Of a stretch of DNA of 34,933 nucleotides, positions 1-34,933 are shown one piece after another. Position numbers and translations under genes: made by a program. Origin of the DNA: Victivallis vadensis (GTDB lineage Bacteria; Verrucomicrobiota; Lentisphaeria; Victivallales; GWF2-50-93). Under the pieces are notes generated by a model, which ran no database searches, was not told where the DNA came from, and saw nothing but the letters and a program-made list of their open reading frames with translations. Within the stretch, counting starts at the first letter, position 1. Every line of letters starts with the position of its first letter. Where the stretch lies: assembly GCA_020718525.1 (NCBI GenBank), contig DYRX01000005.1:1-34933 (forward strand), read 5' to 3'.

Positions 1-69
1 GGATGCAGAAATTGTATTTGTCTGTAAAAAGACTGAATATTGATCTAAATTCAACTGAAAGGAATTGAA

Positions 70-843
70 ATGAGCGGCAAAATCAGAGTCACAGTGTGGA
101 ACGAGTTCAGGCACGAAAAAAAGAACGAGGCGGTCAAAAAGATATATCCAAATGGAATGCATGCAGTTATCGCGGAAGGACTGAAAAAGGACGGATTTGA
201 AGTGAGGACGGCGACACTCGACGAGCCAGAACACGGTCTCAGCGACGAAGTTCTCAATTCGACAGACGTGATGACTTGGTGGGGACATGTAGCGCACGGC
301 GAAGTGAAGGACGAAATTGTGAAAAAGGTGCAGAAGCGCGTCCTCGAAGGCATGGGGATCATTGTCCTCCACTCCGGACATTATTCCAAGATATTCAAAA
401 CTCTGACCGGCACAAACTGCTCGCTGAAATGGCGCGAAGTCGCGGAAAAGGAAAGACTCTGGAACATTGCGCCAAATCATCCAATAACGGATGGGATCGG
501 CGACTACATTGAACTTCCCAACACCGAGATGTACGGCGAACGCTTCGACATCCCAAGTCCCGACGACATCATCTTCATCTCCTGGTTCGAGGGTGGCGAA
601 GTCTTCAGGAGCGGAGTCACCTTCAATCGCGGGAACGGCAAGCTCTTCTATTTCCGCCCCGGACACGAGACCTACCCGATCTATTACAATCCCCAGGTGA
701 TCAAAGTCATATCGAACGCCTGTAAGTGGGCGGCTCCGAGATCTTTCATCAAGGACGTTTGCCCGAATGTGAAGCCTCTCGAGCATATTCCGCCCAAAAA
801 CGTGGACTTCGGCAAGGCAGGCGTGCTTCAGAGCAACGGCTGA
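70..843 (+). CDS. thuA: ThuA-like (trehalose utilization domain) protein, class I glutamine amidotransferase-like fold
   Basis: Motifs [52 protein letters not shown]; AAGGA RBS upstream of ATG. Confidence 0.88.
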
Positions 844-879
844 TCCAATCCAGTCGAGGACTATCCATAGGAGGCAGAC

Positions 880-1923
880 ATGAACAAGTTGAGAGTTGGC
901 GTCATAGGTCTTGGAATGGGCGTTGCGCACGTGAACGGCTTCCGTTCTCACGAGTGCGCAGATTTGGTCGCGGCGGCAGACACGGATCCAAAAAGGCTGG
1001 AGGAGAGGGGTGGAAGGGATCTGAAGATTCCAGGTCTCTATCTTTCCGCAGAAGAGATGCTCGCGAAGGAAAACTTGGATATTGTCAGCATCGCCACGCC
1101 AAATAAACTTCATAAGCCGCTTGCTATCATGGCCTTCAAAAAAGGATGCCATGTCCTTTGTGAAAAACCCATGGCGATGAATGCGGCTGAGGCGAGGGAA
1201 ATGCTTGCGGCATCAAAAAAGGCGAAAAAACGCCTCATGATCAATTTCAGCTTCAGATTCACAGAGCAGTCATTTGCAATGAAGCAGGAGATTGACAAGG
1301 GAATCTTGGGCGAAATCTACTACGCGAGAACGCAATGGCTGAGGAGGCGCGGAATGCCCGGATTCGGCGGCTGGTTTGGTCAGAAGGCCCTTTCCGGAGG
1401 CGGTCCGCTCATAGATCTTGGCGTGCACAGGCTTGATCTCGCCCTTTGGCTGATGGGCTATCCCAAGCCGGAATGGGTGATGGGCAACACTTACAACCAT
1501 ATAGCCTCTGAGCGCGCAAAAGCCGAAAAGAAGGCTTTCGACGTCGAAGACATGGCTGTCGGATTCATCAAATTCAAGAACGGCGCGTCTCTGACTCTCG
1601 AGGCGTCCTGGGCAGGAAACATCAAGGACAGAGAGTACATGCACACTCAACTGCTCGGTTCCAAGGCGGGACTGCACCAGTACAATCTCAACGAAGGCTA
1701 CAGCTTCGAGTGCGAGTTCTACCTCGAAAAGAGCGGCGCGCAATACGACATGAAACTGCATCCTCCGGTTCCCCAGGCCAAAAACGCGATGTTTCATTTC
1801 GTTGACAGCATTGTCAGCGGAAAGCCGCACACTGCGACTGGCGAAGAGGGACTCATAATTATGGAAATCCTGGACTCCCTCTACAAGAGTGCTGAGGAAG
1901 GATGCCCCGTCAAGATAAAGTAG
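880..1923 (+). CDS. Gfo/Idh/MocA family NAD(P)-dependent oxidoreductase
   Basis: Rossmann start RVGVIGLGMG; IATPNKLH, HVLCEKP, GGGPLIDLGVHRLD; GGAGG RBS. This family commonly pairs with ThuA. Confidence 0.92.
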   Translation: MNKLRVGVIGLGMGVAHVNGFRSHECADLVAAADTDPKRLEERGGRDLKIPGLYLSAEEMLAKENLDIVSIATPNKLHKPLAIMAFKKGCHVLCEKPMAMNAAEAREMLAASKKAKKRLMINFSFRFTEQSFAMKQEIDKGILGEIYYARTQWLRRRGMPGFGGWFGQKALSGGGPLIDLGVHRLDLALWLMGYPKPEWVMGNTYNHIASERAKAEKKAFDVEDMAVGFIKFKNGASLTLEASWAGNIKDREYMHTQLLGSKAGLHQYNLNEGYSFECEFYLEKSGAQYDMKLHPPVPQAKNAMFHFVDSIVSGKPHTATGEEGLIIMEILDSLYKSAEEGCPVKIK

Positions 1924-1925
1924 TT

Positions 1926-2369
1926 CTATAGCGGATCGAATCCTTCTGGCGCAAGAACAAAGTCGCTGAAGTCGAAGGCTGGAGAAACGACAGTGGAAAA
2001 GAGGGTCCAGGCATCAGGGGAGTCGCATGACAGCGAAGTGGTCTGCCATGTCCCGGCAGGAATGAAGGACTGAAAAAGCTCCGATTTCTGCGCCTGGGCT
2101 CCGAGAATCCTTTTTTCCCGGCGTCCGTCTGCAAAGAGCAGTTTCTGCTCCGCCGCCGCGCCTGCATGATAGAACCATATTTCGTCTGATCTGAGCATGT
2201 GCCAGCGTGAAAAGGATCCGGATCTGATGAGATAGAATATCGCGCTGGAATGCGCCTTTTCTCCGCAATGTGGATCGGATCGGTATGTCTCCCTGAAAAA
2301 GCCGCCTTCCTGCTGAAGAGCCTCCAGTCCAAGAATCCTGATCATAGAGTCTGCATCAATCAATTTCAT
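1926..2369 (-). CDS. Cupin_5 (DUF985) family protein
   Basis: LGL...EGGFFRETYRS, SAIFYLI, WH.LRSDEIWFYHAG, IPAGTWQ, VSPAFDFSDF; convergent with the oxidoreductase, stops 2 bp apart. Confidence 0.88.
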   Translation of the reverse strand: MKLIDADSMIRILGLEALQQEGGFFRETYRSDPHCGEKAHSSAIFYLIRSGSFSRWHMLRSDEIWFYHAGAAAEQKLLFADGRREKRILGAQAQKSELFQSFIPAGTWQTTSLSCDSPDAWTLFSTVVSPAFDFSDFVLAPEGFDPL

Positions 2370-2389
2370 GCTTTTCTGCCTTTTATTGT

Positions 2390-2421
2390 TTGAAAAAATG
2401 AGAAAACGCTTTAAGTTCGCC
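2390..2421 (+). promoter_or_regulatory. Putative sigma70 promoter for tRNA-Cys
   Basis: TTGAAA (2390-2395), 16 bp spacer, TAAGTT (2412-2417), then GC-rich CGCC discriminator; geometry typical of stable-RNA promoters. Confidence 0.4.
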
Positions 2422-2440
2422 TGTTCTCAAGCCGGTTTGC

Positions 2441-2515
<75 letters not shown>

Positions 2516-2577
2516 TATTTCTCCTCGTAAATATTCGTCCTTGACACTCAGTATTCCATTCTTCTTCCAACTGGCTC

Positions 2578-2624
2578 TTGAATTAAGCTTTCCCTGAATT
2601 ATAATCTGGACAAGTCAAATCCAG
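2578..2624 (+). promoter_or_regulatory. Putative sigma70 promoter of the nucleotidyltransferase gene pair, with a short downstream inverted repeat
   Basis: TTGAAT (2578-2583), 16 bp, perfect TATAAT (2600-2605), followed directly by CTGGA-N9-TCCAG (2606-2624). Confidence 0.45.
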
Positions 2625-2634
2625 TTCCATTGCA

Positions 2635-3132
2635 ATGCCAATGAATATAGATCGGATCATTGAAACCTTCAACCGGCACCGGGTCGCCTGTCTTCTCATT
2701 GGCGGGGTTAATTTTCTTCTTCGCCACGAGCCATATTTGACGTTCGACATTGACTTTTGGATCATGGACTGTCCAGAAAATCTCAGAAGATGCGAAGAAG
2801 CTCTTGCCTCCCTCGATGCCGAATGGGGAGCTGGCGACGATGACTGGAAGCCTGTCGTGCAAAGACCGCCAGGCTGGCTGGCATCTCAGGCTGTATTTTG
2901 TCTTGCAAGCCCTTTTGGAGCCATTGGCATATTCCGTTTCGTCCAAGGTCTCGCCAACTGGGAGGAATCAAATCTGAACGCGTTGTCAGGGCAAACAGCT
3001 TCCGGCGTTGAGTACAGGGGGATTTCTGATAGAGACATGCTCCTCTGCCAGGAAGCTCTGCCTGAGCCGATGAGGAAGCTAGACAGAGTCAGAACACTCA
3101 GAAAGGCATTGTCAGCAAATGACACAGTTTGA
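2635..3132 (+). CDS. Small Pol-beta-superfamily nucleotidyltransferase (DUF6036/AbiEii-like); start may be 2641
   Basis: hhIGG...T.DID signature (LLIGGVNFLLRHEPYLTFDIDFW); C-terminal helix with RKLDR. Confidence 0.72.
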   Translation: MPMNIDRIIETFNRHRVACLLIGGVNFLLRHEPYLTFDIDFWIMDCPENLRRCEEALASLDAEWGAGDDDWKPVVQRPPGWLASQAVFCLASPFGAIGIFRFVQGLANWEESNLNALSGQTASGVEYRGISDRDMLLCQEALPEPMRKLDRVRTLRKALSANDTV

Positions 3133-3304
3133 ACAGCAGGCGCTCGAGGAAGATCGCAGAGATCGCAAATTCAACAAGCTTGATCGCTGGCGAGCCATTC
3201 AGGACACCATAGCCTGGGCGGATCTCCAGCAGTCAGAACCTCGCAACAGCCGCTCATCCCGCCTCAAAGAGCAGAAAAGAAAAAACACGGCGTCGTCAGG
3301 CTAA
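3119..3304 (+). CDS. Small charged hypothetical protein (61 aa), candidate partner of the nucleotidyltransferase
   Basis: Overlaps the upstream gene by 14 bp; amphipathic core RWRAIQDTIAWAD; fills the gap before the next intergenic region. Confidence 0.55.
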   Translation: MTQFEQQALEEDRRDRKFNKLDRWRAIQDTIAWADLQQSEPRNSRSSRLKEQKRKNTASSG

Positions 3305-3483
3305 TCTTTGGCGGCAAGGGGAGAGGTGTACCTGGACAAAGCCCCCTGCCCTGCCCCATCTTGCGATGAAATGTTTTTTTGTCTTGAAATTGATTCGCCA
3401 ATGGCTATTTTGCTTTGCATGGCGATTTGCTCGCCGCAGTTCGTGGGTGTAAAAAAAAACTTGCCTAGCCGGGGAGAAAGATC

Positions 3484-4566
3484 ATGAAAGACAATTTCTG
3501 CGTCATCATGGCAGGAGGGATAGGAAGTCGCTTCTGGCCTCTGAGCAAGACCAGCAAGCCCAAGCAGTTTTTGGACATAATGGGAGTTGGCAGGACATTT
3601 CTTCAGCTCACCTGCGATCGTCTCAAGCCTATCTGCCCTGAGGAGAACTTCTTCATTGTCACCAACGAAATTTACAAAGATTTGGTTCTTGAACAGATTC
3701 CGTTTTTGAGCGACGAGCAGGTGCTTCTTGAGCCGGTCAGGCGCAACACCGCCCCCTGCATCGCGTATGCAAACTGCGAAATTCGCAAGAGAAACAAGAA
3801 CGCCAAAATGATTGTCGCGCCTGCGGATCACCTGATACTAAAACAGGATGAATTTCTGCGCGTTTTGAAAAACGGCCTCGATTTCGCCTCAAAAAATGAC
3901 GCATTGCTCACAATCGGCATAAGGCCCAGCCGTCCCGACACCGGCTACGGCTACATCCGGAAATCTTCGCAGAAGGAAGGACTCTCAGGATACGACGAGA
4001 TTTACAAAGTTGACCGTTTCACCGAAAAGCCCAATCTTGAACTCGCAAAATCCTTCTGCGAAAGCGGGGACTACCTCTGGAATTCGGGAATATTTGTCTG
4101 GTCCCTCTCCTCCATAGACAATGCCATTGAAAAATATATGAACGATGTTTTCAGGCTCTTCTCAAGTCTGGCCAGTGGCAAGCCGGACAGGGAAAGCATA
4201 GGACGCGTCTATGCGGCTTCGCCAAACATTTCGATTGATTATGGCGTCATGGAAAAGGCGCCGAATGTATATGTTCATGATGCGGATTTCGCCTGGTCGG
4301 ATCTCGGAACCTGGGGCTCCCTGTATGAAAACATGCACAAGGACGGGACCGCCAACGCCGTGGCATCCGGAGATGCAATGCTCTACGACACAAGAAATTG
4401 CGTAGTCAACGTTCCTCCAAAAAAATTGGTCCTCATACAGGGGCTTGACGGATACATTGTTGTTGATTCCGGGGAGAGCCTGATGATTTGCAAAAAGGAT
4501 GAGGAGCAGAGAATAAAGCAGTTTGTCGGAGACATACAGAGCAGGAAAGGAAGCAATTTTGTCTAA
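3484..4566 (+). CDS. manC: Mannose-1-phosphate guanylyltransferase (monofunctional, no PMI cupin domain)
   Basis: IMAGGIGSRFWPLS..KPKQFL, EPVRRNTAP, PADH, TGYGYI, FTEKP, WNSGIF, SIDYGVMEK, WSDLGTW. Confidence 0.95.
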   Translation: MKDNFCVIMAGGIGSRFWPLSKTSKPKQFLDIMGVGRTFLQLTCDRLKPICPEENFFIVTNEIYKDLVLEQIPFLSDEQVLLEPVRRNTAPCIAYANCEIRKRNKNAKMIVAPADHLILKQDEFLRVLKNGLDFASKNDALLTIGIRPSRPDTGYGYIRKSSQKEGLSGYDEIYKVDRFTEKPNLELAKSFCESGDYLWNSGIFVWSLSSIDNAIEKYMNDVFRLFSSLASGKPDRESIGRVYAASPNISIDYGVMEKAPNVYVHDADFAWSDLGTWGSLYENMHKDGTANAVASGDAMLYDTRNCVVNVPPKKLVLIQGLDGYIVVDSGESLMICKKDEEQRIKQFVGDIQSRKGSNFV

Positions 4567-4659
4567 AAGCCTTTGCATAATTCTTGTAAAGCAGGTCTTT
4601 CATAATTCCAAACTCGATGTATCTTAACAGCAATTGAACAACATATCGGAGAAATGGTC

Positions 4660-4998
4660 ATGAACATATCGGTTGACAAAAAAGGAACGGTTACGCTGAT
4701 CACGCTGACAGGAAAAATTGACTCGTCCAACTCGAAGGATTTGAAGACGAAGTTTTCCCAGCTCCGCGCCTCGCCCGACAATTACGTCATGGACTTCAAA
4801 GATGTGGAATTCATTGACAGTTCGGGTCTGGGCGCATTTGTCGCATGCCTGAAGAGCGCGCTCGAGACAGGCGGCAACATCAAGATCGCGAATCTTCAGA
4901 AAAAGGTTCGCATGGTCTTCGAAATAACGAGAATTCACAAGATTTGCGACATATTCGACAGCGTGGATGCGGCACTGGCCTCATACTCGCGGGCCTGA
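4660..4998 (+). CDS. STAS-domain anti-sigma-factor antagonist (SpoIIAA/RsbV/SypA-like)
   Basis: LTGKID and VEFIDSSGLGAFV with phosphoacceptor Ser at codon 4819-4821; VRMVFEITR. GGAG at 4648 favours ATG 4660 over 4654. Confidence 0.93.
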   Translation: MNISVDKKGTVTLITLTGKIDSSNSKDLKTKFSQLRASPDNYVMDFKDVEFIDSSGLGAFVACLKSALETGGNIKIANLQKKVRMVFEITRIHKICDIFDSVDAALASYSRA

Positions 4999-5031
4999 GC
5001 CGGGGAACTGCACAGCTAGCGGAGCTCCGTC

Positions 5032-6456
5032 ATGAAATGTGTAATCTCGCTCAATTTTTCCGGCTCCTCGTGGGCGACTTCTGTTTTTCCAGGCGCTTCT
5101 GCGCAGACTCTTAAAATAGCTAATAAAGCCTGGTGCGAGTATCTCCTCGACTTTTGCTTTGTCTCCTCCATAAAGGATGTCCGAATTCTCGTTGACGATG
5201 CCGGAGACAAGGTGGAGGATTATTTTTCCGACGGAATGAAGTGGGGACTCTCCATCTCCTACGGATTTTCCCGCGAGGGGGACGGCACGGACGAGATCAT
5301 CCTGAAAAACAGGGATTTCGTATCTGGCAATCAGCTTCTGCTGATCTCTGGTCCAGTCTTCATCAATTATTCTGCAAAGGCTCCAAAGAGCGTTTTTTTC
5401 CAAAAAACCGGACGGGAACTCCGTTCAAAGGACGGACTTGGTCGTCTCCTTCTTCTTGACATTTCATCGGACGGCAAAGTCCTTGAGCCGCCAAGTCTCT
5501 TTTCCCAGGAGGAAGCCGCCTTGGAAATTATGACAATATCCAGCGTCAAGGACTACTACGACGCCAACATGATGGTCATAAGGGAGAAAAGGGCGAACTT
5601 TGTGCTTCCCGGATACAGCAATGAAGACGGAGTCTATCTTGGGCAGAATGTTTCGACAAACAGGACAGCCCGTCTGGAAAAGCCCCTGATGCTGGGGGAC
5701 AATGTCGAGCTTGGCGCACTCTGCGTTTTGGGACCATCCGCGATAATCGGCTCGAATGTGATCATTGACGACAGCTCGGTGATTGAGAACTCCATCGTCT
5801 GCGACGGGACCTATGTGGGACGGGATTTGGACATATCCGGAAAAATCGTATCGCAGTCCAGTCTGATAGATCCTGAATCCGGTGAAAAATTCGTACTTGC
5901 AGACAAATTCATACTTTCCGGAGAGGCGATTTCAGAGTTCATGCTGAAGCTGAAAAAACTGCGTTCCTTCATAGCGGCGCTAGTCCTTGTCGTCGCCATC
6001 TGCCCTTTCTATCTGATATTTATCATATTTTCCAAAATTTTCGGCATTCTGGCGCCCGTCGAGAAGACTTACATCGCCTCTGATAGGAAAAGCAGGGCTA
6101 AAACTACGTTTTTCAAAGATCCTGACTCCTTTGCATCGAGACTCTTCTTCAGGCTTTCCTTGGACAAGTTCCCTCTTCTCCTCGAAGTGCTGAAGGGCAA
6201 TATTTTTGTCGCGGGCAACAGCCTTGCAGACTCGGACGAAGCAGGCGAGAAGTCTCTTGAAAATCTTCCGATCTACCTGCCGGGGGTTTTCACATACGCA
6301 GAGACTGTCTCCGAGTTTGGAGCCATCCCGCCGGAAGAAAGGATGATTCACGACATGTATTACAGCCACAGGCCGTCCTTGCTTCTGGATCTTAAAATTG
6401 TCCTGACAGTATTTTTCTCCAGATTATTCGGTCGCTTTTATCCTCATTCAGCGTGA
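5032..6456 (+). CDS. Fusion of degenerate NDP-sugar pyrophosphorylase domain, left-handed beta-helix, TM helix and degenerate sugar transferase (PGT) domain
   Basis: LKIANKAWCEYLLD and YFSDGMKWGLSISY match the NTP-transferase fold but GGxGTRL is absent; hexapeptide repeats (LGDNVELGALCVLGPSAIIGSNVII); C-terminal LDKFPLLLEVLKG and DMYY....SLLLDLKIVLTV resemble Bac_transf. Confidence 0.75.
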   Translation: MKCVISLNFSGSSWATSVFPGASAQTLKIANKAWCEYLLDFCFVSSIKDVRILVDDAGDKVEDYFSDGMKWGLSISYGFSREGDGTDEIILKNRDFVSGNQLLLISGPVFINYSAKAPKSVFFQKTGRELRSKDGLGRLLLLDISSDGKVLEPPSLFSQEEAALEIMTISSVKDYYDANMMVIREKRANFVLPGYSNEDGVYLGQNVSTNRTARLEKPLMLGDNVELGALCVLGPSAIIGSNVIIDDSSVIENSIVCDGTYVGRDLDISGKIVSQSSLIDPESGEKFVLADKFILSGEAISEFMLKLKKLRSFIAALVLVVAICPFYLIFIIFSKIFGILAPVEKTYIASDRKSRAKTTFFKDPDSFASRLFFRLSLDKFPLLLEVLKGNIFVAGNSLADSDEAGEKSLENLPIYLPGVFTYAETVSEFGAIPPEERMIHDMYYSHRPSLLLDLKIVLTVFFSRLFGRFYPHSA

Positions 6457-6462
6457 AAATTT

Positions 6463-6524
6463 GCATATTGACGGGCAAGATTTGGGATTGGATTTTTTTG
6501 TTCCGCCTGAGGGCTGATATGAAT
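6463..6524 (+). repeat. 62-bp direct repeat, copy 1 (copy 2 at 34778-34839)
   Basis: GCATATTGACGGGCAAGATTTGGGATTGGATTTTTTTGTTCCGCCTGAGGGCTGATATGAAT; first 40 nt identical to copy 2, 4 mismatches in total. Confidence 0.95.
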
Positions 6525-6699
6525 GGTGGCGCGATTTTGGAGCGTTTTATTCGTGGGGGGGAGTAGGAGGACGCAGAGCCGCCATATTGGCTGGCGTTTA
6601 GCGAGCTTTTTCTTTGCCGCATGTCTTTGCGCAAACTTGAAGGGACAATTCGCGATTGCTCGAATCTTCAACCCAAGCATAAAAAGGTCAACACAGATC

Positions 6700-7839
6700 A
6701 TGAGCGGATCAAAATACACTGTTTACGGCGGCTCAGAGATTGACACGCTGATTGAATCGCACATGAACAAGCTCGTTTCCGCCGTCTTGAAGGGCGGATC
6801 GGGAACGCTTTCGGCGATCGTTCTTGGGGGAGGCTACGGCAGAGGAGAGGGCGGAGTCAAAAAGATTGGCGGCAAGGATTTCCTCTTCAACGACTACGAT
6901 CTTTTTCTCATATCGAAGAATTTGAGCAGAAAAGAGAAGGCGAAGCAAAATGCGGCATTCAAGAAGGTCGCGCACAATCTTTCCTCCGAGTTCGGCATAG
7001 AGGTTGACTTCAGCCCCCTTAAAAATGAGTCGGAGCTGAGCTCGCTCGACTATGAAATGGTCTGGCTCGAAGCCAAACTCGGCCACGTCGTCCTTTGGGG
7101 CAATCAGAATGTCTTTGACAGAATTCCCAATTGGGATCTGAAAGATATGCCCCTGGAGGAGGCGGCGAGGCTTCTGATGAACAGGGGAATGGGAATCCTG
7201 CTTTCAAAAGGAAGGCTCGGACACGGGGACGAAGATGCGGAAAGCATGGAGTTTGTCGAGAGAAATGCCTGGAAGGCAATCATGGCGGCAGGCGACACCC
7301 ATCTAATCCTCAACCGCGCCTACGACTCATCATACAGAAAGCGCCTTGAAAACTTCAAGGAGCTTCCATCCGGCAAAGATTGTCTCGCACCCGACTTTGG
7401 CGCCTTCTATGCGAAATCCATCGGCTACAAGCTTCTTCCACCGGAAAATCCACCATCGAAACAGGATGCGTCAAGTCTTCTCGCAAAGGCAACAGAGTTT
7501 CTTCTCGCCTCTCAGATTGCCGTCGCATCGAGAATGGCGGGCAGAAAAATGGAACTCAAAGACCTGGCAGACTGCCCCCCCAACATATGCGCCTCGAAAG
7601 GTTTCAAGGGAATAGCAAAGAACATTGTCCTCAACGCGATGAAGTTCGGACCATTCCAGACGCCGTCCTCATTCCTGAAGCACCCGAGAGGAAGAATTTT
7701 TGCGGCGATTCCGTTTTTCTCCGGAGCAGTAGAATTCGATCCTCTAAAGCTTTCGCGTCTGCTCGGACTTCGCGGAACTGAAACGGACAGGACAGTCCTT
7801 TTCAACGCACTCGTCAAGCTTTGGGAGAGGTTTAGTTGA
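6700..7839 (+). CDS. Pol-beta-superfamily nucleotidyltransferase-domain protein of unknown function
   Basis: SAIVLGGGYGRGEGG...NDYDLF, third acidic residue in EVDF, helical C-terminal domain (WKAIMAAGD..L....YDSSYRKR). Start at ATG 6700 (AAAAGG upstream), not the track's 6523. Confidence 0.7.
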   Translation: MSGSKYTVYGGSEIDTLIESHMNKLVSAVLKGGSGTLSAIVLGGGYGRGEGGVKKIGGKDFLFNDYDLFLISKNLSRKEKAKQNAAFKKVAHNLSSEFGIEVDFSPLKNESELSSLDYEMVWLEAKLGHVVLWGNQNVFDRIPNWDLKDMPLEEAARLLMNRGMGILLSKGRLGHGDEDAESMEFVERNAWKAIMAAGDTHLILNRAYDSSYRKRLENFKELPSGKDCLAPDFGAFYAKSIGYKLLPPENPPSKQDASSLLAKATEFLLASQIAVASRMAGRKMELKDLADCPPNICASKGFKGIAKNIVLNAMKFGPFQTPSSFLKHPRGRIFAAIPFFSGAVEFDPLKLSRLLGLRGTETDRTVLFNALVKLWERFS

Positions 7840-9842
7840 TGGCAGAATCTCAGAAAAACAAAGCCGCGCCAATTACAGAAACGCCATTCGACTTCATAAA
7901 GATTTCGCCGAATGTCCTGCGCGTGACTTTGATGAAAAACATTGTCTGGATCATCCTCGCAGGCATACTTGGTGCGGGAATTGGCGCGGTTGCAAGCAAG
8001 CTGATGATAAAAAACAAATGGACAAGCAGATGCTCCCTGTACAAACTGCCACAGTCCGCCGAACTGCGCAAGGAAATACCTTCCCTCTACGAGCCGCCGG
8101 ATCTGAACACCGTAGTAGAGTCAATAAGGACGAGGGAAAACATACAAAAGGCCATCAAGCGCCTGGGAATGGACATATCGGTTGACGCATTCTACGGAAA
8201 GACCAAGATCCAGAAGCAGAAAAACAACAATCTCTTCACTATCGTGGCAGAGGACGAGGACAGGGAAAAATCCGCCCAGATAGCAAATGTCATGGCTGAA
8301 ATATTCCTTGAATCCTATGCGTCAATGATGCAGGGGTCTGCTAGAAAGCTCGAGGAGCAGTACATCAGCTCCGCCGGAACCATAAGGGCGGAAATGACCG
8401 ACCTCGAGAAGAAAATGCGCAAAATGCTATCTGACAAGGGTATAAACTCGATTGAAACCGAACTCGGAATGAACATACAAAAGGTCAAGGACATCGGAAT
8501 GAAGCTCCTGGAAAGCAGGGCGGCCGCCGAGACAGCCAGGATAAGGCTTCAGGATTTGGACATCGCAATTGCCAAAATGTCCCCTGATGTCCAGATTTCA
8601 TATGTTGTGACTCCGCCTGACGCAGGCCTTCTCAAACAGCTCGAGGCACAGCTCAACGAGCTCACACAGAAATTCACCGACGAAAATCCTAAAGTCAAAA
8701 GACTCCGCTCCGAAATCGAAGAGCTGAAAAAAAGAACCGTCAACCCGGGAAAGCCAAGCCCCGAGCAAGTCACATACGGAAGCAATCAGACCAGACAGAC
8801 TCTCGAAATAGAAAAGCTCAAGGTCGAGTCGGAGCTGAAGTCCTCCATGAAGAACATTGAAAGCTTCGAGCGCGAAGTGAAGGACATCAGAAAAAGCATT
8901 GACGGGATTTCATCCATGAACGAGGAATATTCGGAGCTTTCCAGGAAGCTTGATCTCAACAGGCAGACTTTGAGCAAGGTGGAGACAATGATCGCGGCAT
9001 CCGGACTCTCAGTCAAGCCTAACAGCCTGGACATCAAGATCTTCGAGCCGGCAGTTCCGCCCGCCTACCCAGACAGTTCGAAGCGGAAGCTCATAGTCAT
9101 CGCCGTCGGCGGGCTTTTCATGGGCTTGGTGGGTGCGCTGGCACTCGGCAGGGAAGTTCTGGATCTGACAGTCAAATCCGACTCCGATATGAGCGAAATT
9201 CTGCACGTCAAGAACCTGGGTGCCCTTCCCGACAGAGACGCAGTCAACATCTCGCTTTTCAACGTCTCCTTCCAGGTCGTCTTTGAAAACATGATGAACG
9301 AGCTGAAGAATGTCCAGCGCCCTGTAATTGTCGTCGGATCCGTCTCGAAGGAAGCCGGGAAGTCCCTCCTGATAAACGAGTGCATGAGGATCTTCAGGGC
9401 GAGAAACAAGACTGCCCTGATAATTTCAGACCCGAAAAACGCAGGCGCAGTTGAGAAGAACAGCATGGTCAACCACTTCGTCTATTCGAGACTTCCATTC
9501 GACGATTTCCACCCGACACTGCGGGGAGACGGAAGCCCGGGCGCGTTTTTCGAGCTGGACGAGACGACATTCTCCTACCCTATAGACGAAGAGCGCCTCG
9601 CCGCCTTCATCAAGGAGCAGAAGAGCTATGACATGATCATTTGGGAGCTCTTCGACTTCGACAGGAACAAAAGGCTTTTCTCTACGATAGCGAGACAGTC
9701 AGATCTCTTTGTTCTAGTTACGCGCTTCAGGAAAAGCAAAAAATTGGACTGCATAGCCTGCACAAAATTCTTGAAACTGCAGAACTGCCGGGACATTTCC
9801 GGAATCGTGAATTGCATCCACAGCGATTATTTCAACATTTGA
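7839..9842 (+). CDS. Wzc/GumC-like polysaccharide co-polymerase with degenerate C-terminal BY-kinase-like domain
   Basis: Two TM segments flanking a long coiled coil with FTDENPKVKRLRSEI; IFEPAVPP before TM2; LGALP; P-loop remnant GSVSKEAGKS; TGATG coupling to the upstream gene. Confidence 0.85.
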   Translation: MAESQKNKAAPITETPFDFIKISPNVLRVTLMKNIVWIILAGILGAGIGAVASKLMIKNKWTSRCSLYKLPQSAELRKEIPSLYEPPDLNTVVESIRTRENIQKAIKRLGMDISVDAFYGKTKIQKQKNNNLFTIVAEDEDREKSAQIANVMAEIFLESYASMMQGSARKLEEQYISSAGTIRAEMTDLEKKMRKMLSDKGINSIETELGMNIQKVKDIGMKLLESRAAAETARIRLQDLDIAIAKMSPDVQISYVVTPPDAGLLKQLEAQLNELTQKFTDENPKVKRLRSEIEELKKRTVNPGKPSPEQVTYGSNQTRQTLEIEKLKVESELKSSMKNIESFEREVKDIRKSIDGISSMNEEYSELSRKLDLNRQTLSKVETMIAASGLSVKPNSLDIKIFEPAVPPAYPDSSKRKLIVIAVGGLFMGLVGALALGREVLDLTVKSDSDMSEILHVKNLGALPDRDAVNISLFNVSFQVVFENMMNELKNVQRPVIVVGSVSKEAGKSLLINECMRIFRARNKTALIISDPKNAGAVEKNSMVNHFVYSRLPFDDFHPTLRGDGSPGAFFELDETTFSYPIDEERLAAFIKEQKSYDMIIWELFDFDRNKRLFSTIARQSDLFVLVTRFRKSKKLDCIACTKFLKLQNCRDISGIVNCIHSDYFNI

Positions 9843-9852
9843 CGAGGAGACT

Positions 9853-10980
9853 ATGAGCAAATCTGTTAAAAATTCTATTTTTATCTGCACTGTCTTTTTT
9901 TTCATCATTTTCCAGAACGGATGTAACGTTCCGGAGGGAGCAATAGACGCGTCCACTCTGCCTACGGAGGCTGAAGAAATCGCTGGTGGAACGCAAAACA
10001 ATGAGAAAATTAAAAAAGAGCTCGAGGAGCTACAGAAGCTCAAGACCGATGTCTACCGCTTCGCCCCGGGCGACAAATTCGATTTCAGGGTTTACGACAA
10101 CGAGGACATGACCTTCAACGGAGTGATTGTCACGCCGGATGGAAATGTCTCGATTCCCCTTGCCGGAGTTGTCCAGGTCGGCGGGCTTTCAATTGCCGAG
10201 GCACAGGCCGCCGTCGAGGAAAAACTGCGCAAATTTATACGCGACCCGCACGTATCGCTCATCCCGACTGAGATTTCTTCTTCAACATTTACAATCGTTG
10301 GAAAAGTCGGAAATCCAAACCGCTTCGCGATCACGCGGACAACACGGCTGACAGACGCGGTAGCGATGGCGAAAGGCTTTCTCACCGGACAGTACGACGG
10401 AAAAACCATAGAAATAGCAGATCTTGACAACGCCTTCATCGCAAGAAACGGAAAAGTCCTTCCAGTAAACTTCATAGAAGCCATAGAAAGAGGCAACCCT
10501 CTGCACAACATCCCCCTTGCCGACGGCGACTACATCTACATCCCGTCCTCCGTGAACGCGGAAATATTCATACTCGGCGAGGTTGTAGCCCCGACCCACA
10601 TTGGCTACCAGAACGGCATGACCGTCACAAGGGCGCTGACATATGCCAGAGGACTCCTCGAGGCTTCTTCCTCGACCATTCTTGTGATAAGAGGAAATCT
10701 TGCGACACCAAAGGTTTACGCGATTGACATACACGACGTGATGCGCGGGATGCAGAGAGACTTTGTCCTCAAGCCCAACGACATCATTTTTGCGCCCCGC
10801 GGAGCATTCTCCCAATACAACGTCGTAGTGGAAAAGCTCATGCCAACATTTGAACTTCTAAATCTGATTGCCGGACCTTTTGGAAACAACGCAATGACTC
10901 TCGCCCTTCCATCGTCTAGCGGAGACAGCGGAGGCGGTGGCGGCGGAAGCAGTGGTAACAGCAGTGGGAGCGGGAACTGA
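9853..10980 (+). CDS. wza: Wza/OPX polysaccharide export lipoprotein with SLBB domains
   Basis: Signal peptide ending QNGC; YRFAPGD, VTPDGNVSIPLAGVVQVGGLS, FIRDPHVS; SLBB repeats LADGDYIYIP and LKPNDIIFAP. Confidence 0.9.
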   Translation: MSKSVKNSIFICTVFFFIIFQNGCNVPEGAIDASTLPTEAEEIAGGTQNNEKIKKELEELQKLKTDVYRFAPGDKFDFRVYDNEDMTFNGVIVTPDGNVSIPLAGVVQVGGLSIAEAQAAVEEKLRKFIRDPHVSLIPTEISSSTFTIVGKVGNPNRFAITRTTRLTDAVAMAKGFLTGQYDGKTIEIADLDNAFIARNGKVLPVNFIEAIERGNPLHNIPLADGDYIYIPSSVNAEIFILGEVVAPTHIGYQNGMTVTRALTYARGLLEASSSTILVIRGNLATPKVYAIDIHDVMRGMQRDFVLKPNDIIFAPRGAFSQYNVVVEKLMPTFELLNLIAGPFGNNAMTLALPSSSGDSGGGGGGSSGNSSGSGN

Positions 10981-10998
10981 CAAGAGGAAAGCGGAGAG

Positions 10999-12390
10999 AT
11001 GGAGCTTAAATACATAGTTTTCGCAGTGTGCCTGCTTGGGATAGTCCCCTTCGCGTACGCTGTGGCTCTGCGCAACAAGATTGCAGAGAACATCGTCCTC
11101 TTCATCGCCATATTCTTCACATGCAGTCTCCTCGGAAAAATCAATTTTGTATCCATGGAGACATACCGGGGGACAGCGAAGGGATTTGAAATAACTCTCG
11201 TTGACATTGCCGCGCTCATTCTTTTTCTCCTGGTCCTCACCAGATCAAAAGAGCGAGCCCTGATTCTTATTCCGCCCTGCTCCATCCTATATCTGATTTA
11301 TTTCATCATCAGCTGGATTTCTGTAGTAAACGCCGAGCAGACAGTATACTCCTATTTTGAGCTCTGGAAGATGGCAAAGATGTATTTCTACTACTGGGTC
11401 ATGTCAAACTATCTGTGCTCGGAAGAAAATATAATGAAAGTCGTCAATATGATTCCGATTATAATAATTTATATCTTTCTGGTTGTGCTCGACCAGAAAT
11501 ACAGGATGCACCTTTTCCAGACAAACGGTCCACTGCCTCACCAGAATTCCCTCGTGATGTATATGATGATATTCGGCACAATCATGTTCGCCCTCCTTCT
11601 GAACGGAGACATTTCAAAATACAAGATCATGTTCCTGCTTCTGATAATGGCGATGGCTGCGGTCTGCATCGTCAGCACGCTTTCCAGAGCTGGTCTCATG
11701 TGCTTTGCGCTTTCCTGCACTATTGTCATGGGATTCTCGATGCTGAACGGACTTGATTCCAGAAAGATAGGTGTCACAATCCTGATAGTACTGGGGGCGC
11801 TTGGCATTCTTGCCAAGAGCATCAATACAATCATCGAAAGGTTCCAGACCGCTCCAGAACAGTCAGCTCAGACGCGTATAGATCTGGCTATCGCCGCCAA
11901 GAAAATGGCTGACGACAAAACATTCGGAATCGGTCTCAACAACTGGGGCATCAAGATAAATCCTCCCTATCCGTACAGCGATCACATAGAAAGAAAGGAC
12001 GATGAATTCAAGGAGGGCATTGTCGAGACGGTATATCTCCTTGTGGCGGCCGAGACTGGCTGGGCAAATCTGGTCGTCTTTCTTTTCTACATCGGAAAAT
12101 TCTATATTCTAAATCTGATAAACTATTTCAGGTTCAAGAAAAAGTCGCTGATGTTCATTTCAGCAGGACTTGCAGGCGGTCTTTTCGGCGTCTACTTCGA
12201 ATCAACTCTCGAATGGGTGCTCAAGCAGATGAACAACTATTATCAGCTCATGCTGGTATATGCAATGATATCTGCCATGACGGAACTTCACAGACGTGGA
12301 AAACTGGAACAGAGCGACGAGCAAGATGCAGAAACGCAGGAAGATGAAATCCCGCCTGCCCAAGCTGCGGAAGCATACAGCGGAGTTTGA
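10999..12390 (+). CDS. O-antigen ligase-like / Wzy polymerase membrane protein
   Basis: About 12 TM helices; GPLPHQNSL, TLSRAG, large loop with S..TR and FGIGLNNW, AAETGW. Confidence 0.85.
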   Translation: MELKYIVFAVCLLGIVPFAYAVALRNKIAENIVLFIAIFFTCSLLGKINFVSMETYRGTAKGFEITLVDIAALILFLLVLTRSKERALILIPPCSILYLIYFIISWISVVNAEQTVYSYFELWKMAKMYFYYWVMSNYLCSEENIMKVVNMIPIIIIYIFLVVLDQKYRMHLFQTNGPLPHQNSLVMYMMIFGTIMFALLLNGDISKYKIMFLLLIMAMAAVCIVSTLSRAGLMCFALSCTIVMGFSMLNGLDSRKIGVTILIVLGALGILAKSINTIIERFQTAPEQSAQTRIDLAIAAKKMADDKTFGIGLNNWGIKINPPYPYSDHIERKDDEFKEGIVETVYLLVAAETGWANLVVFLFYIGKFYILNLINYFRFKKKSLMFISAGLAGGLFGVYFESTLEWVLKQMNNYYQLMLVYAMISAMTELHRRGKLEQSDEQDAETQEDEIPPAQAAEAYSGV

Positions 12391-12392
12391 AC

Positions 12393-12569
12393 ATGAACAG
12401 ACTTGTCGGAAAAATATGCAGGATATCCGCATTTGCGACAGGCATAGGCCTCCTTCTCGCCGCATTCTTTCTGACTCTCTACAAAATCAAATGCGCGATG
12501 GGGCTGGACTTTTTCCCGGAAATCCATCTCCGGAACATCATAGAAGAGATTCTGCCGCATGGAAACTGA
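12393..12569 (+). CDS. Small single-pass membrane protein (58 aa)
   Basis: GGAG RBS 7 nt before ATG 12393; fills the gap between the wzy-like and wzx genes; TM helix followed by YKIKCAMGLDFFPEIHL. Confidence 0.62.
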   Translation: MNRLVGKICRISAFATGIGLLLAAFFLTLYKIKCAMGLDFFPEIHLRNIIEEILPHGN

Positions 12570-12596
12570 AAATAAATCTTTGAACAGGAACAACTT

Positions 12597-14168
12597 ATGA
12601 GTCTTGCATCAAAAGAGGTTCTTCGGGGTACCATCAGCAACTACATACTGCTACTATCAAGAATCATATGCTCCATCTTCATGGCTAGGATACTTGTCGT
12701 CGGTCTCGGCGAAACCCTCTACGGCTTCTGGGGCTTCCTGTGGGCTGTCTTCGGATATTCCGTGCTTCTGGATTTCGGCTTCGGACAGACGATACAGAAA
12801 TTCACAGCGGAATCTGACGTTAAGAACGACATGAAATCCTTCAACAGCCTGGTCTCAACCGTGATGCTCGTCCTCTGCGCATTTTCCGTCGTCATTGCCG
12901 CGTCTTCCCTCTGCATCGCATATTTTCTGGATCATCTCGTCGCCGCCCAGCCCGGCGAAGGCGCCCTGGACATGAACTATCTGAAGATCTCTTTCGCCGC
13001 GTTCGGAGTCGGTGTCTCAATTGTCTTTCCAACGGGCATCTTTCCTGAAATTCTGGCGGGAATCCGCAGATTCGACATCAAAAATGCCATACTTGTGGTC
13101 AATGTCCTTGCGAATCTCGCAGGATTCTATCTGCTGATAAAATTCGGATATTCCCTGCTTTCCATAGCGCTTTTCACGGCGGGTCTCAATCTTGCGACGA
13201 ACATCGTGATGATCGTGATCATATCAAGGCTTCTTCCGGGCTTCCGGATATCCCCGTTCCTTGCGAATTTCGCGAAACTGAGAGAGATTTCATCCTTCAG
13301 CGCATATTCCTATGTCTGCACGATCTCCGACATGTTCATAACAAGGACAGACAGGCTCATCATCGGATATTTTCTTGGTATGTCCTCTCTCGGAGTATAT
13401 CAGATCGGAACAAGGCTTCCTGAAATGATGGAGAAGCTCACGACGCAGTTTCAGACCACGCTCGGTCCGATAGCCGCTTCACTCTACAAGTCGGGTGATT
13501 TCGAAAAATTGAGATGGGTCCTTCTGAGAAGCACAAAGATCTCCGCCTTCGTCGCCGGATATTTCCTCGTCGTGTTTTATCTTCTCTCACCGCAAATCCT
13601 TAAAATCTGGCTGAAGATCGAAGATCCCGAAGCCGTGAAAGTCACTTCCATATGCATCGCTTCAGTTTTCATCTCTGTGCTCTTCAGAAGCGTTCAGAGC
13701 AGGTTCATGCTGATGGCTGGCGAGCACAAGCATATTGCCCAGATACAGACAGCCTACGCAATACTGACACTTGTCCTGATGATCACGTCGGTGAAGTTTT
13801 TCGGCCTGCTTGGACTGCTCTACGGAGCTCTTGCGGCAAATGTCATCATAAGCGTATTCATAGAATTCCCCCTCGCCGCACGCCTCGGTAAAATGAGCGT
13901 CGGATATTATCTACGAAAAGTATATTTTCCTCTGCTGATTCCCATAGCACTCTGCGCGGGAGCGGTTTTCGCATTTCTTCAGATTCCAGGCCCGTGGAAC
14001 TTGCTGAGACTCGGAATCGCCTCGGTCAGCGCTGGAATTGTCTATCTCGCATCTGGATGGTTTATTTTTTTCAGCAGGGATGAAAAGTTGAAACTGCTTG
14101 ATATGTCGAAGCTTGCACCAGTCGTAAGGAAACTGAAGATCGGCGGATATCTTGGTCTTGGCGTTTGA
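12597..14168 (+). CDS. wzx: Wzx-type oligosaccharide flippase (MOP superfamily)
   Basis: About 14 TM helices; LG...YGFW, LLDFGFG, TDRLIIGYFLG...LGVYQIG.RL. Confidence 0.88.
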   Translation: MSLASKEVLRGTISNYILLLSRIICSIFMARILVVGLGETLYGFWGFLWAVFGYSVLLDFGFGQTIQKFTAESDVKNDMKSFNSLVSTVMLVLCAFSVVIAASSLCIAYFLDHLVAAQPGEGALDMNYLKISFAAFGVGVSIVFPTGIFPEILAGIRRFDIKNAILVVNVLANLAGFYLLIKFGYSLLSIALFTAGLNLATNIVMIVIISRLLPGFRISPFLANFAKLREISSFSAYSYVCTISDMFITRTDRLIIGYFLGMSSLGVYQIGTRLPEMMEKLTTQFQTTLGPIAASLYKSGDFEKLRWVLLRSTKISAFVAGYFLVVFYLLSPQILKIWLKIEDPEAVKVTSICIASVFISVLFRSVQSRFMLMAGEHKHIAQIQTAYAILTLVLMITSVKFFGLLGLLYGALAANVIISVFIEFPLAARLGKMSVGYYLRKVYFPLLIPIALCAGAVFAFLQIPGPWNLLRLGIASVSAGIVYLASGWFIFFSRDEKLKLLDMSKLAPVVRKLKIGGYLGLGV

Positions 14169-14197
14169 AACAACACGTAATTCGGGGAGAATGGAAA

Positions 14198-15403
14198 ATG
14201 AAAGACCGCAAAGGTGGAAGGCTCAAGCTGGCGATAGTCACGAACCGCTTCTATCCGGAGGTCGGCGGCGCGGAGACAAACATATGGTTCCAGGCGAAGG
14301 AGCTGGCAAAAATCCACGATCTGACTGTCTTCTGCCCGAAAAGAATTGACGCCCCCTGGAAAGAAAGCATGGACGGATTCACGCTCATCAGGCTCTACGA
14401 CATTTTGAATCCGCTTTGCAGGACGCCCAATATCGCGACAAAAACACTTTCGCCCTCAATTCTCGCTAAAATCTTCTTTTCCCGCTTCGATGTCGTCATG
14501 TTTTTTCCTGCGCTCAACTACAACAACAAGCTGGCCTATTTGGCGGCTAAGCTTTCCGGCACCCCGATCATCGGCTGTTTCTTCGACTTCATTGACTATG
14601 CTGGACTGATCAAGAAAAACGGATCTGTCCCCGACGACATTCTTGAGAGGACTCATGTCAAAAGCCTCGACGCCAGGATACTTCGCGGACTCGATCATGT
14701 ATATGCGATCGCAGACAAGGAAATCGCGTTTCTTAAAAAATTCAATCCGAATGTCGAATATTCGCCAGTGCCTGTCCTGCTCGACGAATACTTGAAGGAA
14801 ACTCCGTCCTGCCGCGCAAAGTATGGCGTCTCGGAAAGCGACTTCGTATTTCTCTGCCTCGGAAGAGTCTCACAAATCAAGGGGCAGGATCTCGCGGTAA
14901 ACGCCTTCTGCTCCGCGTTCAAAGACAAACCCGACGCGAAACTCGTCGTTGTGGGAAGGCACGACTACGAGCCGTCCTTCACCGACGCGATGAAGAAAGA
15001 ATGCGCCGAAGCCGCTGTCCAGGATCGTGTGAAATTCACCGGAATGCTTGACAGGAGCGAAGTCCTGTCCTGGCTCCGCCATTCGGATGCGCACGTGATT
15101 CCTGTCCGCTTCATGAACTCCGGGGCGGTTGTTGTCGAAACCTGGGCGTCGGGAACCGCGGTCATTCAGAGCGACGTCGTGGATCCGAACCTTGTCGTGG
15201 ACGGCGAAAACGGATTCCTCTTCAAGAAAGGTGATGCAAAAGCTCTCGCGAATAAAATGCTTGAGGCATACTCTAAAAAATCAGAGCTTCCAAAAATGGC
15301 GGAAAAAGGCGCCGCCCTTGTAAAGGAGAAGTATACATACGAATATCTTATTGGCCTCTATCAGAAATCCTTCGACAGGCTACTCGCAGGAAAAACGCAT
15401 TGA
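14198..15403 (+). CDS. Glycosyltransferase family 4
   Basis: FYPEVGGAE, LGRVSQIKGQD, VKFTG, VVETWASG, VVDGENGFL; start at ATG 14198 behind GGGGAGA. Confidence 0.88.
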   Translation: MKDRKGGRLKLAIVTNRFYPEVGGAETNIWFQAKELAKIHDLTVFCPKRIDAPWKESMDGFTLIRLYDILNPLCRTPNIATKTLSPSILAKIFFSRFDVVMFFPALNYNNKLAYLAAKLSGTPIIGCFFDFIDYAGLIKKNGSVPDDILERTHVKSLDARILRGLDHVYAIADKEIAFLKKFNPNVEYSPVPVLLDEYLKETPSCRAKYGVSESDFVFLCLGRVSQIKGQDLAVNAFCSAFKDKPDAKLVVVGRHDYEPSFTDAMKKECAEAAVQDRVKFTGMLDRSEVLSWLRHSDAHVIPVRFMNSGAVVVETWASGTAVIQSDVVDPNLVVDGENGFLFKKGDAKALANKMLEAYSKKSELPKMAEKGAALVKEKYTYEYLIGLYQKSFDRLLAGKTH

Positions 15404-15413
15404 TGGAGAATAA

Positions 15414-16433
15414 ATGAACGCGATAAAAAATCTTTCCCTTCGGACTGCGCTTGCGTTTACGCTCTGCGCCTTGCTGGGCGCCTGCTCGGATTCCGGCAAG
15501 GAGCAGAAGAGCGTCCAAAGCGACGTCGTGGTCATTGCCAACAAGCTGAACGGAGAGCTGAAAGAGATCAGAAAAGAGGCGGAACTCCTGGCAAAAACCT
15601 TCGAAGGATTCTATAAAAATCAAGACGAGCTTGCGTCGAAGGCAGTCAAGTCATCCTATGCGATGGCACCTAATGGCACATATTACAAGACAGTGAACGA
15701 CGGAGAGTCGGCTCTCTGGATTTCCGGCTACACGCCGATTACTGACGAAGTCATCAAAATCGCGCATTTGACCGAGGCCGGGGACAGCCATTTCAAGGAT
15801 TTGATCTCCAGACGCCCCGCCGCAATTCAGGTCTATTACAACGACAGAAACTGCATCAACAGGATCTATCCCTGGTTCGACGTGCTTTCCCAATATCAGC
15901 CTAAGATGAAGATCCCCGAGTTCAATTTCTACTATCTTGCAGATGAGAAGCACAATCCTGAGCGAGCCGGTGTCTGGATAATGGAGCCCTACATTGATCC
16001 GGCAGGAAGAGGCTGGATCGTTTCCGCCATTGCTCCGGTCTATCATGAAAAGCGCCTTGAGGGCGTCTGCGGAATAGACATCACAGTGCAGACCCTGGCA
16101 TCGAAGTATCTTTCACAGCTTGGCGCGGTATTCGCAATTTTCACGGACTCCGGCACTCTTGTCTCGGCTGACGAAAAGGCGATGGCGATCATGCGGATGC
16201 CTCCGCTCAACTCCCCAAAATACATGGAGGCGGTGAACAAGGATCTCTACCTGATGGAAACATACAACATTAGCAAATCGAGAAGCAAGGAAACAAGAAA
16301 ACTCGGGACAGACCTGATTGAGAAGAAGCTTTCTGAAACGTTTTTCGCTTCAGGAAATGATGAATACAAGGTCAGCTCGGCGAAAATATTGGAGCTTGGA
16401 TGGCTCCTTGTCTCGTTTGAACAGCAAAAATAG
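15414..16433 (+). CDS. Standalone dCache-domain sensory lipoprotein
   Basis: Lipobox LGAC; Cache motifs VW.MEPYIDPAGRGWIVSAIAPV, LEGVCGIDIT, C-terminal LGWLLV; no second TM or output domain. Confidence 0.8.
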   Translation: MNAIKNLSLRTALAFTLCALLGACSDSGKEQKSVQSDVVVIANKLNGELKEIRKEAELLAKTFEGFYKNQDELASKAVKSSYAMAPNGTYYKTVNDGESALWISGYTPITDEVIKIAHLTEAGDSHFKDLISRRPAAIQVYYNDRNCINRIYPWFDVLSQYQPKMKIPEFNFYYLADEKHNPERAGVWIMEPYIDPAGRGWIVSAIAPVYHEKRLEGVCGIDITVQTLASKYLSQLGAVFAIFTDSGTLVSADEKAMAIMRMPPLNSPKYMEAVNKDLYLMETYNISKSRSKETRKLGTDLIEKKLSETFFASGNDEYKVSSAKILELGWLLVSFEQQK

Positions 16434-16449
16434 GCACGGCAAAAAGAAG

Positions 16450-19400
16450 ATGAAGCTTGCGGACATTAAATTGAAGTTCTTATTGAGGGGCACACGGCTG
16501 AATGTCCTGCTCATGATCGTTGTCCTGGCAAGCCTCGCCGCCGCCTGCCTCTTTTTCATGAGAACGACATTCGAAAGAGAGATCGCCTCCGCCCAGGAAA
16601 AGACATTTCTGCTTGTCTCCACCCTTCGCAACGACGTCGAATCGGAATATGCGAGATTCGCAGACGAAATGCGCTACAAAATCTCCTACGCCCCCCTTTC
16701 CGCCCTCCTCGCAGACGAAGCTCCGGCCTATGACAAGATTCTTCCTCTGCGCAAGCTCTATTCCCTGGATCAGGACATCATATCAAAAATCTGGGTGCTC
16801 TCGCCGGACGGAAAAGGCCGCGCTATCACATGCGAAAAGAACAACTACTTCAATCTCTCTGAAATAGCCGAATATGCCCCATCGCCCTTCGTCAGCGACG
16901 GAAAAATGACGGAAGCCCTCGAATTTCCATGCTATGCGGTCGGCGGAGATCTCGCATACCGAGTCATAGTCGAACTCGATTACGGCAAGCTGGTCGGCAA
17001 GGAGATGAGCATGCTTTCCTCCATCAATCCCGATGCCTGGTTCTTCTACATGAAGCCTGCGGGCAGACCGGTCGAGGTCAGAAAATCCGGCAGTTCAAAC
17101 GCCTCCATAGCGATTGACTCCACTGCGAGAGTCAGAATATTTTCAGAAGTGTCCGCAGGCTACGACGGGAGCACCGAAAACAAGGCGTTCACAGGCGGAC
17201 GCGAGATTGATCTTGTATCATCCTATTCCCCACTCGGCAAAAATGCTGAAAAAGGCTGGATAATGGTCTCCCTTGACAAACAAAAGGTTCTCTCCTCAAT
17301 CGTAAGCGCAATCTTCAACGTCTCAATCATCTTCATTGCACTGCTTTCAATCATCGTCGCGGTCTCCTCATACTTCATATTCAGAATCAGGTCTTCCGGG
17401 AAAGCCCTCTGGGAAAGTCAGAGGAAATGGAGCTTCGCGATCGAAGGCAGTGGAGAAGGCGTCTGGGAATGGGATGCCGCCACAAGGAAGATCCATCTCT
17501 CGGGGCGCTCCAGAGAAATCCTATCCGCCGCCTCCGACGAGATAGAAGAATGGACATTGAACGCCCATCATGACGATGAAAAGAGAGTGAAGGACGCGAT
17601 ATCAACATGCATGTCTGGCGACGAGGGGCTCTACAACTGCGAATACAGGTTCAAGTGTTCGGACGGATCCTTCAAATGGATACTCGACAGAGGCATGATT
17701 CTTGAAAGAGACCAAGGCACGCCACTCAGGATGATCGGGACCGTCGCTGACATCAGCTCGAGAAAAAAATCTGAAGAAGAAATCCGGCGACTCTCTGAAA
17801 GGCTCGATCTTGCGATACGCGCCGCAGGCATTGGCGTATGGGACTGGGACATGGAAAAAAATCGTCTCATTTGGGATGACTGGACCCGCAAGCTCTACGG
17901 CATTGAGTCCGAAGATTTCCCAACGAAAATCGAGGACTGGTTTGAGATGATTGATCCTGCGGACAGAAAGCGCGTCAAGGCCGACATCGAATCGTCCAAG
18001 ACAAGGCGTCTGTATTTCAGCGACGAATTCAGGATAGTCGCCAGGGACGGAACGAAGAAATTCGTGAGATCCGAGGCGAAAGTCTTCCTGAACGAAATCG
18101 GAATTCCCTCAAGAATAGTCGGAGTGAGCTACGACATCACAAAAAGCAAGACGACCGAGAACGAGCTCGTTCACAATTCCGAGACTGCCAGCCTGATCGC
18201 AAGGATGTCCACCCACTTTATAAATATTGACTCCCCATCCATAAACAACGCCATAACTCTTTCACTGGGCTCGCTTTGCGCTCATCTCCGCATTGATGTC
18301 GTGAGAATTTTCAGATTTTCCGAGGACGACTCCAGCTTCACATGCACCAACGAATGGAACTCAATGGGGGCTTCGCACTCGATTCCGCGCAAAACCCTTC
18401 AGGCAAAAAATGAAAGCCATTGGATGCGGACGCTCAGAGAGTATAAAAACATTTTCGTCAAGGACTTCATGAAATCCGCTCCGCCAGACGCGAAAGACTG
18501 GAGCTTTCTTGAAGGAGTCCCCGCAAAATCGGCCCTTCTTCTCCCGCTTGCGTGGAGAAACAGGCTCGAGGGCTTCATCTGCTTCATGACAGTCTCTCAC
18601 GAATGGTCGCCGGGCGACGCCGAGCTCTCCCTTCTCCAGACGCTCGAAGATATTTTTCTAAGCTCCTTCAAGAGGGAGGAAATAGAAGTCGCACTCATAA
18701 AAAACCAGGAAAAGCTCAGGGAAAGCAACACAGAACTCAATTCCTGGAAGAGCAGAATTTCAAACGAACTGTCCCTCGCAGGCGCTCTCCAGAAAAAAAT
18801 CTTCAGACCAGATCCGAGAATCTCTGACGAGTCATGCTTCATGTGGGCGCACAAGCCTGCCATGGATGTTGGAGGCGACATCTTCGGAATTGAAAGTCTC
18901 AAGAACGGCCGCGTCTGCCTCTTCGTCGGGGATGTTTCCGGACACGGAGTAGGTTCCGCCCTCGTCTCGTTCATGATGAAGGCGATAGTCAAAGAGGCTA
19001 TTGACGACTATTCCGATCTGGGTCCGGCGAAAATCTGCAACGAGATCAACCGCCGCTACCTTGACTCGGTATCAAGCGACTTCTATGTCACATTTTTCAT
19101 AGGAATATTCAATCCTGCAGACTTTTCCTGGAACTGCATGAACTGCGGCCACCCCGAGCCGCTGATATTTACAGACTCCGGCAAATTTCTTGACTTTGAT
19201 CTTTCCAGCTCCGGCGGCGGACTCCCGATCGGAATGGGATTTTTCGGAAAAAACCAGTATTCGGAGACGGACGAATTCCGTTTCCTCACGCCACCCGGAT
19301 ATTCACTGCTACTATACACAGACGGAATAGTCGAATCCGAAAACACGGCAAGCGGGGAAATGTGCGACATTGAAACGCTGAAGGAAGTCGCCGGAAACGT

Positions 19401-19944
19401 CCTTTCCTCCAAGATGCTCGGAGATCCGGCGTCTGAAATCGTAGCCCAAGTATCGGCGAGGGGGTTTAACTTCGACCGCGACGACATGACAGTCATGTCC
19501 GCCGTCTTTCACGATCCGGCATCAATCTCGATGAAAAAGGAGATTAAGCCCAGCCTGGACGCGATTCAGTCTTTCAGCGACGAACTCGATACATATCTTT
19601 CCTCGATCGGCTGGAAAGAGGAGTCGGCATATGCGGCACACCTCCTCTGCGCGGAACACCTCAGCAACGTCGTCAAGCACGGCTTGATCAGCTCAGGAGC
19701 GCCCATATTGTTCATGATGAGAATCTGCGACTCGGGTACCGCCATTCTTTTCTCAGACCACGGCTGTGAATGGAATTGCGAAGCAAGGAAAGAATCGGAG
19801 GAGCCAAGGCTCGCCGAAGGCGGCTATGGTCTCGGAATCATAAGAAAATTGTCCGATGTCTCCGTCTTCTACAGAAAAGATGGAATCAACCACGCATATT
19901 TTGTGATTTCAAAAGATGCGTGCCCAAGCTTTGACGGCGAATAG
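16450..19944 (+). CDS. Membrane sensor: periplasmic domain, PAS-PAS, GAF, PP2C/SpoIIE phosphatase and RsbW-type HATPase Ser kinase
   Basis: Two TMs; PAS (GVWEWD, HHDD, EYRF...DGSFKWI.DRG; GVWDWD, IDPAD); GAF; PP2C VGGD, GDVSGHG, NCGH, YTDG, DDMT; HATPase EHLSNVVKHG, SDHG, GGYGLGII. Start at ATG 16450, after the upstream stop. Confidence 0.9.
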   Translation: MKLADIKLKFLLRGTRLNVLLMIVVLASLAAACLFFMRTTFEREIASAQEKTFLLVSTLRNDVESEYARFADEMRYKISYAPLSALLADEAPAYDKILPLRKLYSLDQDIISKIWVLSPDGKGRAITCEKNNYFNLSEIAEYAPSPFVSDGKMTEALEFPCYAVGGDLAYRVIVELDYGKLVGKEMSMLSSINPDAWFFYMKPAGRPVEVRKSGSSNASIAIDSTARVRIFSEVSAGYDGSTENKAFTGGREIDLVSSYSPLGKNAEKGWIMVSLDKQKVLSSIVSAIFNVSIIFIALLSIIVAVSSYFIFRIRSSGKALWESQRKWSFAIEGSGEGVWEWDAATRKIHLSGRSREILSAASDEIEEWTLNAHHDDEKRVKDAISTCMSGDEGLYNCEYRFKCSDGSFKWILDRGMILERDQGTPLRMIGTVADISSRKKSEEEIRRLSERLDLAIRAAGIGVWDWDMEKNRLIWDDWTRKLYGIESEDFPTKIEDWFEMIDPADRKRVKADIESSKTRRLYFSDEFRIVARDGTKKFVRSEAKVFLNEIGIPSRIVGVSYDITKSKTTENELVHNSETASLIARMSTHFINIDSPSINNAITLSLGSLCAHLRIDVVRIFRFSEDDSSFTCTNEWNSMGASHSIPRKTLQAKNESHWMRTLREYKNIFVKDFMKSAPPDAKDWSFLEGVPAKSALLLPLAWRNRLEGFICFMTVSHEWSPGDAELSLLQTLEDIFLSSFKREEIEVALIKNQEKLRESNTELNSWKSRISNELSLAGALQKKIFRPDPRISDESCFMWAHKPAMDVGGDIFGIESLKNGRVCLFVGDVSGHGVGSALVSFMMKAIVKEAIDDYSDLGPAKICNEINRRYLDSVSSDFYVTFFIGIFNPADFSWNCMNCGHPEPLIFTDSGKFLDFDLSSSGGGLPIGMGFFGKNQYSETDEFRFLTPPGYSLLLYTDGIVESENTASGEMCDIETLKEVAGNVLSSKMLGDPASEIVAQVSARGFNFDRDDMTVMSAVFHDPASISMKKEIKPSLDAIQSFSDELDTYLSSIGWKEESAYAAHLLCAEHLSNVVKHGLISSGAPILFMMRICDSGTAILFSDHGCEWNCEARKESEEPRLAEGGYGLGIIRKLSDVSVFYRKDGINHAYFVISKDACPSFDGE

Positions 19945-19994
19945 AACCGGCAATTGGAGCCGCCGCGGATGGCGATAAATGAGAGGAATGAAAA

Positions 19995-21617
19995 ATGGAC
20001 GATCTGAAGAAAATCAAAGATAAAATTGGCATCTGGGGCTTGGCGTTGTCGCTGATACTGCCTCTCCCAATTCTCCTTCCTCAGATTGCAGGACTCTTCT
20101 GCTCTTCGCATTATTTCACGGGATGCTTCGAAAACATCCACGATCAGAACATCTACTTTTCATTCATCAGGCAGGCGCGGGATGGCGAGTACTTCTTCAT
20201 CAATGCTCCATGCCACATCCCCCACAATCATGAATATGTGAATTTCACTTTTCTGCTTGTCGGACTGCTCTCGCGTTTTTCAGGAGCATCCATGGAATTG
20301 TCATACATATTCTCCGACTACATTTTCAGCGTAGCGGCATGCCTCTGCCTTTTCGTCCTCTTCGCCGCCGTATTCGAGAAAAAGCTCCCAATCGCACTGG
20401 GCGTCTGCTTCGCCTGGTTTGGAGCCGGATTCGGACTCTTCTACAAAATCTACGCGGCGCTCAAAGGCATATCCATAGACAAGATGAACATGACGTTTCT
20501 AAGCGGGGACTTGTGGATGCCGGAAATGACGCTCTGGCATTCCTGCGCATATTCGCCGCTGTTCATCGCGAGCTATCTGATGCTTCTTCTGATATATGGC
20601 GGCATATATTTTGCAGAATCAAAGCGCTCCTTTATCCCTCTGCTCATCGCCTCTTTTGCGGTCTTCTATCTCGCTCTATCCCACAGCTACCATATAGTTC
20701 CAGTCTCCATGATTTCTCTTTTCATATTTCTCTACTTCCGCTGGGAAAAGAGGCAGGCAATTCCGGAATGGTGTCTTCTTGCCGGCTACGTCCTCTTTGC
20801 GGCATCCCTCCTTTCTGGAACATTCTACCAGTACTATGTTCTTAAAAACAATCCTGGATTCTCGATCTGGGCGGCTCAGAATATAAACAAATCCCCGCCG
20901 TTCTACACCATACTTGCAGGCTTTGGCGTCATGGCGCTTGGATATATCGAGGCATTCATCGCCGTCTCAAAAGAGCGCAAGACATCGGGGCATCTCCTGA
21001 AAATCCTCGCATTCTGGCTCTTCTTCCAGACAATTCTGCTCTATTCGCCATTCGCCTTCGCAAGAAGATTCATACTCGGAATCGCAATTCCGCTCTCAGT
21101 ATTTTTCTCCTTGTTCATCTTCCGCATTTGGGCGCTCGGAAAAATGCAGAAGCTCCTCGCGCTCTTTCTCGTCTGCCTGCTCCCGATCACCTTCCTCTAT
21201 CAAAGCGCGGCAAACTGCGGCAAGCTCCTTTCAAAGGATTCCAGGTATTTCTATTCTAAATCAGCATCGGACGCGTACAAATTCCTATCAGAAATGCCTG
21301 AATCTGAGATCCTTATGGGAAGTCTGGAGGAGTCGAACAGGATCATGAGATTCTCTCCTCTCAGAATGATCTGCGCAAGCACACAGCAGTCCGCCCCGGG
21401 AATGCGGGAAGCAGTCGAAAATGCATTCGCCTTGAAGACGGATGACGCCCTCCTTGATTCGTTCATGAAAGAGAACAATGTCCGCTATCTATTCCTGAAC
21501 AAAAAAGACCACTCCGACTTCATATCCTCTCGCACTGAATTCCTCAACGGCAAAAAATTGATCTTCGAAAATAATTCTCATCTGATCTATGAGGTTGCAC
21601 CAAATGAAAAACAATAG
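19995..21617 (+). CDS. Polytopic membrane protein, probable GT-C fold glycosyltransferase
   Basis: TM1 followed by a loop with DQNIYFSFIRQARDG, about 12 further TMs, RRF motif and a soluble tail ending F..ENNVRYLF...IFEN....IYEV typical of GT-C proteins. Confidence 0.55.
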   Translation: MDDLKKIKDKIGIWGLALSLILPLPILLPQIAGLFCSSHYFTGCFENIHDQNIYFSFIRQARDGEYFFINAPCHIPHNHEYVNFTFLLVGLLSRFSGASMELSYIFSDYIFSVAACLCLFVLFAAVFEKKLPIALGVCFAWFGAGFGLFYKIYAALKGISIDKMNMTFLSGDLWMPEMTLWHSCAYSPLFIASYLMLLLIYGGIYFAESKRSFIPLLIASFAVFYLALSHSYHIVPVSMISLFIFLYFRWEKRQAIPEWCLLAGYVLFAASLLSGTFYQYYVLKNNPGFSIWAAQNINKSPPFYTILAGFGVMALGYIEAFIAVSKERKTSGHLLKILAFWLFFQTILLYSPFAFARRFILGIAIPLSVFFSLFIFRIWALGKMQKLLALFLVCLLPITFLYQSAANCGKLLSKDSRYFYSKSASDAYKFLSEMPESEILMGSLEESNRIMRFSPLRMICASTQQSAPGMREAVENAFALKTDDALLDSFMKENNVRYLFLNKKDHSDFISSRTEFLNGKKLIFENNSHLIYEVAPNEKQ

Positions 21618-22863
21618 AAATACTCTGCTTCTTGTAATTGCGGCAGGATTAGCCATCTATGCCGTATTCAGACTCCTTTCGGTCGCAAAATCCGGAGAAT
21701 TCGTTGATTTCCGAGCATACTACGATACGGCATGGGCAATTTTCAGAGGAGAAAACCCATATATTCTTTCGAACCTCCGCGTCTGGGAATGGGCGGAAGC
21801 GCCAATATGCTTCCCTGGACTTTCAGTCCTTGCAACCCCTCTGCTTCTCTTCGATGTTGACACGGCAAAATATGTGTTTCTCCTTCTCAATTTTTCATCA
21901 GCAATTCTACTCTTCGCCCTTGTCTTCAGCAAGTCTGGACTGCTTCCCAATAAGCTGTCCATTGGATTTATTCTCGAAGAGCGAGGCATTCTTATTGCAA
22001 TCGCATTTTTTATATTTATTTCATCCTCGCCCCTGACAGCATGCCTGAGACATGGTCAGGTTGTCTGCATCGCCTCTCTCCTTCTTTGCTTGTCCATCTT
22101 CATTCCCAGAACATTTCCTGCGACAATCTCGCTTGCGCTCACTGCCATATGCAAATATTCCATAATGACCGTTCTTGCCCCTGCCCTTTTCGCAAGGGGG
22201 CGCTTCATCGTGTGCGTGCTAGGATTTGCGATATTCGCATCTTCGGCATTTCTGCCTCTCGCATTCGGCTGTGACATGGGGGCACTCTATTCAAGCTATC
22301 TTGATGAAATACGCAAGCAGACAAGCGCCGGTTTCAACACCTACGAATTCAGCGGATACAACATGTTGAATGCCGACTTCTTCAAGTTTCGCATTCTTGG
22401 CACAATTATAAAAGTCGCAGTGCTATGCGCATCACTATTTCTGATTCTGAAACTCCGCCGCGAAAAAGGCTGGAGGCTGATGGATCTTCTCACCCTCTGC
22501 TCGGCGACAATGCTCATTTCATATCATAGGATGTATGATCTCGTCCTTCTTCTCCCCTTCATGCTCGCCGCCACGCTCGTCTCCCTGGAACGCAAAGAAT
22601 TTACAAAGACCGCCGTCCTCATCCTCTTCTCCCTTGCGTGCATTGTCCCGGAAAACATCGTCTACCGGGTATCCAATGAAATAGCCTCGCTGATTCCTGC
22701 GGTGGGCGAAATCATATATCTGAGCCCGTTCAGAGATTTCAAAACCACTATGCCGTTCTATTCCTTTCTGACTCTTGCGATATTCGCATTTTCATTTCTG
22801 TCCAGCATAATTCCGGAAAGCGGCTCGAAATTGCGGAAACCTGATATAATATTTGAACAATAA
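21604..22863 (+). CDS. GT87 / DUF2029 family (GT-C) glycosyltransferase
   Basis: VDFRAYY..A..I.RGENPY, LRHGQ, AICKY, YHRMYDL; GAGG RBS before ATG 21604. Confidence 0.8.
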   Translation: MKNNRNTLLLVIAAGLAIYAVFRLLSVAKSGEFVDFRAYYDTAWAIFRGENPYILSNLRVWEWAEAPICFPGLSVLATPLLLFDVDTAKYVFLLLNFSSAILLFALVFSKSGLLPNKLSIGFILEERGILIAIAFFIFISSSPLTACLRHGQVVCIASLLLCLSIFIPRTFPATISLALTAICKYSIMTVLAPALFARGRFIVCVLGFAIFASSAFLPLAFGCDMGALYSSYLDEIRKQTSAGFNTYEFSGYNMLNADFFKFRILGTIIKVAVLCASLFLILKLRREKGWRLMDLLTLCSATMLISYHRMYDLVLLLPFMLAATLVSLERKEFTKTAVLILFSLACIVPENIVYRVSNEIASLIPAVGEIIYLSPFRDFKTTMPFYSFLTLAIFAFSFLSSIIPESGSKLRKPDIIFEQ

Positions 22864-22878
22864 TATGGAGATGCTCAC

Positions 22879-24474
22879 ATGCAAAAGAAAAAAGTAGCCC
22901 CGCTGATTTACTGCCTCTCGATTGTCACGGCAATCCTCATCCTGCTTGCAGGAGCCATCTTCAGCTTCCGCCATCTCGGCGAAATATCTTTCCCCGCCTA
23001 TTCCCTAGCACTTCTGCTAGCGTCCGCCATCATCGGATTCATAACTCGCGGGCTTGCAAGAAAAAAATTCTTCGGCTCGAAAATCAGTCTGCACCAGTCC
23101 TTCTCCTTCGACTTTGTCGTCGAATCCGCCTGCATGATCAATCCGTTCATGTCTAGATTCGGCTTCGAAAAGGAGTTCACAAAAAGGGAGACATCCCTCT
23201 CCAGCGAAGTAGATCTTTGGACTCCGGCAAGGTTCATATCGCTTTTTTTCCTTCCCATGATAGCCTTTTTAGCGATATGGCTAGGCAAAAGCTATGCCCC
23301 CCACGCATTCGCGCTAGGATTTGTGTGTCTGCTCCTGATCACTGCATATCTCCTTTCAAGCAGAGCAATCATCTGTCCAATTTCGTACCTTGTCTCCATG
23401 ATCGCCGAAGGAACTGTCTTTGTCCTGGCGCTTTCCCCTCTGATGAATCATCATGACGCAGCCCTCATGTACTGCCTTTTCAATATTTTTCTCTTTGTCT
23501 CGCTCACACCCTTTGCCGCAGGATTCGCCGAAATTGCCGCACTCCCTTTCATGACTGCAAATCCCGGAGCATTTCTGTGGCTCTGCATCTTCCACATCTT
23601 CAGAATCGCCCCTTCAACTCTTGCCGGCATCGTCTATTTCGCAAGATATAAATTTTCCCTCAGAGATTTCTTCATTCCTGACCTGCCTGAAAGACTTCAT
23701 GCCAGCATACGCCCCGCGGCAGGCTGGGCCCCATCGGCAAGTCCGGGCGAATTCAGAGTCAGCATCGTCATCCCCGCATACAACGAGGAAAAACGCATCC
23801 CCGGCTTCCTCGACGACGTGAGAAAGTATCTCGACGGAAAAAAGGAAAAAATAGAAGTGCTGGTGGTTGACGACGGTTCTAAGGACGGCACCGCCTCTGT
23901 TGTTGAAAATATTTCTTCGCTTGATCCAAGGGTTAGACTTGTCAGGCAAATCCCCAATCAGGGCAAAGGCGCGGCAGTCAAGCGCGGCGTACTTGAGGCG
24001 AAAGGAGACTTTGTCGTCTTCGCCGATGCCGATGGCGCCACACCAATTGTCGAGCTCGACAAATTCCTTCCTGTCGCGGAGAAGGGCGACGACGTCTTGG
24101 TCGGCTCCAGAAAGGCAGGCGCTGGCAGTGTTGAAAGACAGAGAGATTTCATCCGCTCGCTGATGGGCTTCACATTCTACAAGATCGTCAACTTCTTCGC
24201 CGTCCCAGCGATAAAAGACACCCAGTGCGGATTCAAGCTCTTCAGGAGGGACGTCGCGAAAAAGCTCTTCGGATCATGCGCGGAAAAAGGCTGGGCATTC
24301 GATGTCGAGCTCCTCTACCTGGCGCAGATGCGCGGGTTTAAAATCACTGAAATTCCTGTCAACTGGCACGAGGTCGAAGGGTCGAAGGTAAATCCTCTCA
24401 AAGATTCAATCAAAATGTTCATCGCAATATTCAGAATAAGAAGAAGGCACAGCGGATTTTCCAATGAAACTTGA
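22879..24474 (+). CDS. Fusion of lysylphosphatidylglycerol-synthase-TM (flippase-like) domain and ALG5/DPM1-like polyprenyl-phosphate glycosyltransferase (GT2)
   Basis: N-terminal multi-TM region with LTPFAAGFAE (cf. TPGGxGxxE); C-terminal SIVIPAYNEEKRI, VDDGSKDGT, NQGKG.AV, FADADG, DTQCGFKLF, WAFDVELL. Confidence 0.82.
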   Translation: MQKKKVAPLIYCLSIVTAILILLAGAIFSFRHLGEISFPAYSLALLLASAIIGFITRGLARKKFFGSKISLHQSFSFDFVVESACMINPFMSRFGFEKEFTKRETSLSSEVDLWTPARFISLFFLPMIAFLAIWLGKSYAPHAFALGFVCLLLITAYLLSSRAIICPISYLVSMIAEGTVFVLALSPLMNHHDAALMYCLFNIFLFVSLTPFAAGFAEIAALPFMTANPGAFLWLCIFHIFRIAPSTLAGIVYFARYKFSLRDFFIPDLPERLHASIRPAAGWAPSASPGEFRVSIVIPAYNEEKRIPGFLDDVRKYLDGKKEKIEVLVVDDGSKDGTASVVENISSLDPRVRLVRQIPNQGKGAAVKRGVLEAKGDFVVFADADGATPIVELDKFLPVAEKGDDVLVGSRKAGAGSVERQRDFIRSLMGFTFYKIVNFFAVPAIKDTQCGFKLFRRDVAKKLFGSCAEKGWAFDVELLYLAQMRGFKITEIPVNWHEVEGSKVNPLKDSIKMFIAIFRIRRRHSGFSNET

Positions 24475-26479
24475 CACCGAAAAACTTAAAGTTTTCCTTC
24501 AGGGGCTGAAATTTGCCGTCGTCGGGGGGGCGAACACCGGCATTGACTTCCTGATGATGAACATCCTTTTCCTTGTTTTCCGTCCATCCGGACAGGCAGG
24601 CCTCATGCTGATTTCCGTTTCTGCCGCCTGCATGGCGATGCTGAATTCATATTTCATGAACAAATACTGGTCCTTCTCAGCCGGAAAAGCTCCGAAGCGC
24701 GAGAGGCAGGCTGGCGAATTTGCGGCATTCGTGGCAGTCTCCTTCCTGGGCCTCGCAGTGAACACTTCGGTCTTTCTTTTCTGCTCGAAATTTATAAACG
24801 AGCTCTTCGGCATTTCAGGATTTCTCAACATAAACGCCAGCCGCCTCGTCGGCGTAGGCGCCGCCATGTGCGTCACTTTTCTAGGCTACAAACTGGGAGT
24901 TTTCGACACTCAGTCAGTCAAGGAATTTAGAAATGAAAAAGCTGGCGACTGGACAGGCGGATTCGCCAACTCGTGGAGCTTCATAACTTCCCTCTGCACG
25001 GCAGGATTTGCCGTTAGGATTCTCTTCTGGCTCTCAGCTCCAGTCGTCTATGGCGATGCAGTAAACTATTATTGGGTCGCAAAGGGAATTGCCGCTGGCT
25101 CCTTCAGCTCGGTTGACTGGTTCTGGCACAACTTGTTCACATATTTCGAGGCGGCGATCATTTTCTGCGGAATCGGCGGCGAATATGCGATCATGCTCGC
25201 ATCCCTCATTCCCGGAGTACTGCTCCTCGTCCCCATATATTTTATCGCCGGAACAGTCTTTGGCGGAAATGTCGCCCGCATTGCCGCCCTTTTCGCCCTC
25301 TTCTCTCCAAGGCTTATTGAATATTCGGTGAACGGACATTCCGAGTCCTTCTACATGCTTCTTGTCCTCTGCGCAATCCTTGTGGCATGCAGATGGATCG
25401 CCAGCGGCGAAGCTCGCCTGGCGGGAGCTGCAATTTTTGGCGCCGCGACCGCAGGCTTTTTCCTGACTAGAAACGAATCCATCTTTCTGGTTCTCTTTCT
25501 TTTGCCGCTTACATTCATCGCAGGAAAATTTAAAAATAAAATCGCATGCGCCGCAACGCTCCTCCTTTCCTTTGCAGCAATCGTCCTGGCATACGTCTCA
25601 CTGAATATCGCAATTTCTGGCCATAGCGGAATCATGCAGAAGTCAAGCAACCTCTCAAAAATCTATTCCGAGCAGATAGACTGGCGCAATGCCGCGAGGG
25701 AAACCTACGGGGAAGAGGCTGGAAAAAATACGGAAGCAGGCAATGAGGGCGCACTGTCCCGCACTGTCCGGCATTTCCGGGAAAATGTCTTCTACATGGC
25801 GGAGAGGGTGCCTGGAGTCTTTCTCTCGCCTCTCGCTCTTTTCATCCCATTCGCGGGACTGCTTGGTGGAGCGTTTCTGGGCAAAAACAAGTCCGCCGCG
25901 CCGCTTGCGCTATGCGGAATCTTCCCGTTCATCTTCTATCCGCTTGTCCATGTCGAACCAAGAATGCTCTTTCTTTCGCTCGCCGTCTCCATGATCTGGG
26001 GATCGGCAGGACTCTGGATCTTTTCCGTCTTTGTCGCAGATAAAACCGCCAGGCAAAGCGTCTCCAGACTCTCCTGCCTCGCGCTTGTCGCGCTTCAGAT
26101 CCCATTCATCCCTGTCCTCGCGTGGAGGAGCCGCGATCTGAGACTTTTCCACAAGGAGATCGGAACTTGGATCTCCGCCAACATCGACGATTCCAAGCTG
26201 ATCTGCGGTGACGGATACGGATACGTCTTGTCCAGCTCGTTCTGGGCGGGAAAAAAGCCGATTCCCCGTCTCTGGACGACAGATCCTTCAGATCTTGCCC
26301 CTGACATGGAAAAGAGGGACGCGGAGATCCTGGTTCTCTATGAGGAATTTGCGAAACTCGCAAACCCGGAACTGCTCGGCGTCTTTGACAATGGCGTGCC
26401 GGGTCTGGAGCTGATCAAGGAGTTTAAAACGAAAAGAGGCAGAATTCAGATATACTCACGAAGAGGACAGGGAGAATAG
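24464..26479 (+). CDS. Fusion of GtrA-family flippase domain and ArnT/PMT-like (GT-C) glycosyltransferase
   Basis: LKFAVVGGANTGIDF and NSYFMNKYWSF (GtrA); then YGDAVNYYWVA, P.LIEYS....SES, LTRNES (GT-C). Confidence 0.8.
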   Translation: MKLDTEKLKVFLQGLKFAVVGGANTGIDFLMMNILFLVFRPSGQAGLMLISVSAACMAMLNSYFMNKYWSFSAGKAPKRERQAGEFAAFVAVSFLGLAVNTSVFLFCSKFINELFGISGFLNINASRLVGVGAAMCVTFLGYKLGVFDTQSVKEFRNEKAGDWTGGFANSWSFITSLCTAGFAVRILFWLSAPVVYGDAVNYYWVAKGIAAGSFSSVDWFWHNLFTYFEAAIIFCGIGGEYAIMLASLIPGVLLLVPIYFIAGTVFGGNVARIAALFALFSPRLIEYSVNGHSESFYMLLVLCAILVACRWIASGEARLAGAAIFGAATAGFFLTRNESIFLVLFLLPLTFIAGKFKNKIACAATLLLSFAAIVLAYVSLNIAISGHSGIMQKSSNLSKIYSEQIDWRNAARETYGEEAGKNTEAGNEGALSRTVRHFRENVFYMAERVPGVFLSPLALFIPFAGLLGGAFLGKNKSAAPLALCGIFPFIFYPLVHVEPRMLFLSLAVSMIWGSAGLWIFSVFVADKTARQSVSRLSCLALVALQIPFIPVLAWRSRDLRLFHKEIGTWISANIDDSKLICGDGYGYVLSSSFWAGKKPIPRLWTTDPSDLAPDMEKRDAEILVLYEEFAKLANPELLGVFDNGVPGLELIKEFKTKRGRIQIYSRRGQGE

Positions 26480-26482
26480 CAT

Positions 26483-27487
26483 ATGATAGCTCAGATTGCG
26501 AAACGCCTTAAAAATCTTATTGACGGAGACTCATTGCCGGTATATGTGATTTTCAGAAATCCGCCGGTCTTCATCAGCTATTTCGAAGATTTCCAGAAAT
26601 GCAAGGACGATATTATCCACTCGCTTTCCGGAGAAAAAGCCCATTTCATCTTTCAATTCGGATGGCATCGGGAAACACAGGAAAGAGCCGAAGAAGTCGG
26701 AAAGGAGATTGCGGATTTGAAGAGGACAAATCCGGAAATTGAAAGTATTTTCCTCTGTAACTCCGAAAACGAGCAGAGATTGGTCGGGGCCGCTGGAGTC
26801 AGGGCGGAATTCTGCCATCAGAACGCTTTTCTGGATGAAAATATCTACTCCATTTACAATGTCCCCAAAAAGTACGATGCGATTTACGTCGCAAGGATAA
26901 CCCCCTTCAAAAGACATTTTTTGGCTTCCAAGATCAAGTCTTTGCGCCTGATAGGCGACTATTCGATGAAGGAGGAATGGCACTTCAATGAGGTTATGCG
27001 CGCTCTTCCTAACGCAGACTGGAAGCGCAAGGCGTTTTCCAGATTCATGTCGAGAAACATGTGCGAAGCGCATTGCGGACTCTGTCTCTCCGCAGAAGAG
27101 GGTGCAATGTTCGTGAGCGCCGAATATCTCCTTTCCGGACTTCCCGTCGTTTCAACGGCAAACATCGGCGGAAGAGATGTAATGTTCGACAAATCCTACG
27201 CTTTCCCGGCGCAGGATACGCCAGATTCCGTCCTCGAAGGGGTTGAAGTGATGAAAAAGACAGCCCCGCCTGCGCAGGAAATCAGAAAATTGACTTTGGA
27301 GAACTTTGCCCCGCATCGTGAAAAGATGATCTCGATTCTACAGGAAATCTGCGACAAGCGCTCCGTCAAAAGGAATGTCCGCGCGGAATGGAGTAAGTTT
27401 TTCTCGCACAAATTCGGGCTCAGATGCTTCAATGGACCGATTGTCAGATTGACGAGAATACTTAAAAAAAAGAGTTCTAAAAACTAG
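26483..27487 (+). CDS. GT-B fold glycosyltransferase (GT4-like)
   Basis: YDAIYVAR..PFKRH; EX7E motif in EGAMFVSAEYLLSGLPVVST..GGRD. Confidence 0.78.
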   Translation: MIAQIAKRLKNLIDGDSLPVYVIFRNPPVFISYFEDFQKCKDDIIHSLSGEKAHFIFQFGWHRETQERAEEVGKEIADLKRTNPEIESIFLCNSENEQRLVGAAGVRAEFCHQNAFLDENIYSIYNVPKKYDAIYVARITPFKRHFLASKIKSLRLIGDYSMKEEWHFNEVMRALPNADWKRKAFSRFMSRNMCEAHCGLCLSAEEGAMFVSAEYLLSGLPVVSTANIGGRDVMFDKSYAFPAQDTPDSVLEGVEVMKKTAPPAQEIRKLTLENFAPHREKMISILQEICDKRSVKRNVRAEWSKFFSHKFGLRCFNGPIVRLTRILKKKSSKN

Positions 27488-27526
27488 GAGGAGTCCGCCG
27501 GGCTTCCCCCGAGGATCCATAAATTT

Positions 27527-28459
27527 ATGAGACCAGTTTCAGATCAGAGGCGCATCAAGGAATTGCAGGCGAGGATCTCAATCCTCACCAGGGACACCCC
27601 GTGCAAAATACATCTGATGCACATAAAGCTTATTGTGGAGACAATCAAGCTGATACTCAATTCCACAAGACTCGGAGACAAAGGCTACAAAAACGCTCTG
27701 GACATTGAACTCAGCGAACGTGAACTTCATTTCAAGAGGCTTCCTAGTGAATTCGACGGATTCAGACTCCTTCACATATCGGACTTGCACATTGACGGAA
27801 TGCCAGAGCTGAAGGACAAAATGCTGGAAAAGATAATGCCCCTGGAATTCGATCTCTGCCTCCTCGGCGGGGACTACAGATTCCACAACAGCGGCAACAC
27901 CAGAAACGTCTGCGACAGAATGAGAAGTTTTATTTCGGAGCTGATTAAGAAGAACAAACCTGTCGCAGGAATACTGGGCAACCACGACGAATACGAAATC
28001 GCAAAACTTCTCGATCAGGCTGGCGTCGCTATGCTGATCAATGAAAGCATGAAAATATCAAGGAACGGGGCGGACATCTTTGTATGCGGACTGGACGACT
28101 GCCATTACTATTCCTCTCAGAACATTGCCGACTCGCTCGCTGGTATCCCTACGGATTCATTCAAAATCGTTCTCAGCCATTCGCCTGAACTCTACGCCGA
28201 AGCGGAAAAAGCCGGATTCGACCTCTACCTGGCTGGACACACGCATGGCGGCCAGATATGCCCAGTCCCCGGATTTCCAGTTCTGATACAGGCAAAGATT
28301 CCGCGCAGTCTGGCGTCCGGCATCTGGAACTATAAAAATCTGACAGGTCTGACCAACCGCGGAGCGGGAAGCAGTGGCGCGCCCGCAAGGTTCAACTGCC
28401 CGCCTGAAATTGCGCTGATCACCCTCAGAAAGGAGCCGGAAAATGAAGCCAAAGATTGA
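27527..28459 (+). CDS. Calcineurin-like metallophosphoesterase (YkuE/YaeI-like)
   Basis: All five metal motifs present: ISDLH, GGD, LGNHD, LSH, GHTHGGQ; RFNCPPEI. Confidence 0.9.
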   Translation: MRPVSDQRRIKELQARISILTRDTPCKIHLMHIKLIVETIKLILNSTRLGDKGYKNALDIELSERELHFKRLPSEFDGFRLLHISDLHIDGMPELKDKMLEKIMPLEFDLCLLGGDYRFHNSGNTRNVCDRMRSFISELIKKNKPVAGILGNHDEYEIAKLLDQAGVAMLINESMKISRNGADIFVCGLDDCHYYSSQNIADSLAGIPTDSFKIVLSHSPELYAEAEKAGFDLYLAGHTHGGQICPVPGFPVLIQAKIPRSLASGIWNYKNLTGLTNRGAGSSGAPARFNCPPEIALITLRKEPENEAKD

Positions 28460-29609
28460 CATTTTCATGTTCATAGACGCGATGGGCTGGGAGGTGATCA
28501 AAGGCAGAGGCTTTCTTGAGGACATGCTCGCATACCGCCGTCCGGCAGGGATGCAGTTCGGCTATTCCTCGACAGCGATTCCCACCATTTTGACCGGCAC
28601 TCCGCCAATCGTCCACAAGCATCTGAGCTTCTACTACTACGCTCCGGACAAATCTCCCTTCAAGGCTTTTCATCTTTTGGGCCTCGGGCTTCTTCCCGAG
28701 AAGATCGCCGCAAAATGGAGACTCAGACATGTCTTGTCCAAGTGCGTCGCGAAAGCCTATGGATTCACCGGATATTTTGAAATGTATGCGATGAGCTTCA
28801 AGAAAATCCATTATTTCGACTACATTGAAAAGACAGACATCTTTGTTCCGGGGGGGCTTTCTCCGACTCCAAACCTCGCCGACCGCCTCAGCGATGCAAA
28901 TGTTCCGTACCACATTTCAAATTGGAGGCTCTCCGAGCAGGAGAACATTGACGCTCTCCTGAGGGACATTGAAAAAGAGGATATAAGCTTCGCATTCCTA
29001 TACACAGCAGCCATGGACGGACTTCTTCACATGGTTACAAAGAATGGCGCAAAGATACCAGTCAAGCTGGACTGGTATTCCTCGCATATCAGGAAGATCG
29101 CCGACACCGCCGCAAAGCATTACAGGGAAATATCAATTTCAGTCTTCTCCGACCACGGAATGACGAGCAAAAGCGGGGTCGAAGACATCATGGGACTGGT
29201 CGAAAAGCTCGGATTCAGATTTGGGAAAGACTATGCGGCGGTCTATGACTCCACCATGTCGAGATTTTGGTTTCTCAATGACCGCGCCAGGGAGGAGCTC
29301 GGCGACGCCCTCACGAAAATGCCGCGCTCAAGAGTCCTCAGCGAAGCAGAGAAGATTCGATACAGAATAAATTTTGCCGACAATATGTACGGGGAGGCGA
29401 TTCTTCTGATGGATCCCGGCGTTCAGATCGAGCCCTGCGACATGGGTCTGAAGGCTCTGCCCGGAATGCATGGATTCGCCCCCGAGCACGAGGACTCCTA
29501 TGCGGCTTTTCTTTCCACCGGGAAGCCATCGTCAGAACCGAACTGGGTCGGCGACTACTTCAAGATCATGACCGACAGCTTCGCCTCTAGAAAGGAGAAC
29601 CCGCAATGA
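28443..29609 (+). CDS. Alkaline-phosphatase-superfamily (NPP/type I phosphodiesterase-like) protein, no signal peptide
   Basis: FIDAMGW, GYSSTAIPTILTG..P..H, DGLLH, FSDHGM, GMHG. Confidence 0.85.
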   Translation: MKPKIDIFMFIDAMGWEVIKGRGFLEDMLAYRRPAGMQFGYSSTAIPTILTGTPPIVHKHLSFYYYAPDKSPFKAFHLLGLGLLPEKIAAKWRLRHVLSKCVAKAYGFTGYFEMYAMSFKKIHYFDYIEKTDIFVPGGLSPTPNLADRLSDANVPYHISNWRLSEQENIDALLRDIEKEDISFAFLYTAAMDGLLHMVTKNGAKIPVKLDWYSSHIRKIADTAAKHYREISISVFSDHGMTSKSGVEDIMGLVEKLGFRFGKDYAAVYDSTMSRFWFLNDRAREELGDALTKMPRSRVLSEAEKIRYRINFADNMYGEAILLMDPGVQIEPCDMGLKALPGMHGFAPEHEDSYAAFLSTGKPSSEPNWVGDYFKIMTDSFASRKENPQ

Positions 29610-30457
29610 GCAGGCCTCTTGCAAGCATAGTAATGAGATCAATGAACGACATCAAGTTCATCGAAAAGACTTTGGAGGGCCTATTCTCGCAGAGCTTCAA
29701 GGATTTCGAACTGCTCAACATTGACTCCGGCTCCAGCGACGGCACATATGAAATCATAAAAAAATACAACTCCAACAAATGCAGACAGATACGCCCGCAG
29801 GACTATGTCCCCGGAAAGGTTCTCAATTCGATGGTCAAAGAATGCGCAGGCGAGCTGATCGTCTTCAACAATTCTGACTGCATCCCGATGAATTCCGACT
29901 GGCTGAAAAATCTTCTGGAGCCGCTAGTCAGCGAAGCCGATGTCGGAGCTTGCTTTGCAAACCAGTTGCCAAGGCCTGATGCGGATCTGCTTGTCGCAAA
30001 GGACAACCTGAGAGCCTACGGCGACGGTAGAATCTCCGCGACATGGAGGCACTTCTTCTCCCTCGCAAGCAGTGCTGCAAGAAAAAAAGTTCTCGAAGAG
30101 CATCCTTTCGACGAGAAGATCCAATACTCCGAGGATGTAGAATGGTCGCTGAGAATCAAGAATCTCGGATGGAAAATAAGATATGTCCCGAGCGCGGTAG
30201 TGGAGCATTCCCACAACTACAGCAGGAAAGAACTGAAGAAGCGCTTCTACAACGAGGGGCTGGCGGACGGGAGGATATTCGGGGAGCGCCCCAAGTTTTT
30301 GAGGAGCTTTCTACTTCCCCTTCTCGCCGAGTCGGCAAGGGACGCCGCCTATCTTGCAAAAACTGGGAATGTCCTGAGCATTCCTGACGGCATCATCTAC
30401 AGATTCATTCAAAGGCATTCCGCCTACAGAGGCAGAAGGGACTTCTTTCTAAAATGA
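29606..30457 (+). CDS. Glycosyltransferase family 2 (rhamnosyltransferase-like)
   Basis: IDSGSSDGT, FNNSD, QLPRPDA, SEDVEW, VEHSHNY; ATGA overlap with the upstream gene. Confidence 0.87.
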   Translation: MSRPLASIVMRSMNDIKFIEKTLEGLFSQSFKDFELLNIDSGSSDGTYEIIKKYNSNKCRQIRPQDYVPGKVLNSMVKECAGELIVFNNSDCIPMNSDWLKNLLEPLVSEADVGACFANQLPRPDADLLVAKDNLRAYGDGRISATWRHFFSLASSAARKKVLEEHPFDEKIQYSEDVEWSLRIKNLGWKIRYVPSAVVEHSHNYSRKELKKRFYNEGLADGRIFGERPKFLRSFLLPLLAESARDAAYLAKTGNVLSIPDGIIYRFIQRHSAYRGRRDFFLK

Positions 30458-31608
30458 AGATATTGATGGCAAGCAGATACGCGAAAAGAATTGGAGGAAT
30501 AGAAAGCTTCCTCTTCGATTCATCGAGGATTTTGAAGAGGGACGGTCATTCGATATTCGCCCTTTTCGAGGAAGGAGAGCTCGCCCAGACCGAGGCTTCC
30601 ATCTTCGAGAAGCACTTGACTCTCCCACAGGACGGAGCCACTGGAAATGTTCTGGATCAGATCGCGTCTATATCCCCGGACATGGTCATGATCCATAAGA
30701 TTTGCGATATCCGCCTCCTAAGGGAACTGAACCGCCGCTTCAAAACGCTCGCGGTCGTCCACGACCACGACTACTACTGCATAAGAAGGCACAAATACTT
30801 CCCGGTCAACAGAAAAAACTGCACGCGCCCATTTTCTCTACCATTCTGCTCGCTGTGCTCCACACTTCTCGAAAGGAGCGCCTCGGGCGTCAAAATGATA
30901 AATCCATTTGCACGGATGGCAATGCTGTCGGAGATACGCAGATGCGGAAAATATGCAGTGATATCGGAATATATGAGGGAAAATCTGATTTCCAATTCAT
31001 TCGACAGCAATAAGATAGCAAAACTCAAGCCGCCTCTCCGCGCTCTATCCGGCGAGCAGACAGAAAATAAAAGATGCGGCGCTTTCAGAATTCTCTTCGT
31101 TGGACAGCTCATACGCGGAAAGGGCGCAGACCTTCTTCTGCACGCCGCAAAGCTTCTAAAAATTGATTTTGAACTGCGAATTGCAGGCACTGGTAACGAC
31201 GAATCCTTTCTAAAGGAGCTCTGCTCCGAACTCAAACTTTCTTCCCAAGTCTCGTTTATGGGCAGGGCGACTGATATTGCTCCGCTCTACGACTGGGCGA
31301 ACATATCTGTCCTGCCGTCGCGCTGGCAGGAGCCCTTCGGACTGGTAGGAATCGAGTCAATGTCGCGCGGCAGACCTGTCGTCGCTTTCGACATTGGCGG
31401 CGTTCGCGAGTGGCTCAGGGACTCCTGGAACGGACTTCTGGCAAAACCCGGTGACGTCGCAGACCTCGCGGCTAAAATTGAAGAGCTCGCCGGCTCCGAA
31501 GACATGATGAGGACGTTCGGAGCCAACGGGCTTGACACTGTGCGCCTGGACTATTCCGACCAGGCTTTTGTCAGTTCATTTTTGAACTCAATAGAGGATC
31601 TCAAATGA
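30454..31608 (+). CDS. Glycosyltransferase family 4
   Basis: GGIE, HDHDYYC with Cys-rich loop, FVGQL..GKG, PSRWQEPFGLVGIESM, GGVREW. Confidence 0.9.
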   Translation: MKILMASRYAKRIGGIESFLFDSSRILKRDGHSIFALFEEGELAQTEASIFEKHLTLPQDGATGNVLDQIASISPDMVMIHKICDIRLLRELNRRFKTLAVVHDHDYYCIRRHKYFPVNRKNCTRPFSLPFCSLCSTLLERSASGVKMINPFARMAMLSEIRRCGKYAVISEYMRENLISNSFDSNKIAKLKPPLRALSGEQTENKRCGAFRILFVGQLIRGKGADLLLHAAKLLKIDFELRIAGTGNDESFLKELCSELKLSSQVSFMGRATDIAPLYDWANISVLPSRWQEPFGLVGIESMSRGRPVVAFDIGGVREWLRDSWNGLLAKPGDVADLAAKIEELAGSEDMMRTFGANGLDTVRLDYSDQAFVSSFLNSIEDLK

Positions 31609-32741
31609 AAAACATACTCTTTTCAGCAATGCCTATGGACGAGGGAAAATCTGGAATATCCAACTACATCTTCAACGTTCTAGGAGAAATGCTCAAGGAA
31701 AACAATGTGACTGTCGCCGCGCTCGGCAGAGACATGCATCTGCTCGAAAAACGCTTTCCGAAGGCGAAGTTCATTGTTGTAGCGGACAGATTCGCAAGCC
31801 CGCTTCGCAACATGCTCTGGCATCTTTTCATCTTCCCTTTCACAATAAGAAGATCAAGCTACGACTTTATTTTCCTGCCCGCCGCCAACAGGAGAGTCAT
31901 ATGCATAAGTCCTTTGTTTTCAATAGGAACCGTCCACGACTTCTCTCAGTTGCACATAAAGGGCAAATACGATCTTTTCCGCACCTTCTACGTTGAAAAG
32001 CTCATACCATTTTTTCTACACAGGCTCAGTGCGGTAGTCTCCGTGAGCGAAAGCACCAAAAAGGACATAGTCTCGCACTGCGGAATCGCAGACGACAAGG
32101 TGACAGTCCTCTACAACGGATATGACCGCAGTCTCTGCAATCTCAGTTTCCCTTCGGATCCGACTGCGACAAGAAACAAATTTGCGTTTGGCCAGGAGTA
32201 CATCCTCTACATATCCAGAATAGAGCACCCCGGCAAAAACCATCTCAACCTCATCAAGGCGTATGAAAGGCTTCCGGCGTCTATAATCGAAAAGTATGCC
32301 CTTGTTCTGGCAGGAAGCGACTGGACTGGTGCCGAAAAGGTTCACGAGTACGCCAAGGCATCCCCGCTCGCCAATCGTATCGTCTTCACTGGATTCGTCG
32401 CGTCCGAAGATCTGCCCCATCTCTACAGGGGGGCGTCGCTCTACGTTTTTCCGTCATTCTTCGAGGGCTTTGGAATTCCTCTGATCGAAGCGATGGCCTG
32501 CGGCGCCCCATGCGCGTGCTCCAACTGCTCCTCGCTTGCGGAAATCGCCGGATCTGCAGCCATGACTTTCGATCCCGCCAATCCAGATGAAATTTCCGCC
32601 GCAATAGGAAAAATACTTGAAAATCAGGCGCTCTCGGCGGAACTCTCCTCCAAGGGCAAAGAGAGAGTCTCCATCTTTTCATGGGAAAAGCACGTCAAGG
32701 GAATTTTGGACATCTATGATTCAAGAACGAAGAAAAAATGA
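31605..32741 (+). CDS. Glycosyltransferase family 4 (MtfB/WbpY-like, possible mannosyltransferase)
   Basis: SGISNY, TVHD, VSESTK.DI, RIEHPGKN, FPSFFEGFGIPLIEAMACG. Confidence 0.9.
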   Translation: MKNILFSAMPMDEGKSGISNYIFNVLGEMLKENNVTVAALGRDMHLLEKRFPKAKFIVVADRFASPLRNMLWHLFIFPFTIRRSSYDFIFLPAANRRVICISPLFSIGTVHDFSQLHIKGKYDLFRTFYVEKLIPFFLHRLSAVVSVSESTKKDIVSHCGIADDKVTVLYNGYDRSLCNLSFPSDPTATRNKFAFGQEYILYISRIEHPGKNHLNLIKAYERLPASIIEKYALVLAGSDWTGAEKVHEYAKASPLANRIVFTGFVASEDLPHLYRGASLYVFPSFFEGFGIPLIEAMACGAPCACSNCSSLAEIAGSAAMTFDPANPDEISAAIGKILENQALSAELSSKGKERVSIFSWEKHVKGILDIYDSRTKKK

Positions 32742-34077
32742 TCTCGATCGCATAGAATCGAATCTGAGCGATTCAGTTCAGGGGACATTTCGCGCCTCTG
32801 CAAAAAAAATCGTCTCCGTCTCCTGCAGAGGAATGGCGCTAATCCTCCGTAGAATCTTCGAAATCGCCATCTCGCTCCCTTTGATTTTCCTTTTCACCCT
32901 CCCGATTGGGATTGCGAAATTCGCAAAAAGAATTTTCACAGGCAAGCCGGTCTTTGAAAAAAAAGCCGTCTATGGAAAGAACGGAGCGCCACTCGAGATC
33001 GTCTTCTTCAATTCCAGGCGTTATTTTGTCAGAAAGGCTTCATTGTTCGTCTACGTTCTAACGGGAAAAATCGCCCTTGTCGGCATTGGAATAGAAGATT
33101 ATGGAAGCAGACCGGATCTTCCGGAAAACGCCTATCTCCTCAGGGACAAGCCTGGCATTTTCAATCTTTGGTTTGTCAGGGAAAGCGGAAAGATAGGGCA
33201 TGAGGGGAAAATTGGGACTGAGTGGGAGTATGTATTTAGAAGGGACCTCTCAAAGGACATAGTTCTAATTCTCAAGAGCATTCCTGCGGCTCTTATGAGA
33301 AGCGAGGGAAGCGCATACCGTCCGGAAATTAATCTGCTGAACGTCAAATTCAGAAATATGCGGATGCTTGAGGCTCTGGAATTCATGGAGAAATCCATAG
33401 TTTCCGGAGATCGTAAAAAAGTATTTTTCATCAATCCGGACTGTCTCAACAAGAGCGTTTCCGACAGAGAGTACGCAGATAATCTCGCGAAGTCGGACAT
33501 TGTCCTTCCGGATGGTTCAGGAATCAATCTCGCGTGCAAGATAATGGGGACCCATCTCATAGAAAACGTGAACGGAACCGACATGTTCCCGTTCATCTGC
33601 CGCCTTTCCGCGGAAAAAAGCTTCAAAATATTCCTTCTCGGAGCCAAGCCAGGAATTGCCGACGCTGTCAGAAAAAACTGCGAGAGCAACTATCCCGGGG
33701 TGAAATTCTGCGGAGTCAGGGACGGCTATTTCGACAAAGCCAAGGAGTCTGCTAAAGTCATTTCAGAAATAAATGAAGCCGACCCGGATTTTCTTCTTGT
33801 CGCCTTTGGCGCACCATACCAGGAGAAATGGATAACGGAGCATTTTTCCGCCCTCGGGGCAAGAGTCTGCATTGGTGTCGGAGGGCTCTTCGACTTCTAT
33901 TCCGGGAGAATTCCCAGAGCGCCGAAATGGATGCGCGAACTTGGATTGGAATGGATATTCAGACTCCTTCAGGAACCGGCCCGCATGTGGAAAAGATATG
34001 TGATCGGCAACCCGCTTTTTGTGTTCAGAGTTCTTAAATGGAAAGCATTTATGGAGGATTCCAATGGAAATAAATGA
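32716..34077 (+). CDS. Fusion of degenerate PGT (Bac_transf-like) domain and WecB/TagA/CpsF (GT26) glycosyltransferase
   Basis: N-part LRRIFEI, G..GAP, VLTGKIALVG, KPGIF, DIVLILKS; C-part LPDGSGI, NGTD, GAPYQEKW, GVGGLFDF, RAP.WM...GLEW..RL.QEP.R.WKRY. Start at ATG 32716 is tentative. Confidence 0.87.
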   Translation: MIQERRKNDLDRIESNLSDSVQGTFRASAKKIVSVSCRGMALILRRIFEIAISLPLIFLFTLPIGIAKFAKRIFTGKPVFEKKAVYGKNGAPLEIVFFNSRRYFVRKASLFVYVLTGKIALVGIGIEDYGSRPDLPENAYLLRDKPGIFNLWFVRESGKIGHEGKIGTEWEYVFRRDLSKDIVLILKSIPAALMRSEGSAYRPEINLLNVKFRNMRMLEALEFMEKSIVSGDRKKVFFINPDCLNKSVSDREYADNLAKSDIVLPDGSGINLACKIMGTHLIENVNGTDMFPFICRLSAEKSFKIFLLGAKPGIADAVRKNCESNYPGVKFCGVRDGYFDKAKESAKVISEINEADPDFLLVAFGAPYQEKWITEHFSALGARVCIGVGGLFDFYSGRIPRAPKWMRELGLEWIFRLLQEPARMWKRYVIGNPLFVFRVLKWKAFMEDSNGNK

Positions 34078-34786
34078 GAGACGGAACAGAGAGGAGATGA
34101 TTGACAAGTTCATCTCCGCCCGCCGCAAGGACAAACTGCTCCCTTCGGGACTTAAGATGGTGGCGTGGAAGTCAACTGTCGCATTATCATACTTTCTCAA
34201 GCGCGCAATTGACATCCTCGTATCATCCACGGCGCTTTTCATCGCTTCGCCATTCTTCACCCTTCTTGCCATCGCGATCAAAATCGAATCGCCAGGTCCT
34301 CTCATCTTTTCTCAGATCAGAGTCGGGAAAAACGGACGGCACTTTAAATTTTTCAAATTCAGATCCATGGTTCAGAACGCGGAAAAACTAAAGGACCAGC
34401 TCAAGCAGGACAACGAGTCAAAGGACGGCGTGATATTCAAGATGAAGAAAGATCCGAGAATCACGAAGATTGGCGCTTTCATACGAAAATTCAGCATAGA
34501 CGAACTGCCACAGCTTTTCAATGTTCTGATCGGAGACATGAGCCTGGTAGGTCCCCGCCCTCCCCTGCCCCGCGAAGTCGCGGAATACACGCTGGAAGAC
34601 CGCAAGCGCCTTCATGCCAAGCCTGGCATCACATGCACTTGGCAGATATCTGGACGAAGCGACATCCCATTTAAGATTCAGGCCGAGCTGGACAAGGAAT
34701 ACATACACAGCAAGAGCTTCTGGAAGGACATGAAAATTCTTATTCTTACCGTTCCGGCAGTCATCACCGGAAAAGGCGCATATTGA
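34064..34786 (+). CDS. Priming (initiating) monotopic phosphoglycosyltransferase / bacterial sugar transferase
   Basis: KRAID, Q.RVG.NG..F...KFRSM, DPRIT.IG.FIRK.SIDELPQL.NVL.GDMSLVGPRP, KPGIT..WQ..GRS; GGAGG RBS before ATG 34064. Confidence 0.95.
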   Translation: MEINERRNREEMIDKFISARRKDKLLPSGLKMVAWKSTVALSYFLKRAIDILVSSTALFIASPFFTLLAIAIKIESPGPLIFSQIRVGKNGRHFKFFKFRSMVQNAEKLKDQLKQDNESKDGVIFKMKKDPRITKIGAFIRKFSIDELPQLFNVLIGDMSLVGPRPPLPREVAEYTLEDRKRLHAKPGITCTWQISGRSDIPFKIQAELDKEYIHSKSFWKDMKILILTVPAVITGKGAY

Positions 34787-34839
34787 CGGGCAAGATTTGG
34801 GATTGGATTTTTTTGTTTCGCCTGAGGGGCGACATGAAT
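34778..34839 (+). repeat. 62-bp direct repeat, copy 2, overlapping the last codons and stop of the priming transferase
   Basis: GCATATTGACGGGCAAGATTTGGGATTGGATTTTTTTGTTTCGCCTGAGGGGCGACATGAAT; GCA TAT TGA encodes A-Y-stop. Confidence 0.95.
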
Positions 34840-34933
34840 CTCGTCCGAGGAAGGAACGGAAAAATACGGTTGGTTTCGAATCCACAGCACAGGGCATAGA
34901 AAAATCGGGGCTACTACCTGTGGTCTTTTGTAT

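Follow-up and report, generated by a model that had tools for sequence, protein, structure and literature searches.

Direct STAS-based control of a priming PGT has been reported for All4160, HenR and Alr3423 and for XssP of Synechocystis (PMC13555669). According to this account, published in 2026, All4160 of Anabaena PCC 7120 is a STAS-PGT fusion inhibited by phosphorylation of Ser74, and the authors call the STAS-Bac_transf fusion rare outside cyanobacteria. A second system, the syp locus of Vibrio fischeri, employs the STAS protein SypA, which is described as acting below transcription via an unknown protein target (PMC10120452, PMC11112999). In Myxococcus xanthus, the small phospho-dependent protein EpsW is reported to activate the priming PGT EpsZ post-translationally, proposedly via a PGT dimer (PMC12802240).

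Here, we compare with these systems a polysaccharide locus of Victivallis vadensis. The window under study is an entire contig of 34,933 nucleotides (C547) from a genome of 592 contigs. The analysis shows the genes and their domains, which motifs were lost or kept, the folds predicted, the conserved PGT-STAS-g3-PP2C-kinase linkage and a dedicated STAS clade.

Gene content of the locus

Positions 3484-34786 are filled by 23 co-oriented ORFs (g1-g23, plus strand, ~31 kb), which constitute a genuine Wzx/Wzy-type surface-polysaccharide gene cluster. The locus proteins were scanned against Pfam and NCBIfam; 20 of the 23 gave a Pfam match at E≤0.01, the exceptions being g4, g12 and g13. The families matched included two of the Wzx type. 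Every element listed in the original prediction was found among these genes.

The product would be a heteropolysaccharide exported via the Wzx/Wzy route. Priming would be performed by g23 (34019-34786; Bac_transf 4.1e-66, TIGR03025 1.3e-85), a small monotopic PGT with intact motifs. Chain extension would involve g22 (32617-34077), a degenerate PGT-like membrane domain fused to WecG/TagA of family GT26 (Glyco_tran_WecG 2.1e-62; Bac_transf fragment 5.7e-8). It would also involve the GT4 enzymes g9 (14165-15403; Glyco_trans_1_4 2.3e-25), g20 (30454-31608; Glycos_transf_1 1.7e-34) and g21 (31605-32741; Glycos_transf_1 3.9e-35) and the GT2 enzyme g19 (29606-30457; Glycos_transf_2 3.4e-16). The Wzx-type g8 (12597-14168; Polysacc_synt_3 3.7e-11) would then flip the repeat and the Wzy-type g7 (10999-12390; Wzy_C 4.4e-9) polymerize it, with export through the PslE/Wzc-like co-polymerase g5 (7836-9842; Wzz 3.6e-4, TIGR03007 1.8e-29) and the Wza-type outer-membrane protein g6 (9853-10980; Poly_export 1.6e-18, SLBB_2 2.9e-16). 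Side sugars are probably added outside the cytoplasm by a GT2/GtrA/GT-C set, comprising g14 (22879-24474), a membrane domain joined to a GT2 of the polyprenyl-phosphate hexose synthase type (Glycos_transf_2 9.4e-34; NF041391 2.6e-21), and g15 (24464-26479), a GtrA-like domain fused to PMT_2 of the GT-C type (GtrA_DPMS_TM 1.9e-14; PMT_2 6.7e-7).

The remaining genes outside the proposed control module include g1 (3484-4566), a mannose-1-phosphate guanylyltransferase-like protein with an intact GGIGSR (NTP_transferase 5.8e-36; TIGR01479 3.2e-84, below its cut-off). Two polytopic membrane proteins are encoded by g12 (19995-21617), possibly GT-C/ArnT-like from an Atlas lead only, and by g13 (21589-22863), a hydrophobic sequence with no Pfam or NCBIfam match. 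g16 (26483-27487) is a divergent GT1-like protein (Glyco_trans_1_4 0.0046; Atlas GT1 clusters), g17 (27527-28459) a YaeI/LpxG-like metallophosphoesterase (Metallophos 5.4e-11; NF008460 4.1e-27, below its cut-off), and g18 (28443-29609) an NPP-like member of the alkaline-phosphatase superfamily (Phosphodiest 1.3e-9).

Although its reading frame is open from 6523, g4 spans 6700-7839 (379 aa), Met 6700 being where its relatives begin. It has no Pfam or NCBIfam family, but the motifs GGGYGR.EGG..NDxDxF and a later DF are invariant in 12/12 sequences, and its model (pLDDT 89.4) matches the nucleotidyltransferases ANT(4') (8e-4), AAD(9), AadA, HalB and MNT in Foldseek. It combines the hG[GS] and DxD motifs, the third carboxylate and the fold of an ANT/AadA-type Pol-beta nucleotidyltransferase (NTase).

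BY-kinases of the Wzc type are marked by Walker A, A' and B motifs and a C-terminal Tyr cluster. The suggestion that g5 is a degenerate BY-kinase holds in part: Glu occupies the Walker B position and a single Tyr lies near the C-terminus in place of a cluster, but the P-loop G..GKS is invariant in 12/12 relatives. Searched as a profile against the PDB, g5 matched PslE best (4.4e-18), followed by Wzc (5.9e-10), and chains made up of the kinase domain alone scored E 0.09-0.5. The original prediction that Ser phosphorylation takes the place of Tyr cycling is conjectural; g5 retains its GKS P-loop and most resembles PslE. The proposed Cache lipoprotein, g10 (15414-16433), is likewise a qualified case. 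It matches dCache_1 (2e-7) and has a lipobox, LLGAC, read by eye, but the 31.2-bit score falls below the Pfam cut-off of 45; it is best termed a probable lipoprotein with a weak Cache-like domain, and its homologues were found in the window and one related locus (L009) only.

A conserved core and its proposed role in priming

The conserved core consists of the PGT g23, the single-domain STAS protein g2 (4654-4998, 114 aa; STAS 5.4e-19), the three-domain pseudoenzyme g3 (5032-6456) and the PP2C/RsbW-type kinase protein g11 (16450-19944). A small phospho-switch protein, together with an inactive copy of the priming enzyme, probably turns priming on and off. More specifically, we give a little better than an even chance to a model in which g11, acting through STAS g2 on the dead g3, gates priming at the protein level and not through transcription. 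In this model, g11 would set the phosphorylation of g2 at Ser56, its kinase domain adding and its PP2C domain removing the phosphate. The STAS protein would dock on g3 in one phospho-state, perhaps the unphosphorylated one by analogy with SypA and All4160. The PglC-like domain of g3, placed next to the live PGT in the membrane, would then open or close priming. We infer the binding of STAS to g3, like every physical contact in the model, the direction of the effect on priming and the polymer made. The model draws its support from g3-STAS synteny, the PGT control, STAS fusions, the STAS clade, motif loss in g3 and the intact kinase of g11.

The core arrangement exceeds chance. A g3 homologue (E<1e-20) occurs in 77 metagenome loci, which are not independent samples; STAS lies directly upstream in 57 of the 62 that have room there, and on one side or the other in 52/53. 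After dereplication into 53 lineages, STAS flanks g3 in 40 of the 41 with room on both sides, and a PGT (34/40) and WecG (25/30) are found upstream. The window's phylum was represented by 10 species genomes: all 10 have a PGT upstream of g3, within ~2.7 kb, nine have a STAS gene in the 40 kb retrieved, and seven have a REC-PP2C-HATPase_c_2 protein. At least one genome has the four core genes as a free-standing cassette. In G023, the adjoining genes are unrelated, and no other window protein matches within 40 kb in G023, G089 or G203. The module was seen in records of Lentisphaerota/Verrucomicrobiota, Planctomycetota, Chlorobiaceae and Cloacimonadota. One group of relatives, variant B, encodes a co-polymerase with a recognizable BcsQ/AAA_31 ATPase domain, together with a histidine kinase, a REC-PP2C protein and a sigma-54 activator.

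Recurrence of the larger gene set had been proposed as a check, and it proved true of STAS, the pseudo-NT-PGT, the PGT and WecG. Lineage-specific accessories, on the other hand, are the NTase, the AlkP-like gene, the GT-C module and the Cache protein. The NTase g4 follows g3 in only 10/42 lineages, g16 fills the slot after g3 in five metagenome loci, g18 comes after g4 or g16 in related loci, and the surroundings of most relatives yielded no GT-C genes or phosphoesterases.

No signal in the data is stronger than the tie between STAS and the adjacent pseudoenzyme. As a control, the best 30 PGT loci (±1.5 kb) were taken from 41 genomes of the order: STAS was nearby in 0/25 PGT loci without g3 and in 2/5 with g3. 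Several observations count against the model. The other three g3 loci of this control have no STAS within 1.5 kb, although in G006 one is located 5.5 kb upstream. G163 has the PGT, g3 and the REC-PP2C-kinase with no STAS detected in 40 kb, and in the window itself ~28 kb separate STAS and g3 from g23.

In a different reading, the direct partner of STAS is the live PGT g23 or WecG g22, and g3 is a separate scaffold or nucleotide-sugar sensor instead of the STAS receptor. We regard this as the less probable course of events, yet one that deserves serious consideration. It has a precedent in the STAS-Bac_transf fusion, described as regulated in cis (PMC13555669), and a parallel in L085, where WecG is fused to two STAS domains (WecG-STAS-STAS). 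The gene order PGT-STAS-g3 makes STAS a neighbor of both proteins, and the weak GlgD and eIF2B-LbH matches of g3 recall noncatalytic regulatory subunits. Against direct binding stand the lack of STAS beside the 25 PGTs without g3 and the arrangement of the window and L009, both of which keep STAS with g3 and away from the PGT.

The pseudoenzyme g3 and its relation to active PGTs

The DE dyad (in ..DELPQ..) and GPRP are the catalytic motifs of monotopic PGTs. Both are present in g23 (SIDELPQL, GPRP) and in three other PGTs, whereas g3 reads SLDKFPLL and GNSL at these positions, with DK for DE, and the N-domain of g22 reads FVRKASLF and GSRP, with RK for DE. Neither g3 nor the g22 N-domain therefore aligns with the PglC-type catalytic signature. 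The fold of g3 is evident from weak Pfam matches, alignments, Foldseek and an AF2 model (pLDDT 78.8): an RmlA-like NT fold, a left-handed beta-helix, a membrane helix and a PglC-like PGT domain. Confidence is high for the folds of the N- and C-domains, with matches to tlr0611 (1.3e-10) and RmlA (~1e-8), and the model places the C-domain in the PglC fold (8e37_A, E 1.2e-7, TMt 0.61). The beta-helix region is of low confidence (pLDDT 54-67), which weakens the model of control; family matches of g3 are weak (LbH_EIF2B 4.2e-10, below cut-off; GlgD 1.4e-4). The nucleotide-binding signature GGxG[ST]R of RmlA-type enzymes is absent from all five g3-family rows aligned and kept in the genuine enzymes g1 and L085:5242-5691 of the same alignment. 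The predicted degeneracy of one NTP-transferase and two PGT domains is borne out by these losses, and g3 appears, from alignment and model, to have the folds without the catalytic motifs and hence to be dead.

The family consensus at the dyad is LSLDKF. With the Asp of the DE dyad retained in g3, some residual or altered chemistry is possible, which counts against the model. In another reading, g3 is catalytically active in an unusual way, perhaps as a sugar-phosphate transferase using the kept Asp, and STAS would regulate an enzyme and not an adaptor. Besides this Asp, many conserved N-domain residues, including NKP and GxxWG, and the confidently predicted folds are consistent with activity. 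We consider it unlikely, however: GGxG[ST]R, the dyad Glu and GPRP are missing in every member aligned, and g3 almost always has a canonical PGT gene as a neighbor.

The partner-switch proteins

The motif DSSGLG of g2 contains the predicted phospho-site Ser56 and conforms to the DS[ST]GLG of phosphorylatable partner-switch STAS proteins; across 29 aligned orthologues, D55, L59 and G60 never vary and S56 hardly does. The g3-linked STAS proteins form a dedicated clade of 41 rows (40 g3-upstream STAS and g2, support 99/90), with five STAS paralogues of the same genome on the opposite side of the tree (support 99/92). The other half of the switch, g11, is a 1164-aa membrane sensor of the order TM-PAS-PAS-PP2C-kinase (SpoIIE 7.8e-32; PAS_3 2.3e-28; HATPase_c_2 1.5e-7). 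Its ORF is open from 16318, with the likely start at Met 16450. It unites a PP2C phosphatase with a GHKL Ser kinase, whose boxes (N-box E..N..H, DxG, GxG) are invariant in 5/5 aligned. The genome encodes ~10 STAS domains, five HATPase_c_2 matches and seven PP2C domains, so cross-talk is possible, a point against the model.

The original prediction had also held that the locus has neither a sigma factor nor a transcription factor. No sigma, anti-sigma or DNA-binding family was detected among the 23 locus proteins (Pfam, NCBIfam) or the eight flanking ORFs scanned. Nor was a sigma factor found in the G023 cassette flank, the stand-alone four-gene cassette or the related cassettes searched with Pfam and the proteins of the window. 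The statement on transcription factors is accurate for the window, but a related locus, L022, has a sigma-54 activator and a histidine kinase. A classical partner switch, in which the g11 kinase or another RsbW-type kinase holds a sigma factor encoded elsewhere that STAS frees to transcribe the locus, is suggested by the presence of all three partner-switch parts, by other such modules in the genome and by the sigma-54 activator of variant B, but is the least probable reading given the lack of sigma and anti-sigma families in the locus and of a sigma gene in the stand-alone cassette, the position of the kinase at the end of a large membrane sensor, the fusion of STAS domains to pathway enzymes (L085; All4160, PMC13555669) and the reported action of SypA below transcription (PMC10120452). 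Control at the level of the protein, with g3 as the target of STAS, remains the preferred model.

Comparison with known systems

In GlgD, eIF2B gamma/epsilon and GMPPA, noncatalytic NT and LbH subunits serve regulation. g3 resembles the GlgD/eIF2B subunits, albeit through weak matches, in its NT fold, beta-helix and lost catalysis; to our knowledge, none of these proteins has a membrane PGT-like domain or a tie to STAS. In Pseudomonas aeruginosa, the REC-PP2C-kinase HsbR acts on the STAS protein HsbA, with a flagellar/c-di-GMP link and no known tie to a PGT. Its domain order is found in the cassette proteins of the seven related genomes (of 10), and g11 has membrane and PAS inputs where HsbR has REC. 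SypE has the order kinase-REC-PP2C, unlike g11, which is a sensor-PAS-PP2C-kinase without REC.

The window has in common with syp, as far as the latter is described, its Wzx/Wzy-type character and the placing of a single-domain STAS protein and a sugar transferase at opposite ends of the locus. Variant B relatives share with syp the histidine kinase, REC-PP2C protein and sigma-54 activator. Among the window's proteins, Pfam detected no sigma-54 activator or histidine kinase that could form a SypF/SypG-like pair. Conversely, the syp gene table of Aliivibrio salmonicida lists no NT-like pseudoenzyme and no WecG (PMC6420764). EpsW, in the published description, is a response-regulator receiver domain and not a STAS protein, and EpsZ is a large monoPGT presented with no dead PGT paralogue.

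The All4160 system, as reported, has in common with the window a phospho-Ser STAS, a PP2C (SpoIIE), an RsbW-type kinase, a priming PGT and the lack of a sigma factor. It differs in joining STAS and Bac_transf in one polypeptide, separate in the window as g2 and g23. In the module described here, moreover, a dead NT-LbH-PGT protein (g3) is always close by, and kinase and phosphatase are fused. The claim of an undescribed system must therefore be narrowed. The principle that STAS phosphorylation acts directly on the priming enzyme is already known (PMC13555669), as is post-translational control of a PGT in the reported EpsW-EpsZ pair (PMC12802240), while the literature searched yielded no trans form that has a dead PGT as partner. 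What appears to be new here is a widespread gene set, for which we found no published description, in which a separate STAS protein would act in trans with a dead-PGT partner.

Organization of the polysaccharide locus

The window is one entire contig of an assembly of 592 contigs (4.35 Mb, 91% complete). Twenty-three plus-strand ORFs (g1 to g23), spaced by short gaps or overlapping, run from 3484 to 34786 and hold a complete Wzx/Wzy-type polysaccharide gene set according to Pfam and NCBIfam; a Pfam match at E ≤ 0.01 is found for 20 of the 23 proteins. A GDP-mannose-type nucleotidyltransferase (g1) and a STAS protein (g2) are joined by a co-polymerase (g5), Wza (g6), Wzy (g7), Wzx (g8), GT4 enzymes (g9, g20 and g21) and a GT2 enzyme (g19). 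The product of g10 is a probable lipoprotein with a weak Cache-like domain, and g11 encodes a large sensor in which two PAS domains and a PP2C domain precede a C-terminal HATPase_c_2 kinase domain. A side module comprises two polytopic proteins without family (g12 and g13), a TM-GT2 protein (g14) and a GtrA-PMT_2 protein (g15). These are followed by a metallophosphoesterase (g17), an AlkP-superfamily protein (g18), a WecG/TagA-type enzyme with an N-terminal domain resembling phosphoglycosyl transferases (PGTs) (g22, 32617-34077) and a small monotopic priming PGT (g23; Bac_transf, 4.1e-66). ORF, Pfam and NCBIfam analyses thus bear out the locus and its elements as originally described.

Upstream lie a ThuA-like gene (70-843), a GFO/IDH/MocA oxidoreductase (880-1923), a minus-strand DUF985 cupin (1926-2369) and an ORF without family (2635-3132); none of these genes of 1-3483 seems to be tied to the locus. 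STAS and g3 stand at the opposite end of the contig from the PGT and WecG genes. An assembly artefact was rejected as the cause because the closest related locus, L009, also begins with STAS, behind unrelated opposite-strand genes.

A pseudoenzyme family combining two folds with degenerate catalytic motifs

The 474-residue g3 protein matches Pfam families only below threshold: NTP_transferase, LbH_EIF2B/Hexapep and the C-terminal half of Bac_transf. An AlphaFold model built from 16 relatives (pLDDT 78.8; 54-67 in the beta-helix part) resembles tlr0611, a protein with a nucleotidyltransferase (NT) domain and a left-handed beta-helix (LbH), at 1.3e-10 in structure comparison, as well as many RmlA structures (about 1e-8) and PglC (1.2e-7, TMt 0.61). 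Both catalytic signatures have decayed. The nucleotidyltransferase motif GGxG[ST]R is absent from all five aligned family rows and is kept in g1 and in the genuine NT of locus L085. In the PGT-like part, SIDELPQL of g23 aligns with SLDKFPLL of g3, and GPRP with GNSL. The family consensus at the DE dyad of PglC-type PGTs, which we take to be catalytic, is LSLDKF, with the Asp retained and the Glu gone.

In a word search the family is rare, with 22 matches, in Sedimentisphaeraceae and Chlorobiaceae records, and named records occur additionally in Verrucomicrobiota, Cloacimonadota and one Lentisphaerae genome (L009), the only locus recovered when g3 alone was the query against genome contigs. Annotations are limited to "NDP-sugar synthase", "NDP-sugar pyrophosphorylase family protein", "sugar transferase" or "hypothetical". 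The full profile scan shows a large family, with 1030 cluster representatives at E ≤ 1e-30, and the best 150 of these 1030 all score ≤1.3e-70. The top homologue in a species genome (G319:C231:3962-5374, locus L091; 8.7e-155) contains one in-frame TAA and may be a broken gene or reflect a sequencing error.

Recurrence of the STAS-g3 core

A metagenome scan with the g3 alignment yielded 80 loci (97 relatives out of 237 candidate stretches), whose ORFs were compared with all 23 window proteins. A g3 homologue at E < 1e-20 is kept in 77 loci; L087-L089, with beta-helix-only matches, were left out. Where the contig leaves room, 57 of 62 loci have STAS directly upstream of g3, and 52 of 53 have it on one side or the other, L082 being the sole miss. 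Clustering g3 at 80% identity reduced 78 loci, L009 included, to 53 lineages, among which STAS is upstream in 41/45 and on either side in 40/41, a PGT is upstream in 34/40 and WecG in 25/30; a second STAS gene lies downstream in 28/45. The original prediction expected the NTase g4 to recur with these genes as well. The STAS, pseudo-NT-PGT, PGT and WecG genes do recur together, and g4 is downstream of g3 in only 10 of 42 lineages. Since recurrence is limited to this core, the view that all 23 genes form one system was rejected.

The arrangement nearest to the window, variant A (for example L029), reads WecG, PGT, STAS, g3, g4, AlkP, co-polymerase, Wza and Wzy. Variant B (L022) opens with a REC-PAS histidine kinase, a REC-PAS-PP2C protein and a sigma-54 activator, and continues with pseudoPGT-WecG, PGT, STAS, g3, STAS, GT2 and more genes. 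Variant C (L085) consists of a PGT, a WecG-STAS-STAS fusion and a less diverged NT-LbH-PGT-like protein, which likewise lacks GGxGTR and DE, and then of STAS, GAF-PP2C and RsbW-type kinase genes. The fusion (L085:7559-9010) is a single ORF of WecG/TagA plus two STAS domains (STAS 3.1e-33, in two stretches), flanked by the PGT and the g3-like gene.

Of 401 genomes sampled from the phylum of the window, at least 54 carry full-length g3 (among the matches listed, E ≤ 1.5e-76); 204 genomes match the profile at 1e-10, the majority being generic NT/LbH matches. The profile has no match in the six further genomes from the family to which the window belongs. Within the 40 kb surrounding g3 in ten species genomes of the phylum, a PGT lies upstream at a distance of up to about 2.7 kb in all ten, a STAS gene is present in nine (G163 is the exception) and a REC-PP2C-HATPase_c_2 protein in seven, while G166 has REC and a PP2C fragment. 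The gene order in G023, G089 and G203 is REC-PP2C-kinase, PGT, STAS, g3, and no further match to window proteins occurs in their 40 kb, the four genes standing apart from any Wzx/Wzy genes. In G023 (L118/L119), the genes that come next encode a radical SAM enzyme, a PLD-family member and proteins of sugar catabolism. This set of four thus behaves as a self-contained cassette.

The STAS gene tracks g3 rather than PGTs in general. In the order to which the window belongs, 41 genomes supplied the 30 best-scoring PGT loci (±1.5 kb), and STAS is found in 0 of the 25 without g3 and in 2 of the 5 with it. A tree of 74 STAS sequences, whose deep forks are unsure because alignment columns are few, places g2 in a clade of 41 rows (support 99/90) made up of g2 itself and 40 g3-upstream STAS proteins. 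Five STAS paralogues of the window's genome lie on the opposite side (99/92), and downstream STAS copies fall outside the clade. In total, that genome encodes about 10 STAS domains and 7 PP2C domains and gives 5 HATPase_c_2 matches, which makes the g2-g11 pair one of several switches. One of its other contigs (C132) carries a further set of STAS, RsbW-type kinase and PP2C, another (C545) kinase and PP2C, and a third (C578) STAS and PP2C.

Variable genes around the core

The co-polymerase g5 was originally taken for a degenerate BY-kinase. In its cytoplasmic domain, the Walker B position is occupied by Glu, and a Tyr cluster is missing. This designation is only partly right, because the G..GKS P-loop is invariant and the nearest profile is PslE (4.4e-18), followed by Wzc (5.9e-10). 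The N-terminal domain of g22 is a second degenerate PGT-like domain, reading FVRKASLF. Its presence is lineage-dependent: WecG proteins that have it span about 450-600 residues (L022:7113-8894; window 32617-34077), and that of L029:7991-8860, at 290 residues, lacks it. Searches of solved structures with single sequences of g5, g18 and g16 returned nothing useful.

With its start placed at 6700 by comparison with relatives, g4 encodes 379 residues in which the motifs GGGYGR.EGG, NDxDxF and DF are invariant (12/12 sequences). Its confident model (pLDDT 89.4) matches the aminoglycoside nucleotidyltransferases ANT(4'), AAD(9) and AadA best, and likewise HalB and MNT. Sequence and modelled fold make g4 a Pol-beta-fold NTase whose motifs are intact and for which no curated family exists. 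The slot behind g3 is filled by g4 in 13 loci and by a GT1-like gene, g16, in five (L010, L012, L014-L016), and the AlkP-like g18 comes after g4 in variant A loci and after g16 in L010 and L014. The window carries both g4 (6700-7839) and g16, with g16-g18 (26483-29609) relocated 20 kb off. In L009, the g3 and g4 homologues are separated by a PRK/uridine-kinase-family gene (6754-7392; 1.3e-30), which the window lacks at this position.

A proposed model for control at the priming step

The original reading, in which the switch would also take the place of Tyr cycling, is partly supported. Its central element, a putative STAS switch coupled to the adjacent pseudoenzyme at priming, has good support from comparative sequence analysis; the NTase and the AlkP-like protein, like the GT-C and Cache parts, were counted at first as components and are accessories. 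The kinase boxes of g11 (E..N..H, DxG and GxG) are invariant in five of five aligned sequences, its PP2C match is strong, and g2 keeps the DSSGLG site. In the proposed model, g11 would add and remove phosphate at Ser56 of the STAS protein, which in one phospho-state would dock onto the cytoplasmic portion of g3, whose dead PglC-like domain would pair with the live PGT and gate priming. The parallels to SypA and All4160 suggest that the activating form of STAS would be the unphosphorylated one.

The main rival holds that STAS contacts the PGT or WecG directly, with g3 in some other regulatory role. STAS fusions favour such contact, and the strict STAS-g3 linkage argues against it. Control through a sigma factor is unlikely. 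Pfam and NCBIfam detected neither a sigma factor nor a DNA-binding family among the 23 locus proteins and 8 flanking ORFs, in line with the original observation.

Returning to docking on g3, the protein could tentatively represent a new class of regulatory subunit, namely a dead PGT paralogue that pairs with a live PGT in the membrane and serves as the missing receptor by which single-domain STAS proteins regulate polysaccharide synthesis with no sigma factor involved, a reading that we hold to be possible rather than probable. As such a subunit, g3 would sense the STAS phospho-state through its dead NT/beta-helix half. Non-catalytic NT-LbH subunits elsewhere sense nucleotide or nucleotide-sugar, and by analogy this half might do so too. 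That the ANT-like g4 and NPP-like g18, behind g3 in some lineages, might make and remove such a ligand is quite improbable.

Relation to known systems

The module bears on how bacteria apportion undecaprenyl phosphate between their surface polymers. If the model is true, the module would carry direct PGT regulation into several non-cyanobacterial phyla, and the pseudo-PGT would be a new kind of player, of interest to researchers on polysaccharide regulation and STAS proteins. In addition, g3 offers a concrete candidate for the type of partner used by STAS proteins such as SypA of the Vibrio fischeri syp locus, whose target has, to our knowledge, escaped identification for more than ten years.

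The syp type of locus differs in that the published gene table, that of Aliivibrio salmonicida, contains neither an NT-like gene nor WecG (PMC6420764), and sypA figures only as a reporter in the consulted portion of a second paper (PMC12265689). For a trans-acting STAS protein combined with a dead PGT, a search with subscription journals mostly outside its reach found nothing relevant except the Anabaena study described below, along with its preprint. Within that reach, the description of the system as new holds for this trans configuration and not for the principle, which is anticipated by All4160, an Anabaena STAS-Bac_transf fusion (PMC13555669). According to the consulted text of Harada et al. 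(2026), phosphorylation of Ser74 by Alr3423 inhibits All4160, the REC-SpoIIE phosphatase HenR reactivates it, and such fusions are rare beyond cyanobacteria (PMC13555669). In Myxococcus xanthus, the corresponding portion of Schwabe et al. (2025) describes activation of the PGT EpsZ by phosphorylated EpsW, probably via dimer formation (PMC12802240). As far as these portions extend, both papers make the priming PGT a direct regulatory target (PMC12802240, PMC13555669), and the general principle of STAS control at priming already has published precedent.

Follow-up and report, generated by a model that had tools for sequence, protein, structure and literature searches.

The 34,933-nucleotide stretch of DNA analysed here (the window), from an uncultured Victivallales-like member of the Lentisphaerota, is one long plus-strand exopolysaccharide locus of the Wzx/Wzy type, headed by a STAS gene. 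Our overall reading, held at a probability of about 0.65, is that this locus is switched by the STAS protein, and that the writer and the eraser of its phosphate reside together in a single sensor derived from a two-component relay. Comparison with syntenic loci identifies the sensor, at the level of sequence, as the equivalent of two adjacent genes minus HisKA, HATPase_c and REC, in which the input half of a sensor kinase is joined to the output half of a regulator. The join corresponds to an in-frame loss of ~1.4 kb within a motif common to the helical linkers of both parents.

The sensor gene begins at an ATG and encodes a transmembrane (TM) segment, a dCache-like periplasmic domain, a second TM segment, two PAS domains, a GAF domain, a PP2C phosphatase domain and an RsbW-type Ser-kinase domain. 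Its open frame extends back to an upstream TTG at 16318; in the database the gene is called at 1175 aa (P0004). The features of the sensor are as follows.

16450..19944, plus strand: whole sensor protein, 1164 aa, from start ATG to stop (ORF, Pfam)
16498..17388, plus strand: TM1 (residues 17–38), periplasmic dCache-like domain (39–284) and TM2 (285–313) (hydropathy, ESM Atlas features)
17428..18159, plus strand: two PAS domains, residues 327–435 and ~456–570 (Pfam)
18217..18684, plus strand: putative GAF domain, residues 590–745 (AF2 fold, Foldseek, HMMER alignment to relatives)
18685..18819, plus strand: helical linker with the fusion junction, residues 746–790 (switch of parent identity, model)
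18820..19509, plus strand: PP2C (SpoIIE-family) phosphatase domain (Pfam SpoIIE, motifs, Foldseek)
19555..19941, plus strand: RsbW-type Ser-kinase (HATPase_c_2) domain (Pfam, PDB profile, model)

The SpoIIE match covers residues 819–1018 (Pfam, 7.5e-32). The acidic residues of the PP2C motifs are metal ligands in the PPM/PP2C family, and the motifs of the sensor, namely GGD (D810), GDVSGHG (D828), YTDG (D958) and DD (D1011, D1012), are invariant in a five-sequence alignment and align with their counterparts in Rv1364c. Foldseek also matched Rv1364c (3ke6, 3e-20), whose fused RsbU/RsbW domains are the best structural match, together with RssB, SiaA, SpoIIE and RsbX. The kinase domain was recognised as HATPase_c_2 at residues 1036–1140 (1.5e-7; 31.9 bits against a Pfam cut-off of 27.4), and its N box (E1069-x3-N1073-x3-H1077), G1 box (D1103-x-G1105-x-E-W) and G2 box (G1125-x-G1127-L) are kept in alignments of three, five and 17 sequences. 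When a 12-sequence profile was compared with the PDB, the best solved relatives were RsbW (6m36_A, 2.4e-4) and then SpoIIAB, with all three boxes aligned. Because the G1 of RsbW itself reads D-x-G-x-x-F, the name RsbW-type is apt. The phosphatase and kinase motifs described as intact by the first-pass annotation therefore hold, and a single polypeptide does combine membrane-bound, multi-domain input with PP2C and RsbW-type kinase domains that both look intact; both enzyme activities are predictions from these residues. In the sensor, PP2C precedes an RsbW-like GHKL domain on the same polypeptide, and the pair is homologous to the REC-PP2C-HATPase_c_2 family of the HsbR/CrsR type. No Response_reg match was obtained by Pfam in the sensor at E ≤ 1, and HisKA, HATPase_c and REC were absent from the 31 window ORFs scanned, the sensor among them, in keeping with the initial proposal of a sensor that needs no His-Asp relay.

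On the input side, two hydrophobic segments are evident from hydropathy at about residues 17–38 and 285–313. The periplasmic part gave no Pfam match and is closest to dCache_1 clusters in ESM Atlas features (0.96), which we treat as a lead only. Pfam places PAS at residues 327–435 (1.8e-4) and PAS_3 in two stretches (2.1e-28), the best being 474–559. For GAF, no match was returned by Pfam even at E ≤ 1, by hhalign or by PDB profile. An AF2 model of residues 585–794 (pLDDT 84.9) gave Foldseek matches that, as listed, were all GAF domains or GAF-bearing sensor proteins, including 5zoh (1.1e-8) and 3ci6. Language-model features of the region agree with GAF (0.97), and in five of nine distant full-span relatives HMMER aligned it as a single stretch onto the region assigned by Pfam to GAF. 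Of the inputs named at first pass, the two PAS domains are thus confirmed by Pfam, and the GAF and periplasmic dCache-like assignments are suggested by predicted fold and by features, respectively, rather than by sequence-family matches.

The origin of the sensor can be followed in two related genomes of the same family, G002 and G014, both of which have a syntenic locus with the same STAS gene. The order there is STAS and, further along, a Cache lipoprotein, a sensor kinase (1061 or 1086 aa) and a REC-SpoIIE-HATPase_c_2 regulator (589 or 566 aa). Both kinases contain two PAS_3 domains and HATPase_c (8e-25, 2e-23), and HisKA was scored in the G002 kinase only, at 23 bits, below the 26.9-bit cut-off. 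Residues 9–775 of the sensor match the two kinases at 50–51% identity, and residues ~750–1156 match the two regulators at 46–58%. Kinase-like identity stops at about residue 763 and regulator-like identity begins at about residue 754, the crossover zone being residues 754–763 (nucleotides 18709–18738). Both parental linkers share E-x-L-R-E-x-N-x-x-L, and the switch of parent falls inside that motif. In the models, one helix extends over residues 723–785 (GAF-region model) or 742–784 (a longer model).

A search of libraries of 5.8e9 and 1.84e9 proteins yielded a sole close full-length relative, P0005, which is 53% identical to the sensor and has the identical junction, with the 89 residues across it aligned without a gap. 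REC is present in all 12 of the metagenomic proteins examined as nearest relatives of the output module, which were drawn from the top 14 loci, L017 and L024 being omitted as near-duplicates. In a 17-row tree, the sensor and P0005 form one branch with moderate support (90/88) within a five-row clade (96/99), the other members of which bear REC, and the clade is itself nested among REC-bearing regulators. Since the fused forms are nested in this way, the relay-less form is derived; as judged from sequence, its relay-less state is real and descends from a His-Asp relay.

The remaining features of the locus are as follows.

4654..4998, plus strand: STAS-only protein (SypA/HsbA-like), 114 aa (Pfam, NCBIfam, alignments)
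5032..6456, plus strand: 474-aa protein adjoining STAS (Pfam LbH_EIF2B, Hexapep, partial Bac_transf)
6523..15403, plus strand: polysaccharide assembly genes between STAS and sensor (Pfam, NCBIfam)
15414..16433, plus strand: lipoprotein-like periplasmic Cache-type protein (weak dCache_1, MCP-like_PDC_1)
34019..34786, plus strand: full-length priming phosphoglycosyl transferase (PGT) of the locus (Pfam Bac_transf 4.1e-66, profile 1–178 of 179)

The STAS ORF is matched by Pfam STAS (5.4e-19) and by the NCBIfam anti-sigma factor antagonist family (1e-21). Homologues start at its second ATG (4660), making this the probable start, in agreement with the first-pass annotation. The predicted phosphosite, likewise upheld, is Ser57 (numbered from 4654) in DSSG: the DSSGLG stretch aligns with DSSGLG of SpoIIAA (1auz) and DSTGLG of RsbV (6m36_B), and is invariant in both orthologues, those heading the syntenic loci of G002 (70% identity) and G014 (69%). 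From the STAS stop to the sensor start, on the same strand, the measured distance is 11.45 kb (initially given as 11.5 kb), with polysaccharide genes between. These encode an unknown protein of 438 aa, a Wzz-like chain-length determinant, Poly_export/SLBB, a Wzy_C polymerase, a flippase and a GT4 protein, and the order of assembly genes, judged by ORF sizes, is the same in L009 and L010. The 474-aa protein, which is kept in G002 and G014, has a nucleotidyltransferase-like N-terminus, a left-handed beta-helix, a TM helix and a PGT-like C-terminal domain. Its Bac_transf match is partial (profile 81–175 of 179, 31.6 bits), and the PGT motifs of the locus's own PGT are absent from it, DE being replaced by DK, VGPRP by AGNSL and PGITxxWQ by PGVFTYAE. 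The Cache-type lipoprotein gene ends 17 bp upstream of the sensor gene, and in G002 and G014 its counterpart immediately precedes the sensor-kinase gene. The N-terminus of its product ends L-L-G-A-C, and its Pfam matches are MCP-like_PDC_1 and a weak dCache_1, which at 31.2 bits falls short of the 45-bit cut-off.

Proteins that join sensor, PP2C and kinase already form a known architecture class, with many PAS-, GAF-, dCache- or CHASE-bearing PP2C-HATPase_c_2 proteins recorded. SpoIIE with HATPase_c_2 and without REC occurred in 33 of the 120 matches listed, five of them with dCache_1 and one with HAMP, and P0134, a CHASE-PP2C-HATPase_c_2 protein, is 33% identical to the sensor. The known systems first named for comparison were also incomplete, omitting two characterised REC-less sensor-PP2C-kinase proteins described in PMC12143880, Rv1364c of Mycobacterium tuberculosis and OsaC of Streptomyces coelicolor. 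Rv1364c likewise lacks REC and carries, along a single polypeptide, PAS, PP2C and RsbW-like kinase domains arranged as in the sensor; its structure (3ke6; 18% identity over 382 aligned columns) matches the sensor better, in sequence and in fold, than any other solved structure. It differs in being cytoplasmic, with a C-terminal STAS domain of its own (as described in PMC12143880), whereas the window STAS is a separate gene and the sensor is membrane-bound with periplasmic, PAS, PAS and GAF inputs. OsaC, in the account of PMC12143880, has PAS and GAF directly joined to PP2C, plus an RsbW-like domain, and Streptomyces PAS/GAF-PP2C-HATPase_c_2 proteins were among the matches listed for the sensor. 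OsaC and such actinobacterial proteins are soluble and SigB-linked, unlike the window module, which belongs to a REC-associated subfamily.

The nearest relatives of the sensor have exactly the REC-PP2C-HATPase_c_2 architecture of HsbR (Pseudomonas aeruginosa) and CrsR (Shewanella oneidensis), described as REC-PP2C-kinase proteins in which PP2C is followed by a kinase/anti-sigma domain and a Ser in the same motif of the STAS partner (HsbA, CrsA) is phosphorylated (PMC6482189). As in these systems, a STAS gene lies nearby, in the window a DSSG-bearing one upstream of the sensor in the same locus. By contrast, the sensor is without REC, and the His-Asp input, which HptB provides for HsbR and a dedicated sensor kinase provides in G002 and G014, has been excised; its context is one of polysaccharide genes rather than flagellar or RpoS control. 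The two-component systems of the G002 and G014 loci differ in the same respect, with HATPase_c and REC that the window protein does not have. The placing of STAS far from the enzyme, presented at first as a split, is common to the relay-bearing relatives and hence not special.

STAS control of polysaccharide loci is likewise already known, from SypE and SypA of the Vibrio fischeri syp locus as reported in PMC4517449 and PMC8256260. According to these sources, SypE phosphorylates and dephosphorylates SypA at Ser56, and SypA promotes Syp polysaccharide through a target other than a sigma factor. As in the window, the first regulator gene of the polysaccharide locus encodes the STAS-only protein, and a protein further inside it unites PP2C with an RsbW-like Ser kinase; control of the syp locus acts after transcription, as is proposed for the window (PMC4517449, PMC8256260). 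SypE differs in its order, kinase-REC-PP2C, and in being switched by a phosphorelay, as described in PMC4517449 and PMC3610818, whereas the window protein is PP2C-kinase without REC and has its own membrane/PAS/GAF input module; the two systems are likened by description only. In SiaA/SiaB/SiaC of P. aeruginosa, the phosphorylation state of a STAS-like protein that governs biofilm output is determined jointly by a kinase and a membrane-anchored PP2C sensor (in the accounts of PMC7647112 and PMC9239204), and SiaA-PP2C (6k4e) is a structural match to the PP2C of the sensor. There, however, the two enzymes reside on different polypeptides, and the switch acts on a diguanylate cyclase. In HenR/All4160 of Anabaena PCC 7120, kinase and phosphatase are also separate, and STAS is fused to a glycosyltransferase.

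The STAS protein heading the locus is inferred from sequence to be the best candidate substrate of the sensor. It is unlikely that the sensor instead acts on another STAS protein elsewhere, with the window STAS served by other enzymes or left unphosphorylated, as may hold for RbdA and SypA(VP) in vibrios lacking sypE. The two genes are well separated, and the genome has 10 STAS, seven SpoIIE and five HATPase_c_2 matches, which makes cross-talk or another substrate possible; SypA orthologues are reported in species without sypE (PMC4517449). Against this, STAS and the sensor or regulator genes have been conserved together within one locus in each of G000, G002 and G014, the phosphosite is invariant in the orthologues, and the genome holds no close STAS paralogue, the next best being only 27% identical. 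In eight of the nine metagenomic loci L014–L022, moreover, a same-family STAS gene (E 1e-16 to 1e-24) is found within ~1 kb downstream of the related regulator; the ninth, L018, stops 535 bp past the regulator. We give a similarly small chance to a sigma-factor output, with the RsbW-like domain acting mainly as an anti-sigma factor released by STAS, much as in CrsR and HsbR, where the third domain binds RpoS. HsbR and CrsR, with the same PP2C-kinase order, are described as binding RpoS through their kinase/anti-sigma domain (PMC6482189), and RsbW and SpoIIAB, the solved relatives named above, are anti-sigma kinases. Unlike canonical partner switching (SpoIIAA/AB/sigma-F), however, the window has no sigma-factor family among its 31 scanned ORFs, a partner encoded elsewhere being possible. 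The module lies inside polysaccharide loci in three genomes, a full-length priming transferase stands between regulator and STAS in all four related loci examined, and SypA, as described, is a precedent for a non-sigma target.

The two remaining alternatives concern the sensor itself. One of its catalytic domains may have become a non-catalytic docking or regulatory module, such as a kinase-dead STAS binder, leaving the protein only a phosphatase or only a kinase; this seems to us slightly less probable again. The kinase score of 31.9 bits compares with 48.2 and 46.4 bits in the orthologous, relay-bearing regulators and could reflect relaxed constraint, though every box residue is kept; the kinase-domain model has a pLDDT of ~90 except in the ATP lid, which is of low confidence (model residues 528–540). 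On the other hand, the sensor and P0005 both retain E1069, N1073, H1077, D1103, G1105, G1125 and G1127 together with every PP2C metal ligand, and this retention at 53% overall identity points to purifying selection on both sites. Far less probable is an origin of the fused gene by chimeric assembly, or by a recent deletion that left a functionless gene in decay. The genome bin is fragmented (592 contigs), and contigs from two other samples cover the flanks of the junction but not 18569–18820. Yet the frame is intact over 1164 codons, and the junction is crossed by a separately assembled contig of 4892 bases, the sole one to span it, at depth 10 and possibly from the source sample. P0005 comes from another record, and since it shares the junction at such divergence, the fusion appears old and maintained.

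We therefore retain the STAS-switched locus with both enzymes in the relay-derived sensor as the preferred reading. The locus would be controlled post-transcriptionally by a SypA/HsbA-like STAS phospho-switch, with the writer and eraser of the STAS phosphate both in the inner-membrane sensor. Signals would enter through the periplasmic dCache-like domain, possibly aided by the Cache lipoprotein encoded alongside, and through the cytoplasmic PAS-PAS-GAF domains, and would travel down a continuous helix of ~45–60 residues into the regulatory helices of PP2C. The C-terminal RsbW-type kinase would phosphorylate Ser57 of STAS and the PP2C domain would strip the phosphate from it. By analogy with SypA, unphosphorylated STAS may then promote polymer synthesis by binding a biosynthetic protein rather than a sigma factor; STAS as substrate, the direction of control and the downstream target are all putative. 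The sensor is a tidy variation on switches already known rather than one of a new kind.

The sensor gene most likely begins at the ATG at 16450, giving 1164 aa; in the database the gene is called from a TTG 33 nt further 5′, which gives 1175 aa. Two hydrophobic segments flank a putatively periplasmic stretch of ~245 residues, which has no Pfam match and lies nearest to dCache_1 clusters in language-model features (0.96), a likeness that serves as a lead only. Pfam places PAS and PAS_3 domains after the second hydrophobic segment. A GAF input had also been proposed in the first-pass annotation, and here the evidence divides. Sequence models gave no support, the region being unrecognised by Pfam at E ≤ 1, by hhalign against the GAF-bearing database protein P0021 and by a PDB profile search, whereas its predicted fold (mean pLDDT 84.9) returned, among the Foldseek matches listed, only GAF domains or GAF-bearing sensor proteins. 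An initial model from a shallow alignment had left this part below pLDDT 50. In five of nine distant full-span relatives, the region aligns in one stretch onto a GAF region recognised by Pfam.

For the output module, the earlier claim that a single membrane protein carries both intact PP2C motifs and intact RsbW-type boxes was borne out. The PP2C domain matches SpoIIE (7.5e-32), and its GGD, GDVSGHG, YTDG and DD motifs are invariant among relatives and align with those of Rv1364c. For the C-terminal domain, the HATPase_c_2 score is only just above the cut-off (31.9 bits against 27.4). Searched alone as a single sequence, this kinase domain found no solved relative; as a 12-sequence profile, its best solved relatives were RsbW (2.4e-4) and SpoIIAB. 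The profile alignment sets its E-x3-N-x3-H, D-x-G-x-x-W and G-x-G-L motifs on the N, G1 and G2 boxes of RsbW and SpoIIAB, the G1 box of RsbW itself reading D-x-G-x-x-F. The best structural match to the whole output module is the fused RsbU/RsbW domains of Rv1364c (3ke6; E 3e-20, 382 columns).

The contig belongs to a genome bin of 4.35 Mb in 592 contigs (91% complete). Pfam and NCBIfam scans place the sensor in a Wzx/Wzy-type polysaccharide locus that occupies the window from ~3484 onward, with nearly all genes on the forward strand:

3484–4566, ManC-like nucleotidyltransferase
4654–4998, forward strand, STAS protein
5032–6456, nucleotidyltransferase-like/beta-helix/PGT-like protein
6523–7839, protein without family assignment
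7836–9842, Wzz-like protein
9853–10980, Poly_export/SLBB protein
10999–12390, Wzy_C protein
12597–14168, flippase
14165–15403, GT4 glycosyltransferase
15414–16433, Cache-type lipoprotein
16450–19944, forward strand, sensor
19995–22863, two proteins without family assignment
after 22863, GT2, GtrA-PMT_2, phosphoesterases, GT2, two GT4 and WecG
34019–34786, full-length priming transferase

Several features of this locus can be described in their own right. A lipoprotein-like periplasmic Cache-type protein is encoded directly upstream of the sensor or sensor-kinase gene in all three genomes that carry the locus (15414–16433 in the window; L009:7270-8283:- in the related genome G002; L010:7245-8360:- in the related genome G014), and may serve the periplasmic domain as a co-sensor or as a partner that binds ligand. 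The two genes directly 3′ of the sensor (19995–21617, 540 aa; 21589–22863, 424 aa) have no Pfam or NCBIfam match; G002 encodes at the same position (L009:692-2329:-) a 545-aa protein without a Pfam match. The stretch 20001–24000, which covers these two genes and a GT2 gene, shows a fall in GC skew to -0.155 and -0.174 with negative AT skew, while values in the rest of the locus are near zero. In G002, an extra gene of the PRK/uridine-kinase family (L009:16944-17582:-, 212 aa) lies between the STAS-neighbour gene and the unassigned gene; it has no window counterpart, and the unassigned protein of the window is longer (438 vs 380 aa). The 486-aa protein encoded at 32617–34077 combines a partial Bac_transf match (profile positions 94–177) with a WecG/TagA glycosyltransferase domain, and the first 59 nt of the full-length PGT gene lie within its reading frame.

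Among 40 relatives searched, the sensor gene was found only in G002 and G014, which belong to the same family and to other genera, and in each of these it appears as two matches, in two reading frames. Their loci are syntenic with the window, opening likewise with a STAS gene and sharing the assembly genes and the Cache lipoprotein. These are followed by a gene for a sensor histidine kinase (1061 or 1086 aa) with two PAS_3 domains and HATPase_c in both genomes. HisKA scored in the G002 kinase only, at 23 bits, below the 26.9-bit cut-off; the two kinases nevertheless have in common a His-box stretch that is lacking in the window protein. An adjacent or overlapping gene then encodes a REC-SpoIIE-HATPase_c_2 regulator of 589 or 566 aa. 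Window residues 9–775 share 50–51% identity with the kinases, and residues ~750–1156 share 46–58% with the regulators. In a joint alignment, the window protein is kinase-like to about residue 763 and regulator-like from about residue 754, and the ten-residue overlap, E-x-L-R-E-x-N-x-x-L, occurs in both parents: in the kinase as part of the helix toward the His box, and in the regulator as the helix between REC and PP2C. Relative to G002, ~293 kinase and 175 regulator residues (roughly 1.4 kb) are absent, and the frame is kept.

A fused metagenomic protein from a separate record, P0005 (1166 aa, 53% identity), shares both architecture and junction with the window protein, with 89 gapless residues across the join. 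Two very large protein libraries yielded no other close full-length relative, and one of them also contained split forms, namely the regulator P0124 (57%) and the kinase P0153 (54% over the GAF part). A search of genome contigs returned two related loci and no genomes beyond G002 and G014. The junction is also spanned, at depth 10, by a separately assembled contig of sequencing sample X1. Since this sole bridging contig may come from the source sample itself, the independent support for the junction is P0005 alone. Contigs of samples X3 and X4 covered both flanks of the junction and left 18569–18820 uncovered, and no contigs of sample X5 matched.

Wider sampling suggests that the fused form is derived. 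A REC domain is present in all 12 of the closest metagenomic relatives of the output module examined, some of which add Hpt, a second REC or PAS; these 12 come from the top 14 loci after exclusion of L017 and L024, near-duplicates of L016 and L023. A maximum-likelihood tree of the PP2C-kinase module, with 17 rows a small sample and with moderate branch support, unites the window protein and P0005 in one branch (90/88) that is sister to the G002-type regulators. The G014 regulator branches below, and the resulting 5-row clade (96/99) is nested among REC-bearing regulators. The simplest reading of these sequence relationships would be one relay loss in the common ancestor of the window protein and P0005. 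The reverse course, in which a relay was inserted into a fused form, is less simple, as HisKA, HATPase_c, a gene boundary and REC would all have to enter at one position on at least two occasions. Among 400 genomes sampled from the phylum, 49 further ones have the output module, and no further fused form was detected in that sample or among the 40 relatives. The window's own genome apart, every match in the 400-genome sample starts at or beyond residue 130 of the 580-residue query, and therefore none of the 49 genomes has a window-type GAF joined to the module. The input module is represented by four sequences only.

The STAS protein (Pfam STAS, 5.4e-19; NCBIfam anti-sigma factor antagonist, 1e-21) has the first-pass features intact: its homologues begin at the second ATG, 4660, and its DSSGLG aligns to the phosphoserine motif of SpoIIAA and RsbV. 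We infer that it is the substrate of the sensor. Other enzyme/STAS pairings are possible because the genome contains ten STAS, seven SpoIIE and five HATPase_c_2 matches. Several observations argue for the local pairing. The window ORF is the sole frame in the genome with both SpoIIE and HATPase_c_2, and the window STAS protein has no close paralogue, the next best being 27% identical. In three genomes its gene is conserved together with those of the sensor or regulators in this locus, the other two STAS proteins being 70% and 69% identical to it and the phosphosite invariant. A same-family STAS gene (E 1e-16 to 1e-24 against the window protein) also lies within ~1 kb downstream of the related regulator in eight of nine metagenomic loci (L014–L022), as found by direct search of the locus DNA; L016 and L017 in this count are near-duplicates, and the ninth contig stops 535 bp past the regulator. 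All four such loci examined encode a full-length priming phosphoglycosyl transferase between the regulator and STAS genes, and in locus L037 the STAS gene is followed by one for a nucleotidyltransferase/beta-helix protein resembling that at 5032–6456. The genome has other partner-switch sets as well. On contig C132, STAS and RsbW-like genes are neighbours and a PP2C gene lies 9 kb off; on C545, PP2C and RsbW-like proteins are encoded by separate genes; on C578, ~1.3 kb separates STAS and PP2C genes.

By analogy with SypE/SypA and HsbR/HsbA, the kinase domain would phosphorylate the STAS serine, the PP2C domain would reverse this, and unphosphorylated STAS would bind a partner that promotes polymer synthesis. 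A candidate partner is the 474-aa protein of 5032–6456, encoded directly after STAS, in which a nucleotidyltransferase-like/beta-helix region is followed by a TM helix and a C-terminal PGT-like domain. Compared with the locus's own PGT, this domain reads DK for DE, AGNSL for VGPRP and PGVFTYAE for PGITxxWQ, and the G014 counterpart has N-K at the position of the DE motif, which we take to be catalytic in PGTs. The domain is probably non-catalytic, judging by these substitutions. No sigma factor gene was found among the window ORFs scanned, but a target may be encoded elsewhere, as with RpoS for CrsR and HsbR.

In the relay-bearing relatives, the sensor kinase would presumably phosphorylate REC and so shift the kinase/phosphatase balance, an effect of REC phosphorylation reported for HsbR (PMC6482189) and SypE (PMC4517449). 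In the window protein, the C-terminal GAF helix is predicted to run on as a single helix of ~45–60 residues into PP2C. This modelled geometry fits both the proposal that PAS, GAF, REC or HAMP domains control PPM phosphatases via coiled-coil linkers (PMC12143880) and the signalling helix described as linking sensor domains to histidine kinases or PP2C phosphatases (PMC1592074). A more far-reaching reading is joint, namely that the sensor drives the PP2C-kinase pair directly, that the crossover, between two linkers resembling signalling helices, kept the helical register and that STAS gates the start of polymer assembly via the 474-aa neighbour or the priming transferase; it is speculative, with a probability of about 0.3.

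The first-pass annotation rightly contrasted the sensor with the REC-gated SypE and HsbR and with the separate SiaA and SiaB, but omitted REC-less precedents: Rv1364c, a PAS-PP2C-RsbW-STAS protein solved as 3ke6, and OsaC (both from PMC12143880). Among 120 proteins listed by a database search, 33 have SpoIIE and HATPase_c_2 together and lack REC; dCache_1 occurs in five of these and HAMP in one. REC is likewise absent from five of nine distant full-span relatives, which are PAS/GAF-PP2C-HATPase_c_2 proteins. P0134 (901 aa), which joins an extracytoplasmic CHASE domain to PP2C-HATPase_c_2 at 33% identity (within the subfamily range of REC forms) and has no REC at E ≤ 1e-4, looks by sequence like a second, independent relay-less membrane form of the same subfamily. 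For Campylobacterota, a genomic survey predicted that PP2Cs with periplasmic sensors, and fusions of REC, PP2C and kinase, act on STAS proteins (PMC9239204). Given Rv1364c, OsaC, the listed REC-less proteins, P0134 and this survey, there is precedent for the components, for the logic and for the REC-less architecture class, and the finding is modest. The proposed one-component circuit without a His-Asp relay is supported in part, as a relay-less protein by sequence and not as a new class or logic. In the open-access literature, we found no account of a membrane sensor fused to PP2C and an RsbW-like kinase in a polysaccharide locus, nor of Lentisphaerota partner switches. The novelty lies in the combination of these inputs with this output subfamily, in the setting of a Lentisphaerota polysaccharide locus, and in an orthologous split/fused pair that dates and maps the relay loss.

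STAS phospho-switches for polysaccharide or biofilm (SypE/SypA, HsbR/HsbA, SiaABC) are known, with inputs usually via phosphorelays. The SypA target is given as still unidentified in papers from 2015 and 2021 (PMC4517449, PMC8256260). The locus is one more hint that STAS proteins of the SypA type may act where polymer assembly begins. If STAS does gate assembly via the 474-aa neighbour or the priming transferase, a candidate class for a SypA-type target would be named. The locus offers matched natural designs, a sensor kinase with a REC-PP2C-kinase and the same sensor wired straight to the PP2C-kinase pair, with the junction mapped to about ten residues, and illustrates the collapse of a two-component into a one-component pathway. 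The orthologous sensor would drive a histidine-kinase DHp in one lineage and PP2C plus Ser kinase directly in the other, apparently a natural swap experiment. The matched pair could test the proposal that coiled-coil linkers allow sensor domains to be swapped between PPM phosphatases and histidine kinases (PMC12143880). Should the fused protein still respond to signals, the His-Asp relay would be dispensable for the circuit, and the sensor's helical output would be readable by either effector class without re-engineering. The main value of the locus is thus as a natural test case of sensor/effector module exchange.
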